Shown here in pieces: positions 1 through 44,934 of a stretch of DNA of 44,934 nucleotides. Source of the DNA: an uncultured Thermoplasmatales archaeon (GTDB taxonomy: Archaea > Thermoplasmatota > SW-10-69-26 > JACQPN01 > CAZDGP01); NCBI GenBank assembly GCA_964505085.1, contig CAZDGP010000001.1, positions 93,292-138,225 on the forward strand, read 5' to 3'. A program made the translations under genes and the position numbers. Positions within the stretch are counted from its first letter, which is position 1. The number at the start of each line of letters is the position of its first letter. The notes below the pieces were generated by a model. It was not told the origin of the DNA, made no database searches, and saw only the letters and a list, made by a program, of their open reading frames with translations.

Positions 1-26
1 GGTTCCCGGCCCACGATGTCATAAAC

Positions 27-34
27 TATATAAA
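27..34 (+). promoter_or_regulatory. candidate archaeal TATA box (TATATAAA) upstream of tbp
   Basis: The only strongly AT-rich octamer in the first 130 nt of a GC-rich window. A weaker TTTTAAG lies at 54-60. The tbp ATG is at 130, preceded by GGAG at 115-118. Confidence 0.4.
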
Positions 35-129
35 CGGATACCTTGCTTGAGCCTTTTAAGCGCCCATCGAGGCGGCTCCCCGGGAACGGGGTGCCCCGGG
101 TGGGATCGGTCCCCGGAGACCTGATAGGC

Positions 130-675
130 ATGCCGAAGATCAAGATCGAGAACGTTGTTGCTTCCTGCTCCCTCGGAACGGAACTCGACCTCCAGTCCAT
201 CGCGCTCGCGCTCGACAACGCGGAGTACGAGCCCGAACAGTTCCCCGGCCTCGTGTGCCGCCTCAAGGAGCCGAAAACCGCAGCGTTGCTGTTCCGGAGC
301 GGGAAGGTCGTCTGCACCGGGGCGAAGAGCATCGACGACGTCCACACCGCGGTGAAGATCGTCACGGAGAAGATCGAGAAGTCCGGCGTGGACGTGGACC
401 GCGACCCCGAGATCACGGTGCAGAACATCGTGGCCTCCAGCGACCTCGGCAGCGAGCTCAACCTCAACGCCATCGCCATCGGTCTCGGCCTCGAGAAGGT
501 GGAGTACGAGCCGGAGCAGTTCCCCGGCCTCGTCTACCGCCTCGACGACCCCAAGGTCGTGGTGCTCCTCTTCGGCAGCGGCAAGCTCGTGTGCACGGGT
601 GCCCGGCAACCCAAGGACGCCGAGCGCGCCGTGGAGCGCATCCAGGAGGAGCTCGAGGGCCTCGGCCTCCTGTAG
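130..675 (+). CDS. tbp: TATA-box binding protein (TBP)
   Basis: 181-aa ORF from ATG 130 beginning MPKIKIENVVAS. It has two tandem TBP-fold halves, each carrying EYEPEQFPGLV(C/Y)RL and a SGK(V/L)VCTGA signature. The longer TTG-43 start in the ORF track only adds a non-conserved Arg/Pro leader. Confidence 0.95.
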   Translation: MPKIKIENVVASCSLGTELDLQSIALALDNAEYEPEQFPGLVCRLKEPKTAALLFRSGKVVCTGAKSIDDVHTAVKIVTEKIEKSGVDVDRDPEITVQNIVASSDLGSELNLNAIAIGLGLEKVEYEPEQFPGLVYRLDDPKVVVLLFGSGKLVCTGARQPKDAERAVERIQEELEGLGLL

Positions 676-795
676 GCCGCCGCGGTGGGCATCCCCCACC
701 TGCCACCTCCCCCCTCTTCCCCCAACTCCCACCTTCTACCTGCCCTCCGGGACCCTGCGCAAACCTTACACCGGTCGAGCTTGCTCCACGCCTCC

Positions 796-1659
796 ATGAC
801 CCAGGATCTCCCCGTTCCTATCTTCGACAACCACGTCCACCTGGACCCGCGGGGGGACCGGGGGGAGGCGGTGAAGGAGTTCCACCGTGCCGGCGGTACC
901 CACCTCATGCTCGTGCACAAGCCCTACGAGGCCACTCCCAAGCGCACCGTGGAGGCCCACGTGGATGGTTACGAGACCACGTTGGGGCTCGCCGAGGAGG
1001 CCCGGGAGGCCGCCGACGTCCAGGTGCTCGTGGCCCTGGGCCCCCACCCGGTGGAGTTCACGAAGCTCCTGGACGAGGGTGTGGACAGGGCTTCGGCGAT
1101 GGAGGTGTACCGGGGAGCCCTCGAGGCCGCCGGGCGCTTCATCGAGGAGGGGGACGCGTGCTGCCTGGGGGAGGTGGGGCGGCCCCACTGGCGCCCCGTC
1201 GACGAGGAGGTGCTCGCAGCGAGCAACGAGCTCCTGGTGGATGCGCTCCGCCTCGCGAGGGACCTGGACGTGCCCGTGCAGATCCACGCGGAGACGGCAA
1301 CGCCCGAGAGCTACGCGGAGCTGGCGGACCTCTGCGATGAGGCGGGTCTGCCCCGGCATCGGGCCATCAAGCACTACTCGAGCCCCATCATCGACGAGGA
1401 GGGGAACGCCGGGTTGGTGCCGAGCGTCCTCGTCGGTGGGGACAACGCCCGGGAGGCCGCGGACCAGGGCACCCGCTTCCTCATGGAGACGGACTACCTG
1501 GACGACCCCGACCGGCCGGGGGCGGTGCTTGGCCCCAAGACCGTGCCCAAGCGCACGCGGAGCCTCTTTGAGACCGGGGCCATGACGGAGGAGGGGCTCC
1601 ACAGGGTGCATGTAGACCTCGTGGAGGAGCTCTACGGGGTCGAGGTGGACGCTGCCTGA
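796..1659 (+). CDS. TatD-related metal-dependent hydrolase (amidohydrolase superfamily)
   Basis: 287 aa from ATG 796 (MTQDLPVPIFDNHVHLDPRG). It has the N-terminal HxH metal motif, later HAE and ETD motifs, and the size typical of archaeal TatD-like proteins. The upstream part of the 685 ORF is Pro-rich filler. Confidence 0.75.
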   Translation: MTQDLPVPIFDNHVHLDPRGDRGEAVKEFHRAGGTHLMLVHKPYEATPKRTVEAHVDGYETTLGLAEEAREAADVQVLVALGPHPVEFTKLLDEGVDRASAMEVYRGALEAAGRFIEEGDACCLGEVGRPHWRPVDEEVLAASNELLVDALRLARDLDVPVQIHAETATPESYAELADLCDEAGLPRHRAIKHYSSPIIDEEGNAGLVPSVLVGGDNAREAADQGTRFLMETDYLDDPDRPGAVLGPKTVPKRTRSLFETGAMTEEGLHRVHVDLVEELYGVEVDAA

Positions 1660-1734
1660 CGGGGAGGAGGAGCTCAGGATCGAAGGGGTCGAGTCGGAGG
1701 CGGCCCAACGGGGGAAGAAGGAGGGGGAGAGGGG

Positions 1735-1769
1735 GGCCGCCGTGGGCGGCCGGGGGTAAGGCGCCGGCC
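1735..1769. terminator. two GC hairpins in the convergent gap between the TatD-like gene and the NSS transporter
   Basis: GGCCGCC-gtg-GGCGGCC (1735-1751, 7-bp stem) overlaps GGCCGG-n10-CCGGCC (1748-1769). They lie between stop codons at 1657-1659 (+) and 1779-1781 (-). No oligo-T tract, so a terminator function is only a guess. Confidence 0.25.
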
Positions 1770-1778
1770 TCAACCGAC

Positions 1779-3212
1779 TCAACCGAGGAACATTTCCCAG
1801 GCGTGGGCGAAGAACTCCGGCGTGTTCTGGATGACGAGCACCCCCAGGATCACGGGCGTCACGTACCGGAGCATGAACCGCACGTACCCGCCCACCTGCA
1901 AGGTCTCCGAGCCCCGGTTGACCTCCTCCTTGAGGTTCGGCACGAACCATCCTGCGTAGATGGTGAGGAGGAGGAGCCCCGTGAGGATCATGACGTTCAC
2001 CGCGAGCTCGTCGAGGAACGTAAGCATCTCCTGGTCCAGCGCGGCGACGATGCCAACCCCGGCGATGATCTCCGCCAGGAGGATGGCGGCCTTCCAGCGT
2101 TCGACACCCCACTCGTCCACCACGTAGCTCACCGGCACCTCGAGGAGGCTGATGGCGCTCGTGAAGGCAGCGAAGAAGAGCGCCAGGAAGAAGAGGACGC
2201 CCAGCGCCTGCCCGATGAGCTCCAGCTCCGCGAAGGCAGCGGGGATGGCCACGAAGGTGGTGGCTGCGCCGCCGCCTGCGCCCAGGAGCCCGAAGGCCCC
2301 GAGGATGGGGAAGACCATGAAGCCCCCGAGGAGGCCCACGCCGGTGTTCCCACCAGCGATCCATAAGCCGTCCTCGCTGAGGTCCGTGTCCTTCTCCAGG
2401 TAGCTCCCGTACGTGATGAGGGCGCCCTGCCCCAAGCTCAATGTGAAGGCCGTTTGGCCCGCGGCGTCCACTGCGATGTCCTTGAAGCTGGACCACTCCG
2501 TGAGGCGGCTCCAGTCGGGTTGGAGGTAGAACGCGTACCCGGCTCCCGAACCTGGGAGGAAGAACCCGTAGATGGCGATCCCGATGCCGATGACGATGAG
2601 GCTCGGCACCATGAGGGTCACCGCGCGCTCGATCCCGTTGGCGATGCCCACGGCGATGACGCCGGCGACGATGGTCATGGTGACGAAGTGCGTGAGCAAC
2701 GCTCGCGGCCCCTCGATGGTGCCCTGCAGGAACGCCTGGGGGTCACCGAAGTACGCGCCGGTGAAGCTCGCGAGGAAGTACTGGATGGTCCACCCGGCCA
2801 CCACGGCGTAGAAGCTCAGCACCGTCATAGCTGCGAGGACGCCCAGGATCCCCGCGTACTTCCAGTACTGGCCGTACCTGCCGGCCTCCCGGAAGCTCCC
2901 CACAGCGTTGAGGGACGTCTTGCGCCCGATGGCGAGCTCGGCGTAGAGGCCCGGCACGCCCACGAGCACGAGGAGGGTGAGGTAGAGGACCACGAAGGCG
3001 CCGCCGCCGTTGGCTGCCGTCATGAAGGGGAAGCGCCAGATGTTCCCCAGGCCCACGGCGCTGCCGAGCGCCGCGAGGATGAACCCGATGCGGCTCGACC
3101 ATTGGCCGCGGGCCACCGGTGCTTCGCTCGCCCCGCCGGCGGAGGCCGCGTCGTTGCCACCTTCGGGTGCGATAGGTCGCGTGATGATCGTCGGGGTGTC
3201 ATCTTCTGCCAT
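1779..3212 (-). CDS. sodium-dependent transporter, neurotransmitter:sodium symporter (NSS/SNF) family
   Basis: 477 aa, polytopic. The N-terminal signature WSSRIGFILAALGSAVGLGNIWRFPF is diagnostic of the NSS family. ATG at 3212 has GAGGGG 7 nt upstream. Confidence 0.9.
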   Translation of the reverse strand: MAEDDTPTIITRPIAPEGGNDAASAGGASEAPVARGQWSSRIGFILAALGSAVGLGNIWRFPFMTAANGGGAFVVLYLTLLVLVGVPGLYAELAIGRKTSLNAVGSFREAGRYGQYWKYAGILGVLAAMTVLSFYAVVAGWTIQYFLASFTGAYFGDPQAFLQGTIEGPRALLTHFVTMTIVAGVIAVGIANGIERAVTLMVPSLIVIGIGIAIYGFFLPGSGAGYAFYLQPDWSRLTEWSSFKDIAVDAAGQTAFTLSLGQGALITYGSYLEKDTDLSEDGLWIAGGNTGVGLLGGFMVFPILGAFGLLGAGGGAATTFVAIPAAFAELELIGQALGVLFFLALFFAAFTSAISLLEVPVSYVVDEWGVERWKAAILLAEIIAGVGIVAALDQEMLTFLDELAVNVMILTGLLLLTIYAGWFVPNLKEEVNRGSETLQVGGYVRFMLRYVTPVILGVLVIQNTPEFFAHAWEMFLG

Positions 3213-3224
3213 GATGGTTCCCCT

Positions 3225-3830
3225 CTAGACACCCTCGAGGTCGCCCACGGAGGTCGTAGCCTGCGCCAGGTAGTGCGTAAGCTCCGGTTGAACCTCGACC
3301 TCGTGCTCCCCGGTGAGGCTGGTGCCGCCGTGGTCCACGGTGACGGTGACGGTCCAGTTCCCCACGCCAGCGGTGTCCGTGTGCTCGGCCGCGAGCTCCG
3401 CCAAGGCCGCCTCCCGGTCAGCGGCGGAGATGAGGGAGACGTCCGGGACCTCCGCCAGCTCCACCGTAACCTCCACGGTGGTGCTGGAGGCACCGGCGGT
3501 GATGGAGCCGGTGCCCTCCGTCTCGTTCCCGCCGGGTGTGGTGACGGTGACGGTGACATCGTCCTGGGCAAGGTGACCGGCGCCGGCGCTCACGGTGACG
3601 GTGAACAGCGCCTCCGTGATGTTCCGTTGGTCCACGTCGAAGGTGAACTCCTGCTCGCCCCCGTTGGCTCCCAGGTTCTCCGAGGCTGCGTCGAGCTCGG
3701 TGGTCTCGGTCTCCCAGGATACGTCGAATCGCTGCTCCCCGCCGGGGCCGCCGTAGAGGGCGGCACCGGCCACGGCGGCGACGACGACGATGACGCCGAC
3801 GACGATGATGGCCAGGTCGATCTTCTCCAT
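3225..3830 (-). CDS. hypothetical N-terminally membrane-anchored, Thr/Val/Glu-rich beta-type protein
   Basis: 201 aa from ATG 3830 (AGGTGA 4 nt upstream). MEKIDLAIIVVGVIVVVAAVAGAALYG is a single TM segment followed by an acidic, T/V-rich ectodomain. The stop is 12 nt upstream of the NSS transporter start. No family recognised. Confidence 0.6.
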   Translation of the reverse strand: MEKIDLAIIVVGVIVVVAAVAGAALYGGPGGEQRFDVSWETETTELDAASENLGANGGEQEFTFDVDQRNITEALFTVTVSAGAGHLAQDDVTVTVTTPGGNETEGTGSITAGASSTTVEVTVELAEVPDVSLISAADREAALAELAAEHTDTAGVGNWTVTVTVDHGGTSLTGEHEVEVQPELTHYLAQATTSVGDLEGV

Positions 3831-4000
3831 GATGTCACCTTGTTCCCGGGCGCTCCCTGGTGGGCCCTCGAGGCCTCCAAGCAGGCTCGTCGGGACGGGG
3901 GGCCCGGATGGCGCATGATGCGACCGGGTCGCTTTATCCTTTTCCCCGGGTTCCAGCGCCCTCCAGCGAGGGGTCGCGGTAGAAGGTTGCATCCGACGCG

Positions 4001-5074
4001 TCACGTGGCGTCGGCGCCCGGTGGAAGCACCGCGAGACGGTTCCCGTGGCGTGCCACCTGCACCGTCTCCAGGTCCCGGGGGAGGTCAGGTGGTGCCTCC
4101 AGCGTCACCGTCTCGTAGCTTCGAGGGTCGAGGACCTGGATCTCACCGCCTTGGTGGCTCACCACCACCGCCTCCTCCAGCTCCTCGCGACGCACCACCG
4201 GCGCATCCTCCAGGTCCCCCTGCTCCTCCGTAACGTACGCGAGGTCCGGCAGGCGCTGGAGCCGCACGTGCTTCGATCCCACGTCCCTGACGATGTGGAG
4301 GGCATCCTGGAAGACCACGAGGTCCCCCAGGCGGTAGGGGGGAAGGCGCACGCTGTACGTGACGCGGTACACATCCTGACCGTCCTGTTGCCCGGTGAGC
4401 GTGGCGCTGTCGGTGACGCGCCCGCCGTAGGCGTCGGCGATGCTGCGTGAGATGACGCGTCCAGCACGGCTCGTGCCGATGTAGAGGTCCAACCCGCCGT
4501 GGAGCTCCTCCTCCTTGAGGATGAAGGCGTTCCGGTCGCCCTTCTTCGCCCGGAGGCGCTCCACCACATCCTGGGCGATGTTCCGCGCGGCACGCATCTC
4601 GTCGGCCTCCACGCCACGGTCGCCTCCGCGCCGAAGCTGCACGATGGACTCGAAGTACCCGCCGTGGAAGCGGCTGCACCGCGTGCACGTGGCGCCCTTG
4701 AGGCGGACCCGCGTGGTGTGGGGTTCCCGCACGTGCACGTGCTCGACCAAGCCGTCAACCACCACCTGCACGGTGAAGTTCCGCGGGTCCTCCTCGAGGA
4801 CGTCCATGAAGATCTGCGGGTCCTCCATGCGTTGCTCCACCCTGAGAGCCTCCCCCACAGCGCGTCGCACGGCCTCTGGCAGGGGAACGTCCTCGTCGAC
4901 CCACTGCTCCTCACCCCGGCGCCGGGCGCCACAGTGGACGCACGCCTCGAGGTCCACGACCTCCGGGAGGAGGCTGAACTCGTGCTCCTCGAGGAAGCAG
5001 GCCTCGCAGAGGGCATCGTGAAGCTCCTCCTCGGGTACCTCGTCACCGCATCGTACGCAGAACACCGTCGTCAC
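4001..5074 (-). CDS. nmd3: NMD3-family protein (archaeal homolog of the 60S subunit export adaptor)
   Basis: 357 aa from GTG 5074. The N-terminal Cys clusters FCVRCG...CEAC...CVHCG...CTRC are followed by the NMD3 core (GGYFESIVQLR, LDLYIG). GTG 5074-5072 overlaps the DUF424 stop TGA 5073-5071 (GTGA). The long 4001-5629 ORF overruns DUF424 and the mcm stop. Confidence 0.85.
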   Translation of the reverse strand: MTTVFCVRCGDEVPEEELHDALCEACFLEEHEFSLLPEVVDLEACVHCGARRRGEEQWVDEDVPLPEAVRRAVGEALRVEQRMEDPQIFMDVLEEDPRNFTVQVVVDGLVEHVHVREPHTTRVRLKGATCTRCSRFHGGYFESIVQLRRGGDRGVEADEMRAARNIAQDVVERLRAKKGDRNAFILKEEELHGGLDLYIGTSRAGRVISRSIADAYGGRVTDSATLTGQQDGQDVYRVTYSVRLPPYRLGDLVVFQDALHIVRDVGSKHVRLQRLPDLAYVTEEQGDLEDAPVVRREELEEAVVVSHQGGEIQVLDPRSYETVTLEAPPDLPRDLETVQVARHGNRLAVLPPGADAT

Positions 5075-5376
5075 CCGTCGCTTTCCATGAGGGCCACCTG
5101 CGCGTGGGGTACGCCCTGGATGCTCAGCACGCGCTCCACGTCCACGTACCCGTGGCGTACCGCCAGCGTCACGACGCCCTCCCCCACGAGGTTGGCCACC
5201 GTGCAGGCCCGAAGCTGCGTCACCACCGTCTCCTCGGTGACGTCCTCCTCCCCGTAGAAGGCCGCCGTCACCTCGATCTGCATGGGGCCCTCGCGGAACG
5301 CCTCCCCCACGAGGTCGGCGTCGCTGGCGGCCAGGAGCACCTCCCCACCCTCTCGGTACACCTTCGCTCGGAACAT
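5071..5376 (-). CDS. DUF424 domain protein
   Basis: 101 aa from ATG 5376: MFRAKVYREGGEVLLAASDADLVGEAF...IQGVPHAQV. This is the typical DUF424 (COG2412) layout and size. Confidence 0.75.
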   Translation of the reverse strand: MFRAKVYREGGEVLLAASDADLVGEAFREGPMQIEVTAAFYGEEDVTEETVVTQLRACTVANLVGEGVVTLAVRHGYVDVERVLSIQGVPHAQVALMESDG

Positions 5377-5404
5377 GGATGATGGTACGGAGCATGCCCT
5401 GCGC

Positions 5405-5412
5405 AATAAAGG
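5405..5412 (-). promoter_or_regulatory. candidate TATA box (CCTTTATT on minus strand) for DUF424-nmd3
   Basis: AT-rich box about 29-36 nt upstream of ATG 5376. This predicts a leaderless or very short-leader transcript. There is no SD in front of this ATG. Confidence 0.45.
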
Positions 5413-5421
5413 TATGGGGGC

Positions 5422-5449
5422 GGGGGGAGGGCGGGATGCACCTCCCCCC
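5422..5449 (-). terminator. perfect 9-bp GC stem-loop just downstream of the mcm stop
   Basis: GGGGGGAGG (5422-5430) pairs with CCTCCCCCC (5441-5449) around a 10-nt loop. It starts 20 nt after the mcm stop (5469-5471). On the transcript it is followed about 10 nt later by the TTTATT tract. Confidence 0.4.
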
Positions 5450-5468
5450 AGGGCCTCTCCGCCGGGGT

Positions 5469-7595
5469 TCACCCCCGCACGAGGGCGAAGTGCTCGGGAC
5501 GCGGGCTGTAGATGTCGCCCCGCTCCTTGAGCTGCTGGAGGATGCCCCGGGCCTCGTCCAGGTCCATGCCCTCGGCCTCGCAGGCGTCCAGGATCTCCTC
5601 GAGGTGGGCGCCGTCGCTGCTTCCCGCACCGAGCTCCCGCACGATGCGCTTCACGGTCATGGTGCGTTCCCGTTGGTTGTGGCCGACGCCGCTCGTCACG
5701 AGGTCGATGTCGAAGAGGCCTCCCTCGTCCCCGGCGATCTTGCTGAGGTAGTACTCCACGATGTTGATGGCGCGCTCCGCATCCTCGATCTGCACCTCTT
5801 GGCTGATGCGAACCTTGGCGCTGGCCTCGGCCAACCGGACGAAGGACTCCAGCTGGCGGGCCGTGAGGGGGACGGGGCTGTCCTCCTCGCCGCTTGCCTG
5901 ACGCCGGAGGTCCACGTAGTAGTCCTGGATGCGTTCCCTGGCCTCGTCGGTCATGACGGGGAAGCAGGTGCGCTTCGTGTAGGCCACGTACTTGCGGAGG
6001 AACTCCCCGGGTACGGGGGGTTCCACCTTCACCAGGGCGTCGTCGATGTCCTCGTCGCTGATGCTGCTCTCGGGGTCATGGTTCCGTTGCTCGTTGAGCG
6101 CGCCACCCCGGTGCACCTGGAGGATGTGGTTCGCGAGGAGGCTGTCCCTGTCGGGTTCGGGGTTGTCGGTGAGGGCGAAGATGACGTCGAAGCGGCTCAT
6201 GAGGGCCGGGGGCAGGTCGATCTGCTCGGGCATGGGGGTGAAGGGCTCGAACCGACCGAACTTCGGGTTGGCGGCGCCCAGGATAGCGCAGCGGGACTGG
6301 AGGGTGGCCGTGATGCCGGCCTTGGCGATGCTGATGGACTGCTGCTCCATGGCCTCGTGCATGCTGGAGCGGTCGTTCTTCTCCATCTTGTCGATCTCGT
6401 CGATGCATGCGATACCCTTGTCCGCCAGCACCAGAGCACCGGCCTCGAGGCTCCAGCGTCCATCACCAAACTCGTCCCGCACGGCAGCGGCGGTGAGACC
6501 CGCCGCGCTGCTCGACTTCCCGCTCGTGTAGATGCCTCGGGGCGCGAGACGGGCGGCGTAGCGGAGGAGCTGGGACTTGGCCACACCCGGGTCCCCCACC
6601 ATGAGGATGTGGATGTCCCCCCTCAGCCGGGACCCGTCGGGCAGGTGCTTGGCCACGCCGCCGAAGAGCTGGAGCATGAGCGCTTGCTTCTCCACGTCCA
6701 TGCCGTAGATGCTGGGAGCGATGCTCTCCCGGATCTTCTCGTAGATCTCGGGATCGCGGCTGAAGCGCCGGATCTCCTCCTCCTCCTCGGGCGTGATCTC
6801 CACCTCGTCGAACTCCTGCTCCTCCATCTCGATGCTCAGGGTCTCGAGGAAGAGGTCGAAGATGGTGCTCTTGGTGCCTCCGCTCCGGCGCACGGCGGAG
6901 CGCAGCACGCCGTTCACCATGATGCGGTCCCCGGGGCTCACGACACCGCAGAGCTCGCCCTCGGCGAAGATCGTGAGGCGCTGGGGTTGCTCACCCCCCC
7001 GCATCTTCTCGGGGCTCTCCTGGATCTCGAGCTTCTGCGTGTCCACAAGGCGGGACTCCTCCGTGAGGAGGCGGAAGCTCGTGGAGCGGCCGCAACCGCC
7101 CTGGTCCTCGTAGCACTCCGCCGGTTCCTTGAGGACGAGGTGCTCCTCCTGGGGTTGTCGGATGGTGGCGAAGCACCGCAGGCACATGAAGACGCCCTCC
7201 TCCACCCGGGGGCGGACCTCGGTGGCCTTCTTCACGAGGCCCTGGACGGCGATGAGTCGCCCCATGTGCTCGCTCCGGAGGTCCCGCACCTCCACACGGC
7301 TCGTGTCGGGGAGGTTGACCATGCGCACGTGGAGCGAGGCCGTGATCTCCACGGGGGTGTCGATGGTGTCGAGGGCATCGCGGGCGGCCTTGAGGCTCTT
7401 GGAGGGACGCTGGAGCGTGAACTCAGCGAGCTCCTGGTCGTGGCGGTCCAGCTTCCAGTAGTCCACCTCCACGCTGCTTGCTGCCGGTGCATGGAGTGCC
7501 GCCTCGTTGATGTCGGGCTTGTAGTACTTCTTGAGGAAGCGCTCCCAGTTCTGCTTGAGCGCGTCCCCTGTCATCTCCGTTACGGCCTGGGGCAT
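5469..7595 (-). CDS. mcm: MCM replicative helicase
   Basis: 708 aa from ATG 7595 (AGGTG 7 nt upstream). Motifs present: zinc motif CLRC...C..GGC, Walker A MVGDPGVAKSQ, Walker B CIDEIDKM, arginine finger SRFD, and a C-terminal winged-helix tail. The length shows no intein insertion. Confidence 0.95.
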   Translation of the reverse strand: MPQAVTEMTGDALKQNWERFLKKYYKPDINEAALHAPAASSVEVDYWKLDRHDQELAEFTLQRPSKSLKAARDALDTIDTPVEITASLHVRMVNLPDTSRVEVRDLRSEHMGRLIAVQGLVKKATEVRPRVEEGVFMCLRCFATIRQPQEEHLVLKEPAECYEDQGGCGRSTSFRLLTEESRLVDTQKLEIQESPEKMRGGEQPQRLTIFAEGELCGVVSPGDRIMVNGVLRSAVRRSGGTKSTIFDLFLETLSIEMEEQEFDEVEITPEEEEEIRRFSRDPEIYEKIRESIAPSIYGMDVEKQALMLQLFGGVAKHLPDGSRLRGDIHILMVGDPGVAKSQLLRYAARLAPRGIYTSGKSSSAAGLTAAAVRDEFGDGRWSLEAGALVLADKGIACIDEIDKMEKNDRSSMHEAMEQQSISIAKAGITATLQSRCAILGAANPKFGRFEPFTPMPEQIDLPPALMSRFDVIFALTDNPEPDRDSLLANHILQVHRGGALNEQRNHDPESSISDEDIDDALVKVEPPVPGEFLRKYVAYTKRTCFPVMTDEARERIQDYYVDLRRQASGEEDSPVPLTARQLESFVRLAEASAKVRISQEVQIEDAERAINIVEYYLSKIAGDEGGLFDIDLVTSGVGHNQRERTMTVKRIVRELGAGSSDGAHLEEILDACEAEGMDLDEARGILQQLKERGDIYSPRPEHFALVRG

Positions 7596-7764
7596 CGTGT
7601 AGCACCTTGGGGTCGAGCGGTGGTCATGGCGGCTTGGGGACCGACCCGGGGTCGGTTTCGAGTGGGCCCCCTGCGTCCCCTCCGACCTTGCCTGGGAACT
7701 CGTCTGGTGGACCCAGGTGGGGCTGGTGGGGGGTTGGGTCGTCTGCAACCCGTGGATGGCCCTC

Positions 7765-7788
7765 GGGGGTTCCGGAGGGCGGGTCGGG
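7765..7788 (+). other. canonical G-quadruplex motif (G5-n7-G3-n1-G3-n2-G3)
   Basis: GGGGGTTCCGGAGGGCGGGTCGGG read directly from the plus strand, which is antisense to the mcm reading direction. Confidence 0.5.
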
Positions 7789-7862
7789 TGGTTCCCTCGT
7801 TTCCGGGGTTCCGCCGGCGGTAGGGTGGCTGGACGGGCGGGCGACGTAGGTCCCTCGGGCCC

Positions 7863-7890
7863 GGGGGTCCGTTCGGGGTGGTGGGGTGGG
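7863..7890 (+). other. canonical G-quadruplex motif (G5-n7-G4-n4-G4-n1-G3)
   Basis: GGGGGTCCGTTCGGGGTGGTGGGGTGGG read directly from the plus strand. Confidence 0.5.
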
Positions 7891-8380
7891 TTCCCGGCCT
7901 CGGGTCGCAGGCGTTTCCAGGCGCCCCGAAGGGGTCCCTTGGGGGCATCGTGGAGCGGTGCCACGGCCCCGTTGCACGTCTTCGGTGCCTTCGTATGGAG
8001 CTCGTGGAGCCACAGCTACCGCTGGAGGTTCCGCGTCGCTTGGGCCCCCTCGACAGGGACGGGCTCGGCAGCGGCCGCGCACACGAGCGGCGTCGGGTGC
8101 GGATCGCGGACCCCGCCGCTGTCTCCGCAGGTACCCCAAGACCGTGGTCCGTGATGAAGTTCACGGTCCTACGCTCTTCTCGATACGAAGTCCAGGGGAA
8201 ACCACCGATCAAGCACAGCACCACCGTGGGGAACCATGAACTTGTTCCCAACGCCTTGAACGAGAAGTCTGGGGCAGGGTGAAAGTACCGGGCATCGGGA
8301 CCTACTCACGCTCCAGACGAAAGGAAGGGGAGGGGGTTGCGGTACCATGGGTCCCGCGCCGGCGTCCCGCCACTGTCGAC

Positions 8381-10861
8381 CTAGAAGTCGAGGAGGCTCT
8401 GCTGGGAGGGCTTGCCCTTGAGCTCGTCCTCGCTGTACCCGAAGTGCTCCAGCACCCGGTGGGCGGCGGGCACAACCTGCTTGTCGATGTAGTACCCGGC
8501 ATCCACCTCGTCCTCCGGCGAGAGGAACCGGGTGAGCTTCGCCCGTTCGCTCATGTTCGGGGCGCCCGAGCTCCTCGGGGTCCCGCCCTCCATGCTGAGG
8601 CCCTCGTAATCAGGATCGTGGGCGCGGTGGGAGAGGATCACGTACCCCACCTTCGCACCCACGGGCACCTCGAACTCCGGGTTCTCCGCCGCCGCAGCCT
8701 CCACCGCCAACACGTGGGCTCCCTTCACCTTGTACGTCTCCGGCCGCTGCGTGAGCGTCTTGTGGACCGTGAGATCCTCCACCGGGACCTCCCCAGCCTT
8801 CAACCGCTCCACCGTCTCCTGCACGTGGCGGGCTGCCTCATCGGGGTCCCGCTCCCGAAGCACGAGGTCGAGGACATCCTGCTGGATGCGTTTGGCCAGG
8901 TCGCACCAGTCCCCCCGCCGCACCTCCAGGCCCTTCACCACCATGCGGCCCTCCCCGGTGAGGCCCGCGTACCGCTTCTTCGCTCCCGTGAAGAAGATGA
9001 CCTCGTAGGCCTCCTCCATCTCGAGCTCCAGGGGAAGCTCCCGGTTCATCTCCTCGACGAAGGCCGGGACATCCGCCGTCTCGTGGACGAAGAGGCTGTC
9101 GGTGTCCCCGTAGATGACGTCGATGCCGCGCTCCTCCGCCTGCTCGATGACGTCCCGGATGAGGTGGCGACCCCACGCCGTGGTGGCTTCGGCGCACTCT
9201 CGGCTGTACCATCGCGCCTGCTGCCACCCCATGTACCCGTAGAAGCTGTTGGTGAGGACCTTCAGCGCCTGCTGGCGGATGTCCAGCAACCGCGCTTCGT
9301 CGCTTCCATCGGGAGCCCCTGCGAGCTCCTCCTTGAGCTCCCGGCGCCGCCCCGTGAGGTCCTGGAGGATGCTGCGGAAGAAGCCCTCGGGCTCCTCGCG
9401 GAACCGGTGCCCCACCTCCGGCGCCTCGTGGCACGTGTCGCAGGGCTCCCCCGCGGGTACGAACGTGTCGGGGCTGATGTTGTACGCGATCATGATGCTG
9501 GGGTACATGGCGCTGAAGTCCAGCGCCCGGATGTCCTCGTGGAGACCTCCCGTGGGCTCCATCACCCACCCGCCCTCGATGACGTCCCCCCGGCTCCCGC
9601 CACCGCGGTTGGGCACGAGGCGTCCCCTGTGGTGGGCGGCGTCCACGAGGTACCAGTCCACCTGCCGGCCGCGCCCCATCTTCGTGACGTCGGTGAGAGG
9701 CTGCTTGGCCATGCGGGCGAAGGCGATCTGGAGGGGGATGAGGCGCCGGCCCATCTCCAGGGTGGACTCCACGTCGTCGCGGGCGTACTCCAACAGGACG
9801 GGGCGACGGTCGGGGTCGTCCCACGCGTCGGCGATCTCGTCGCCGGGGATGGTGGTGCGCTCCGCCTCGTCCACGATACCCAGGTGCTCGCTCACGTTCT
9901 CCAGGGTCTTCACCTTCACCTCGGGGAGGTCCCGGCGCGCCACCTGGAAGAGGTCCACGTTGGCCCGACCTCCGACGTCCACACGCCGGTTGGGCCCGAA
10001 ACGCCGGAACTCGGGCTCGCTCCCATCCCGCCCCATGGTGAGCTCGATACCGTGGGCCTCCGCGCGGTCCCGAAGGTACGGCATGTCGAACCCGTCGCCG
10101 TTGTACGTGAGCAGCACGTCCGGATCCTCCTCCTCCAGGAGGGAGAGGAACCGCCGGATCACGGGCGCGTCGTCGATGCTGCCAAGGTCGTCCTCCTCCG
10201 CCTCCAGGAGCTCCACGCGACCCCCACTGGTGGCCACGGCGCAGACGATGATGGGGTCCCGCTCGGCGTTGGGGGTCGTCCGGGGGTTGTGCACCTCCAG
10301 GTCGAAGGCCATGAGCCTGAGCGGTGCCTCCGTGGCCTCCACCTCGAAGCCCTCCGGGTCCAGGGCGAACCACCCGTCCTCGCGGTGCTCCGCCGTGAAC
10401 CGGATGCCGTCCACGGGTCGGAGCCCCTTGTCGATGAGGTACCGGTAGTGGTAGGGCACGTTCGCTTCCAGGACCTCGTCGACGCCGTCGACGCGCGCCG
10501 CCACCTCCCGGAGCCCCGGTACGTCCCCCGGGTGGTGAGCCCACACCCGCACCACCTCCAGGGGCTCCAGGCCAAGCTGTCGCGTCACCACCTCGGTGCG
10601 AGCCGGCTCCACGCCCTGAGCGTCCACGGCGGCCACGGCCTCCCCCAGCGTGGCAGCGTCCACGCCGGGTTCCGGAACGCAGTAGAAGTAGGGCTCGAAC
10701 TCCGTGTCCAGCACGGTGACCACGGCGTCCCCCACCCGCACCCACAGGCGGAGGACGGTCCGACCCCCGTAGCTTGTGGGTTCCACGTCCAGCAGGAAGC
10801 CCTCCATGCGTTCCCCGTCCTCCAGGGGAGAGGGGTCCAGGGCGTGCTCGTGTCCCGGCAT
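8381..10861 (-). CDS. polB: family B DNA polymerase (PolB)
   Basis: Motifs present: Exo I MAFDLEV, Exo II YNGDGFDMPYL, Exo III YARDDVEST, Pol A DFSAMYPSIM, Pol B KVLTNSFYGY, Pol C YGDTDS, and the N-terminus MEGFLLDVE typical of archaeal PolB. The start is either ATG 10861 (826 aa) or ATG 10807 (808 aa, best fit to the conserved N-terminus). The 8381-11713 ORF overruns the divergent prenyltransferase gene. No intein. Confidence 0.93.
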   Translation of the reverse strand: MPGHEHALDPSPLEDGERMEGFLLDVEPTSYGGRTVLRLWVRVGDAVVTVLDTEFEPYFYCVPEPGVDAATLGEAVAAVDAQGVEPARTEVVTRQLGLEPLEVVRVWAHHPGDVPGLREVAARVDGVDEVLEANVPYHYRYLIDKGLRPVDGIRFTAEHREDGWFALDPEGFEVEATEAPLRLMAFDLEVHNPRTTPNAERDPIIVCAVATSGGRVELLEAEEDDLGSIDDAPVIRRFLSLLEEEDPDVLLTYNGDGFDMPYLRDRAEAHGIELTMGRDGSEPEFRRFGPNRRVDVGGRANVDLFQVARRDLPEVKVKTLENVSEHLGIVDEAERTTIPGDEIADAWDDPDRRPVLLEYARDDVESTLEMGRRLIPLQIAFARMAKQPLTDVTKMGRGRQVDWYLVDAAHHRGRLVPNRGGGSRGDVIEGGWVMEPTGGLHEDIRALDFSAMYPSIMIAYNISPDTFVPAGEPCDTCHEAPEVGHRFREEPEGFFRSILQDLTGRRRELKEELAGAPDGSDEARLLDIRQQALKVLTNSFYGYMGWQQARWYSRECAEATTAWGRHLIRDVIEQAEERGIDVIYGDTDSLFVHETADVPAFVEEMNRELPLELEMEEAYEVIFFTGAKKRYAGLTGEGRMVVKGLEVRRGDWCDLAKRIQQDVLDLVLRERDPDEAARHVQETVERLKAGEVPVEDLTVHKTLTQRPETYKVKGAHVLAVEAAAAENPEFEVPVGAKVGYVILSHRAHDPDYEGLSMEGGTPRSSGAPNMSERAKLTRFLSPEDEVDAGYYIDKQVVPAAHRVLEHFGYSEDELKGKPSQQSLLDF

Positions 10862-10923
10862 AGCTGCGCCATGGGGAACCAGCGCCTTGAACCTCACGCT
10901 GCCAGCACCCACCATGACCGAAC

Positions 10924-10933
10924 CCTTTAAAGG
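10924..10933. promoter_or_regulatory. palindromic TATA element CCTTTAAAGG in the polB / DGGGPS divergent gap
   Basis: Perfect 10-bp palindrome. Its centre is about 26-27 nt from ATG 10955 of the plus-strand gene, which predicts a leaderless mRNA. The symmetric position on the other side is about 10902, upstream of the polB ATGs at 10861 and 10807. Confidence 0.5.
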
Positions 10934-10954
10934 CCGGTTGGGGGTTGTCGAACC

Positions 10955-11794
10955 ATGAACGTCCCCGCGGCATGGCGCATGCTCCGACCGGCCAACGGCG
11001 CCATGACGGCCGTGGCCGTGGGCGTCGGCGCCGTGGTCGCGGGTGCCCCGTGGACCGCTTGGGTCACCGTGGTAGCAGGAGCGCTGGCGGGGTTCCTCTT
11101 CACCGGCGCGGGCAACGTCCTCAACGACGTGGTGGACCGGGAGGTGGACCGCGTGGCCCACCCCCAACGACCCATCCCCCAGGGGGAGATCACCGCCAGC
11201 GAGGCGCGGGTGCTGAGCGGGGGGCTCTTCCTCGCGGGTCTCGTCGCCGGCGCCTTCACCGGCACCGTGGGCTTCGCCATCGTCGTGACCGCCCTGGTGC
11301 TCCTGCTCTCCTACGAGGCTGGGCTCAAGCATCGGGGGTTCGCCGGGAACGCCACCGTCGGCGTCCTCACGGGGCTTCCTTTCGTCCTGGGGGGAGCCGC
11401 CGCAGGCTCCCTGGGTCCGGTGGTCCTCGTCCTGGGGGCGCTCGCGGCCCTGGCAACCCTCGGGCGGGAGCTCCTGAAGGACATCCAGGACATGGACGCC
11501 GACGTGGACCGGGTGACGCTCCCGCAGACCCTGGGCGCCGGCCACACCGCTGCCGTGGCGGGGGCCATCCTCGTGGTGGCGGTGGTGCTCTCGCCCGTCC
11601 CCCTCATGGTGGAGGAGGGGTTGCACCTGGCGTACCTCCCCGTGGTCCTGCTGAGCGACGCGGGGTTCCTGGGAGCCGCCTGGCGGGGGATGCGTGATCC
11701 CGCGGGGGCGCAACGGTTGGCCAAGCTCAGCATGGGGGTGGCTCTGGGCGCGTTCCTCATGGGCCGCCTCGCACCGGAGGTCGTGTTCCCGTGA
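10955..11794 (+). CDS. UbiA-family prenyltransferase, probable digeranylgeranylglyceryl phosphate (DGGGP) synthase
   Basis: 279 aa, polytopic. It has the Asp-rich motif NDVVDREVDRVAHPQRPIP and a second motif KDIQDMDADVD. It is directly coupled to GGGP synthase downstream. Confidence 0.8.
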   Translation: MNVPAAWRMLRPANGAMTAVAVGVGAVVAGAPWTAWVTVVAGALAGFLFTGAGNVLNDVVDREVDRVAHPQRPIPQGEITASEARVLSGGLFLAGLVAGAFTGTVGFAIVVTALVLLLSYEAGLKHRGFAGNATVGVLTGLPFVLGGAAAGSLGPVVLVLGALAALATLGRELLKDIQDMDADVDRVTLPQTLGAGHTAAVAGAILVVAVVLSPVPLMVEEGLHLAYLPVVLLSDAGFLGAAWRGMRDPAGAQRLAKLSMGVALGAFLMGRLAPEVVFP

Positions 11795-12537
11795 CGACGG
11801 TATGGTCTACGATCCAAGAGAAGCTCGACGACGGACCGCTGCACTTCACCCTCCTGGACCCGGCCACGAGCCCGGGGGAGGACGGGGCGGGTATCGCCGC
11901 CCGCGTGGAGGAGTTCGGCACCGACGCCATCCTCGTGGGTGGGTCCACAGGGGTCACATCCCAGAACCTCGATGCCCTCGTGCGCGGCATCCAGTCCACC
12001 ACGGACCTCCCCGTGGTGCACTTCCCCGGATCGGCCGGAGCCATCAGCCCCAGCGTGGATGCCATCCTCTTCATGAGCACGCTGAACAGCCGGAACGTCC
12101 GGTACGTGGTGGGGGAGCAGCTCGAGGGGGCTCCCGTGGTGCGGGAGCTTGGCATCGAACCCATCGGGATGGGTTACGTCATCGTGGACCCCGGCATGAC
12201 CGTGGGGGAGGTGAGCGAGGCGAACCTCGTGCCCCGGGACGGGGAGGGAGCGCGGCAGGCTGCCTCCTACGCCCTGGTGGCTGAGTACTTCGGCATGGAG
12301 CTCCTCTACCTCGAGGCCGGAAGCGGCGCACCCGCGCCGGTGCCACCGGAGCTGGTGCGCGCTGCCAGGGAGGCCTCCTCCATCCCCCTCGTCGTAGGCG
12401 GCGGCATCCGCTCGGGGGAGGATGCGGGGCGGCTCGTGAAGGCCGGCGCGGACGTGGTGGTGACGGGGACCATCGCCGAGAACGGGGACTACGAGGTGCT
12501 CGAGGACGTGGTCCACACCGTGAAGGGCTCCCCGTAA
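11791..12537 (+). CDS. geranylgeranylglyceryl phosphate (GGGP) synthase (PcrB/GGGPS family)
   Basis: 248 aa. Motifs: HFTLLDP, ILVGGS, LYLEAGSGA, PLVVGGGIRS. This is the TIM-barrel GGGPS signature. The GTG start 11791 overlaps the upstream TGA (GTGA). Confidence 0.88.
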   Translation: MTTVWSTIQEKLDDGPLHFTLLDPATSPGEDGAGIAARVEEFGTDAILVGGSTGVTSQNLDALVRGIQSTTDLPVVHFPGSAGAISPSVDAILFMSTLNSRNVRYVVGEQLEGAPVVRELGIEPIGMGYVIVDPGMTVGEVSEANLVPRDGEGARQAASYALVAEYFGMELLYLEAGSGAPAPVPPELVRAAREASSIPLVVGGGIRSGEDAGRLVKAGADVVVTGTIAENGDYEVLEDVVHTVKGSP

Positions 12538-12630
12538 CCCGTCCCTGGCACCAACCCCTTCCCACCCGCTCCCCCACGCCCCTTGGGAGAGGTCCGAGGG
12601 TTCTTGAGCGAGGACCGCACATCCTCCTCC

Positions 12631-13521
12631 ATGAGCGTGAGCTCCCACGCCCGGGACATCGAGACGATGCGCGTGCGAGGCGCCGGCGCCATCGCCCGCC
12701 ACGCAGCGGAGGCGCTGGCGGACTGGGCCCGCACCGCCGACCCCGGTGCTGGCTTCGAGGAGGAGCTCGAGCACCACGTGGCGCGACTCGCCGCCACGCG
12801 ACCCAGCGCCGTGAGCCTCCACAACGCCCTGGCCTTCATCCAGCGGGCGGCCGCCGGGTCCCCCGGCGACCCCGACGCGGTGATGGAGGCGGCGGAGACC
12901 TTCATGGAGCGGAGCCTAAGCGCGCTCACCGAGTTGGGGGAGCGGGGTGCGCACCTGGTGCCCCGGGAGGGTCGCGTGCTCACGCACTGCAACAGCCAGG
13001 CGGTGCTCAGCGTCCTCGAGGCCGCCTGGGAGGGCGGGGCGCGCGTCCACGTCATCGCCACCGAGACACGCCCCTGGCGCCAGGGCCTCATCACGGTGAC
13101 GCAGCTCTCGGAGGCTGGGATCCCCTCGAGCCTCATCGTGGACAACGCCGCGAACCTCCTCCTCACCACGGTGGATGCCGTCCTCGTCGGCTGCGACAGC
13201 ATCGCGGCCAACGGTGACATCGTGAACAAGGTTGGCACCTCCACCATCGCCATGGCGTGTCAGCAACATGGTGTGCCCTTCTACGTGTGCGCGGAGACCT
13301 ACAAGGTGAACTTGGATGCGCCCACGGGGGCCGACGTCGACATCGAGGAGCGTGACACCACGGAGGTGGTGGAACCGGGGGAGGTCCCGGAGGACGTGGA
13401 GGTGCTGAACCCTGTCTTCGACATCACACCCCACGAGCACGTTACCGCCATCCTCACGGAGCAGGGGCCGCTGGACCCCGGCGACGTGGAGGATGCCGCC
13501 CGACGCGCTTGGGGCGCCTAG
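12631..13521 (+). CDS. e2b2: ribose-1,5-bisphosphate isomerase (e2b2 / aIF-2B-II family)
   Basis: 296 aa from ATG 12631. Motifs: VRGAGAIARHAAEAL, TRPSAVSL, THCNS, ATETRPWRQG, CDSIAANGDIVNKVGT, CAETYK, NPVFDITP. It reads collinear with the characterised Thermococcus R15P isomerase as recalled from memory. A methylthioribose-1-P isomerase paralog cannot be formally excluded. Confidence 0.8.
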   Translation: MSVSSHARDIETMRVRGAGAIARHAAEALADWARTADPGAGFEEELEHHVARLAATRPSAVSLHNALAFIQRAAAGSPGDPDAVMEAAETFMERSLSALTELGERGAHLVPREGRVLTHCNSQAVLSVLEAAWEGGARVHVIATETRPWRQGLITVTQLSEAGIPSSLIVDNAANLLLTTVDAVLVGCDSIAANGDIVNKVGTSTIAMACQQHGVPFYVCAETYKVNLDAPTGADVDIEERDTTEVVEPGEVPEDVEVLNPVFDITPHEHVTAILTEQGPLDPGDVEDAARRAWGA

Positions 13522-14387
13522 TCGGGGACGCCCACCCGCACCCCCCGAACTTTGAAAGCTTCCGCGAGGTGGTGGATGCGCTCCGCCGTGGCGTCCTCGT
13601 CGAAGATCTCCTCACCGAACCCCTCGTAGGGCGTCCCCCGGAGCGCTCTAAGGGTCGCGGGTTGAGCCTTCTCGCGGTAGTTCCACTGCCCGAAGAAGAC
13701 GCGGTCCACGCCGGTGGCGGCGACGCGGTCCGCCACGTTCGCCGGGGCCCACCCGTCGGTGAGGGGGTAGGTGGGTGCAAGGCTCGCGTACGTCGGGATG
13801 CCGGCAGCGTGGATGCGCTCCAACGCCCGCAACCGCCCCGCCACCGGGGGTGCCTGCGGTTCCACCGCCTGGCGGAACCCATCGTCCAGGGTGGGGACGC
13901 TCACGCCCACGCGGAGGTCGTCGAATCCCTCGAGGAGGTCCAGGTCCCGGAGGACAAGGGGGCTGCGGGTGAGCACCCTGAGGGGCCACTGGACGCGAAG
14001 CAGGACCTCGAGGCACCGCCGCGTGAGCTCGTAGCGGCCCTCGGCGGGTTGGTAGGGGTCGGTGGCGCTGCTCAGGAAGACGAGCCCGGGGTCCCGGCGG
14101 CGGACCTCGCGGCTCAGGAGCCGGGGCAGGTTCCGCTTGGCCTTCACCCATCCGCCCCAGGGAGCTTGCTCCCGGTGGGTGACGCTGGGTACGTAGCAGT
14201 ACCGGCACCCGTGGGTGCATCCCAGGTAGGGGTTGAGGCTGTACGGGGTCCCCGGGAGGCCGCAGTCCGTGAGTCCGCTGCGGGCATCCACCTCCTCAAC
14301 GTTGTCCCCGGGTGTCCTGTCCCTGGGCGGGGTGGGGCGGGACCCGTCCCGGAAGTGGTCCAGCGTGGTGGATGCCGGGCTCGCCAT
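13518..14387 (-). CDS. radical SAM protein (SplB / DNA-photolyase-like COG1533 type)
   Basis: 289 aa with the CxxxCxxC cluster in LGCTHGCRYCYVP near the N-terminus and a TIM-barrel-like remainder. Its stop overlaps the e2b2 stop in a shared CTAG (13518-13521). Confidence 0.75.
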   Translation of the reverse strand: MASPASTTLDHFRDGSRPTPPRDRTPGDNVEEVDARSGLTDCGLPGTPYSLNPYLGCTHGCRYCYVPSVTHREQAPWGGWVKAKRNLPRLLSREVRRRDPGLVFLSSATDPYQPAEGRYELTRRCLEVLLRVQWPLRVLTRSPLVLRDLDLLEGFDDLRVGVSVPTLDDGFRQAVEPQAPPVAGRLRALERIHAAGIPTYASLAPTYPLTDGWAPANVADRVAATGVDRVFFGQWNYREKAQPATLRALRGTPYEGFGEEIFDEDATAERIHHLAEAFKVRGVRVGVPD

Positions 14388-14454
14388 GTCGTTGAGAGGT
14401 CAGGGGGAGGATGGGTGAAGGTTCCCCGTGGGGTAGCCCGGAACTACGGGTCCA

Positions 14455-15141
14455 CTACGCGTGGTCCCCGCCGTCCTCGCCAGCGCGGAGGCGGCGCACC
14501 GCCGCCATCACGAGGAGGCCGATGGCGGCGAGGAGCACCATGAGGACGGCGCCGTAGAGGGACCGGAGCTCGAGGCTCGCGGCCAAGGCCTCCGGGAGCA
14601 CGATCCCCACGATGCGGGTAAGGATGATGGCTCCACCGACGATGAGGGCGGCGAGGAGGAGCGTGCGGCGGCTCCGGTTCACGCGGTGCTCCATGGTCCG
14701 TAGCACGCGGCTGCGGACATCTCGGTCCGGGGTGTCGTCGTCCTCCCGGGTGCCAAGGCGATCCTGGAGGCTCGCACCCTCCCGGGCACCTAGCATGGCC
14801 TGCAGGAGCACCGCGAGCCCCAGCGCTCCCGCCAGGGCGATGACCCAATCCAGCACGGTGGGGAGGCCCAGGCGGTAGGGAGTGGGCGCCAGGACGATGA
14901 GGACGGTGCCCCAAAGCGTCCAGTTCACCCGGCATCGGAGAACACCCAGAAGGCCCACGAGTCCCCCTGCTCCCGCCAGGGCGAACCCGAGGAGAAGCGA
15001 CCCGCCGACGCCGTCGAGGATGGGGCGTCCCCTAAGCACGAGGGTGACAGCTGCCGCCGTGGCCACGAGGAGCCCCAGGAGCGCCTGGCCCCGCGGCAGG
15101 TGCTCGCGGACCCTCTCGACGGGCGGTCCTCCGTTGCTCAT
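14455..15141 (-). CDS. hypothetical polytopic membrane protein, last gene of the giant-protein string
   Basis: 228 aa with 4-5 hydrophobic segments separated by an Arg/Asp-rich loop. ATG 15141 overlaps the DUF58 stop (ATGA). No family recognised. Confidence 0.6.
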   Translation of the reverse strand: MSNGGPPVERVREHLPRGQALLGLLVATAAAVTLVLRGRPILDGVGGSLLLGFALAGAGGLVGLLGVLRCRVNWTLWGTVLIVLAPTPYRLGLPTVLDWVIALAGALGLAVLLQAMLGAREGASLQDRLGTREDDDTPDRDVRSRVLRTMEHRVNRSRRTLLLAALIVGGAIILTRIVGIVLPEALAASLELRSLYGAVLMVLLAAIGLLVMAAVRRLRAGEDGGDHA

Positions 15142-16460
15142 CGGTTCATCACCCTCCCCAAGGCCATCTCCAGGGTCTCACCGGGTTCCCAGTTCACGAT
15201 GTTCGCGTCGTACCCGCGGAGCATCCGGAGGTTCTCCTGCCGCTCGAGGGTCCCCAGCTCGTGCTCGGTGCGGCCGCCGTTCAGGCGCTCCGGCTCCACC
15301 TCCGGTACCGGTGGCACGACCACGGTGACGTAGAGGTCCCGAGCGCGCAGGTTCCGCACCGCCCGGGCCACGGAGGGGTCCGCGGCGAGGTTGCTCACGA
15401 TGACCACGGGCGTCCGGGGGCTGAGGCTGGGAAGGATCTCGTCCACGACCTCCCCCAGCGTCATGGCACCGCGTCCAGGCTCCTGAACCATGAGCTCGCG
15501 GACGTCGTGGGACATGCGCTCTGCGCCCTGGGGCTCCACCTCCGTCAACCCGTCACCGTAGGCCAGCACCTGGACGCGGTCCCGGTTCCCGAAGAAGTAC
15601 CCCATGAGGCTCACCACGGCGCGGGCACCGTACACGTTGGCGTTGGCGCCGGCGGTGCCCAGGGTGCTCACCTCCCGGGCATCGAAGAGAAGCGTAACGA
15701 GGGTCTGGGATTCCCGCTCCCACTGGTTCACGATGAGCTCGTCGTCGCCGCTCTTGCTGCTCGCCTTCCAGTTCACGGACCGCATGGGGTCCCCCGGGAG
15801 GTAGTCGCGGAGGGCGAAGAAGTCCGTGCCGCCGCCGGGTTGCCCCGTGTGGAAGGCTCCGCTCACGAGGAAGGGCTGGCGGGCGTTGGCGAGCACGTCG
15901 TCCAGGTCCTCCGGGCGTGGGAACACCTTCAGGCTCTCGACGCCTCCGGCGGCCTCGTCCCGAACGAAGAACCCGAAGGCGTCGCGGAGCCGAAGCTCCA
16001 CCGGGCCCACGTCGAAGGTTCCCTTCACCGGGCTCGTGACCTCGTAGCGGAGCTCCTCCCCCGCGGCATCGTCGAGGTCCAAGAGGTCGTAGTTGCTGCC
16101 CTCGGTGAGGGTCATGGCATCCTCCAGGCGGTCCCGGATCTCGAAGCTCGCGTTGCCACCGCCGCGGGCTGTCCGCACCCGGAGGACCACAGCCACGGCA
16201 TCCCGCTCGCTGGTGGTGCGCTTCCCCATCTCCCGCTCCACCTCCACGTCCAACCCCCCCACCTGCACCGCTCCCAGCGTCAGAAGGGTGACGAGCACGA
16301 GGCCCGCCGCCGTGGGCAGGGGGTTGCCCAGGGCCAACCCCGCGAAGAGGAGCACGAGGGCAGCGGTGGCCGCAGCCCCCCCGCGGGGCGTGAGCTCCGG
16401 GAGGTGCAGGCGGTCCTTCAGGCTAGGTTGGGCCTCCGGCTCCGTCGAGGGGTCCGTCAC
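15138..16460 (-). CDS. DUF58 domain protein (vWA-like partner of MoxR-type systems)
   Basis: 440 aa. Two N-terminal TM segments, then the DUF58 hallmark FFALRDYLPGDPMRSVNWKASSKSGDDELIVNQWERE. The GTG start 16460 overlaps the DUF4350 stop (GTGA), with GGAGGTGA 4 nt upstream. Confidence 0.85.
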   Translation of the reverse strand: MTDPSTEPEAQPSLKDRLHLPELTPRGGAAATAALVLLFAGLALGNPLPTAAGLVLVTLLTLGAVQVGGLDVEVEREMGKRTTSERDAVAVVLRVRTARGGGNASFEIRDRLEDAMTLTEGSNYDLLDLDDAAGEELRYEVTSPVKGTFDVGPVELRLRDAFGFFVRDEAAGGVESLKVFPRPEDLDDVLANARQPFLVSGAFHTGQPGGGTDFFALRDYLPGDPMRSVNWKASSKSGDDELIVNQWERESQTLVTLLFDAREVSTLGTAGANANVYGARAVVSLMGYFFGNRDRVQVLAYGDGLTEVEPQGAERMSHDVRELMVQEPGRGAMTLGEVVDEILPSLSPRTPVVIVSNLAADPSVARAVRNLRARDLYVTVVVPPVPEVEPERLNGGRTEHELGTLERQENLRMLRGYDANIVNWEPGETLEMALGRVMNR

Positions 16461-17731
16461 GTGGTCACCTCCCTCGTGTTGTCTGCGTCCTGGGTGCCAG
16501 TGGGTGACGACGCTGCATCAACCTCGCTCCCGTAGGCGCGGATGCGCGCGAGCAGGCTCTCGGCCCGGGTGCGGTTCACGGAGGGGTCCTCCGCCTCCAG
16601 GAGCTCCCGGATGCGCGGGTCCCCGGCGGCCTCCACGGCGCGGGCACGCTTGTCCTGCACGTGGTCCGGGATCTCATGGTGTCGCATGACCTCCTGTAGG
16701 GCGAGACGCTGCAACCGCCACCCCATGAGGTCGGGGCGGTCGCTGGGGATGTGGACGCTGTCGAGGTCCTGCCGGTGCACGCGGAAGTCCTCCGGACGCT
16801 CCAGGAGGAGCAACCCCAGGAGGGCTCCGCCCACGAGGGTGATGAAAGCGACGGAGCCAAGGATGGGGTCCTGGGTGCCCAGGACCGCCGCGGTGCCCGC
16901 CCCCCGCACCATGCCGGTGCCCAGGGGAGCGCGGTGGCGGGACTCGTCGAAGACCACGGTGCCGCCCTGGGGCAGGAGGGTGAAGACGAGGTCCCGGATG
17001 AAGGCGTCGTTGCGTGCGCCATCCATGTCCATGACGGCGTTGGTGAAGATGCCGGGGTCGCTCACGAAGACGATGACGCCGTCCCCCGCCTCCACCTGGA
17101 CGGCCACGGGGAAGGGGCCCTCCGTATCCGCGTCGTCGGAACGCCCGTTCCCGTTGAGGTCGATGTACGCGTTGGGGCTGGTGCGCGCGATGACGGTGGC
17201 GTCAGCGTCGGGAGCCACGCTCAGGCTCGTGGGCACGTTGGTCACGACGCGGAAGCTCCGATCGCCGAGGGTGGCGTTCACGGCGACGAAGCTGCGGTTC
17301 CCCGCGAAGTCGTCGTCGGAGAGCACCACCCCGTCGAAGCTCACGCCGAAACGGTTCGCAACGCTGTTCCCGGAGCCGAAGTCGTCGGCGAGGACCACGC
17401 GGCCCCCGTCCCGGACGAAGGCCTCGATGGCGTCCACCTCGCTGGAGCGGTACGCCTCCTCCACCCCGAGGACGAGCACGGCGTACCGCGAGGGGTTCTC
17501 GACGCCGCCGAGGAGGTGGGGTGACGTCTGGATGTTCCCCGTGGGGTACCCGTCGGCCGCCAGGGCCGTCCGGACCCGGCTCGCATCCCGGGTATCGTCC
17601 CCGTAGGCGCTGAGCTGGCGCTCGGGCCCGGTGAGGGTGGAGACCACGAGGGTTCCCACGAGGGCCACAGCGATGAAGATGAGTGCCATGCGCTTCCGCC
17701 GGGGAGACCATCCGCTCCAGGGAAGGTTCAT
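16457..17731 (-). CDS. DUF4350 domain membrane protein
   Basis: 424 aa from ATG 17731 (GGAGGTG 5 nt upstream). It has an N-terminal TM, an ectodomain with YAVLVLGVEE...AFVRDGGRVVLADDFGSG typical of DUF4350/GldG-like folds, a second TM near residue 320, and a cytoplasmic tail. Confidence 0.8.
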   Translation of the reverse strand: MNLPWSGWSPRRKRMALIFIAVALVGTLVVSTLTGPERQLSAYGDDTRDASRVRTALAADGYPTGNIQTSPHLLGGVENPSRYAVLVLGVEEAYRSSEVDAIEAFVRDGGRVVLADDFGSGNSVANRFGVSFDGVVLSDDDFAGNRSFVAVNATLGDRSFRVVTNVPTSLSVAPDADATVIARTSPNAYIDLNGNGRSDDADTEGPFPVAVQVEAGDGVIVFVSDPGIFTNAVMDMDGARNDAFIRDLVFTLLPQGGTVVFDESRHRAPLGTGMVRGAGTAAVLGTQDPILGSVAFITLVGGALLGLLLLERPEDFRVHRQDLDSVHIPSDRPDLMGWRLQRLALQEVMRHHEIPDHVQDKRARAVEAAGDPRIRELLEAEDPSVNRTRAESLLARIRAYGSEVDAASSPTGTQDADNTREVTT

Positions 17732-17798
17732 GGTCCCACCTCCGAGGCCGTGGAGCCGCGGGCGGGTTGCCACCTTGGCCCCCCGCGAGGCCGTGAGC

Positions 17799-20700
17799 TC
17801 ACGTGGGTTCACCTCCGGGGTTCCCGGGGGCGGTGACCCATCGCTTGCCCTCGCTCAGGTCCTGCTGGAGCGCACGGAGGTTCGCCACGGCGCGGTCCCG
17901 CATCTCCGGCCCGGCGGGGCGGACGCTGTACCGGGCCTCGTCGAAGATGTCCACGAGGGTGCGGAGGTGGTCCGGTTGCACCGGCAACGCATCCTCCGCC
18001 GCAGCCGCGAACTCCCGAGCGGTGAGGTCGGGACGGTCCTCGACATCGCTCACCCGGGACACGAGGGAGACGAGAGCGCGGTACGTCTGCATGATGACGG
18101 CCTCGTACTCGTTGCCTGCGGCCAGTTGCTCCTCCGCCGCGCGCAGGATGTCCCCCGCCTCCTCCACCAGGCCGCGACGCCACCGGAGGTACCCGTAGAT
18201 GCCCAGGCCCACGATGCCCAGAGCCAGGAGCGCCAGGAGGATGGGGGGTGCTGCCTGGGTGAAGGTGGATTCGCTGGCCACGAGCGTGGTGCTCGAGGTC
18301 TGGGGGAGCTGGGATTGGCTCCCGGTGAAGCGGGCGGTGACGTCGCTGGTGCCGGCGCTCGTGACGCGTCCGGGGAAGGTGGCGACACCGGTCTCGTTCG
18401 TGGTGAGGGTGATGGGGTAGCGGAAGCCGGAGAACCGCACGCGCACCTGGCTGTTCTTGATGGGGTCGCCCTCATCGTCCACGAGGCGGATGGTCCCCGT
18501 GAAGTCCTCACCCACCGTGAGATCCCGCGGTACCGTGACCTGGATGTTGGGCTTGCCCTGGATCTGCACCTCGCTGGCGTGGACGGCCTCCACGTGGTTC
18601 GAGTCCCCCGCGTACCGCACCTCCAGGATGGTGCTGCCCCGGGGAAGGTCCTGATCGAGACCGCCCTGCAGGAGGAAGCTCCCGTCGGGGCTCGTCCGAC
18701 CAGTCGTGACGAGGCTCCCGTTGACGAGAACCTTCACGGGAGCGTTCTTCACGGGCTCCCCGAGGTTCGTGTGGAGCTCGCCCTTGAGGGTGAAGACCTC
18801 CCCTCGGACCAGGGGTGTGAGGCTCCGCACCACGATGTTCGTGTCGGAGAGGACGCGGTAGTGGGCGGTGGCGGTGACGTCGCTGAAGCGGTTCGACCCC
18901 GGGTAGGATGCCTTCACCGTGACGTTCTGCGGTGAGAGCCTGGACCCGTCGAAGGTGAGTTGGAACCGGCCGCTGAAGTCCGTGAACGCCGTCTGCTCCA
19001 CCCCGTTGAAGCTCACGGTGATGGGAGCAGCCACCACGGGGCGGTCCTCCCCATCCACGAGGGTGCCGTTCACTGGGATGGGGCCCGTGCGCACCGTGCG
19101 GTCCGCGATGGTGAGTGATGTGTCGGCCCGCACATGGTAGAACGTGGAGACGGGGCCAGCAGGTGCCAGGGCACCGTCGGGGCTTCCGGCGTACTCCGCC
19201 CGCACCAGGGCGCTTCCCAGCGGTCGGTCCTCGGGGATGGGGTGGGTAACCTGGAAGCGTCCCTCGGCGTCGGTGGTGACGGTACCGAGGTCCGCGGTCT
19301 CGAAGACCACGCTCACGGGGGCGTCCGCCACGGCGTTCCCGAGGTTGTCGGTGAGGAACCCCTCCACCACCATCGTCTCACCGCGTGTCACGGGTTTCGC
19401 GGGGACGTCGAGGTGGGTGACGCTGCGGACGAAGGTCCGGTCCTGTGTGGTGCTCGATGCGTAGAGGGGGCTCCCCTGGAAGTCCGCGTGGACGCTCACG
19501 TTCCCGGGTTCCTGGATGGCGTCGGCGGGGAGCTCCACCCGGAAGGTGCTCGTGGCGTTGTCCACGGGCGCGGTGCGGGATCGGTTCCCCACCTGCAGCG
19601 TGACCTGGAGGGCATGGTCCACGGTGCTGTCGCGCACCGGGAGCCCCGCGAGGTCACGGAGCTCTCCACGGAGGACTAGGGGTTCTCCAAGTGCGCCCTT
19701 GTCCACGCTCACGAAGACCTGGGCCACCTGCTTCACCGTGACGATGCCGGCGTCGGTGCTCGCGGGGACGTGGCGGTCGTTCCCCTCGAAGGAGACGGAG
19801 ACCTTCCGGTTGCCCACGGGCGCCTTCTCCGATACGGGGACCCTGGCGGACCAACGGCCCTCGGAGTCGGTGGAGGTGGAGGTGGTGGCATCGAGGAACG
19901 ACACGTCCACGCGGGCGCCGGTCACGGGCAGCCCGCGGCTGTCCACGAGGCGACCGCTCGTGGGAAGGGTCCGACCGGCCACCGCGGTGAGGGTCTCGTC
20001 GTCCACGGAGGCCTCCAGGGTCGTGGGGAAGCGCACGTTCACGGGCACCGTCACCGTGGTGCCTTCCACGAGCTCGCTGTCAGGGAAGATGAGGGTGAGG
20101 TCGTGGGTTCCGGGGGCGTTGAAGGGTTCGGTGGGTTCGTCGAGGGTGATGGTGCCGGTGGCGTCCGTGGTGGCACGGGTGAGGACGCTTCCGCGCCATT
20201 CCACGCGGACGTCGCGGCTTGTCAGGGGATCACCCACGTCGTCGGTGAGGGTGAAGCTCCCCTGGAGGTTCCTCCCGTTCGTGAGGGCGACCTCCTCCGG
20301 CGCCTGCCACGTGCTCCCCGTGCGGATCGTGATGGAGTCCCCGACGGTGTGGGGGTCGGTGAAGGTGGTGAGGACGTCGTCCGTGCCGTAGCTCCAGACC
20401 ACGACCCGGTAGTCGAAGCCGGGGTCGAGGGTGCTCGTGTTCACACCCCACGAGACGGTGGACCCTGCAGCGCGCGGCGTCCCGAAGAGGGTGAGGTCCG
20501 CAGGCACCGACGTGGCGGTGGTCCGAGTGAGGTTCGCTGTGACCTCGAAGCTTCCGGAGCCGTCGGTGAAACCGACGCCGAGCACGCGCCCTTCCGCGGG
20601 TCGGGCCTCGCCGGCGTTGCTTACGGGCAGGAGGTTCACCAGCACCGGCACGTTCGCGAGGTCCGCGGATGCGTCGAGGCGCCCGGTGACGGTGACGTGC

Positions 20701-23700
20701 CCGCCCTTGTACGCCACGTTCTCCGAGCGGGGGTAGGTCACGTCCACGTTCTGGAACGACGGGGTGGGTCGGTCGTCGCTGCTTGGCCCCGTGACACGGC
20801 CCTCCTCCCAGACGTAGGAGCGCACGAGAGCGGGATCCCGCGGGTCGCGGTCCCCCGCGTTGTCGGGATCAAGGAGCGGGTGGGGGTCCTCGCCGTTGAA
20901 GTCGTTGAGACCGTCGTTGTCGTAATCGTAGTCGTTGCCGAGGACCGTGCTGGAGTCGACGATGACGCCGTCGGAGGCCCCGTCCCCGTCGGTGTCCTCC
21001 CGCACGGGGTTGGACCCGAACCACCACACGCCATCCGTCTCCAGGTTCCAGTCGTCGGGCATCCCGAGCTCGTACTCCTGTAGGTCGCTCAGGGCGTCGT
21101 CATCGTTGCGGGTGTCGGAGGTGTCGAGGCCGTAGCGCACCTCGTAGAAGGCCACCCACCCGTCGGGGAGCCCGTCACCGTCGGAGTCGGGCTTGGTGGG
21201 GTCGGTGGCGGGGGTGCGGGTCTCCTCCCCCAGGAAGACGCGCTCGCCGCCGTCGGTGACGAAGTACACGATGCCGGCATCCAGGAAGCGCTGGGTGGCG
21301 GTGGCGGAGAGCTCGGACTCCTTGAGGTCCGTGCCGTCCAGCAGCCCGTCGTTGTCGGTGTCGAAGTCCGCCACGTCGGTGGGGGGTGAGCGCGTGAGCT
21401 CCTCGCTGTTGGGGATACCGTCGAAGTCCACGTCCCCGTTGGGGTCGTCGTCCTTGGGGAACATGGGGTCCGTGTTGAAGTCCCCGCTCACCTCGTCCCC
21501 GTCGGGGATGCCCCCGAGGTCGCTGTCCTCGAGCACCGGGTCGGTTCCCTCCATGGCCTCCACGCGGTTCGAGAGGCCGTCGCCGTCGGCATCCCGGGAG
21601 GCCCCGCTGGGGTCGTGGGGGTTGAACTGGGCCCCGGCGCCGGCGGCCCGCTCCTTGTAGTACAGCTCCCACGTGTCCTCCATGCCGTCCCCGTCGGTGT
21701 CCAGCAGCGTGGGATCGGTGCTGGCGTTGAACTCGCCCCGGTACGTGAGGTCGAAACGACCCTGCACCTTCACGACGTCGCGTTGGCCACCGTCGGGGTC
21801 GGGCACGCTCTCGTAGGTTTGGGCCACGGTCTCGTTGTACGCGTCCACGAGGTCCGCGGGGGCCTCAGCGAAGCGGGTGTAGGTGAGGCTCTTGCTCACG
21901 TCGCCGGCATCCCGGGGGTCCAGGGGATCGAGGTCCACGGGTCGGCTGCTCCCGAGGCTCACCCGCTGGAAGAAGACCTCCCACCCGTCGGGGATGCCGT
22001 CACCGTCGGTGTCCTCGGCGTTGGGGTCGGTGCCTGACTCGAACTCCGCGAGGTTGTCGTGGACGTACGCGCGAGGCTTCACGTACCCCTCGGAGTAGGT
22101 GACGCCGTCCTCGTCGAGGTCCCGGTCGGCGTCGGTCTTGCCGTCGTTCAGGTCGAGGCTGTCCTCGTCGCTGGCGTTGAGGTTCCAGTTGCCGCGGTCG
22201 TAGTTCCATCGCGCGTACTTGTTCTCCCACGCGTCCGGGAGGCCCTCACCGTCGGTGTCCACGAGGGCCGGGTCGGTGACGGGGAGGAGGTACGTGTCCT
22301 TGCTCCCGGGTGCTGCCTCCCGCCGGGGCGGGTCGAGCTCCTCCCCGTCGGGGATGGTGTCGCAATCGCTGTCGGGGTCCACGATGTTGGGGATGCCGTC
22401 GCCGTCGATGTCCCCCTGGGGCGCCAGGGCGCTTCGGACCTCGTCCAGGGTGGTGGCGTCCACGCCCTGACAGGTGGTGAGTTGGCCCTGGTCCCGGATG
22501 CGGCTCAACCCGTCGTCGCTCATGGACTCGCGGGCGTTCCGCCAGTGGTCGAGCTCCGCCTTGTCCCGGAGGCCGTCCCCGTCGGTGTCGGGGTCGGTGG
22601 GGTCGAGCTTGGGTTCCACCTGGTAGAGCACCTCGAAGCTGTCGCTCAACCCGTCGAGGTCGGTATCGGGACTGCGGGGGTCGAGGCTGCAGGGGCCGTC
22701 GGGGCAGAACTCGAGCTGGCGACCGGCCACGGAGCCGAAGCCCCGTTGCTCGTCGCGGTCCGTGAGGAAGTCCCCGTCGGTGTCGGCCTTCGTGGGGTCG
22801 CTCGTCACATGGACCTCCTCGCCGTCCACCTTCACGGTCCATCCCTCCACCTCCTCAGGGTCGTCGAGGCCGTCACCGTCGGTGTCCCGGGAGCGGGGGT
22901 CGGAATCCACCTGCGCCTCCTGACGGTTGAGGAGCCCGTCATCGTCGAAGTCCCCGTCGGCGTCGCCGGGGTCCAGGGGGTCCAGTTGGTACCGGACCTC
23001 CCACCCGTCGTCCATGGTGTCCCCGTCGCTGTCGGGGTTCCGCGGGTCGAGCCAGGAGGCGTAGTCCTCACCCACCGTGGGGAGGCGTCCGGGGTTGAAG
23101 CTGTCCCGGCTCCACCGGAACTCCTCCAGGTTCGAGAGGCCGTCATCGTCGGGGTCCATGAAGGAGACGCCGGGCTCCGTGAGGTTCAGGTCGTGCTCCA
23201 GGAGGTACCCGTCGCTGATGCCGTGGCCTGCGGTGCTGTAGGCCACGGGGTTGGTGTGGTGCACGAAGATCTCGTCGGGGTCGCTGATCCCATCGTGGTC
23301 GGTGTCGGCGCTGAAGGGGTCGGTGCCGTGCTCCGCCTCCTCGATGTTGGTGAGGCCGTCCCCGTCGGGGTCCCCATCCGTTCCGGCGGCGGTCCGGGGA
23401 TCGAGGCCGTCGTAACGGCACTCGAAGGCATCGTCCATGCCATCCCCGTCGGTGTCGGCCTTCCAGGGATCGCTCCCGCACTGGAACTCCTCCAGGTTCG
23501 TGAGACCGTCACCGTCAGGGTCCTCGCCGCTGTCGTTGAGGAGGGGGTTCACGCTGTACGTGTTGCTGATGGGGTCCAGACGGCGATGTTCGGCCTCCCA
23601 CCCGTCGGGGATGCCGTCACCGTCGGTGTCGCTCCGCGCAGGGTCGGTGCCGTACGTGTAGAGCTCCTGGAGGTCGCTTACGTTGTCCCCGTCGGTGTCC

Positions 23701-23933
23701 AGGCGGTCCAGGCCCGTGTCCTGCCCCGCGCCGGAGGGCTCGATCTGGGCGGACTCCGTGTACGGTTGGCTGAAGCTGGAGGCGGCGAAGACCACGGCTG
23801 CGACGACGAGGAGCCCGGCCACCGCGAGGGGTACGATCCGTTGCTTGTTCTCACCGAGGTACCGCCGGAGGGCGGAGCGGTCCCGGAGGAGGTCCAGGGC
23901 GTCCTGGATGCTCTCCTTCACCACCGCCGCCAC
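17799..23933 (-). CDS. giant envelope protein D: signal-anchor, about 27 thrombospondin-type-3 repeats, 8 Ig-like repeats, second TM, cytoplasmic DUF4129
   Basis: 2044-aa ORF, longest form. The likely start is GTG 23924 or GTG 23921, the latter forming a GTGA overlap with the stop of protein C; GGAGGTG lies at 23937-23931. TM segments are at residues 33-54 and 1894-1916. The C-terminal YRALVSL...TAREFA...LVDIFDEARYS matches DUF4129. Confidence 0.9.
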   Translation of the reverse strand: MAAVVKESIQDALDLLRDRSALRRYLGENKQRIVPLAVAGLLVVAAVVFAASSFSQPYTESAQIEPSGAGQDTGLDRLDTDGDNVSDLQELYTYGTDPARSDTDGDGIPDGWEAEHRRLDPISNTYSVNPLLNDSGEDPDGDGLTNLEEFQCGSDPWKADTDGDGMDDAFECRYDGLDPRTAAGTDGDPDGDGLTNIEEAEHGTDPFSADTDHDGISDPDEIFVHHTNPVAYSTAGHGISDGYLLEHDLNLTEPGVSFMDPDDDGLSNLEEFRWSRDSFNPGRLPTVGEDYASWLDPRNPDSDGDTMDDGWEVRYQLDPLDPGDADGDFDDDGLLNRQEAQVDSDPRSRDTDGDGLDDPEEVEGWTVKVDGEEVHVTSDPTKADTDGDFLTDRDEQRGFGSVAGRQLEFCPDGPCSLDPRSPDTDLDGLSDSFEVLYQVEPKLDPTDPDTDGDGLRDKAELDHWRNARESMSDDGLSRIRDQGQLTTCQGVDATTLDEVRSALAPQGDIDGDGIPNIVDPDSDCDTIPDGEELDPPRREAAPGSKDTYLLPVTDPALVDTDGEGLPDAWENKYARWNYDRGNWNLNASDEDSLDLNDGKTDADRDLDEDGVTYSEGYVKPRAYVHDNLAEFESGTDPNAEDTDGDGIPDGWEVFFQRVSLGSSRPVDLDPLDPRDAGDVSKSLTYTRFAEAPADLVDAYNETVAQTYESVPDPDGGQRDVVKVQGRFDLTYRGEFNASTDPTLLDTDGDGMEDTWELYYKERAAGAGAQFNPHDPSGASRDADGDGLSNRVEAMEGTDPVLEDSDLGGIPDGDEVSGDFNTDPMFPKDDDPNGDVDFDGIPNSEELTRSPPTDVADFDTDNDGLLDGTDLKESELSATATQRFLDAGIVYFVTDGGERVFLGEETRTPATDPTKPDSDGDGLPDGWVAFYEVRYGLDTSDTRNDDDALSDLQEYELGMPDDWNLETDGVWWFGSNPVREDTDGDGASDGVIVDSSTVLGNDYDYDNDGLNDFNGEDPHPLLDPDNAGDRDPRDPALVRSYVWEEGRVTGPSSDDRPTPSFQNVDVTYPRSENVAYKGGHVTVTGRLDASADLANVPVLVNLLPVSNAGEARPAEGRVLGVGFTDGSGSFEVTANLTRTTATSVPADLTLFGTPRAAGSTVSWGVNTSTLDPGFDYRVVVWSYGTDDVLTTFTDPHTVGDSITIRTGSTWQAPEEVALTNGRNLQGSFTLTDDVGDPLTSRDVRVEWRGSVLTRATTDATGTITLDEPTEPFNAPGTHDLTLIFPDSELVEGTTVTVPVNVRFPTTLEASVDDETLTAVAGRTLPTSGRLVDSRGLPVTGARVDVSFLDATTSTSTDSEGRWSARVPVSEKAPVGNRKVSVSFEGNDRHVPASTDAGIVTVKQVAQVFVSVDKGALGEPLVLRGELRDLAGLPVRDSTVDHALQVTLQVGNRSRTAPVDNATSTFRVELPADAIQEPGNVSVHADFQGSPLYASSTTQDRTFVRSVTHLDVPAKPVTRGETMVVEGFLTDNLGNAVADAPVSVVFETADLGTVTTDAEGRFQVTHPIPEDRPLGSALVRAEYAGSPDGALAPAGPVSTFYHVRADTSLTIADRTVRTGPIPVNGTLVDGEDRPVVAAPITVSFNGVEQTAFTDFSGRFQLTFDGSRLSPQNVTVKASYPGSNRFSDVTATAHYRVLSDTNIVVRSLTPLVRGEVFTLKGELHTNLGEPVKNAPVKVLVNGSLVTTGRTSPDGSFLLQGGLDQDLPRGSTILEVRYAGDSNHVEAVHASEVQIQGKPNIQVTVPRDLTVGEDFTGTIRLVDDEGDPIKNSQVRVRFSGFRYPITLTTNETGVATFPGRVTSAGTSDVTARFTGSQSQLPQTSSTTLVASESTFTQAAPPILLALLALGIVGLGIYGYLRWRRGLVEEAGDILRAAEEQLAAGNEYEAVIMQTYRALVSLVSRVSDVEDRPDLTAREFAAAAEDALPVQPDHLRTLVDIFDEARYSVRPAGPEMRDRAVANLRALQQDLSEGKRWVTAPGNPGGEPT
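17859..18161 (-). other. DUF4129-like cytoplasmic tail domain of protein D
   Basis: Residues about 1925-2025, immediately after the TM segment PPILLALLALGIVGLGIYGYL and a RWRRG stop-transfer. It carries the T-x-R-E-F and ARYS motifs characteristic of DUF4129. Confidence 0.7.
18279..20711 (-). repeat. eight tandem ~95-100-aa beta-sandwich repeats (CarboxypepD_reg / bacterial Ig-like type) in protein D
   Basis: A recurring pattern G-x-L-x-D-x-x-G-x-P-V...V-x-V-x-F...T-D-x-x-G-x-F appears at residues about 1075-1885. Examples: GRLVDSRGLPVTGARVDVSF...TDSEGRW and GFLTDNLGNAVADAPVSVVF...TDAEGRF. Confidence 0.75.
20898..23705 (-). repeat. array of about 27 thrombospondin type-3-like Ca-binding repeats in protein D
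   Basis: D-x-D-x-D-G-x-x-[DN]-x-x-E motifs, for example DTDGDGIPDGWE (twice), DPDGDGLTNLEE and DTDGDGMDDAFE, counted by eye between residues 77 and 1012. The plus-strand DNA core CCGTCGGTGTC recurs at least 10 times. Confidence 0.85.
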
Positions 23934-26900
23934 CTCCGGGTGACGACGGCGCCGACGGCCGCGGTGAGGACGAGGAGGAGGAAGCCGGGGCCGGGAACGT
24001 TGGCTTCGGAGGGGAGCTCCACGACCTTGGCGTTGTTCGTCTCGTCCGTCTCGACGAACTCGTTCCTGTGGTCCAACGCCACCGTGAGGTTGTCCTGCAC
24101 CTCCACCACGGTCCAGGGGATCTGGAAGAGGCGGGTCTCACCCGGCGGCAGGCTCTCGAGGGTGAGGTTCCTCACGACCTCACCATCCACCAGGATCGCG
24201 AGGTCCACCCCGTTGGCGGGTACGTTGCCGTCGTTCACCACCGTCACGGCCAGCCTCCCGGGTTCTCCGGGGGTGAGGTCCCGGGTGATGCTGCGAACCT
24301 CCTCGATGCGGAGGTCGCGCTTGATCCAGTTCGCGGCGAGGTCGAAGCTCTTGGACTCCCCAAGGGGGAGGTCCGCGTCCACGGTCCACACCACCGAGCT
24401 CGAACCCATGGATGCGGGGGCCTCCAGGAGCACATCGACCTCGATGGTCTCCCCCGGTGCGAGGTTGACCGTGCTGCGGGACCTGTTGAGGAACGTGGCG
24501 CTCCAACCATCAGGTACGTCCAGGGTGAGCCTGGAGGAGAGGTCCACGTTCCCGACGTTCGTTACGTTGAGGGGGACGCGGGTCCCGCTTCCGGGTGGTA
24601 CCAGGGTGAGGTCGCTGGGTGGCGTCACCTGCAGGTTGGCTCGGCGGGCCACCTGGATGGTGGCGTTGAACTGGTGGAGACCCCGTTCGCCGTCGGGCGT
24701 CTCCATGAAGAAGCTGAACGTGACGTTGTAGGCGCCGCTCTCGGCGCCGCTGGGCACCTGGAGGTCCCCGGCGACGCTCACGGCATCGCCGGTGTCGAGG
24801 CGCCGAGTGGCGAGGGGTGTCGTCTTGTCGAAGCTCCATCCCGGGGGGAGCCCCGTGACGTTCATGCGAAGGTCGAAGGGTCCGTTGGCGGCGTTGGAAG
24901 CCGTGAACCGGTACGTGAAGTCGTCACCGGGCAGAAGGCTCCGGGGTTGGACGCCCCGGAGGTCCAGGGTGAAGTTGTTCCCGACGACGGCCCGGACGCG
25001 GGTTCCCGCCTCCGCGCTCGTCCCCGAGCTCGTGGAGCTCGTGGCGGTGATGCCGAGGTCCATGATCTCTCCCACAGGGGCGTCGTCGCCAGCGGTAAGG
25101 GTGACGTTCACGACGCGCACGTCCCCGGGTTCACCCTGGGCGTTCCGCGTGCCGTTGGCCCGGAGGAGGAAGCTCTCGGGCTCGGGGGTGACGCTCCAAC
25201 CGGGGAGCCGGAGGGGGCTCGTGCCCATGGTGACCACGGTGTCGTCCCCCTCGTTCACCACCTCCACCTGGAAGGTGGCGTTCTCGCCGGGGAGGATGGG
25301 CAGGCTCGTCTGCTGGGCGCGGATGCTGAACTCCGTGTTGAGATCCGGCACGGTGGTGGCCACCACCTGGCTCCGGGCGCTGTTGTCCTTGACGCTGATG
25401 GCCTGCACGGCGGCCTCGCAACCGAAGCCGAGGCTCGAGTCGCCGGTGCTCGTGACGTTGAGGAACACGACGCGCTCCTCGTTCCGGGGGATCGCCACGC
25501 TACCCTCGCTCGTGTCGGGGGTGGCAAGGACCGAGCCGTCCGCGGCCTCCACACGGGTATCGTACCCGAAGCGGCTGCAGTCGCTCACGGTGAACTTGAA
25601 CGCGTCGTCGCCGGTTCCCGTGTTGTTCACGAGGATGGCGTACGTCGTGGACTCACCGCTCTCGACGAGGCGCTCGATGCTCTTGAGGTTGTTGGCGCGG
25701 AACACGGTGTCCACGCTGTGGCGGGTGCGCACGGCCACCTGGAGCTCACTCTCCGCCGTCATCTCGGGGTTCCCCTGGCTGGTGGCCGTGAGGTTCACCT
25801 GGAGGGTCTGGCCGGTCTCGGCCTCCTCCGGCACCTCGATGACGAGGGTGACGCGACGGGTCTCGAAGGTCTCGACACCCGCCTCGAAGGTGCTGGAGAG
25901 CGTCACCGGCCACTCCCGGCTGCTGTTGAGCTGGAGCACCACATCGTCGGGGAGGTTCCCCTTGCCCACGCTCCGGCCCAGGTTCGTCACGTCGAGACCG
26001 ATGCGCCGGTCCTCGCCGGGGGCCAGGGTGAGGGTGCGAAGGCTCTTGCCCCACCGGATGAGGTTCCCGTGGAACTCCCCTTCGCCCACGTGGTACACGG
26101 GGGACCGGGTGGCGGAGGAGAAGTACGTGCTCGTACGCCCGTTCCCGTCGGAGAAGTTGGGGCTCACGGTGTACACGAACACGGGCTTCGAGGACTCCAC
26201 GCGGTACGCTCCCGGTCCGGGGAAGAGGTACCCCGAGCCCCCGCGGTCCTCCTCCAGGAACCGGTGGCGGTTGATGGTCTCGTTGAAGACGATCTCCCCG
26301 GTGTCGGTGTCCCGCACCATCACGTGGGTGCGGTCGAAGGCCGGGTAGACGACCATGCGGTGGTTGTCGTCGGCGGTGCCGCGCATGGGCACCTCGAAGG
26401 TGGTGCCCTGGACACCGCCCCAGGGCACGACACCCTGGTCGGGGTCCAGGACCACGCTGAAGTCCCCGTCACCGATGAGGCCGAAGGTGTTCCCCCAGCT
26501 GGAGCTCCACGTGTTGAAGTCATGCATGTCCAGGAGCCAGGGGTCGTGGGGTGCCGGCGCCACCACCTTGGTGCTGCTCACGGAGGCGTCCGCGGTGTTG
26601 TACGCCTGCACCTCCACCGGTTCCTCGCCGCTGGCCCAGGCGCGGAACCCGTAGTACAGGGGCGAGTAGAAGGTGTCCCCCACGGGGGACCCGTAGGCGC
26701 TGGGCACCTGGACGCCCATGTTGTCGCGGGTGCCTGCCTGGGCCACCGCGATAGGGGTGGTGGAGGACATGAAGACGGGGGATCCCGCGGGGATCCGGAG
26801 GTGCTTGGCCTCACCGGGGCCGAGGACGAAGGACTCGCCGCCGTTGCTCCATCCTGCGTTGACGCGGGCCCGCTCCTGGGTGGCGATGACGTTCACGTCG

Positions 26901-28075
26901 AGATTCGCCTTGCACACGCCCACGTCGGGGCGCTGGAGGGAGCGGAAGCGGTACTGCGTCCCCACGAGGCCGCCATCCTCGCTGGGGTAGAACAACCCGT
27001 GGGGGCAGTCCTTGAGGCTGCTCGGGGTGGGTCGGAGCGCGGTGTACACGGGTTTGTCCGCTCGGACGTAGAAGTGGAAGGGTTGGTCGGCCTTCACCCT
27101 GACCGTGAGGGTGTCGCTGCTGTCGCCCATGGGTTGCACCTCGAAGGTGGGGGCCTCCGTCACGTCCCCGAGGGTCTGCTCGTCGTTGGCGTCGACGCAG
27201 GCGCCCACGGAGCTCGAGGTGCACCGCTTGAGGGCGGTGGGCTCCAGACCGCTGTGCGTGTACCGGTAGATCTGCACCGCGGTGTCGTCGTAGAGCCCGT
27301 ACACGTCGATCTGGGGTTGCGAGCCGGTGCCGGAGCTGCTGGGATCCCAGGGTGCGTACCCGTAGATGTCGGTGCCGCGACGGATCCAGTACAACCCGTT
27401 GAGGTCCCCAAGGTTCTCGGCCGACGTGTCGGGTTCGGGCTTGTCCCCGTTCTCCTCGATGTCGAAGTACACGAAGTAGAGGCGGTCGGTGTTGAACTCC
27501 CCGTTCACCGTCCAGGTGACCGTGCCCACGGCGTTGGCGTGAGGGTCGAAGCGGTCGTTCCGGTTCTCGGGGTTCTCGAGGAGCGTGGGGGTGAAGATGC
27601 TGGGCACGAGGGTCGAGCGGTCGGGCTGCTGCTTGATGGTGCCTGAACCGCGGTCGTACTCCACCACGCGTACGCTGTCCTCGTCGAAGGTGAAGCTGTT
27701 CAGCGCGCCGGAGACGTCCTGGGGCCAACTGCGGTCGGGGTCGTCGGCGGACCGGCGGATGGCCTCGGTGAAGTCCACCTCCACGCTCACCGTGAGGTCG
27801 GGGATCCCCCGCGTGTCGGCGAACCGTCCCTCCACCACGGCGTCGGGGAACCGGGGTTCCAGGTGGACCGGGACACGCATGTGCCACCCGTCGTTCCACC
27901 ACTCGTACGTGACGCCGTCCTGGAGGACGTCCGCGTCCCCATCGTCCGTCCCGCTGGTGGTCTGCGCCGCCGCAGGGAGCGGCAGCATGGGCGTGACGAG
28001 GACCAGGACCAGCACGAGGACGGGCAGGGTGGTGCGGAACCCTCGCGTCAGGACGTCCACCTCCGGCGAAGGCAT
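23918..28075 (-). CDS. giant envelope protein C: signal peptide, ~640-aa unclassified region, CARDB/NEW3-like array, PGF-CTERM-like end
   Basis: 1385 aa from ATG 28075; the alternative start is GTG 28060. The signal peptide is MPSPEVDVLTRGFRTTLPVLVLVLVLVTPMLPLPAAAQ. The gene overlaps the end of protein B by 28 nt. The upstream part of the 28273 ORF is Arg/Gly filler read through the end of gene B. Confidence 0.88.
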   Translation of the reverse strand: MPSPEVDVLTRGFRTTLPVLVLVLVLVTPMLPLPAAAQTTSGTDDGDADVLQDGVTYEWWNDGWHMRVPVHLEPRFPDAVVEGRFADTRGIPDLTVSVEVDFTEAIRRSADDPDRSWPQDVSGALNSFTFDEDSVRVVEYDRGSGTIKQQPDRSTLVPSIFTPTLLENPENRNDRFDPHANAVGTVTWTVNGEFNTDRLYFVYFDIEENGDKPEPDTSAENLGDLNGLYWIRRGTDIYGYAPWDPSSSGTGSQPQIDVYGLYDDTAVQIYRYTHSGLEPTALKRCTSSSVGACVDANDEQTLGDVTEAPTFEVQPMGDSSDTLTVRVKADQPFHFYVRADKPVYTALRPTPSSLKDCPHGLFYPSEDGGLVGTQYRFRSLQRPDVGVCKANLDVNVIATQERARVNAGWSNGGESFVLGPGEAKHLRIPAGSPVFMSSTTPIAVAQAGTRDNMGVQVPSAYGSPVGDTFYSPLYYGFRAWASGEEPVEVQAYNTADASVSSTKVVAPAPHDPWLLDMHDFNTWSSSWGNTFGLIGDGDFSVVLDPDQGVVPWGGVQGTTFEVPMRGTADDNHRMVVYPAFDRTHVMVRDTDTGEIVFNETINRHRFLEEDRGGSGYLFPGPGAYRVESSKPVFVYTVSPNFSDGNGRTSTYFSSATRSPVYHVGEGEFHGNLIRWGKSLRTLTLAPGEDRRIGLDVTNLGRSVGKGNLPDDVVLQLNSSREWPVTLSSTFEAGVETFETRRVTLVIEVPEEAETGQTLQVNLTATSQGNPEMTAESELQVAVRTRHSVDTVFRANNLKSIERLVESGESTTYAILVNNTGTGDDAFKFTVSDCSRFGYDTRVEAADGSVLATPDTSEGSVAIPRNEERVVFLNVTSTGDSSLGFGCEAAVQAISVKDNSARSQVVATTVPDLNTEFSIRAQQTSLPILPGENATFQVEVVNEGDDTVVTMGTSPLRLPGWSVTPEPESFLLRANGTRNAQGEPGDVRVVNVTLTAGDDAPVGEIMDLGITATSSTSSGTSAEAGTRVRAVVGNNFTLDLRGVQPRSLLPGDDFTYRFTASNAANGPFDLRMNVTGLPPGWSFDKTTPLATRRLDTGDAVSVAGDLQVPSGAESGAYNVTFSFFMETPDGERGLHQFNATIQVARRANLQVTPPSDLTLVPPGSGTRVPLNVTNVGNVDLSSRLTLDVPDGWSATFLNRSRSTVNLAPGETIEVDVLLEAPASMGSSSVVWTVDADLPLGESKSFDLAANWIKRDLRIEEVRSITRDLTPGEPGRLAVTVVNDGNVPANGVDLAILVDGEVVRNLTLESLPPGETRLFQIPWTVVEVQDNLTVALDHRNEFVETDETNNAKVVELPSEANVPGPGFLLLVLTAAVGAVVTRRWRRW
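23921..23995 (-). other. PGF-CTERM-like tripartite sorting signal of protein C
   Basis: The C-terminus is V-PGPGF-LLLVLTAAVGAVV-TRRWRRW: a PGF motif, a hydrophobic helix and a basic tail. Codon positions were verified (VPGPGF = 23998-23981). Confidence 0.65.
24011..26038 (-). repeat. array of ~100-aa CARDB / NEW3-like beta-sandwich domains in protein C
   Basis: Residues about 680-1355 show repeated L-x-P-G-E...V-x-V-x-N-x-G...P-x-G-W-S...V-x-L-x-V motifs. The array ends in a clear CARDB domain (LTPGEPGRLAVTVVNDGNVPANGVDLAILVDGE...ETDETNN). Confidence 0.7.
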
Positions 28076-31000
28076 AGCGCGGCGGCCGCGAGGGCGATGA
28101 AGGCCCAACCCACGGGCAGGGGCACGGCACGTTGGGCGCCGGTGAAGACGCTCACGTCGCTGCCAGCCCCCACCACGAGCAGGTGGGCGTTGTTCCCCTC
28201 GTCCTCCTCCACGATACCCTCCCCGGGGTCCACCACCATGAGGAGCACGTGCTCGCCAGCCTCGGCGGGCCACGTGAACTCCGTGGTGGTGCCTGCGTTC
28301 GCGGCTACCGCGTCCAGGGTGCGGTAGTCCACGAGCTCATCGTCGACGTACATCCCCACCGGCACCTCGTCGCTGACGAGGGTGCCCACGTTCCGGATCG
28401 TCACGTTGAACGTGACGGTCTCTCCAGCCTCGATGTTGACCCGTGGCGACTGCTGGATGTGCGCCACCGTGAGGTCCGGCACGCCCACGTGCACCGTGGC
28501 GGACCCACGGAAGACCTGGTCGCCGCTCACGGCCTGCAGCACCGCATCGTGGGTGCCGGCGCCGGCATCCGCGGGCACCTCCACGGGCCAGGTGAAGCTG
28601 AGGTTCTCCCCGGGCTCAAGCCTGGCGCGGGGCCGGGGCAGGTCGGCGCTCCAGCCCTCGGGCACGAGGGCATCGAGGGCCGCGAAGGCCGGCGCGTTAC
28701 CCTGGTTGCTGAGCGTCACGTCGAGGTCGGTGCTGGTGCCGGGTCGGAGATGCACCTCGCCCGGGTCCACGGCGATGTCAACCACGGGGCGTTCCAGCAC
28801 GTTCACGCGCACCGGTGCACTGGTGTGGGCACCGGGGGAGGTGGCCTCGAGCGTGAGGTCCACGACCCCAGCCTGGGTGCGGGTGGGCACATCGAGGGTC
28901 ACGTTCACGGAGCGCGCCTCATACGGCTTAAGTTCCACGGGTTCGGCGCTGAGCCGCCAGGACGCCGGGAGGTTGCTGGAGTCCAGCGTCACCGTTGCGG
29001 GCCCGTTCCCCTTGTTCTCCAGAGCGATGGGGACGGTGCGCTCACCCGTGTCGAGGTCCAGCACCCGTCCCTCCACGTCCAACCCGTGGGTGCGACGCAC
29101 GTGGACGGGCACCACGATCGTCTCCGTCTGGGTGGTGTTGAGGCTCTGAGCCGTCACCGTCACGGGGTAGGTCCCTGTGGCGATGCGGGCCGGGGCACGC
29201 ACGTGCAGCGTGAGGTTCGCCGTGGTGCCGTTGTCCAGGTCGAGGCGGGCGATGGTGAGGCCGTTACGCTCCACGTGGGCGCGGATCCCATGGGGTGCAT
29301 CCACGCTGAGGTCCACGGAGTCCCGCACGTCCCCGCGGTTGCTGAGGTCCAGCTCCGTCGTGGTGACGGACCCCACGTCCACGGGCACCTTGTCGTCGGG
29401 CCCGTCGAAGGTGAGGCCCCGGGTGCGCACCTGCATGGTGCGGATGTCGAGGTTGTCCTCCTCCGTCTCCACGCGCTCGAGCGCCCCGCTCAGGGGGAAG
29501 GCCCGGGCGAAGACCCGGTACGTCCCGGGGAAGGGAGCAGGCCAGGTGGCCTCAAGCTGCACGGTCTCGCCAGGAGCGATGGGTTGCCCGAGGATGTGCG
29601 GGGGCGTCCCATCCAGGAGGTCCGCCACGCCCACCCGGAAGCTCACCTGCACGCCGGTGGCGCGGGCGTTGCCCCGGTTCGTGATCGTGGCGTTCAGGTG
29701 GACCTCGTCACCCACCTGGGGTTCCGTGTTGCTCACGTCCACGCTCACGCGAAGGTCGGGGAACCGGGCGGCGTCGAGGACCGCGGTGACGGTCTCCCTG
29801 TTGTCGTCCTCGTTGCTCTCCACGATGACGTCCTGGGGGTCCAGGATGGCGGTGACGTTGTGCGGTCCACTCCGGCTGGGCGTCCACTGGGCGAGGACGC
29901 TCACGACCTCCCCCGGCATGAGGCTGATGTTGCGGAGGGGCTCCCCGTCGAGACGCGTGAGGTTCACGGGTGCCACACCGAAGCTCGCGGGCATGGTGTC
30001 CACGATGTCCACGGGCACGTTGCGGGCGGGGGCGTCCCCCATGTTCGCCACGGTGGCCACGACGCTCCGGGGCTCCCCGGCGGGCAGGTCCACGTCGTTG
30101 GCGCGCAGGTCAAGCACCACGAGGTTCGGCCTGGGCGGGTACTCGAAGGAGAGGTCCACCTCCATGGTCTTCCGCACGATGGGGTTCGTCTCGCTCACGG
30201 CGGTGAGGGCGAGGTCCGCGATCCCCGTGGTTCCGCTCGCCTGCTGCACGGGCACGTGCACCTCCAGGAGGAGCTCCCGCTCCTCGCCTGCGGCCAGCGC
30301 CACGCGGTCCACCTCGTCCCCTCCGTGGGTGCGGACATGCATGTCCCAACTCTGGGGGATATCAACAGGGGCACCGCTCCCGTCCACGAACTCGAAGCGG
30401 TACGTGTCGTTGAACGCGCCGCGGTTCTCGATGCGGAACCGGTACGTCTTCAGCATGTCGTCCTTCACGGGAGCCTCCACGTCGGGCCCCAGCTCCAGGT
30501 TGTAGGGCGCAAGGACGATGTCGTCCACGCGCCACACGTCGATCTCGCCGTTGGTCTGCTGGGTCGTCTGCCCGTAGAACACGACGCAGAGGAACTGGGC
30601 GCCCTCGGGTGCGTCGGGGATCTCCATGGAGACGTGCTCCCACCGTTGGCGGTTGAGCCCGTCGCTCGTGGAGACGTCGTCCTCGTGGTGCTGGACGTAC
30701 CCGACGCGGTAGAGGCCGTTGTGCGTGTCCCGGCCGCCAGCGATATCCCCGTCGCACCCACCCTCCCCCTCGAGGGCGTACTCGTAGAGCACGGAGAGGT
30801 TGGCGTCGTCGCGGGAGAGCTCGTACTGGGTGTAGAACGTGAGAGCCACATCCTCCCGCCCCACATCGGATACGGGGAGCTCGGGGCTCACGAGCCACGT
30901 CTCACCGTCCCTGGGGTTGTCGTTGGAGACGCCGTCGGTCACGCCGGTCACAGCGAAGCTCTTGTAGTTGCTTCGGTTCTGGTTGCTGATGCTCCAACCG

Positions 31001-34000
31001 TAGCGGTACTCCTCGCCCCCCTGGGGGTTCGCGGGGCCGCTGGAGCTCCATCCGCCCTCCTCCCCCAGCTCGGTGCTGTTGCTCACGGGCTCCGCGATGG
31101 CGTACTCGCTGATGTAGTCGGTGCCGAGGTAGAGCCGCTTGGTCACGGGTTCGGGTTCACCGTCCTGAAGCTGCTCCGCGGTGACGCGAACCGTGTAGAG
31201 GCCATCGTCGATTTCCCGGAGCTGCTCCTCGGTGATCTCCCAAGCGTAGGAGCGTGTCTGGAAGTCCTCGCTGAAGCGGGTGTCGGCGGCCTCCACGAGG
31301 TCGTCGAAGGTGAGGTGCAGCACGGGCTCGCTCTCCCCCTTGGGGACGACGGAGAGGTTGAGGTACTGGAGGTCCCGCGTCTTGAACCCGTCGTTGAGGA
31401 TGCGCACGTCCACGTCCACGGGTTCGCTGCCGGCCTCGAGGTGGTTGGGGAAGACCTCCACGCGGTCGAGCACGAGGAGGCTGCCGGGCTTCACGAGGTC
31501 CTCGGAGATGCGCACGGTACGCTCGTTGTCCCGGAGGATGGTCTCGCCCTTGGCGAGGTCCTCGTCCACGAGCTCCACTTGGGCGTGGATCGTGTAGTTC
31601 TTGTCCGAGGTGGGTTCGAAGGCGAGGGTCTGGCCGCCGATGGCCTTCAGCGTCTCGGTGCTCTCGGGTGCCAGCCGGACCGTCTTGGGGCCCCATCTGC
31701 GCACGAGGCCCTCGTCGTCCTCCACGCGGACCTCCACCTTGAAGGCCGCTTCGCCGCCGGCCACATGCTTCTCGCCACGGTTCTCCACGCGCACCTGGAA
31801 CGGCACGGGTTCCCCAGCGGGCACGGGGTCCTCCCCGTTCACGCCGAGGATGCGCACGGCGGAGTTCACGTTGTGCTTGATGCCCGTGAGCTGGAGGTCG
31901 TGGACGGTCCAGCCCTCCCGGGTCTCGCTGGCATCGGAGCCCGCGCGGAGGCGGAGCTCGGCGAACTGCCCGTCGAGGACGTCGCCGGTGACCTGCACGT
32001 CGTCCACGGCCCAGAACCACGGGGTGAACTGGTTGTCGCGGAAGTGCGTGTTGAAGGAGGCATGGAACGAGAGGAGCACCTCGCGCCCGGCGAAGCGGGA
32101 GAGGTCGAGGGTGGACTTGCCCCACCTCGAGGTCTGCTCCCCAGTGTAGGCCGGCGCGTTGATCCCGTAGATGCTATCCCCCTCGGGATCGCCCTGGCGC
32201 CCTGCGAGGGTCGTGTGGGTGCTGGTGGCCGGGTCCTCGCTCCGGTTGAAGATCTTGCCGTCGTGACCGTCCTCGGGCAGGATGGGGATCCACGTCTTCC
32301 CATCGTCCACGCTCACCTCCACGACACCGCCGCTGGTGCCTCCGCCAGCGCCGAGGTCGTGGAAGTTGTAGCGGTGCCAGAAGCTGAGGTTGACGTTCCC
32401 CACGGCGCTCCGGAGGTCCAGAGGCGTCACGAGGCGCGAGCCCCCCGCGCGTTCGGGGTGGTCCTCGTCAGGTCCGAGGGCGACCCACATGTGGTCGTTC
32501 TTCTCGTCCGAGCACGCGGGCACGGTGTCGTCGTCCGTGCAAGTCACGGTACTGGACGTGTTCAAGCCCCAGATCTCCTCACCGTACTGGCTGCGCACGT
32601 CCCAAAGCAGGTGGTCATCCCCCGTGCGGAACTCCTGCTCCACAGAGGTGGAGTACCAGGAGCCCGTCCAGGGCCCGGTCTCCTGCTTCTCAGCGTAGTA
32701 GGGACATTGCTCGGTGCCGTCGTGGTCTGGATCACACTCCGCGCTGACGTTGTCCCTGATGAACCTCCGGTCCAGGTCCTCGAGGTCCGAGGACCAGAGC
32801 GTGTCCACGGCACCGCTGCCCTGGATCGCGCTCACGGCGACATCGTCCACGAACCACCCCATGTGGGGGCTCAGGGTATCCGTCGCCCACAGGGTGCCCT
32901 TGTCCTCCATGGCCACGTGGTGGACGAGGCTGAGGCGGACGTCCTCACCCTCCCAACCCAGGAGCTCCGCCTTGTCCACGGTGTAGACGTTCTCCGTCCA
33001 GCCGCGGTAGCTGTTGTCGTACCCGGAGCCCGCGAGGCGGTCGAGCGTCGTGCGAGGTTGCCCCTCGCAGCTCAGGCACACCAGGTAGGCCTCCACCTCG
33101 TTGGGCACCTCGGGCGGGACACGCAGGCTGGGGTCCAGAGACCCGATGATGCGGTAGTCCCAGAAGCTCACGCGGAGGGCCGCGGTGCTCTCCCTGGCGA
33201 GCACGGCCCCCACGTCCGGCAGCCCCTGTTCACCGTTGAGCGTGAGGTTGAGGTACCGGGCGGTCTGGAAGGTCTCGTCGGGAGCATCACAGGAGGCCGT
33301 GGAACCCCCGTAGGATCCGCTGGAGTTCTCGCTGGTGACGCGCCAGCAGGAATCGTGGGGAGCGATGCTGCGGTTGCTATGCCACATCTTCGTGCCGCTG
33401 TGAGGTCGGACGAGGCTGTACCCGAGGTCCCCGTTGTCGGCGTCGGTGACGGGGGCGTGCGTCCAGACGCCGCGGCGGGCGTCCTCGCTGCGGTTCACGG
33501 CGTCGGTGGCGTTCACGAGCTGGTCGTCGAAGATCGTGACCTCCTTGCTCACCAGCTCCGGCACGGCACCGAGGTCGAAGATGTCGACCACGGGCTCGGG
33601 CTCGTCGCCGTCGCCGCTCACCCCCGAGAGCATGCCGTTGCTCTCGTGGAGCTTGGCGCGGAGCGGGCTTCCCACGCTCGCTTCGTCGGGGTAGCCCACG
33701 CGGGCGTCCCCCGAGGCGGACTCGTTGCGGACGGGCGGCACGGGCTGCCAGGACTCCCCGCCATCCACGCTCACCTCGAGCAAGCCTCCGTCGTACCCGG
33801 CCTCGAACCCGTAGGTGTGGTTCACGGTGAGGATGGCGTTGCGCAGCGCCAGCAGGTTCATGGGTTCCCTGAGGTTCAGCACGGCGTCGGAGAGAGGCGG
33901 GTAGGAGGAGCCCGTGCCGAAGCGCCAACCGTCCTCGGTGAAGCTCCATCCGCCGGCCTCCGGCTGGAGGATGGACTCGAGGGTCTCACCCTCCTGGGGG

Positions 34001-37000
34001 ACGAAGCGCTCGAAGACGCGGTACGTGATGCCCCGCGTGTCGTCCGTCGAGGACCCCGGCACGGTCTCGTTGGGATGGACAAGGGTGAAGCGCACGTGGT
34101 ACTCCCCGCTGGTGCTGGGGCGCCACGCGTTGCGGAAGGACACCACCTTCTCCTCCCCCGGTGCAAGCTTGCGGATGGGGGCGGTGGACTCGAAGACGAT
34201 GTCCCCGGTGCTGTCCTCCACCGTAACGTTCACGTGGAACTCGCCGGCGTTGCCCTGGGCCTCGGTGAACACCTCGGGGAGGGTCCCGAGGTTCTGCACC
34301 TTCGTCTTGAGGGTGCGGATCTCCTGGGTGGAACCCAGGAAGGGCGAGATGGACGACCGGTCGCTGAAGCCATCGCTTGCCACGAGCCCCACGCTCCGGG
34401 CCGACACGACCTCCACGCGGGTGCGAAGGATGTCGTTGGAGGGGTTGTCGTCAGGGTACGCGTTGCCCGGGAGCGCCCCGCTCAGGTTCACGGCCACCTC
34501 GAGGGTGTACGTGCCCTCCTGGGCGGGGGTCTTCCACGTCCGGGTGAAGAGGTGGGTGATGTTCCGGTCCGGGTTGTCCTCGTTCAGGGTGCCGGGGACC
34601 ACGCGGCCCGGGTCGATGTGCTCGACCACGGGCTCGCCCACGACCCGTCCCTCGTTGTCGAGGATGCGGTACGCCACCTCGGCGCCCACCTGGTCGTAGA
34701 GACCCCGGTTCTGGAGCTCGACGGCCACGGGAACCTGGAGGCCCGGACCCACGGTGAGGGGTCCGGCAGGCTGGACGAGGTCCTCCACCGCCATGTCGTT
34801 GGCGAAGGTGCTCTCGGTGATCTGCACGTCCTCCACGAGCCAACCCCACTCACGCTCGCTGGGCTCGCCCTGGTGGACGGCGTGGAACTCGACGTGGTAG
34901 CGGAGGTTCCGCCTCTCCTCCCGAGCGTAGTCCGAGAGGTCGAAGACGGATCGGGTCCATCGCGATTCGCCGCGGTCTGTGGCGTCGACGCCGCTGCGGT
35001 TCACGAAGACGTTGGGCTCGTCGGGGTAATCGTGGACGACGGTGTCGCAGTGGAGCTCGTTGCTGAGGGTGCTCCCATCCGTGGTGCTGTTGGGGTGGTC
35101 GGGGCAGAACTTCTTCGAGTCGCTGTAGCGGGCGAAGAGCGTGCCATCGTACCCCTCGTCAGGCTTCAGGAGCTCCCGCACGACCTCGTCGCCGTCCGCG
35201 GTCTCACCCACGATCCACACGCTGCCACCGTTGCTGGCGTGCCCGGGCTCGTCGCTGTCGTCGTACGTGAAGGTGTAGTTGTGGAGGATGCGGAGGGCGG
35301 GGTCCCGCGCGTCCGAAAGGGTGAAGGCCGGCGTGCGGAGGACACCCAGGGTCAGATCCTCAGGATGCTGGCCCGTGGTCCCGGGGTCGCCCTGACCCCA
35401 GTAGAGCATGGGGCTCGTGACCTGGACCCCAGCCCGGGGCCGAGGCTCGTTCACGACGTGCCAACCCGTGGGGAAGGGCTCCTCGTACGCCAAGCGGGTC
35501 CAGCCGCGCCCCTCCAGGAACGCGAGAGGCCGCTCCTCGTCGCCGAAGGTGAGGCCGCGGTTCATGCTCCAGCCCCTCCAGCTGTCGCCCTCGACATCGT
35601 CGTCCAGGATGGTGCGCTCCCGGGAGTCGCTCCACCGTGCCGTGAGCTCCACGTTGTCCACGAGCCAGTCGTCGAGGTCACCGTAGCCCGCGTTCTCCTG
35701 ATCGAAGGAGCCGCTGGCGCGGGAGACGGTGGTCTCGAGGTGGAATCGCAGCGTGACCTTCTGGCCCTTCCAGGGTGTGAGGTCCACGGTGCTCTGCTTC
35801 CAGGAGAACCCGTCCTCGTAGGTGGCGACGGTGCGACCGAAGACGGGGAAGGCCTCGGTGGCGTTCCCCTGGTCCTCGGGGGTGCGGTCGTCGGCGGCCT
35901 CGAAGCCGGTGTCGGGGGCCGTGGTGTTCACGGTGACGGTCCGCATGTCCTCCGAGGGGTCGGTGAGGGGGACGTTCCTCTCGGGAAGCACCTCCACGAG
36001 ACCCCGGGAGCGCTCGGGGCTCACCTGGTCGTCGGTGGCGCGCCCATCCCACTGGAAGCCTGCCGTGTGCCAGAAGCTCAGCGTGAGCTCCTCCGCGCTG
36101 GAGGCCTCCGTGAGGTCCACGTCCCGCACGAGCCAGTAGTGGTCCGCCGTGTTCCCCTGGAGACCGGCGGCGACAGCGAGCTCGTCGTAGGTGATGACGC
36201 TGTCCGTCACCGTACCCTCGAGACCGGTGCCGTTGAGGGTGGCGTTCCCCCAGGTGGCGACGCCGACGCCCCCGTCGTGGCCTGTGGCGGCGAGGACGTG
36301 GCTCCGCGACACGGGGTCGGGGTTCACGCGTTGTGTGGACACGGAGCCGTCACTGCTCTCCTCGCTCGTGTACGCGGTGGACAGGAACCCGTGGTCGAAG
36401 ACGCTGGAGCGGTGGAAGGGGAGAGGCCTCGGCGTGTCGAGGTCCTCATCGAGGTAGGGGAGGGGCGTGGCCCGCACGAAGGCGCTGCGGTTGCCATCGA
36501 AGGTCCCGTCCTCGGTGACGAAGGTGGCGCCGATGCGGTAGACACCGGGCACGTTCACACCCTGGCTCCACTCGTAGGACTTCGTCCAGGTGTTCTCGTC
36601 GCTGCCCAGCACCGTGAGGTCCCGACCGTAGGGGAGCTCCTGAGCTCGCACCGTGTCCACGGCGAGGACCCTGGGCTCGCCCACGGGCGAGCGTGTCTCG
36701 CGGTCCAAGCGCTGGAGCGTGACGCGAAGCTGGCCTCCCAGGGGCACGTTCCCTTGGTTCTCCACGGACACCTGGAACCGCTTGGGTTCCCCGACGTTGG
36801 TCTGGATGCTGTCCCCGTCCACCTTCACATCGACCTTCGCCCGTGGCACGTCCTGCACCTGGAAGGGGACCACGACCTCGTCGTTCTGGTCCGCCGGGTT
36901 CGTCTCCGGCATGGCCGTGAGGTTGTCGTCCAGGGGGTCGTCGCTGGCTCCGTAGGTGGTGAGGTTCACGATGAGATCGTAGTCCCCCACCTCGTCCAGG

Positions 37001-38514
37001 TGGAACGCCTCGCTCGTGTGGAGGGTCAGGGCCTCCTGGGGGTCGAGGTGCCGGATGAACCGGCTGTCCTGCTGGAGGGTGACGCTGGTGTCGTTCGCGG
37101 GGGTCACGCGGAAGGAGACCGAGATGTTCTCCATGGGCCGGTAACCGAAGTTCCGGATGGTGGTGTTGGGATGGAACGTCTCACCCACGGCCAACCGGTC
37201 CATCTCCTGGGGGGCGTGGACGCGTTGCACCGCGGCATCCCTGGGGTAGGTGCTCGCCCAGACGGTGACGTCGTCCAGGAACCACCCGGGTGAGGTGGGG
37301 TTGGCCTCGATGCTCTGCACGTGGAAGGCCACCTGGACCTCGGACCCGGCGAAGCGGTTGAGGTTGAACGTGCTGGCCACGACCCCGTCGCTGCTCCGGA
37401 CGAAGGCGGGCTTCGTGTCCTCGGCCCCCGCGTGCCCGTTGTACGTCATGGTGCGGTCGTCGGTGGTGGCCTCGTGAGCCGCGGCGCTGGGGTCCAGAGC
37501 CGGGTTGTTCATGACCTCGTCGGGTTGGAGGTACCTCCAGTCGCTCCAGGACCCGTCATCCTGCCGCTCGCGGACCTCCAGGAAGACGGAGTCGTTGCTG
37601 CGGCTGGAGTAGTCGAGGTCGAAGGCGTGGTAGAAGGTGAGGTTGACGTAGGATGCGCCCTCCCGATCGTTGACGGGGTTGGGCGCGTAGATAGCACCGT
37701 CACCCTCCCCGCTCACGTCCACCCCGTAATCGTCGGGGCGGGAACTGGGGATGGACGAGGGCACCTGGTCCATCCAGAACTCCAGGAACTGCCCAAGGAA
37801 GAAGAGGTCGACGCTCGTATCCCCCTCGTGCGCAGGCGCGTCGAAGATGGGGTCCGCTTGCTCGCAGGGGTCCGGGAGCGTGGCAGTGTCCTGCTGGGGG
37901 CAGGGTACCGGGGTCCATTCGCTTGGGGGCGTGGTGAAGAGGTAGTGGTAGGGTACGATGGTGGATTGGAAGCCCAGGGCGGCCTGGCTCCCAGTGAAGT
38001 ACGCCTCCTCCAGGTCCTGGAGGAAGGCGGCAACCTGCGCGTCATCGTGGAGCGTGGTGGTTGCCTGGGATGCTCCCCGGACGTACCGGAGGTCGATGGG
38101 TGGGGAGACGAGGCGGGAGTCCAAGCCTCCGGCGTAGGTGGCCCGCTCGTTCATGGTGGTGACGGCGTGCTGGCCGGAGCTCGTGGAGATGGGGCTCACG
38201 AAGGTGTTGGAGGGCTTGTCCTCCTGGGCGTGGACGTGGCGGAGCTGGGGTCCCACGCTGGGGGATACGACCTCCTCGTGCCACCCGGCCTCCTGCAGGC
38301 TGTCCACGTCCTCCCAGTCCTCCTGGTAGATGCGGACGATGCTCCCCTCGGTGGCGTCCCCGCTTGTCCACGTTGCGGTGTCCACGGACTCGCGCACGGG
38401 GTCCTCGACGACATCGTCGAAGGTGCCCTCCCCGTCCTGGGCAACGGCGGTGGGGAAGGGCATCGAGGACGTGACGAGGAGCACGACGAACAGGATGGCA
38501 AGTCGGGTCTTCAC
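28048..38514 (-). CDS. giant envelope protein B (3488 aa): signal peptide, six MAM/choice-of-anchor-J-like modules interleaved with CARDB-like domains, terminal CARDB/NEW3 array, C-terminal anchor
   Basis: Uninterrupted 10,467-nt ORF. The GTG start 38514 overlaps the stop of protein A (GTGA), with GGGAGGT 7 nt upstream. The signal peptide is MKTRLAILFVVLLVTSSMPFPTAVAQ. There are more than 40 N-x-S/T sequons by manual count. Confidence 0.92.
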   Translation of the reverse strand: MKTRLAILFVVLLVTSSMPFPTAVAQDGEGTFDDVVEDPVRESVDTATWTSGDATEGSIVRIYQEDWEDVDSLQEAGWHEEVVSPSVGPQLRHVHAQEDKPSNTFVSPISTSSGQHAVTTMNERATYAGGLDSRLVSPPIDLRYVRGASQATTTLHDDAQVAAFLQDLEEAYFTGSQAALGFQSTIVPYHYLFTTPPSEWTPVPCPQQDTATLPDPCEQADPIFDAPAHEGDTSVDLFFLGQFLEFWMDQVPSSIPSSRPDDYGVDVSGEGDGAIYAPNPVNDREGASYVNLTFYHAFDLDYSSRSNDSVFLEVRERQDDGSWSDWRYLQPDEVMNNPALDPSAAAHEATTDDRTMTYNGHAGAEDTKPAFVRSSDGVVASTFNLNRFAGSEVQVAFHVQSIEANPTSPGWFLDDVTVWASTYPRDAAVQRVHAPQEMDRLAVGETFHPNTTIRNFGYRPMENISVSFRVTPANDTSVTLQQDSRFIRHLDPQEALTLHTSEAFHLDEVGDYDLIVNLTTYGASDDPLDDNLTAMPETNPADQNDEVVVPFQVQDVPRAKVDVKVDGDSIQTNVGEPKRFQVSVENQGNVPLGGQLRVTLQRLDRETRSPVGEPRVLAVDTVRAQELPYGRDLTVLGSDENTWTKSYEWSQGVNVPGVYRIGATFVTEDGTFDGNRSAFVRATPLPYLDEDLDTPRPLPFHRSSVFDHGFLSTAYTSEESSDGSVSTQRVNPDPVSRSHVLAATGHDGGVGVATWGNATLNGTGLEGTVTDSVITYDELAVAAGLQGNTADHYWLVRDVDLTEASSAEELTLSFWHTAGFQWDGRATDDQVSPERSRGLVEVLPERNVPLTDPSEDMRTVTVNTTAPDTGFEAADDRTPEDQGNATEAFPVFGRTVATYEDGFSWKQSTVDLTPWKGQKVTLRFHLETTVSRASGSFDQENAGYGDLDDWLVDNVELTARWSDSRERTILDDDVEGDSWRGWSMNRGLTFGDEERPLAFLEGRGWTRLAYEEPFPTGWHVVNEPRPRAGVQVTSPMLYWGQGDPGTTGQHPEDLTLGVLRTPAFTLSDARDPALRILHNYTFTYDDSDEPGHASNGGSVWIVGETADGDEVVRELLKPDEGYDGTLFARYSDSKKFCPDHPNSTTDGSTLSNELHCDTVVHDYPDEPNVFVNRSGVDATDRGESRWTRSVFDLSDYAREERRNLRYHVEFHAVHQGEPSEREWGWLVEDVQITESTFANDMAVEDLVQPAGPLTVGPGLQVPVAVELQNRGLYDQVGAEVAYRILDNEGRVVGEPVVEHIDPGRVVPGTLNEDNPDRNITHLFTRTWKTPAQEGTYTLEVAVNLSGALPGNAYPDDNPSNDILRTRVEVVSARSVGLVASDGFSDRSSISPFLGSTQEIRTLKTKVQNLGTLPEVFTEAQGNAGEFHVNVTVEDSTGDIVFESTAPIRKLAPGEEKVVSFRNAWRPSTSGEYHVRFTLVHPNETVPGSSTDDTRGITYRVFERFVPQEGETLESILQPEAGGWSFTEDGWRFGTGSSYPPLSDAVLNLREPMNLLALRNAILTVNHTYGFEAGYDGGLLEVSVDGGESWQPVPPVRNESASGDARVGYPDEASVGSPLRAKLHESNGMLSGVSGDGDEPEPVVDIFDLGAVPELVSKEVTIFDDQLVNATDAVNRSEDARRGVWTHAPVTDADNGDLGYSLVRPHSGTKMWHSNRSIAPHDSCWRVTSENSSGSYGGSTASCDAPDETFQTARYLNLTLNGEQGLPDVGAVLARESTAALRVSFWDYRIIGSLDPSLRVPPEVPNEVEAYLVCLSCEGQPRTTLDRLAGSGYDNSYRGWTENVYTVDKAELLGWEGEDVRLSLVHHVAMEDKGTLWATDTLSPHMGWFVDDVAVSAIQGSGAVDTLWSSDLEDLDRRFIRDNVSAECDPDHDGTEQCPYYAEKQETGPWTGSWYSTSVEQEFRTGDDHLLWDVRSQYGEEIWGLNTSSTVTCTDDDTVPACSDEKNDHMWVALGPDEDHPERAGGSRLVTPLDLRSAVGNVNLSFWHRYNFHDLGAGGGTSGGVVEVSVDDGKTWIPILPEDGHDGKIFNRSEDPATSTHTTLAGRQGDPEGDSIYGINAPAYTGEQTSRWGKSTLDLSRFAGREVLLSFHASFNTHFRDNQFTPWFWAVDDVQVTGDVLDGQFAELRLRAGSDASETREGWTVHDLQLTGIKHNVNSAVRILGVNGEDPVPAGEPVPFQVRVENRGEKHVAGGEAAFKVEVRVEDDEGLVRRWGPKTVRLAPESTETLKAIGGQTLAFEPTSDKNYTIHAQVELVDEDLAKGETILRDNERTVRISEDLVKPGSLLVLDRVEVFPNHLEAGSEPVDVDVRILNDGFKTRDLQYLNLSVVPKGESEPVLHLTFDDLVEAADTRFSEDFQTRSYAWEITEEQLREIDDGLYTVRVTAEQLQDGEPEPVTKRLYLGTDYISEYAIAEPVSNSTELGEEGGWSSSGPANPQGGEEYRYGWSISNQNRSNYKSFAVTGVTDGVSNDNPRDGETWLVSPELPVSDVGREDVALTFYTQYELSRDDANLSVLYEYALEGEGGCDGDIAGGRDTHNGLYRVGYVQHHEDDVSTSDGLNRQRWEHVSMEIPDAPEGAQFLCVVFYGQTTQQTNGEIDVWRVDDIVLAPYNLELGPDVEAPVKDDMLKTYRFRIENRGAFNDTYRFEFVDGSGAPVDIPQSWDMHVRTHGGDEVDRVALAAGEERELLLEVHVPVQQASGTTGIADLALTAVSETNPIVRKTMEVDLSFEYPPRPNLVVLDLRANDVDLPAGEPRSVVATVANMGDAPARNVPVDIVDTMPASFGVAPVNLTRLDGEPLRNISLMPGEVVSVLAQWTPSRSGPHNVTAILDPQDVIVESNEDDNRETVTAVLDAARFPDLRVSVDVSNTEPQVGDEVHLNATITNRGNARATGVQVSFRVGVADLLDGTPPHILGQPIAPGETVQLEATWPAPFPGTYRVFARAFPLSGALERVETEEDNLDIRTMQVRTRGLTFDGPDDKVPVDVGSVTTTELDLSNRGDVRDSVDLSVDAPHGIRAHVERNGLTIARLDLDNGTTANLTLHVRAPARIATGTYPVTVTAQSLNTTQTETIVVPVHVRRTHGLDVEGRVLDLDTGERTVPIALENKGNGPATVTLDSSNLPASWRLSAEPVELKPYEARSVNVTLDVPTRTQAGVVDLTLEATSPGAHTSAPVRVNVLERPVVDIAVDPGEVHLRPGTSTDLDVTLSNQGNAPAFAALDALVPEGWSADLPRPRARLEPGENLSFTWPVEVPADAGAGTHDAVLQAVSGDQVFRGSATVHVGVPDLTVAHIQQSPRVNIEAGETVTFNVTIRNVGTLVSDEVPVGMYVDDELVDYRTLDAVAANAGTTTEFTWPAEAGEHVLLMVVDPGEGIVEEDEGNNAHLLVVGAGSDVSVFTGAQRAVPLPVGWAFIALAAAALCLRRRWTS
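28051..28125 (-). other. C-terminal anchor/sorting signal of protein B
   Basis: VPLPVGW-AFIALAAAALCL-RRRWTS has the same tripartite layout as the ends of proteins A and C. Confidence 0.55.
28165..30147 (-). repeat. terminal array of CARDB and NEW3-like domains in protein B
   Basis: Residues about 2790-3450. CARDB signatures include PNLVVLDL...PAGEPRSVVATVANMGDAPA...ESNEDDN, PDLRVSVDV...VGDEVHLNATITNRGNA...ETEEDN and PDLTVAHIQ...AGETVTFNVTIRNVG...EEDEGNN. They are interleaved with P-x-x-W-type NEW3-like units. Confidence 0.75.
30505..38337 (-). repeat. six large jelly-roll (MAM / choice-of-anchor-J-like) modules, each ending in W-x-[VL]-[DE]-[DN]-[VI]
   Basis: Module-terminal motifs were verified at the codon level: WFLDDVTV 37261-37284, WLVDNVEL 35644-35667, WLVEDVQI 34819-34842, WFVDDVAV 32833-32856, WAVDDVQV 31990-32013, WRVDDIVL 30511-30534. 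Five of the six are preceded about 10-20 aa upstream by a [DE]L-x-x-[FWY]-x-G/E-x-x-V-x-L-x-F strand. CARDB-like pairs sit between modules. Confidence 0.7.
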
Positions 38515-41500
38515 GGCTGGAACCTCCCACGGGATCGGAGGAAGAGGAGCGCGACGGCCCCGGCCAGGACCACGAGGATCGGGCCCGCGCCGGGGACGAC
38601 GCGCTGCACGGTGGTGGCGAGGCCCGCCTGCCCCTCGTCCCTGTCGGAGACGACCATGGGGCCGGTGGCGGGGTCGTCCTGGGGGTGCGAGGCCACCGTG
38701 TGGGGGCCGTCGCTCGCCACGAACCGGTACGTGTGCACGCCGCTGCTCAACGTGGTCGTGTTGAGGCGCGTGGTGTACTCGTAGGTGGCCCCCGTGCGGA
38801 TGTCCTCCGAGGGGTCCACAGGTTGCATGTCGTGGGCTTCACCGTCCACGAAGACGCGGACGAAGGCGGGTGCATCCCCGTCGCGGTCCTGCACGACCAG
38901 GCGGTACGTGTAGGTGTCGCCGGGTTCGCCCTCCGCGGGGGTGACCCCCTCGTCGAGGAACCTGGGTGCGGTGGTGGTGAGGACCTCAACCTCGCGGGAG
39001 GCGGGGCCCTCGTTCCCTGCCACGTCCACGGCGTGGACGCGGTAGGTGGCGCGGGTGCCCGGCGCCACCTCGTCGTCCAGGAACACGGTGTCGGGCGTGG
39101 TGCCCACCGTGGTGGTGGCGCCGCTCTCGGCGACGCGCGTGATCACGTAGTGGTCGATGCCCACCTGGTCGAAGGCGGCCTCCCAGCGCAGGTCCACGTA
39201 CCCGCTGGGAAGCACCTCCGCCTCCACGTCCCGGACGCCGCCGGGGGCGGTGCCGTCGGAGCGGGTGGTGAACTCGAGGGTGTCGGTGCCGGCGTTGCCC
39301 AGGGCGTCCCGGGCCACGAGCTCCACCACGTAGTCCGTGGCAGGCGTGAGGTTGCCGAGGACGGCCACGTGGTTCGCAGCCACGTCGGTGACCTCCACCT
39401 GCCCCTCGAAGGCCGGGGATCCGGCTTCCTTGTAGCGCAGGGTGGCGCTGCTGGGCTCGTCGGTGCCCCAGCGGATGGCGGCCTGCGTGTACCCGGCCTC
39501 CTTGAGGGAGAGCCCCTGCACGCTGGGGCTCGTGGTGTCGAGGTGGACGCCCTGCCGGAGCGTCACGAGGTTCCCGGCCACGTCCCGCACCTGGGCCACG
39601 ATCTCCTTGGGACCGTCGCCAGCGGGGAGGGGCAGGGTGATCTCCACGGCGCCACCCCGAAGGACGGAGCCCGGGATCCCGGTGGGTTGGCCGGTGCCGG
39701 AGGAGACCTCGACGCGGTCGATGCCGCTGTGGTCGTCCTGGACATCCACCGAGAGCGTGACGTTGCGGTCGGCGGTGCGGGTGGTTCCGTCGGCGAGGCT
39801 GAGGTTCCCGGTGGGCACGGTGCGGTCGATGCGAACGTCGGTCACGCGCTCTGCCTCCACGTGGTCCAGGCGGTCCTCGCTCCAGTACGTGACCTCGTGG
39901 ACGCCGTCACGCTCGAGGACGAAGGCGCCCTGGTACTCCCGGGGCTCGCTGCCGTCCACGGACACGTACGTACGGATCCCGTCGGGGGTGGTGTCCGTGG
40001 TGTCGAGGCTGACGGTGGCGGGACCGGAGAACCACCCGTTCCGGGATGTGCCGGTGGTGGTGAGGTTCGTGGTTGGGGCGTCGTTGTCCACGGTGACGGT
40101 GCCCTCGGCGGGCAGGTGGAGCACGATGGGGTCCTCGGGGTTGAGGGTGTTGTTCGCCGCGAGGCAGAAGACGGCGGTGCTCGTGCTCGGGAGGTCCGTG
40201 CTGTCGAACTCGAGGTTGCGTCGGGCGGAGCTCCCCTCGAAGTACTCCGTGGTGGCCACGGGCACCGTGCAGTTCGTGGTGCCGTCGGGGCTCATGGTGA
40301 GGTTGTACGTCACCGTGAGGTCGCCGGTGACGTTCGTGGTGCGCCAGGAGACCTGCGTGCTCTCGCCCGTGAGGATGGAGCTGTTCACGGGGTGGATGGG
40401 GTGGAGCTGGAGCACGTTGCTCGTGCTCACGTTCAGCACCACCTCGCCACGGTTGCCCGCGATGTCCTCCATGCGGAGGGCGAAGCGGTAGGGTGCCTGG
40501 GCGTCGAGGCCGGGGGCGCGCACCTCGTGGACGGTGTCGCCCTCGTAGCTCGACGCGTTGTAGGCGATCCCCTGGGTGCGGTTGGCGTCAGCGGGCCACA
40601 CGAGGGCATCCACGTGGGGCACGGGCTCCAGGGTGGTGAAGTTCACGGTGATGGCGTGGGGCTCCTGGGTCACGTTGGGTGTGGTAGCCAGGGTGGGGCC
40701 CTGGAAGTCGAAGGTGAGCTGGGCCGTGGGTTGGTTCCGCTTCTCCACGTTGCCGGCGAGGTCCACCGCCCGGAGCCTGAGCAGGAGCTTGTCCCCATCC
40801 TGGGGGTCGGCGTCGATGTCGGAGTGGGCGGGGTCCCACACCACGTTGCCCCGGTTGAGGTCCGTGGAGGTCACGAGGTCCTCGGGGAGGGGTTCCCAGG
40901 TGACGTCGGAGGCGTCGGAGCCGGCGGGGAGGAGGTCCCACTCCACGTTGGTGTGGTCCAGGGGTCCGTCCTGCACCTCGAAGTCGAGGTCCACCACGGG
41001 CTCCTGGATGCGGGAGGAGGTGACGTTGACGTCCGTCACGGGGCGGGAGGTGTCCAGGAAGGTGGCGGACCGAACCCGCGTACCCTGGCTCGCGAGGGTG
41101 ATGGTCTCGACGTTCCCCGCGCGGTCGGTGCCTGCGGTGGCGAACTCGAGGGTGACGCTGTCCAGGGCGACGTACCGGCCGTCCTCCTTCTTCGTGACGT
41201 TGAGGGTGGAGAGGTCGCCGGGGTGGGCTGTGCTGACCTGGCACCAGCCTTTGCCGGTCGTGTTCCACACGTCACCCTTCACCAGGGGGTCGTCGAAGTC
41301 GTGGACGTTCTTCCGGCAGAGGTCCTGCGACGCTTCCTTGGCGTAGGCGCCGTTGGAGTCGACGACGCGCACGAAGAGGTCGTGGTGGCGCAGGGGGCTG
41401 TGGACGCGCTGTTGGATCTCCGCGGTGACGTCGAGGGTGTAGGCGTCCTGCGTGGTCTTCACGGTGCCGTTGGCGTGGCGGTCGACGGTGAGGTGCCCGA

Positions 41501-44500
41501 GGCCCGTGTAGCCCCTGTCGTTCCCGGCGGGGACCGGACGCGTGATGGGGGCGTGCCGCTCCACGTAGAAGGGGAGGTGGACGACGGTGCGGTTCCCGTC
41601 GCCCTGGAGCTCGGTGAGGTTCAGCTTGAGGTAGTAGAGCCCATCCTCGACCATCCCGCTGTCGTTCCGGAACATGGGGTTGGACCCGTCCCACAGCTCC
41701 TTGTCGTCGGCTCCCGTGGTGTTGGAGATGTCGTATGTGCCCTCCTGGGTCACGGGGAAGCCGGGGAGGTCCTTCACCGGGGTCCCGTCGGGGGTGACCA
41801 CCGTAGCGTTGAGGAAGACGGGCTCGCTCACGTTGGCTACAAGGCCAAGCTCGCAATAAACGGTTGAGGTACAAGTCTCATCCGGGTTGAAGTCCGTGGT
41901 GCGGTTGCCCTCGAGGCGGGGCAGGTGGTCGGTGGTGACGCGCACCACGTCCGTGCCGGGGTAGAACCCGTAGGGGTCGCTGGTGCGCTTGGGATCGTAG
42001 GTGGACCCGTCGGGGTTGGTGGCGCGTTCCTCGGCGGGCCCGTAGTACGCCTTCACGGTGACGAGGTGGGGGTCCACCTGTCCGTCCTCGTTGGTGTCGG
42101 TGAAGAGGTAGTTCCCCTCCTCGTCCAGGGCGTCGGTGTCCCACGTGAGGTTGTACCACGTGTCCGTGGGCTGGCCCTTGGCCTCGGCCACCGTCACACC
42201 GTTCACCACGACCTCGACCTTGCGGACGAACTCGGGGTTCTGGGGTTCGTTGAGGGCCTCCACGGCGGTGTGGAAGGAGGCGCGGATACCGCACTCGAGC
42301 GTGGTGGCGGTGTCGTAGCTTGGGCCGAGGCTCGCGCAACCCACGGTGGAGGGGCCCGCCGAGGCACCACTTGCGGGAGCCGGCGTGTCATCGTCGGCCG
42401 CGGGCTCCTCGGGGGTGTCCTCCCGTTGGGATTCACCGCGGAGGGCACCGTACTGGGCGAGGCTGTCGTCGGCGGCCTGGGCGAGCTCCTCGCCCCCGTC
42501 GAGGGTGGGGGAGAGGGCCTTGAGGAGCATGAGGACGTCGGCGCTGGCCCGGGCCGTCCGGGCTTCCTCGTACGTGGGGGCGGGGGACCCGGATGCCGAG
42601 GACCCCCCGGCGGCGAGGTCCACGGCGGTGTGGCCCGCATCGAAGGCGTCGTCGTCGGTGAAGCACGCGGCGGGGTCCACGCTGCAGGGGTGGGGGACGC
42701 CATCCACACCCAGTTGGTCGAACTCCAGCGGGACCAGGAACTGGGCACCGGACTGTCCCCCGAGGTAGGCGCTGAGGTTCTGGCTCGAGTACCGCACGGG
42801 ATCGAAGAGCGGACTGTAGAACGAGGATTCCGTGTAGAACCCGTAGAACAGGTCCATGGTGCGGTGAGTGCCCTCCTTGACCCCATCCTCGTAAGCGGTC
42901 CCGCCGTAGCCGTTCCCGTGCTCGACCAGGAAGCCACGGGTCTCATCGTGCCAGGGATCGTTGAAGCCCCCCTCATCCTCGCTTTCCGCGTTGAGGATGT
43001 GGAAGAGGCTGTCGTAGGTGTGGTGGGTGTACGTCACGCCGAAGTGCCCCGTCTCCCCCACGTCCACGTCCGTGGGGTTGGGGACCTCCACGAGGTCGCG
43101 GAGGTCCTGCACGGTCTCCACGAGCCCCGCGGCAGGACCGGAGTCGGCTGCCGTGTCAGGGGAGACGTGGAGGGGCGCGATGGCGAGGCTCCGGGCGTTG
43201 AGGAGCGTGGTGCGGTTCCCGCCGTAGGAGACGTTGAATCGGACGTTCACATCGCCGGTGTGGTCCCCGGACCCGTAGGCGGGGTCCTCCATGCGGACGC
43301 TGGGGCTCAGCAACAGGCTCGCCAGGCGCTGCACGGGCTCCCCACCCTGCTCCACCATGCTGGAGTGGAGGAGGAAGTCCACGTTGTCCACGCCCTGGGC
43401 GAGGGTGTGGTTCACCGTCCACTGCGCGTTGTTCTCGTGACCGATGCGCTGGTGGGCGTCGGGGTAGATGTCGTCGCCGAAGCCGTCGTCCACGAAGACC
43501 GCCGCGAGGCCGCGGGCGTCCACGTTGCGCCCAGCCGTCAACTGGGCCTCGTCCTCCACGTACCCGAGGCTCCGCAGGGGCACGTCGTACGTGTCGAAGC
43601 CCTCGCCGTCCACGAAGACGCCGGCGCCGATCTCGGCGTTCCTGTCGTCGGATACCTGGCCCACGTCCTGCGTCCCGTCCTGGAGGAGCGGTTGGCGCAT
43701 GTACAGCTCGTAGGAGCCCATGCTCCAGTCGCCGGCCATGTACCGGTCGGCGCCCTGGCGGTCCACGAAGATCCCGTACCCGCCGAGGGACCCGTACCCC
43801 AGGCCCCGGGTCCCGCGCTCGGTGGGGTCGGGCGCCTCGTAGACGTCGTCGCCCTCGTCATCCTGGAAGAGCCCGACGCCCAGGGTGCCATGGCCGAGAC
43901 CGCGACCGTCGAGGAGGTAGCTGTCGTCGCCGCTGAACTCGTGGAAGGTGGCGGTGGCGAGGAGCCCGAAGCCCAGGGTCCAGTTCTGCGTGTTCCTGTC
44001 GGTGTCGCCCTCCCCGAGGTACGTGTCGTCACCGCTCACGTCCACGTGCATGCTCGCGAGCTTGGGCCGCCAGTCGGGATGCCCCGTCAGGCTGTCGCCC
44101 TGGGTGGGGAGGGCGTCGGCCAGCTTGAGGACCTCCTCCCCGGGGTCCACCTCACCGTGGGTGGGGCTCAGGAGGGCGGCGGCGCCGGGGCGGTTCCGGT
44201 ACGTGTCGTCGCCGCCGAGGTCCACGCTCACGATGTAGCTGTCGGTCCAGTTGGTGGGGGTGGTGTCGCCCACGCCCAGGAGGCTGGGCACGGTGAGGAT
44301 GAAGGGGGTGCCGGCCTGGGGGTCGCTGGTCTCGTTCCAGCGCACCTGCCCCGTGTCCAGGAGGAAGCCGTCCTGCCCGGTGGTGGGGTCGTGGAGCTCC
44401 GCGTCCACGGCGATGCCGGTGCCGGGGTGCTGGTACTCCTGATTACCTACCCCATGCTCGGGGGGCGTGTACTGCCAGCCCACGCGGTACGTGCCCGTGG

Positions 44501-44934
44501 GGGGGTGCTCGATGGTGCCGGTGTGACGGATGCCCGTATCGTCACCCTGGAGGTCCACGAGGAGCCCAACACCTGGAGTGGCCGCCTTGACTTCGGATTC
44601 ATCGGAATCGTGCTCCTCCGCGATGCGGGAGAGGTCGACACCCTGCCACGTCACGTCCTCGTCACCCTCCTCGATGGCGATGCGCTCGGGCATCTCGGGC
44701 ACGACGTAGGTGTCGTTCCCGCCGTCGGCGAGGAAGAGGGCGAGGGCGCGGCTGTAGGCGGCGCCCTGGCCGTTGGCGTCGTCCTCGCGCTCGGTGAGGG
44801 TGAAGGTGTCGTTGCCCCAGCCGTCGTGGACGAAGAGCGCGACGCTCCCGGGGTTCCCGGCGTAGGCCTGGCTCTTGTTCGTGCTCGTGATCTCGTCGTT
44901 CCCGTGGGCGTCGTAGTACACGCCCACGGAGGGT
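38511..44934 (-). CDS. giant envelope protein A (at least 2140 aa, 5' end outside the window)
   Basis: The frame is open to the window edge, so the GTG at 44927 listed in the ORF track is not a real start. Architecture in order: periodic GxDxY repeat region, His/aromatic-rich segment, Ala/Asp/Pro linker, Ig-like domains ending in D-x-AGN, an OmpL47/chitobiase-like Ig domain, two FN3 domains, and a C-terminal anchor. Confidence 0.9.
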   Translation of the reverse strand, partial: PSVGVYYDAHGNDEITSTNKSQAYAGNPGSVALFVHDGWGNDTFTLTEREDDANGQGAAYSRALALFLADGGNDTYVVPEMPERIAIEEGDEDVTWQGVDLSRIAEEHDSDESEVKAATPGVGLLVDLQGDDTGIRHTGTIEHPPTGTYRVGWQYTPPEHGVGNQEYQHPGTGIAVDAELHDPTTGQDGFLLDTGQVRWNETSDPQAGTPFILTVPSLLGVGDTTPTNWTDSYIVSVDLGGDDTYRNRPGAAALLSPTHGEVDPGEEVLKLADALPTQGDSLTGHPDWRPKLASMHVDVSGDDTYLGEGDTDRNTQNWTLGFGLLATATFHEFSGDDSYLLDGRGLGHGTLGVGLFQDDEGDDVYEAPDPTERGTRGLGYGSLGGYGIFVDRQGADRYMAGDWSMGSYELYMRQPLLQDGTQDVGQVSDDRNAEIGAGVFVDGEGFDTYDVPLRSLGYVEDEAQLTAGRNVDARGLAAVFVDDGFGDDIYPDAHQRIGHENNAQWTVNHTLAQGVDNVDFLLHSSMVEQGGEPVQRLASLLLSPSVRMEDPAYGSGDHTGDVNVRFNVSYGGNRTTLLNARSLAIAPLHVSPDTAADSGPAAGLVETVQDLRDLVEVPNPTDVDVGETGHFGVTYTHHTYDSLFHILNAESEDEGGFNDPWHDETRGFLVEHGNGYGGTAYEDGVKEGTHRTMDLFYGFYTESSFYSPLFDPVRYSSQNLSAYLGGQSGAQFLVPLEFDQLGVDGVPHPCSVDPAACFTDDDAFDAGHTAVDLAAGGSSASGSPAPTYEEARTARASADVLMLLKALSPTLDGGEELAQAADDSLAQYGALRGESQREDTPEEPAADDDTPAPASGASAGPSTVGCASLGPSYDTATTLECGIRASFHTAVEALNEPQNPEFVRKVEVVVNGVTVAEAKGQPTDTWYNLTWDTDALDEEGNYLFTDTNEDGQVDPHLVTVKAYYGPAEERATNPDGSTYDPKRTSDPYGFYPGTDVVRVTTDHLPRLEGNRTTDFNPDETCTSTVYCELGLVANVSEPVFLNATVVTPDGTPVKDLPGFPVTQEGTYDISNTTGADDKELWDGSNPMFRNDSGMVEDGLYYLKLNLTELQGDGNRTVVHLPFYVERHAPITRPVPAGNDRGYTGLGHLTVDRHANGTVKTTQDAYTLDVTAEIQQRVHSPLRHHDLFVRVVDSNGAYAKEASQDLCRKNVHDFDDPLVKGDVWNTTGKGWCQVSTAHPGDLSTLNVTKKEDGRYVALDSVTLEFATAGTDRAGNVETITLASQGTRVRSATFLDTSRPVTDVNVTSSRIQEPVVDLDFEVQDGPLDHTNVEWDLLPAGSDASDVTWEPLPEDLVTSTDLNRGNVVWDPAHSDIDADPQDGDKLLLRLRAVDLAGNVEKRNQPTAQLTFDFQGPTLATTPNVTQEPHAITVNFTTLEPVPHVDALVWPADANRTQGIAYNASSYEGDTVHEVRAPGLDAQAPYRFALRMEDIAGNRGEVVLNVSTSNVLQLHPIHPVNSSILTGESTQVSWRTTNVTGDLTVTYNLTMSPDGTTNCTVPVATTEYFEGSSARRNLEFDSTDLPSTSTAVFCLAANNTLNPEDPIVLHLPAEGTVTVDNDAPTTNLTTTGTSRNGWFSGPATVSLDTTDTTPDGIRTYVSVDGSEPREYQGAFVLERDGVHEVTYWSEDRLDHVEAERVTDVRIDRTVPTGNLSLADGTTRTADRNVTLSVDVQDDHSGIDRVEVSSGTGQPTGIPGSVLRGGAVEITLPLPAGDGPKEIVAQVRDVAGNLVTLRQGVHLDTTSPSVQGLSLKEAGYTQAAIRWGTDEPSSATLRYKEAGSPAFEGQVEVTDVAANHVAVLGNLTPATDYVVELVARDALGNAGTDTLEFTTRSDGTAPGGVRDVEAEVLPSGYVDLRWEAAFDQVGIDHYVITRVAESGATTTVGTTPDTVFLDDEVAPGTRATYRVHAVDVAGNEGPASREVEVLTTTAPRFLDEGVTPAEGEPGDTYTYRLVVQDRDGDAPAFVRVFVDGEAHDMQPVDPSEDIRTGATYEYTTRLNTTTLSSGVHTYRFVASDGPHTVASHPQDDPATGPMVVSDRDEGQAGLATTVQRVVPGAGPILVVLAGAVALLFLRSRGRFQP
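38514..38597 (-). other. C-terminal anchor/sorting signal of protein A
   Basis: VPGAGP-ILVVLAGAVALLFL-RSRGRFQP: a Pro/Gly motif, a hydrophobic helix and a basic tail. Confidence 0.55.
38973..39530 (-). other. two tandem fibronectin type III domains in protein A
   Basis: Residues about 1800-1985. The first reads PSVQGLSLKEAGYTQAAIRWGTDEPSSATLRY...TPATDYVVELVARDALGN. The second reads PGGVRDVEAEVLPSGYVDLRWEAA...YVITR...TYRVHAVDVAGNEG. Confidence 0.75.
43464..44840 (-). repeat. ten copies of a periodic h-h-h-D-x-x-G-x-D-x-[YF] motif (unclassified repeat) in protein A
   Basis: The ten copies are FVHDGWGNDTF, FLADGGNDTY, LVDLQGDDTG, VSVDLGGDDTY (codons verified at 44199-44225), HVDVSGDDTY, FHEFSGDDSY, FQDDEGDDVY, FVDRQGADRY, FVDGEGFDTY and FVDDGFGDDIY. 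They lie at residues 30-488 with 25-110 aa spacing. Confidence 0.65.

Follow-up and report, generated by a model that had tools for sequence, protein, structure and literature searches.

The window (i.e., the whole 44,934-nt stretch of DNA that was analyzed, from an uncultured high-GC Thermoplasmatota archaeon) carries seven minus-strand genes, designated A to G, which form one string of approximately 30 kb between positions 14455 and 44934 (Table 1). The coding signal is strong in all seven open reading frames (ORFs), with GC3 values of 0.85 to 0.94. Read directly from the DNA, the junctions consist of a GTGA overlap joining the stop of A with the start of B, a 28-nt overlap (B/C), a 16-nt overlap (C/D), a 4-nt GTGA overlap (E/F), and an ATGA overlap (F/G); the sole real gap in the string (67 nt) separates D from E. 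Shine-Dalgarno sites and overlapping stop and start codons occur along the entire string, and as judged from this layout, A to G most likely constitute one co-transcribed cell-envelope operon with three or four giant surface proteins. A sequence-only reading of this DNA had proposed the same seven-gene arrangement with its overlaps, lengths of at least 2140, 3488, 1385, and 2044 aa for A to D, and a strong Shine-Dalgarno site in the D/E gap; ORF calling and junction reading recovered the same genes and lengths, and a GGAGGTG lies 6 nt before the ATG of E. Its topological assignments also agree with hydropathy: signal peptides in B and C, a signal anchor in D (N-terminal transmembrane [TM] segment 33-51), and C-terminal membrane anchors in all four, formed by a TM segment followed by an Arg cluster in A, B, and C and by a second TM segment (1898-1916) in D.

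Table 1. Genes and sequence features of the A-to-G string
Feature	Position	Strand	Basis or remark
Gene A, giant surface protein, >2140 aa	38511..44934	-	Open frame, GC3 0.94; 5' end cut by window
A C-terminal tail, VVPGAGPILVVLAGAVALLFLRSRGRFQP	38514..38600	-	VPxxxP motif, hydrophobic helix, Arg cluster; resembles sortase-type sorting signal
Gene B, 3488-aa secreted giant protein	28048..38514	-	ORF call, Pfam, hydropathy
B C-terminal tail, AVPLPVGWAFIALAAAALCLRRRWTS	28051..28128	-	Hydropathy, orthologue comparison
Gene C, 1385-aa secreted protein	23918..28075	-	Counted from Met67 of longest ORF
C C-terminal tail, NVPGPGFLLLVLTAAVGAVVTRRWRRW	23921..24001	-	Hydropathy, orthologue comparison
Gene D, 2044-aa DUF4129 subunit	17799..23933	-	Pfam, hydropathy
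D residues 79-845, at least 16 bacterial thrombospondin type-3 (TSP3; Ca-binding) repeats	21399..23699	-	PF18884, 96.9 bits; motif count
D residues ~1100-1890, Ig-like/CarboxypepD_reg/Big_3_5/MG-type beta-sandwich array	18264..20636	-	Pfam, sequence matches
D second TM (~1893-1916), RWRRG, cytoplasmic DUF4129 (1951-2020)	17874..18257	-	
Shine-Dalgarno-like site, GGAGGTG	17737..17743	-	6 nt upstream of E ATG, in D/E gap
Gene E, DUF4350/arCOG01314 protein, 424 aa	16457..17731	-	PF14258, 54.1 bits (cut-off 30.4)
Gene F, DUF58 protein, 440 aa	15138..16460	-	PF01882, 41.1 bits (cut-off 23.4)
Gene G, 228-aa polytopic membrane protein	14455..15141	-	5 TM/hydrophobic segments; conserved last gene of module

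Long spurious ORFs are frequent in high-GC DNA and the source is a metagenomic assembly, which could point to an artefact of assembly or annotation (i.e., a chimeric contig, collapsed repeats, or chance giant ORFs). Such an origin is extremely improbable here, given that GC3 values of 0.90 to 0.94 are restricted to the called frames, that six other samples, assembled independently, reproduce this gene order and have B-like, C-like, and D-like genes similar in size, and that representative proteins of 3000 to 5265 aa are known in the database. Neither tandem repeats nor high-identity direct repeats were detected in the 14- to 45-kb region, where the sole repeats are the TSP3 repeats (60 to 80% identity); because near-identical repeats are absent, repeat-driven misassembly is unlikely.

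Export by Sec, an acidic composition, and an abundance of N-X-S/T glycosylation sequons are predicted for the giant proteins B and C and, probably, A. Counting only Pfam matches above the curated cut-offs (CARDB and NPCBM_assoc in B and C; fn3 in A), domain recognition is limited to their C-terminal parts. In A, an N-terminal region of approximately 520 aa with G-[DN]-D-[ST]-[YF] repeats and an orphan middle part precede an OmpL47-type barrel (51.2 bits), Big_7, fn3 (35.5 bits), and the anchor. B begins with a signal-like hydrophobic segment, contains several weak MAM-like jelly-roll repeats, and ends in a CARDB/NPCBM_assoc/DUF11 array followed by the anchor; its family is rare, with 44 matches among 1.84 billion representative proteins. 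The signal peptide of C is followed by a conserved orphan region of approximately 720 aa, which has an invariant WW..WH.RVPV motif and is all-beta in the AlphaFold model, and then by Ig_VWA7, NPCBM_assoc, and CARDB domains and the anchor. No significant Pfam or PDB-sequence match was found for A residues 1 to 1600, the first ~2900 aa of B, or the first ~750 aa of C. The view that the four largest proteins are built "almost entirely" of adhesion or Ca-binding beta-sandwich modules thus applies to D but not to A, B, and C, whose N-terminal ~1600, 2900, and 750 aa are without a match.

The tails of A, B, and C follow the pattern VPxxx(P/G)-helix-RRR, which may represent either a TM anchor or an archaeosortase-type signal. 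As in PGF-CTERM and VPXXXP-CTERM proteins, a Pro-containing motif, a hydrophobic helix, and an Arg cluster end these three proteins, and such sorting-like tails are kept in all B and C orthologues. However, none of the NCBIfam sorting-domain models reached its threshold on the tails scanned alone. The PGF-CTERM model TIGR04126, which the sequence-only reading had listed for searching, scored at best 12.5 bits (B tail; cut-off 24.5) and did not match A, and the C tail gave only a subthreshold PEP-CTERM match (14.3 versus 16 bits). The archaeosortase family had no match in the scanned ORFs of the window, which covers 45 kb of a 138-kb contig, and any processing of the tails is putative.

The predicted topology of D comprises the N-terminal TM segment, an ectodomain of approximately 1840 aa (about three times the usual size for a DUF4129 subunit), the second TM segment, and a cytoplasmic DUF4129 domain (PF13559; 48.7 bits versus a cut-off of 24.8). 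The latter two elements are conserved in all D orthologues. The DUF4129 domain makes D a subunit of the membrane module itself rather than a mere neighbor. TSP3_bac, CarboxypepD_reg, Big_3_5, and DUF4129 are its Pfam matches above the cut-offs, and the TSP3 region is also visible as degenerate repeats in the DNA. Neither a transglutaminase nor a peptidase domain was detected in D, and PF01841 is absent from all genes of the string. The TSP3 region aligns with two Myxococcus proteins, the adventurous-gliding lipoprotein CglD (NF033765; E value of 3e-40) and MtsD, which like D display adhesive, Ca-binding repeats on the cell surface. However, D scores only 137.9 bits against the CglD equivalog cut-off of 400, from TSP3 repeats only, and 65 against the MtsD cut-off of 800; gliding machinery is lacking here, and D is an archaeal inner-membrane protein.

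The start of E is shared with database protein P0001. E consists of an N-terminal anchor, an extracellular GIFT (GldG/IFT52/OST48-like) domain, a TM segment, and a helical cytoplasmic tail. Its alignment profile matches IFT52, and the AlphaFold model (pLDDT of 78) confirmed the predicted GIFT fold of the ectodomain, with the N-terminal domain of IFT52 as the best Foldseek match (E value of 2e-8). Further top matches were the yeast oligosaccharyltransferase (OST) complex, whose matched chains we take to be the GIFT-domain subunit, and a GH42 trimerization domain. OST48/Wbp1 has the same layout, with a TM helix and then a cytoplasmic tail after its GIFT ectodomain. The likeness to GldG and the type IX secretion system (T9SS), intraflagellar transport (IFT), and OST is nevertheless one of a single domain, and no GldA/GldF ABC transporter or T9SS, IFT, or OST component besides the GIFT domain was found in the window. 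F has an N-terminal TM hairpin, and the remainder (Ig-like and vWA-like) is predicted to be cytoplasmic; D-A-R-E-V-S occupies the MIDAS position in the alignment, so that the vWA domain is without a canonical MIDAS motif. G has no Pfam match (including DUF1616) or NCBIfam match, and its C-terminal motif S-L-E-L-x-S-L-Y-G shows a conservation that extends to Marine Group II (MGII).

In domain content and order, D to G is this lineage's form of a DUF4129-DUF4350-(MoxR)-DUF58-polytopic-protein module. The order DUF4129-DUF4350-(MoxR)-DUF58-multi-TM gene recurs in non-MGII Thermoplasmatota loci, and MGII loci retain only DUF4350-DUF58-multi-TM gene. In many loci the DUF4129 partner (~670 to 2219 aa) immediately precedes DUF4350, and where the position after DUF58 is readable, it is mostly occupied by a multi-TM gene. 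The sequence-only reading had called the membrane triad conserved but functionally unassigned and had known of no named system with the composition of the whole string; the triad was in fact already predicted as the arCOG01314 neighborhood (PMC5898192), and bacterial relatives are known. In that study (Makarova, Galperin, and Koonin, 2015), DUF4350, MoxR, DUF58-type vWA, and Ig-like surface proteins were predicted to form a secretion or membrane-remodeling complex and were likened to GldG/T9SS; Thermoplasmata were scored as lacking arCOG01314. The present locus agrees with that system in its membrane-anchored DUF4350 protein with a GldG-like, flavodoxin-type (GIFT) ectodomain and C-terminal TM segment (E), the adjacent Ig+vWA (DUF58-type) protein (F), and the MoxR ATPase of two sister operons (L093 and L094). 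Additional membrane proteins and Ig-like surface proteins (B, C, and D) are encoded in the same predicted operon and may correspond to the accessory Ig-like "S-layer" and membrane proteins of that system. It differs in the absence of MoxR from the window, in its partners (DUF4129 and G-family proteins versus the DUF1616/arCOG02884 proteins of that study), and in surface proteins of 1.4 to 5.3 thousand residues.

Among the substrates of the T9SS are giant adhesins (e.g., SprB). By analogy, D to G together with MoxR might form a dedicated export machine with the giant proteins as cargo, as Makarova et al. preferred to interpret the system (PMC5898192, section 3.2 and Table 2). The GldG-like ectodomain of E and the conserved giant candidate cargo genes directly upstream would suit such a role, which we nonetheless consider unlikely: the module has no recognizable pore or channel, the operon encodes no ATPase in the window and three other clade members, the classical N-terminal signal peptides of B and C point to Sec, and MGII genomes retain the module without cargo genes.

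TgpA, like D, ends in a DUF4129 domain, which in D follows the last TM segment. The MoxR-DUF58(vWA)-TgpA/YebA transglutaminase triad (PMC3495828 and PMC3507681) is a bacterial relative of the module, with a DUF58 protein adjoining a membrane protein in the same operon logic. In contrast to the triad, D has a TSP3/Ig array as its extracytoplasmic part instead of a transglutaminase core, an extra DUF4350 subunit is encoded, and MoxR is missing. A transglutaminase-DUF4129 form does exist among the archaeal modules, in L005, where Transglut_core and DUF4129 are paired in a partner at the same operon position; this is the only such pairing seen here. That finding, together with the proposal of Zhang and Aravind (2012; PMC3495828) and the reported essentiality of TgpA in P. 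aeruginosa (PMC3507681), would favor a membrane-proximal protein turnover or cross-linking system of the MoxR-vWA-TgpA/YebA kind, in which vWA recruits, MoxR unfolds, and the DUF4129 protein processes the giant proteins as substrates. The lack of a transglutaminase or peptidase domain in D, the missing MoxR, and the structural or adhesive appearance of the TSP3 and Ig arrays make this distinctly improbable for the present locus. The Bifidobacterium PFNA cluster (pkb2-fn3-MoxR-duf58-tgm; PMC8430577) similarly couples a large secreted, adhesin-like FN3 surface protein to MoxR-DUF58 and a DUF4129-type membrane protein (Tgm), but it is bacterial and kinase-linked, has one FN3 protein of moderate size, and includes a transglutaminase and no DUF4350.

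C orthologues were traced on six other contigs (L001 and L092 to L096), and the full-length ones (P0021 to P0032) show 26 to 47% identity to C. On all six, a C-like gene is followed by a D-like gene (2076 to 2219 aa) and then by DUF4350. A B-like gene lies upstream of the C-like gene on each of the five contigs that reach that far (L001 starts inside its C-like gene); these collinear homologs are 3687 to 5265 aa where complete (L092 to L095), and L096 has only a truncated 1418-aa fragment. The six contigs represent approximately five deep, independent lineages (C pairwise identities of 26 to 37% between lineages; GC contents of 63 to 74%). The recurrence of this order in these lineages shows that B and C are conserved neighbors of the module. 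In L092 the downstream flank differs: the membrane protein gene is followed by a gene in the opposite orientation, which is not a radical SAM gene. Thus, where the far flank can be inspected, it lacks conservation, and the pattern supports a functional operon over chance adjacency. Both the conserved B-C-D-E order and the differing far flank of L092 speak against unrelated adhesin genes that became neighbors by chance.

No A homolog was detectable in any of the loci retrieved, and approximately 80 other module loci of Thermoplasmatota, including those of all Poseidoniales, have no B-like or C-like gene. The module therefore works without them, and the giant proteins are clade-specific additions, not intrinsic module parts. 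This distribution, which includes all MGII genomes sampled, along with the Sec-type signals and own anchors of A, B, and C and the absence of an A homolog near any other module, would fit a co-regulated but functionally independent arrangement: A to C as ordinary adhesins or coat proteins and D to G as a self-sufficient module (e.g., for envelope stress or quality control), sharing a promoter because both serve the envelope. We regard this as a serious but doubtful alternative, because the B-C-D-E order persists on all six contigs at divergences by which neutral order is normally lost, start and stop codons overlap at every A-to-D junction, and in D a giant adhesin-like ectodomain is part of the same protein as the DUF4129 domain of the module. 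The dedicated envelope apparatus envisaged in the sequence-only reading is borne out as far as D is a module subunit and the B/C linkage is conserved; the missing MoxR and the ~80 loci without B and C count against it.

The best explanation of the whole, to which we assign an even chance, is that the module is a platform organizing and anchoring the co-expressed giant proteins. As judged from the predicted topology, D would contribute its DUF4129 domain, E its helical tail, and F its Ig+vWA body to one compact assembly on the cytoplasmic face. Outside, the GIFT domain of E would stand with an arch formed by the ~1840-residue ectodomain of D, comprising Ca-binding TSP3 repeats and approximately eight Ig-like domains, with a TM helix as a tether at either end. 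A, B, and C would be held at the membrane by their C-terminal tails, and this membrane-spanning platform could receive, organize, and anchor them as a surface coat or adhesive layer. Contact between the giant proteins and the module is suggested by gene order only, and the assembly or anchoring role is likewise inferred. Against a platform, a conserved order attests to shared inheritance and regulation but not to contact; the ordinary signal peptides of B and C leave no obvious need for a dedicated machine; and the vWA domain of F has no canonical MIDAS.

More specifically, and only tentatively, the module may be a machine that serves the biogenesis and anchoring of very large surface proteins, with B, C, and probably A as clients from the same operon, the D arch as an extracellular scaffold, and a cytoplasmic vWA/DUF4129/MoxR assembly that drives or gates the process. 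If this is true, a function would be assigned to a module found across archaea and many bacteria (TgpA and PFNA relatives). The order conserved in approximately five lineages provides the first candidate partner proteins for the widespread DUF4129/DUF4350/DUF58/multi-pass set.

No AAA_3 or AAA_5 MoxR gene was found anywhere in the window; an ATP-driven step would therefore need a gene elsewhere or does not occur. MoxR lies between the DUF4350 and DUF58 genes in two orthologous operons (L093 and L094) as well as in numerous further loci. A MoxR AAA+ ring would be added to the cytoplasmic assembly in these sister lineages, and ATP-driven remodeling of the giant proteins could take place where MoxR is present. 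In L095, a 55-aa fragment resembles, by eye, the N terminus of MoxR.

Seven minus-strand genes (A to G) run from position 14455 to the window end, and all of them carry a real-gene signature in their GC3 (0.85-0.94). The operon described in the sequence-only reading was confirmed as a whole. The claimed sizes match for A (>2140 aa; cut by the window end), B (3488 aa), C (1385 aa, from Met67), D (2044 aa), E (424 aa from Met28, or 451 aa from an upstream GTG), F (440 aa), and G (228 aa). So do the junctions when read directly, i.e., GTGA overlaps for A/B and E/F, a 28-nt overlap for B/C, an overlap for C/D (16 nt), an ATGA overlap for F/G, and a 67-nt gap for D/E, in which GGAGGTG sits 6 nt ahead of the ATG. 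A gap of the same length, which has no SD site, separates G from the radical SAM gene that follows. Hydropathy reproduced the signal-like N-termini of B and C, the signal anchor of D, and the C-terminal transmembrane (TM) segments of A, B, and C, each of which is followed by an Arg cluster. No tandem repeats or high-identity direct repeats were found; the TSP3 units of D, the only repeats seen, are 60-80% identical. It is very improbable that the arrangement is an artefact.

The DUF4129 (D), DUF4350 (E), and DUF58 (F) proteins had been taken for a functionally unassigned triad belonging to no named system. They are instead a variant of the DUF4350/arCOG01314 and MoxR-DUF58-DUF4129 (TgpA-type) modules, which are common in archaea and bacteria, with the difference that the window's copy lacks MoxR. 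The membrane part is therefore a known system, albeit a predicted one. The neighborhood of arCOG01314 (a MoxR ATPase, an Ig+vWA protein, and Ig-like "S-layer" and membrane proteins) has been modeled as a putative new secretion or membrane-remodeling complex, with a noted analogy to GldG/T9SS that includes giant-adhesin export; cultured Thermoplasmata were scored as lacking this arCOG (Makarova, Galperin, and Koonin 2015, PMC5898192). No mention of arCOG01314 was found in the later papers searched. A true secretion machine with the giant proteins as its cargo is improbable for the window; the Sec signal peptides of the giants and the want of a recognizable pore or an ATPase speak against it. 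MoxR-vWA-YebA/TgpA systems have been read as membrane-proximal degradation systems (Zhang and Aravind 2012, PMC3495828), and one TgpA-type relative is reported to be essential in Pseudomonas aeruginosa (PMC3507681). A TgpA-like turnover system is quite improbable here, given that the window's copy has no peptidase or transglutaminase domain. The PFNA cluster of Bifidobacterium links MoxR-DUF58-Tgm with a secreted FN3 protein (PMC8430577).

The module was surveyed on the contigs of DUF4350 homologs and in 80 loci from GTDB species representatives. Loci were mapped with HMMs derived from the window together with the first loci, and the genome scan used a narrower DUF4350 alignment, the diverse one having no sufficiently conserved block. 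The best DUF4350 matches came nearly all from Thermoplasmatota (Thermoplasmata, Poseidoniales, and unnamed MAGs). Among species representatives, the nearest reaches only 39% identity in E, and the lineage of the window is thus thinly represented. The genes recur in the order [DUF4129 protein]-DUF4350-[MoxR]-DUF58-[multi-TM protein]. MoxR is present in many loci outside Marine Group II (MGII; Poseidoniales) and absent from the window, from loci L001-L006, L013, L017, and L021, and from all Poseidoniales, where the DUF4129 gene is missing as well. A 745-aa gene upstream of the MGII module was considered as a MoxR fusion and rejected, as its similarity to the MoxR profile is limited to a weak P-loop match and 330 nt separate it from the module; from its size and N-terminal sequence, it is presumably CDC48-like.

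The alignment profile of E matches IFT52 in the PDB. Its AlphaFold model (pLDDT 78) resembles the N-terminal domain of IFT52, yeast OST-complex chains, and the GH42 trimerisation domain, and the modeled ectodomain is therefore a GIFT fold; it is followed by a TM segment (residues 290-308) and a cytoplasmic tail that is confidently helical in the model. F has an N-terminal TM hairpin (hydropathy), from which its Ig+vWA body is predicted to lie in the cytoplasm, and a PDB sequence search with F gave no match. The module DUF58 proteins read D-[AST]-R-[ED]-x-S at the MIDAS DxSxS position, and DCSPSM is kept only in a separate group of loci (L023-L029) with an opposite-strand DUF58. The idea that MoxR loss tracks a degenerate MIDAS was rejected, since the D-x-R-x-x-S variant occurs both with and without MoxR. 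G shares the C-terminal motif S-[LIV]-E-[LFY]-x-[ST]-x-[YF]-G, located before the last TM, with multi-TM genes from all Thermoplasmatota lineages sampled. The multi-TM gene after DUF58 represents an undescribed family without a Pfam or NCBIfam model. On these comparisons, G belongs to the module and the radical SAM gene does not: synteny of the latter is restricted to close relatives (67% identity in L001), and the radical SAM gene that neighbors the L005 module is unrelated and was rejected as its ortholog.

Above Pfam cut-offs, D matches TSP3_bac, CarboxypepD_reg, Big_3_5, MG4, and Big_1, and it ends in a DUF4129 domain. An N-terminal and a second TM segment predict that its ectodomain of ~1840 residues is tethered to the membrane at both ends and that the DUF4129 domain is cytoplasmic. 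Because a DUF4129 partner recurs across module loci at about 670 aa (in many loci) or 1060-2219 aa (in others), D is a true, though hypertrophied, subunit of a module that is known and conserved. The partner in L005 bears a transglutaminase core. In two TARA marine contigs (L007:860-9999 and L008:1015-9999), the D-like protein is called as two genes (a TSP3 part of 998 aa and an Ig/DUF4129 part of 1850-1978 aa), which reflects either a true gene split or a frameshift within one gene of about 3000 aa. One Thermoplasmatota MAG (L019:3-9825) carries an extra TM-anchored protein of 1702 aa between the DUF4129 gene and DUF4350; it is weakly similar to the CARDB region of B, and with it a large CARDB-type surface protein occurs within the module for a second time, independently. 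Thrombospondin-repeat genes of Poseidoniales have previously been noted as adhesion factors, without the module context.

Among the first 91 loci, a C-like gene was found upstream of D only in the close relative L001, whose neighborhood is wholly collinear with the window and thus says little on linkage. A homolog search with C yielded 12 full-length orthologs (1343-1423 aa; 26-47% identity), and the contigs of 5 of them were looked up (L092-L096). All five present the order B-like, C-like, D-like, and DUF4350, followed by MoxR and/or DUF58 and then a membrane protein where the contig extends far enough. The B-like genes encode 3687-5265 aa where complete (CARDB, NPCBM_assoc, and MAM), and the D-like genes encode 2122-2219 aa (TSP3, Ig-like domains, and DUF4129); by tblastn, homology is collinear over most of the length of B and over the full length of D. 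Pairwise identities separate about five deep lineages (window/L001, L092/L096, L093, L094, and L095), between which C is 26-37% identical and GC ranges from 63 to 74%. MoxR follows DUF4350 in L093 and L094, is absent from the window, L001, L092, and L096, and may be represented in L095 by a 55-aa fragment that by eye resembles its N-terminus. What follows the membrane protein in L092 is an opposite-strand gene other than the radical SAM gene, which indicates that the conservation is specific to the operon. The proposal of one dedicated apparatus thus stands to the extent that B, C, and D are coupled to the module by conserved gene order, a coupling that we judge to be real at that level; the giant partners are clade-specific. 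That these are co-regulated yet independent envelope genes is a rather unlikely reading. We found no publication that describes this conserved fusion of the module to giant proteins, and its linkage with them, in a Thermoplasmatota clade.

In B and C, CARDB, NPCBM_assoc, DUF11, and Ig_VWA7 domains lie within the final ~600 aa, in A the final ~500 aa contain fn3, Big_7, and an OmpL47-type barrel, and weak MAM-like matches are scattered along B; the remaining parts of A, B, and C have no Pfam or PDB-sequence match. The claim that the giants consist almost entirely of adhesion or Ca-binding beta-sandwich modules therefore holds for D and is no more than plausible for A to C. Self- and cross-BLAST of A to D revealed the shared C-terminal CARDB region of B and C and nothing else. 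Residues 30-750 of C, in which many positions are invariant across 13 orthologs, match no Pfam or PDB fold; an AlphaFold model built with 12 orthologs is all-beta (pLDDT 68.5; pTM 0.72), and Foldseek returned only meaningless matches (TM-score about 0.1). An exhaustive HMMER search with B residues 1-1200, covering 1.84 billion representative proteins, recovered only 44 relatives, about 24 of which are 3000-5265 aa long (including those of L092-L095); the giant family of B is rare and specific to the clade. All B and C orthologs share a C-terminal tail with [VIL]-P-x-x-x-[PG], a hydrophobic helix (about 17 residues), and an RRR cluster. The tails of A, B, and C fell short of the TIGR04126 (PGF-CTERM) HMM, and PGF-CTERM membership was rejected. 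No homolog of A was found in any fetched locus, and metagenome scans with A and with the 5' end of L092, aimed upstream of its B-like gene, gave no match.

We favor, with about even confidence, a single envelope operon in which a membrane-spanning platform (D to G) organizes or anchors B, C, and probably A. DUF4129, the tail of E, and the DUF58 vWA body would form its cytoplasmic face, with MoxR added in some lineages, and the GIFT domain of E and the Ca-binding TSP3/Ig arch of D its extracellular face. The giants would be co-expressed, presumably from a single transcript, Sec-exported, and C-terminally tethered, and the platform would contact them physically and assist their assembly. In this clade, D fuses a giant surface ectodomain to the module, and B and C are co-inherited with it across deep divergence; this is the clearest genomic indication to date that the module acts on very large envelope proteins. 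The analysis also delineates a rare archaeal protein family with lengths of 3000-5300 residues and a conserved orphan domain in C, and it suggests how wall-less or poorly characterized Thermoplasmatota build their surface. These results bear on archaeal envelope biology and on research into MoxR-vWA-TgpA modules; all organisms concerned are uncultured, and every functional step is deduced from genomes.

Features of the window and of compared loci
Feature	Position	Strand	Remarks
Left third of window			TatD, SNF transporter, NMD3, MCM, PolB, UbiA (DGGGP synthase type), PcrB (GGGP synthase), aIF-2B, radical SAM
Small protein	3225-3830	-	N-terminal hydrophobic anchor (MEKIDLAIIVVGVIVVV...), Thr/Val-rich beta-type ectodomain
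PolB, longest ORF	8381-11713	-	1110 aa, TTG start; overlaps UbiA gene on other strand
Radical SAM gene	13518-14387	-	directly downstream of G; PA0069/Rv2578c-like, below equivalog cut-offs
G	14455-15141	-	5 TM; no Pfam or NCBIfam match
F	15138-16460	-	MIDAS position of vWA-like domain (residues ~255-265) reads D-A-R-E-V-S
D, TSP3 region	residues 79-845		at least 16 TSP3 motifs
D, Ig-like array	residues about 1100-1890		
D, second TM	residues 1898-1916		then RWRRG, then DUF4129
C, orphan region	25826-27988	-	residues 30-750; strongly conserved, invariant WW..WH.RVPV
Multi-TM genes sharing the G motif (examples)	L007:13564-14409; L035:12882-14060		
MGII reduced module	L035-L091, e.g., L087:9953-14053		DUF4350 (~548 aa), DUF58 (417 aa), 7-8-TM protein

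The window is archaeal, with a GC content of 68-71%. The true start of PolB is probably near 10858, since the PolB of relatives is 825 aa long. The small protein at the left of the window gave weak Arch_flagellin and MG2 matches and nothing else. Runs of five or more T are absent from both strands of the whole 45-kb window, so that a search for oligo-T terminators is uninformative. The cytoplasmic proteins of the window are moderately acidic (pI 4.3-5.5) with a very low Lys content; this and the lack of T-runs could stem from high GC or from a degree of salt adaptation.

Follow-up and report, generated by a model that had tools for sequence, protein, structure and literature searches.

DUF4129, DUF4350, and DUF58 proteins are encoded side by side in the archaeal DNA analysed here (the window, 44,934 nucleotides), while the MoxR-type AAA+ ATPase with which they are associated is missing. 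This raises the question of where such a gene set obtains its ATPase, or whether it works without one. The first-pass annotation offered both answers: an ATPase encoded elsewhere, or an ATPase-independent derivative repurposed for giant ectoproteins. According to a previous study, the archaeal arCOG01314 (DUF4350) / MoxR / Ig-vWA (DUF58) system is a predicted secretion or membrane-remodelling complex (Makarova, Galperin and Koonin 2015; PMC5898192, section 3.2, Table 2). In the same study, the ATPase and vWA protein were found in only "the majority" of arCOG01314 operons, DUF1616 (arCOG02884) was an optional component, and cultured Thermoplasmata were scored as lacking arCOG01314.

Gene array and protein architectures

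The array is encoded on the reverse strand. Giant surface protein A (38511..44934), which is partial with a frame open to the window edge, contains fn3/Ig-like domains, a C-terminal transmembrane (TM) anchor, and a basic tail; its ortholog P0014 has 2959 aa. The gene of giant surface protein B (28048..38514, 3488 aa) is joined to that of A by a GTGA overlap, and its product, which has a signal peptide and is anchored by a TM helix at the C-terminus, contains MAM-like, DUF11/DUF7507, NPCBM_assoc, and CARDB domains. Giant surface protein C (23918..28075), with Ig_VWA7, NPCBM_assoc, and CARDB domains, has about 1385 aa when translated from an internal ATG rather than from 28273, the start of the longest ORF. 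The C-terminus of protein C (VPGPGF, a TM helix, and RRWRRW) resembles a PGF-CTERM signal; an NCBIfam search of the sorting signal returned no match, and no archaeosortase was found in the window. An exosortase-like gene was observed after the module in locus L044, with a score below the cut-off.

In protein D (17799..23933, 2044 aa), an N-terminal TM helix (residues 33-51) precedes an ectodomain some 1850 aa long, in which TSP3 Ca-binding repeats occur together with Ig-like, CarboxypepD_reg, and MG domains. A second TM helix (residues 1898-1916, nt 18186-18242) and DUF4129 (PF13559; residues 1951-2020, nt 17874-18083; E-value 7.9e-13, 48.7 bits against a Pfam cut-off of 24.8) follow. As the first-pass annotation had proposed, DUF4129 is here the cytoplasmic tail of a giant protein. 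Across proteins A-D, fn3, CARDB, NPCBM_assoc, Big_3_5, MG, and other Ig-like domains are combined with signal peptides and TM anchors.

The DUF4350 (arCOG01314-type) protein (16457..17731) has 424 aa from the ATG at 17731 in the gene caller's version (P0047), and the ORF at 16457-17812 gives 451 aa from a GTG. At its N-terminus is a TM helix or signal anchor; the GIFT-like domain that follows is extracellular, and a further TM helix leads into a helical tail of about 115 aa in the cytoplasm. The following gene (15138..16460) encodes the 440-aa DUF58 protein. Both family assignments, proposed earlier from the sequence, exceed the Pfam gathering thresholds (DUF4350, PF14258: E-value 3e-14, 54.1 bits against 30.4; DUF58, PF01882: E-value 1.5e-10, 41.1 bits against 23.4) and agree with structure models. 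The DUF4350 ectodomain was modelled as a GIFT / IFT52-N / OST-Wbp1 / GH42-trimerisation fold, followed by the TM helix and the helical tail; the DUF58 model contains two N-terminal TM helices forming a hairpin, an Ig-like beta-sandwich, and a vWA-like domain, with the NorQD complex (9qhg_G) among its fold matches. The DxSxS MIDAS motif is absent from MoxR-linked and MoxR-less DUF58 proteins of this subfamily alike. Judging from the two-TM hairpin and the MoxR partnership, the soluble domains of DUF58 are probably cytoplasmic; a DUF58-type (Ig-vWA) protein was drawn as secreted by Makarova et al. (PMC5898192).

The DUF4350 stop and the DUF58 start share a GTGA overlap (16457-16460), confirmed here, which is the site of moxR in relatives. 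Downstream, a 228-aa protein with 4-5 TM helices (14455..15141) is translationally coupled to DUF58 by an ATGA overlap (15138-15141). It is conserved within the MoxR-less clade only, occupies the position of the small multi-TM protein after DUF58 in canonical loci, and shows a weak profile match to these positional analogs (hhalign 58.6%).

Absence of MoxR from the window

The lack of MoxR had been deduced in part from the absence of Walker-A-containing ORFs at 13.5-44.9 kb. The classical pattern indeed occurs in the window only in MCM (6513-6536) and in one spurious antisense frame. However, four genuine MoxR proteins of related loci all deviate from this pattern (their equivalent reads G(V/Y)PG(L/I)AKT where identified), so that the Walker-A test alone is weak for MoxR. 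The question is settled by homology searches: MoxR-specific tblastn with two MoxR queries over the window returned only a weak match to MCM, and a MoxR HMM matched none of the window ORFs of at least 60 aa. Unlike the DUF58 genes of L002, L005, L006, L012, and L097, the one in the window has no PF07726 MoxR immediately upstream. The DUF1616 membrane protein (PF07760), present in L060-type loci, had no match among the window ORFs scanned.

The syntenic relatives of the operon likewise yielded no MoxR, including about 44.5 kb read (two loci) of a 53-kb syntenic contig. A MoxR gene just upstream of protein A had been named as an observation that would overturn the claim; in a syntenic relative, two other genes occupy the 4.3 kb before the A ortholog, one for a secreted Ig-like protein of 807 aa and the other, divergently oriented, for a protein of 423 aa.

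Relatives and known systems with and without MoxR

The proposal that DUF4129, DUF4350, and DUF58 form a MoxR-associated set is borne out by canonical relatives, which read DUF4129 – DUF4350 – MoxR – DUF58, and by mycobacterial Rv3689-Rv3695, which includes DUF4350 (Rv3691), MoxR2 (Rv3692), and DUF58 (Rv3693) (PMC8191103). In every MoxR-bearing relative, moxR comes right after DUF4350 and precedes any DUF58; in none does it stand before the giant genes. Poseidoniia-type loci of marine Thermoplasmatota (L012-L015, L018-L024, L022, L035) share the gene order and protein architectures of the window, but they keep a 334-aa MoxR between DUF4350 and DUF58 and have fewer upstream giant genes; the TARA loci among them (L012-15) end in a 281-aa TM protein. 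The closest reference-genome DUF4350 (L016, 39% identity) is directly followed by MoxR, and the DUF58 relatives P0006 (L002) and P0004 (L097) have MoxR directly upstream. Because related Thermoplasmatota loci carry MoxR between DUF4350 and DUF58, moxR appears to have been deleted at the window locus. In neighbour-joining trees of both DUF4350 and DUF58, the latter a phylogeny suggested by the first-pass annotation, the MoxR-less clade is nested inside MoxR-linked sequences. Giant D-like proteins with a C-terminal DUF4129 and a length of about 1850-2060 aa also occur beside MoxR (L012-L015, L022, L035); the fusion of DUF4129 to a giant ectoprotein preceded MoxR loss, and the suggested repurposing for giant ectoproteins cannot be tied to that loss.

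The MoxR-less order is intact in at least three divergent relatives, where the gene order is identical and the ORFs are intact (L001/L008, L009, and L003/L004; protein D orthologs in L001, L009, and L003). Organisms that have kept the array share only 57-62% identity in their housekeeping proteins. All residues invariant across the DUF58 alignment are retained in the window protein. Between L001 and L003, dN/dS is 0.42 for DUF58 and about 0.5 for the flanking housekeeping genes IF-2B and PcrB by the same dS-compressed estimator. For DUF4350 and the 228-aa protein, dN/dS is 0.6-0.9; these higher values fit fast-evolving surface parts, and also somewhat relaxed constraint.

At least three other lineages came to the MoxR-less arrangement independently, and the trees imply at least four MoxR losses (the window clade, L017, L025, and L044 plus a clade with neither gene). 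MoxR adjoins DUF4350 in 49 of the 72 resolvable DUF4350 loci surveyed in reference genomes, six of these 49 having no DUF58 nearby. The other 23 are MoxR-less: DUF58 directly follows DUF4350 in three, and neither gene is present in 20. Viewed from DUF58, MoxR lies in the same locus in 35 of 38 loci with a detected DUF58. A large Thermoplasmata clade combines DUF4129/Ig – DUF4350 with DUF1616 but lacks both MoxR and DUF58 within 10 kb, and L096 has DUF58 and a small TM protein without MoxR or DUF4350. The MoxR-less arrangement of the window is real, neither unique nor unrecognised in kind, and recurs in Thermoplasmatota.

One recurrence is found in the Thermoplasmatota MAG PL23a_bin.128 (GCA_028279585.1), where locus L010/L025 on contig JANQNL010000039.1 reads DUF4129 protein – DUF4350 – DUF58 – membrane protein, as in the window, with no MoxR between or within 10 kb. 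It differs in that the DUF4129 protein has 1219 aa and a transglutaminase core. The other end of the contig (L094) carries a paralogous DUF4129/Ig – DUF4350 – MoxR locus; it lacks DUF58, and a convergent histidine kinase gene comes next. With a DUF4350 only 30% identical and on a deep branch, L010/L025 looks like an independent MoxR loss.

In both the window locus and the arCOG01314 system, the DUF4350 protein is membrane-anchored and exposes a flavodoxin/GldG-like domain outside the cell; an Ig-vWA (DUF58) protein, Ig-like membrane or secreted (S-layer-like) neighbours, and small membrane proteins are also common to them. The window locus differs in lacking the MoxR/GvpN-type AAA+ ATPase (COG0714) and DUF1616, and its Ig-like partner, the 2044-aa TSP3/Ig protein D, has DUF4129 as its tail and is accompanied by three more giants. 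The actinobacterial clusters, namely the mycobacterial one and the bifidobacterial PFNA operon (pkb2-fn3-aaa_atp-duf58-tgm; PMC8430577), similarly link a MoxR-proper module and DUF58 to DUF4350 or transglutaminase/DUF4129-type membrane proteins, and PFNA adds a large FN3 surface protein. However, they are bacterial, retain the ATPase, have kinase/SpoIIM/RDD partners, and contain no giant multi-gene array. In NorQ-NorD, CbbQ-CbbO, and RavA-ViaA, MoxR-family AAA+/vWA pairs with solved mechanisms, the vWA partners resemble the DUF58 vWA-like domain, but they are soluble adaptors with MIDAS motifs and defined enzyme substrates, whereas the window DUF58 is anchored in the membrane, has no DxSxS motif, and lacks a neighbouring ATPase gene.

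Source of the ATPase and role of the module

On balance, the locus is probably a lineage-specific variant of the DUF4350 (arCOG01314) / MoxR / DUF58 (Ig-vWA) system from which moxR was cleanly deleted, with the ATPase most likely supplied in trans. Four membrane proteins remain intact and tightly packed (D with its DUF4129 tail, DUF4350, DUF58, and the small multi-TM protein), in the same array as the three further giant anchored surface proteins A-C. These four may form a trans-membrane scaffold. Outside the cell, the GIFT domain and the Ig/TSP3 ectodomain of D would organise or hold proteins A-C; inside, the DUF58 vWA-like domain, DUF4129, and the DUF4350 tail would provide a platform normally docked on and remodelled by a MoxR hexamer. 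The moxR gene would then lie elsewhere in the genome, probably in a paralogous DUF4129–DUF4350–MoxR locus. Against this reading, MoxR was found neither in the 45-kb window nor in the about 44.5 kb read of the syntenic contig. To our knowledge, the function of the DUF4350 system, including all its archaeal parts, is a bioinformatic prediction only.

Alternatively, the module might be an ATPase-independent derivative, in which the DUF4129, DUF4350, DUF58, and TM proteins passively scaffold or anchor the giant ectoproteins at the membrane with no AAA+ remodelling. The repeated MoxR losses, the Thermoplasmata clade with neither gene, the DUF58 of L096 without MoxR or DUF4350, and the shared lack of the MIDAS motif are in its favour, and we regard it as possible but doubtful, given that DUF58 otherwise nearly always occurs with MoxR and that no substitute function was found in the operon. 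Moreover, the sole MoxR-less MAG read in wider context has MoxR at a paralogous locus. Because this MAG combines a MoxR-less DUF4350–DUF58 locus with a DUF4129–DUF4350–MoxR locus on one contig, supply in trans seems the likelier reading.

It is improbable that MoxR belongs to the same operon but falls outside the window, either ahead of gene A or nearby on the 138-kb contig. Gene A leaves the window, so about 2.5 kb of it and everything upstream are unseen, but neither protein encoded upstream of the A ortholog is MoxR-like, and the invariable position of moxR in relatives argues against such a placement. Less probable still, to the point of being hardly credible, is a decaying remnant whose accessory genes lost their function with the ATPase and are heading to pseudogenisation. 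The relatively high dN/dS of DUF4350 and the 228-aa protein could be taken this way; however, at least four genomes, diverged to about 50-56% protein identity, have all four genes intact and tightly packed, either overlapping or separated by short gaps, DUF58 is as constrained as neighbouring housekeeping genes, and the invariant family residues are retained.

Although MoxR ATPases and their vWA/DUF58 partners occur very widely among prokaryotes, they are poorly understood. The variant recurs in Thermoplasmatota, and its effect on current knowledge is modest. Natural variants that lack precisely the ATPase, retain the other genes under selection, and lie beside likely clients point to giant anchored surface proteins as probable cargo or partners; by comparison, they also allow one to ask whether the accessory proteins depend on an ATPase encoded in cis, on one encoded in trans, or on none. 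Tentatively, the four-protein module might even be a self-sufficient trans-membrane anchoring platform, with MoxR as an optional accessory that was repeatedly discarded or shared. If so, a single ATPase could act in trans on several modules, or the modules could do without one, and the long-assumed obligate MoxR–vWA(DUF58) partnership would be separated.

Gene content of the array and the search for MoxR

The window (G+C 68-71%) is archaeal, since MCM, family-B DNA polymerase, NMD3, a PcrB-family protein (GGGP synthase family), UbiA prenyltransferase, and an IF-2B family protein are encoded in its 1-13.5 kb region. Related proteins carry Thermoplasmatota names or come from Thermoplasmatota bins. 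The minus strand holds, from 44934 to 14455, a single, tightly packed array of giant surface proteins A, B, C, and D, followed by DUF4350, DUF58, and a 228-aa multi-TM protein. The frame of A is open to the window edge (its ortholog has 2959 aa), B has 3488 aa, C has about 1385 aa, and D (17799-23933, minus strand) has 2044 aa; DUF4350 (16457-17731/17812, the end depending on the start codon), DUF58 (15138-16460), and the 228-aa protein (14455-15141) lie on the same strand. Five of the six junctions overlap, with GTGA at A/B and DUF4350/DUF58 and ATGA at DUF58/228-aa protein; at D/DUF4350, the choice of start codon decides between a short overlap and a gap of some 67 nt. Very long antisense ORFs, 3053 aa at most, face the giant genes (28132-37293 on the plus strand and many others); they are typical for 69% G+C sequence and no evidence of genes.

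Pfam matches above the gathering thresholds confirmed that the 440-aa and 424-aa proteins are DUF58 and DUF4350, as the first-pass annotation had it, and placed DUF4129 at the C-terminus of D after a TM helix rather than in a separate protein. The absence of MoxR claimed there also holds: tblastn with MoxR proteins matched nothing in the window but MCM, weakly, and a MoxR HMM found none among the window ORFs of 60 aa or more. The Walker-A argument given for it stands in that the pattern matches only MCM in the window, but it is unsafe because the pattern misses real MoxR: none of four MoxR proteins from related loci (L005 9027-10004, L006 3053-4018, L012 11304-12308, and L094 4746-5858) fits [AG]xxxxGK[ST]. 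The motif in L005, L006, and L094 ends in PG(L/I)AKT, in full G(V/Y)PG(L/I)AKT (GVPGIAKT in L094). The pattern is therefore insufficient as a MoxR test, the absence rests on tblastn and the HMM, and pattern-based ATPase screens would overlook MoxR proteins like these four.

Conservation of the array and deletion of moxR

Close relatives of window DUF58 and DUF4350 are few, and the closest ones never come from NCBI. Entire synteny with the window was found in the related contigs L001/L008 (JGI, 53 kb), L009, and L003/L004, which share the giant genes, D with DUF4129, DUF4350, DUF58, a 213-218-aa TM protein, radical SAM, IF-2B, PcrB, UbiA, and PolB; their junctions overlap as in the window, and MoxR is absent from these loci. 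Between the window and these relatives, housekeeping proteins share just 57-62% identity, which marks the MoxR-less array as old and maintained over time. At 69% GC, NG86 dS is compressed, and a dN/dS of about 0.5 was obtained for housekeeping genes too; dN/dS was accordingly read as a relative comparison alone.

The radical SAM gene (13518-14387, minus strand), PA0069/Rv2578c-like below equivalog cut-offs, sits on the strand of the 228-aa gene, 67 nt 3' of it, and keeps this place in L001, L003, and L009. A radical SAM gene also adjoins the module in another locus, L010; no relationship between the two proteins was detected, so the adjacency was taken as coincidental and the gene was not counted as part of the system.

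The next relatives outward carry MoxR, directly 5' of DUF58 (P0006 in L002 and P0004 in L097) or directly 3' of DUF4350 (L016, with the nearest reference-genome DUF4350). The full archetype is seen in the TARA loci L012-15, namely a TSP3 giant, a 1850-1978-aa Ig/CarboxypepD_reg protein ending in DUF4129, DUF4350, MoxR, DUF58, and a 281-aa TM protein. As the TARA loci have both the giant DUF4129 fusion and MoxR, the fusion is older than the MoxR loss. The parts, topology, and conservation of the system are established, as is the deletion of moxR relative to the ancestral gene order; the window clade represents a clean deletion that re-created the translational coupling of DUF4350 and DUF58.

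DUF4350 loci across genomes

One genome per GTDB species was scanned with a seven-sequence DUF4350 alignment, a 13-sequence alignment having no usable conserved stretch. The survey, whose retrieval hinged on one peptide pattern and whose ranking was based on resemblance to the window protein, yielded 80 loci, nearly all from Thermoplasmatota or other archaea. Loci were sorted by the gene 3' of DUF4350 using custom HMMs for MoxR, DUF58, DUF4350, and the DUF4129 tail: MoxR follows in 49, DUF58 follows directly with no MoxR within 10 kb in three (L017, L025, and L044), neither follows in 20, and a contig end cuts off the gene in eight. Among the MoxR loci, DUF58 is on the same strand in 21/49, convergent nearby in 14/49, and absent within at least 3 kb in 6/49, and 8/49 are too short for a call. 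The 20 loci with neither gene form one Thermoplasmata clade; in L060, the single one given a Pfam scan, a DUF1616 protein follows DUF4350.

The first-pass annotation had proposed a phylogeny of the window DUF58 against MoxR-linked ones. In neighbor-joining trees of DUF4350 and DUF58, which are distance trees without support values, the window clade stands beside MoxR-linked sequences and the other MoxR-less loci are scattered, which implies that MoxR was lost independently at least four times.

MoxR-less loci are also present in the assemblies OY970070.1 and CP070736.1. Several loci have other neighbors. In L044 (CAVVJQ010000002.1, 455 kb), a MoxR-less Thermoplasmata locus, an exosortase/archaeosortase-like membrane protein (13221-14213, plus strand; Exosortase_EpsH 23.8 bits, below the cut-off of 25.7) follows DUF58 and a 187-aa protein, hinting at a link with surface-protein sorting. 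MoxR-less L017 (VGTL01) encodes a 625-aa P-loop protein (13379-15256, plus strand) with weak MutS_V/AAA_29 matches 1 kb 3' of DUF58. On the 4-kb contig L096, DUF58 (37% identity to that of the window) and a small TM partner (1956-3799) directly follow a split AMP-binding enzyme, and DUF4350 and MoxR are both absent. The bacterial loci L005 and L006 have the order DUF4129-X-MoxR-DUF58, where X (8518-9030 and 2553-3047, respectively), in the usual slot of DUF4350, is a two-TM protein of 164-170 aa that is weakly similar to DUF7269 (E 0.003-0.01).

The predicted membrane platform and a probable ATPase in trans

Hydropathy scans place the ectodomain of D (about 1850 aa) between two TM helices, the second of them followed by DUF4129. 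In DUF4350, the ectodomain likewise lies between two TM helices, and a tail of about 115 aa comes after the second. DUF58 carries a two-helix hairpin at its N-terminus, and 4-5 TM helices were counted in the 228-aa protein. The AlphaFold model of DUF58 (pLDDT 75) combines a beta-sandwich with a vWA-like domain, its fold matches including VWF A domains, CARDB, and the NorQD complex. Matches of the DUF4350 model (pLDDT 71) are the GIFT domain of IFT52, OST Wbp1, and the trimerisation domain of GH42; the HHpred link to GldG made in 2015 had predicted exactly such a fold (PMC5898192). MIDAS loss does not track MoxR loss, as MoxR-linked DUF58 relatives P0007-P0009 also lack DxSxS. For the 228-aa protein, phmmer gave no homolog outside the window clade, and hhalign against small TM proteins after DUF58 elsewhere reached a probability of 58.6% over 44 columns only; it was kept as a positional analog, not a homolog.

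A, B, and C each have a signal peptide and a C-terminal TM anchor. In their C-termini (38511-38600, 28048-28140, and 23918-24010), a Pro/Gly motif precedes a TM helix and a short tail rich in Arg, as in C (VPGPGFLLLVLTAAVGAVVTRRWRRW). This resembles archaeosortase PGF-CTERM sorting signals, but NCBIfam models gave no match to support that assignment. The giant proteins (17799-23933 and 28048-44934) are strongly acidic (D+E 16-19%, K+R 6-8%), and D has many TSP3-type Ca-binding repeats, which hints at a surface layer that depends on Ca or is adapted to salt.

Together, D, DUF4350, DUF58, and the 228-aa protein may build a trans-membrane platform. Outside, the GIFT domain and the Ca-binding TSP3/Ig ectodomain of D would organise or retain A-C; inside, the Ig-vWA domains of DUF58, DUF4129, and the DUF4350 tail would form a dock where, by analogy with other MoxR-vWA pairs, a MoxR hexamer would remodel or assemble the complex.

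We consider supply of MoxR in trans the most likely reading, at somewhat better than even chances. A precedent is contig JANQNL010000039.1 (MAG PL23a_bin.128), one end of which (L010/L025) encodes a radical SAM protein, a 1219-aa transglutaminase/TSP3/DUF4129 protein, DUF4350, and DUF58, then a 464-aa and a PQQ-propeller/Ig protein, with MoxR absent; the other end (L094) encodes DUF4129/Ig (747 aa), DUF4350, MoxR (AAA_3, E 3e-61), and then a convergent histidine kinase, with DUF58 absent. The two loci are complementary, one lacking MoxR and the other DUF58. An ATPase-independent scaffold, the other option of the first-pass annotation, ranks second and is possible rather than probable. It is unlikely that MoxR lies just past the window edge, upstream of A: the A ortholog of a syntenic relative is preceded by an 807-aa Ig-like and a 423-aa protein instead. 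Decay of accessory genes is more improbable still. The initial observation was correct and well above chance, and its interpretation was right in part.

Apart from the ATPase component, the window system matches the arCOG01314-associated complex predicted by Makarova, Galperin and Koonin, who give ATPase and vWA genes for just the majority of operons (PMC5898192). Archaea with the canonical system include Thermococcus (TON_1832 family) and haloarchaea such as Halorubrum/Haloferax. Bacterial counterparts keep MoxR, among them Rv3691-Rv3693 of mycobacteria (PMC8191103) and the PFNA operon of bifidobacteria, which encodes a large FN3 protein (PMC8430577). Our literature search found no paper on MoxR-less DUF4350-DUF58 loci. 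The system is of a known kind, itself solely predicted, and its MoxR-less form recurs in Thermoplasmatota; the window locus is a new form of this predicted system.

Follow-up and report, generated by a model that had tools for sequence, protein, structure and literature searches.

Gene D of a Thermoplasmatota archaeon encodes a giant cell-surface protein that is anchored by two membrane helices. Its extracellular part of about 1,840 residues consists of 26 acidic loops of the TSP3 type followed by a stalk of eight Ig-like domains, and a cytoplasmic DUF4129 tail is predicted behind the second helix. Judged by sequence comparison, this architecture is not unique, and D is part of a conserved gene cassette rather than a one-off oddity. 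By our estimate it is slightly better than an even chance that D would serve as an envelope or adhesion scaffold, its tail coupling it to a membrane machine made of DUF4350, DUF58 and, in some genomes, MoxR proteins.

Reading frame and domain composition of D

In the window, i.e. the whole stretch of 44,934 nucleotides analyzed, gene D is located at 17799..23933 on the minus strand and encodes a TSP3/Ig-like/DUF4129 membrane protein of 2,044 aa, according to the ORF list, translation, Pfam matches and GC3. The public gene call (P0001; 100% match) starts three codons later at 23924, resulting in 2,041 aa. Since the GC3 of 0.91 exceeds that of the antisense ORFs (0.65-0.77), the minus strand was confirmed as the coding strand.

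Domains were called by Pfam search of the translation. The TSP3-like region (residues 77-1019; 20877..23705, minus strand) matched TSP3_bac with an E value of 5.6e-28 and 96.9 bits (cut-off 25). It comprises 20 exact DxDxDG motifs by motif count and 26 units of this type by a self-built repeat HMM; the repeats described in the first-pass annotation were thereby recovered, while their number of about 27 was corrected to 26. The acidic loops are predicted to bind Ca2+. The six cysteines of D form three pairs in this region, 152/172, 410/415 and 488/524, with 410/415 within EFCPDGPC. Membership of D in the CglD/MtsD family was also considered and rejected, as the NCBIfam matches to CglD (3e-40) and MtsD (3.9e-18) are both far below the cut-offs.

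The Ig-like part (residues 1062-1883; 18285..20750, minus strand) gave Pfam matches to Big_3_5 (4e-18), CarboxypepD_reg (1e-16), MG4 and Big_1. With an internal-repeat HMM, eight repeats of about 90-100 aa each were delimited; of the eight repeats of about 95 aa annotated before, seven are clear and in tandem (1208-1883), while the eighth is divergent (1062-1163). Pfam and profile scans of D detected no transglutaminase core, and the ectodomain bears no obvious ligand-binding head.

The presence of a C-terminal DUF4129 domain, as originally annotated, was borne out by a Pfam match at residues 1951-2020 (E 7.9e-13, 48.7 bits, cut-off 24.8). The predicted cytoplasmic tail covers residues 1917-2034 (17832..18185, minus strand), and in its AF2 model (pLDDT 89.7) one continuous helix leads from the membrane-crossing TM2 into a four-helix bundle of about 120 residues. 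Among the 35 tails of alignment A1, Y2002 is the one invariant Tyr, Y1951 and T1971 hardly vary, and the motifs AYxxL, T(P/A)RE(F/Y) and LFEEARY are conserved. No relatives of the tail were found in the PDB by fold or by sequence; the fold is a generic four-helix bundle, and a catalytic look-alike was not found.

Genes upstream and downstream of D

The DUF4350 and DUF58 genes annotated next to D were both verified by Pfam (3e-14 and 1.5e-10, respectively), and start/stop codon overlaps join D and the downstream cassette genes in the window. The DUF4350 gene is located at 16457..17812 on the minus strand (public call: 424 aa, start at about 17731). According to hydropathy, an AF2 model (pLDDT 80.9) and Foldseek (5fms_A 9e-9, 7oci_G 6e-7), its product consists of a TM helix, a GldG/IFT52-N/Wbp1-like ectodomain, a second TM helix and a small cytoplasmic helical domain. 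It thereby has the topology of D, and by hydropathy and the model the bulk of the protein is extracellular and not cytoplasmic. The DUF58 (vWA-like) gene (15138..16460, minus strand) shares 4 nt with the DUF4350 gene; Pfam, hydropathy and alignment indicate a TM hairpin at the N-terminus of its product and a cytoplasmic domain behind it. Alignment of DUF58 proteins revealed a conserved NWKASAR motif and, in the archaeal proteins, DAR..S/T at the place of the vWA DxSxS MIDAS motif. Because of this replacement, a classical vWA-type peptide capture is uncertain. The last cassette gene (14455..15141, minus strand), overlapping the DUF58 gene by 4 nt, encodes U228, a protein with about five TM helices by hydropathy and no Pfam or NCBIfam match; counterparts follow DUF58 in L001, L002, L005, L007 and L009.

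In all class A loci with downstream sequence, DUF4350 is the next gene after D, and a stop/start overlap is usual. The order D, DUF4350, (MoxR), DUF58, small membrane protein was found in the window and in L001, L002, L005-L010, L019, L032 and L057, with MoxR between DUF4350 and DUF58 in some genomes only. The whole 45-kb window lacks MoxR, as do the related loci L002, L032 and L057. If there is an ATP-driven step in this clade at all, it would have to rely on a MoxR from another locus.

Upstream of D, giant CARDB surface proteins precede the cassette in D's lineage. By Pfam and hydropathy, the direct upstream partner G1451 (23918..28273, minus strand; true start probably near 28075) is composed of a signal peptide, a CARDB/NPCBM_assoc/Ig_VWA7 ectodomain and a C-terminal TM anchor, and the junction sequence places its stop over the start of D. 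In this lineage it is a constant neighbor of D: a counterpart was found directly upstream in eight loci, and in P0029 and P0032 the two proteins form a single chain. Pfam and hydropathy likewise identified G3488 (28048..38514, minus strand), a CARDB-rich surface protein of 3,488 aa with signal peptide and C-terminal TM; L001 and L002 have counterparts of 4,048 and 5,265 aa, respectively, in the corresponding place. They also identified G2138+ (38511..44927, minus strand), a surface protein (>2,138 aa) with fn3 domains and a C-terminal TM; the 5' end of its gene is outside the window, and the gene has a 4-nt overlap with the next one.

Proposed function and alternative explanations

Surface exposure and an adhesion role of D are suggested by its motifs. 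In the scaffold model, Ca2+ binding to the acidic TSP3-like loops would stiffen the outer part of D, and the stiffened protein together with the CARDB giants would form an adhesion or envelope scaffold. The DUF4129 bundle would be the cytoplasmic handle of D, which the membrane-tethered DUF58 protein, as a vWA-like co-chaperone, could grip together with the MoxR ATPase where present, thereby assembling, remodeling or turning over the surface complex. The bacterial MoxR-DUF58-TgpA operon and the Rv3691-3693 cluster of mycobacteria would follow the same logic. D and its downstream neighbors show strong synteny and translational coupling, and a physical link of the tail to the DUF4350 and DUF58 proteins may exist.

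Although we consider it rather unlikely, D could be an autonomous adhesin or envelope protein, with DUF4129 as cytoplasmic stopper or oligomerization domain stabilizing the anchor and with DUF4350 and DUF58 not acting on D. In the giants of Marine Group II and in P0140, which also bear this tail, no DUF4350, MoxR or DUF58 gene was detected next door, so that the tail may work alone; the lack of MoxR in the window and the generic bundle fold of the tail point in the same direction. However, DUF4350 is a constant neighbor of D in its clade, small 4TM-DUF4129 proteins of other archaea likewise adjoin MoxR-DUF58, and the family-wide invariant residues of the tail suggest a specific partner.

It is improbable that D acts instead as an outside-in sensor, a filament that detects contact with a particle, neighbor, epibiont or virus and relays the signal via the TM helix and DUF4129 to DUF58/MoxR; such a role has been suggested for the Esr pathway of Actinobacteria. 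In Esr, a surface filament made of Ig-like repeats is combined with MoxR, vWA and transglutaminase proteins (bioRxiv 10.64898/2026.09.08.750141), MoxR-vWA ternary systems have been interpreted as threat sensors (PMC7159879), and the continuity of TM2 with the first tail helix in the AF2 model is a geometry fit for signal transmission. Nevertheless, the Pfam matches of the operon genes include no kinase, phosphatase, FHA protein, effector or beta-propeller head, PADLOC gave no matches, MoxR is missing from the window, and the ectodomain lacks an obvious head for ligands.

Membrane topology

A Kyte-Doolittle scan revealed only two hydrophobic segments in D (about 30-57 and 1889-1918), where the two TM helices had been annotated: TM1 at residues 33-54 (23772..23837, minus strand) and TM2 at residues 1894-1916 (18186..18254, minus strand), the latter followed by RWRRG. 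Among 49 orthologues, K+R counts around TM1 are 3.6 on the N side and 1.0 on the C side; around TM2 they are 0.9 and 4.3, respectively. P0029 and P0032 are natural fusions in which TM1 follows directly after the C-terminal anchor of the upstream protein and forms a TM hairpin with it, so that TM1 must cross the membrane. The predicted topology with both termini in the cytoplasm and the ectodomain outside, already assumed in the first-pass annotation, is thus supported by positive-inside statistics and by the fusions, with TM1 as an uncleaved N-in signal anchor; for TM2, the AF2 model is a further basis.

Cleavage of TM1 as a Sec/Tat-type signal peptide, which would leave mature D as a type I protein with a single C-terminal anchor, is very unlikely. 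An RR pair 10 residues ahead of the hydrophobic stretch and FAASS behind it resemble such a peptide, and the upstream giants do bear classical short ones. However, the uncharged stretch of 23 aa in D (median 25, minimum 19 in the 49 orthologues) has the length of a TM helix and is too long for an h-region, charged residues (ENKQR) separate it from the RR pair, and in both fusions the segment is internal.

Conservation of the architecture

Orthologue contigs were drawn from NCBI, JGI, ENA and Logan. A search for orthologues had been proposed with the first annotation, and about 60 full-length ones with 27-54% identity were found, mostly in Thermoplasmatota MAGs; the ectodomain-DUF4129 fusion is conserved in them, with both hydrophobic segments and a tail of 107-127 aa. 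That an assembly or frameshift artefact joined two separate genes, one for a surface protein and one for DUF4129, is practically inconceivable, because these independent contigs share the uninterrupted architecture, and GC3 is uniform along the whole gene D.

The view of DUF4129 as an otherwise stand-alone module and of its fusion as unusual had to be abandoned. A profile of TM helix plus tail matched 13,703 cluster representatives. Lengths of 1,200-3,000 aa are frequent among these, and the long matches include Marine Group II proteins and versions with a transglutaminase core. The tail also occurs behind Ig-only, TSP3+transglutaminase+Ig and 4-TM N-terminal parts.

Comparison with known systems

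Myxococcus CglD/MtsD and the type-3 repeats of eukaryotic thrombospondin/COMP share only the acidic DxDxDG-type repeat with D, which lacks the lipoprotein signal, vWA domain, EGF modules and thrombospondin C-terminal domain. The giants of Marine Group II (Poseidoniales), like D, consist of an N-terminal TM, TSP3 units (31-34 in their case), an Ig-like part, a TM and a DUF4129 tail; they are longer (2,560-2,670 aa) and have none of the cassette genes detected next to them. Their P0107-type relatives (L003/L004, 2,352 aa, 37 TSP3 units) contain an additional transglutaminase core, while the one Poseidoniales protein scanned (L013) has none. Marine Group II thrombospondin genes were interpreted as adhesion genes (PMC6461757); the accessible parts of that paper and of PMC8821943 do not mention the tail.

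Like the D locus, the threat-sensing Esr pathway found in oral Actinobacteria and the PFNA operon of Bifidobacterium encode a long surface protein made of beta-sandwich repeats; its gene is accompanied there by those for MoxR, a vWA/DUF58 protein and a transglutaminase. Further members of both systems are Ser/Thr kinases, phosphatases and FHA proteins, and Esr also has a beta-propeller head, none of which is found at the D locus. Unlike D, their surface proteins carry no DUF4129 domain of their own. The mycobacterial genes Rv3691-Rv3693 form a DUF4350, MoxR, DUF58 cluster, in the same order as in the D cassette, which is co-regulated in M. chelonae, and in Streptomyces a DUF4129 protein of about 320 aa is encoded near DUF58 (PMC8191103; PMC12093942). 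Compared to D, the DUF4129 proteins of these actinobacterial clusters are small, without a giant ectodomain and without CARDB giants upstream.

We take PA2875 and PA2874, beside the TgpA gene, to encode MoxR and DUF58, and a DUF4129 domain presumably follows the last TM of TgpA. TgpA (PA2873, Pseudomonas aeruginosa; operon PA2875-PA2872) has its periplasmic domain between TM5 and TM6; like D, TgpA/YebA-like transglutaminases hold an extracytoplasmic domain between TM helices, followed by the last TM (PMC3507681). They also share the gene linkage to MoxR and DUF58 with D's family, and the MoxR-vWA-membrane transglutaminase operon was proposed to be a membrane-proximal protein-processing system (PMC3495828). 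In contrast to TgpA, D has no transglutaminase core, one N-terminal TM instead of the 5-TM DUF3488 block and an about five times larger ectodomain of TSP3 and Ig repeats, and its locus has an interposed DUF4350 gene and no MoxR.

A small archaeal cassette of 4TM-DUF4129, DUF7269-like, MoxR and DUF58 genes was found in Methanomassiliicoccales, Aciduliprofundum and Thermoprotei. It shares the homologous tail (E 1e-19 to 1e-30, tail profile) and the MoxR-DUF58 linkage with the D cassette, whereas its DUF4129 protein has four TM helices without ectodomain and a DUF7269-like gene takes the place of DUF4350; it looks like the ancestral version. P0081 and P0207 combine Transglut_core and DUF4129 in a single chain, P0081 within a cassette identical to D's. 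D, which has no transglutaminase, seems to be derived from TgpA-like giants, and such giants persist in relatives such as P0081.

Reading frame and domain anatomy of protein D

Protein D is encoded on the minus strand at 17799..23933 by an open reading frame (ORF) which, according to ORF listing and translation, comprises 2,044 codons without interruption. The gene call of a 100% identical public protein (P0001) begins three codons later, resulting in 2,041 aa. The GC3 of D is 0.91, equal to that of MCM and the neighboring genes, whereas the long antisense ORFs have values of 0.63–0.77, and therefore the coding strand of D is certain. These antisense ORFs (28132..37293, 24068..27646 and 22059..24731, all on the plus strand, up to 3,053 aa) were also considered as genes and rejected, since real genes reach 0.91–0.92; they do not code and result from the high G+C content.

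A hydropathy scan revealed exactly two hydrophobic segments in D (residues ~30–57 and ~1889–1918), the second directly followed by RWRRG. The bacterial TSP3 repeat PF18884 (TSP3_bac) was matched with an E-value of 5.6e-28 (96.9 bits; cut-off 25), and a repeat HMM built from D itself resolved 26 TSP3-like units at residues 77–1019, with 20 exact DxDxDG motifs counted in the protein. The six cysteines form three close pairs, EFCPDGPC among them. Ig-like Pfam matches were found between residues 1300 and 1885 (Big_3_5, 4e-18; CarboxypepD_reg, 1e-16; MG4; Big_1), and a second repeat HMM delimited seven tandem repeats of ~90 aa (1208–1883) and a divergent eighth (1062–1163). At the C-terminus, DUF4129 (PF13559) was matched at residues 1951–2020, covering profile positions 2–69 of 69 (E-value 7.9e-13; 48.7 bits; cut-off 24.8), so that both this profile and TSP3 scored above their gathering cut-offs. 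Thereby, the helices TM1 (~33–54) and TM2 (~1894–1916) with the adjoining RWRRG, the Cys pairs and the C-terminal DUF4129 described in the first-pass annotation were all recovered by hydropathy, motif count and Pfam; its ~27 TSP3 repeats were off by one, and its eight Ig-like repeats of ~95 aa correspond to the seven tandem copies and the divergent one. Thrombospondin type-3 repeats are established Ca2+ binders, and the units of D probably bind Ca2+ as well.

Conservation and spread of the architecture

A full-length search identified about 60 proteins of 1,870–2,280 aa spanning at least 95% of D at 27–54% identity, and the named relatives stem from Thermoplasmatota MAGs. The annotation of nearly all ~60 includes TSP3_bac, Ig-like families and DUF4129. 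The N-terminal hydrophobic segment is kept in all except a few with truncated N-termini, and the second one is located 107–127 residues from the C-terminus in every relative. The fusion is thus conserved among orthologs, which refutes an assembly or frameshift artefact.

The tail following TM2 occurs far beyond these relatives. With the 166-aa tail alone as query, a word-indexed search gave no homologues, and an exhaustive profile search was needed; among 1.84 billion cluster representatives, it matched 13,703 at E ≤ 1e-3, of which 4,152 also reach E ≤ 1e-10. The lengths of the best 150 matches cluster near 300, 1,200–1,400, 1,900–2,300 and 2,600–3,000 aa, and sampled matches carried Ig-like domains with DUF4129, DUF4129 only, or TSP3, a transglutaminase core and Ig domains with DUF4129. 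For the locus search, an 8-sequence tail subset was used as seed, as the full 35-sequence alignment was too divergent. The 51 loci obtained from GTDB species genomes fall into three classes. Class A comprises D-like giants followed by DUF4350, in part MoxR, DUF58 and a small polytopic protein, and is found in Thermoplasmatota from soils and sediments. Class B comprises Marine Group II (MGII) giants of 2,560–2,670 aa with 31–34 TSP3 units and the same tail, without DUF4350, MoxR or DUF58 neighbors. In class C, proteins of ~300–340 aa combine four TM helices with the tail, and their genes are followed by DUF7269-like, MoxR and DUF58 genes in Methanomassiliicoccales, Aciduliprofundum and Thermoprotei. 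The classes and the sampled matches together suggest that DUF4129 is a recurrent cytoplasmic tail on membrane proteins with a variable outer part. It is not the otherwise stand-alone module assumed in the first-pass annotation, and with this number of tail matches and giants in several length groups the architecture is less unusual than stated there; the impression of uniqueness does not hold against database searches.

Several further observations were made on these loci. At L013 (1389..9407) and other Poseidoniales loci, the C-terminus of the MGII 'thrombospondin' giants consists of a TM helix and a DUF4129 tail. The related proteins P0107 and P0118 (L003 and L004, 10001..17059) have a transglutaminase motif that looks intact, GKCIDFA...HAWAEVY, and the tail of P0107 was overlooked by precomputed Pfam annotation. 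Two contigs, L010 (JAJPHT010000008.1) labelled 'Proteobacteria bacterium' and L032 (JAIVGT010000001.1) labelled 'Halobacteriales archaeon', carry a Thermoplasmatota-type D cassette nonetheless; binning or labelling errors are possible.

Membrane topology

In 49 orthologues, Lys and Arg residues number 3.6 on average in the 15 positions preceding TM1 and 1.0 after it, while around TM2 the corresponding numbers are 0.9 and 4.3. This is the pattern expected of an N-terminus inside, a loop outside and a C-terminus inside. In the same orthologues, TM1 is free of charged residues over a median of 25 positions and never fewer than 19, a length that agrees better with a signal anchor spanning the membrane than with a signal peptide removed by cleavage. 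In addition, P0029 and P0032 (3,274 aa) are natural fusions of a protein like G1451, the 1,451-aa giant encoded upstream of D, with a D-like protein. At their junction, the anchor TM is followed by ARLRALWRLTSPRER, the equivalent of TM1 and the TSP3 repeats. As it follows the anchor TM, the TM1 equivalent must span the membrane in these fusions. Cleavage of TM1 as a signal peptide is therefore an unlikely, minor alternative, with both the length of the uncharged stretch and the internal, membrane-crossing position in the fusions against it. Charge bias and fusions thus support the earlier claim that both ends of D lie inside the cell and the giant loop outside, and by the positive-inside rule DUF4129 is predicted on the cytoplasmic side. 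The fusion via a TM hairpin is also a Rosetta-stone link of the G1451 and D genes, and a G1451/D-like fusion at L057 (10001..19825) occupies the same operon position.

The DUF4129 tail

In D, 127 residues lie beyond the last TM, with DUF4129 C-terminal and directly after TM2 and RWRRG. An alignment of 35 tails revealed the common motifs AYxxL, T[PA]RE[FY] and LFEEARY; Y2002 is invariant, Y1951 and T1971 nearly so. The AlphaFold2 model obtained with this alignment is confident (pLDDT 89.7), and in it TM2 and helix 1 of a four-helix bundle form one unbroken helix. Foldseek comparison of the model with the PDB gave no match at E ≤ 1e-3; HEPN and FAT/talin-type four-helix bundles (best E-value 0.03) were regarded as generic bundles and not as homologs. 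Sequence searches of the PDB likewise gave no match for the tail and none at E ≤ 1e-3 for D. With no hint of catalysis in the modeled fold, the tail looks like an interaction module.

The cassette downstream of D

Seven minus-strand genes form a block in which each stop overlaps or abuts the next start. Their order is a >2,138-aa fn3 protein that extends beyond the window, a 3,488-aa protein rich in CARDB, G1451, D in fourth place, DUF4350, DUF58 and U228. DUF4350 and DUF58 had been named as the genes following D, and both were matched by Pfam. In class A loci with DNA reaching the gene, DUF4350 (16457..17812, minus strand, in the window) directly follows D, usually overlapping a few bases; DUF58 comes after DUF4350 where the DNA extends that far, and a U228-like protein after DUF58 in most loci that could be checked. 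U228 itself (14455..15141, minus strand; 228 aa, ~5 TM) had no match in Pfam, NCBIfam or PADLOC, and is kept as last cassette gene in several Thermoplasmatota loci. No defence system was recognised in the operon by PADLOC.

MoxR is encoded between DUF4350 and DUF58 in L001, L005–L010 and L019. It is absent from the cassettes of the window, L002, L032 and L057, and none was found in the whole 45-kb window, where the DUF58 gene looks intact. According to hydropathy, DUF58 has an N-terminal TM hairpin followed by a cytoplasmic domain. In the alignment, archaeal DUF58 proteins retain NWKASAR, and DAR..S/T replaces the DxSxS MIDAS motif with or without MoxR. A coupling of MoxR loss to decay of the MIDAS-like motif was considered and rejected, as DAR..S/T occurs in all archaeal members.

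The DUF4350 protein was modeled with 19 homologues (pLDDT 80.9). Hydropathy and model predict the topology of D, i.e. TM, ectodomain, TM and a small cytoplasmic helical domain, the latter comprising ~70 aa and folded in the model. The ectodomain model resembles the N-terminal domain of GldG/IFT52 (Foldseek 9e-9) and Wbp1 of oligosaccharyltransferase (6e-7), both of which are non-catalytic scaffold domains.

Upstream giants and other genes of the window

The three giant surface-protein genes preceding D (>2,138, 3,488 and 1,451 aa; G2138+, G3488 and G1451) extend over 23918..44927 on the minus strand with overlapping stops and starts. Their domains include CARDB, NPCBM_assoc, Ig_VWA7, fn3 and MAM-like, with CARDB and NPCBM_assoc in G1451. 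In all three, a TM anchor close to the C-terminus is followed by a short basic tail. Classical short signal peptides are present in G3488 and in G1451 from its probable true start, and the 5′ end of G2138+ lies beyond the window. The G1451 ORF (23918..28273, minus strand) starts too far upstream, as it opens with ~66 Arg-rich codons ahead of the signal peptide. The C-terminus of G1451 (...PGPGF-TM-RRWRRW) resembles an archaeosortase signal; PGF-CTERM and other sorting-signal NCBIfam models gave no match at E ≤ 0.01 to D or the three giants. In eight loci, G1451-like genes terminate at the start of D.

The window is archaeal, with genes for MCM, family-B DNA polymerase, NMD3, GGGP synthase, a UbiA prenyltransferase and an aIF-2B-like protein. 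The adjacent genes for a UbiA-family prenyltransferase and PcrB/GGGP synthase (10955..12537, plus strand) form an archaeal ether-lipid gene pair, followed by the aIF-2B-like gene (12583..13521, plus strand) and a radical-SAM gene (13518..14387, minus strand). The PolB ORF (8381..11713, minus strand) also starts too far upstream; its first ~270 codons overlap the UbiA gene on the opposite strand.

Proposed function

DUF4129, DUF4350 and DUF58 are widespread families which adjoin MoxR ATPases in bacteria and archaea, and we know of no function for any of them. At the D locus, their cassette serves a giant, clearly extracellular protein, with the fusions P0029 and P0032 supporting the topology. 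Together, this leads to a testable idea: MoxR/DUF58 would act on an extracytoplasmic client, with the DUF4129 bundle as the client's handle in the cytoplasm. We infer that the TSP3 units of D would bind Ca2+ and form an extended surface element with the Ig stalk; in concert with G1451 and the remaining CARDB giants, this element may act as a scaffold in adhesion or in the envelope. The DUF4129 bundle would be the site at which cytoplasmic DUF58, with MoxR where encoded, acts on D to assemble, remodel or remove it. The architecture of D is clean, conserved and experimentally approachable.

The tail of D may also work on its own as an autonomous anchor, as MGII giants and P0140 carry it without DUF4350, MoxR or DUF58 neighbors and MoxR is missing from the window. 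Less probably, D may be a contact sensor akin to EsrA of oral Actinobacteria, in whose pathway a filament of Ig repeats occurs together with MoxR, vWA and transglutaminase (bioRxiv 10.64898/2026.09.08.750141); against this, the operon genes include no kinase, FHA or effector, and PADLOC was empty. Rather improbable is a further reading, in which the cassette would be an archaeal trans-membrane coupling device analogous to integrin and focal adhesions. Here, the Ca2+-stiffened adhesin D would be paired outside with the CARDB giants and gripped inside by the DUF4129 bundle, and the GldG/IFT52-like DUF4350 protein would be a co-receptor beside the DUF58/MoxR machine, whose remodelling of the bundle would switch adhesin conformation, anchoring or turnover. 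If true, this would be a regulated attachment organ for wall-less Thermoplasmatota, including the abundant MGII.

Public databases already list proteins of the D family, under the names 'DUF4129 domain-containing protein' or 'hypothetical'. Full-text literature searches for DUF4129 gave nothing on the D family, and no published description was found of an ectodomain between two TMs with a DUF4129 tail, its cassette with DUF4350/DUF58, or the link to CARDB giants. In the parts of the literature consulted (PMC6461757, PMC8821943), the MGII versions are mentioned only as 'thrombospondin' adhesion genes; these ecological markers would encode membrane proteins with a conserved cytoplasmic domain and not simple secreted glycoproteins.

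Comparison with known systems

Eukaryotic thrombospondin and COMP contain EGF modules and a C-terminal lectin-like domain, neither of which was detected in D by Pfam. In archaeosortase substrates of the PGF-CTERM type, signal, TM and a short basic tail form the extreme C-terminus, unlike the long post-TM tail of D. MoxR-vWA ternary conflict systems (Kaur et al. 2020) need MoxR, vWA and a third component with effector domains; in the operon genes, Pfam detected no VMAP, iSTAND, FtsH, beta-propeller or effector domains.

D shares with TgpA/YebA-like proteins a final TM followed by a C-terminal DUF4129, which we take to be located after the last TM of TgpA, with PA2875 and PA2874 presumably being MoxR and DUF58. 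TgpA is critical for viability in Pseudomonas. However, D has a single N-terminal TM in place of the 5-TM DUF3488 block (no DUF3488 match in Pfam; hydropathy), and its ectodomain lacks the transglutaminase core with the Cys-His-Asp triad; neither a Transglut_core match nor a GxCxxF[AST] motif indicated a hidden one. The TgpA-type operon includes MoxR and DUF58; the window has DUF58 but not MoxR, and MoxR is encoded in part of the orthologous loci (L001, L005–L010 and L019). A relative of D, P0081, has a transglutaminase core in its ectodomain, a segment without counterpart in D, and is encoded in an identical cassette; D may therefore be read as a transglutaminase-less derivative of TgpA-like giants. 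In TgpA, the periplasmic transglutaminase domain lies between TM5 and TM6 and is followed by the C-terminal tail (PMC3507681), and for the trio of MoxR, vWA and membrane transglutaminase, Zhang and Aravind proposed a membrane-proximal protein-processing system (PMC3495828). Mycobacteria encode DUF4350-MoxR-DUF58 in the same gene order (PMC8191103). By analogy, the bacterial MoxR-DUF58-TgpA operon appears to be the closest model for the D cassette, which would place D with the uncharacterised TgpA-like clients of MoxR/DUF58.
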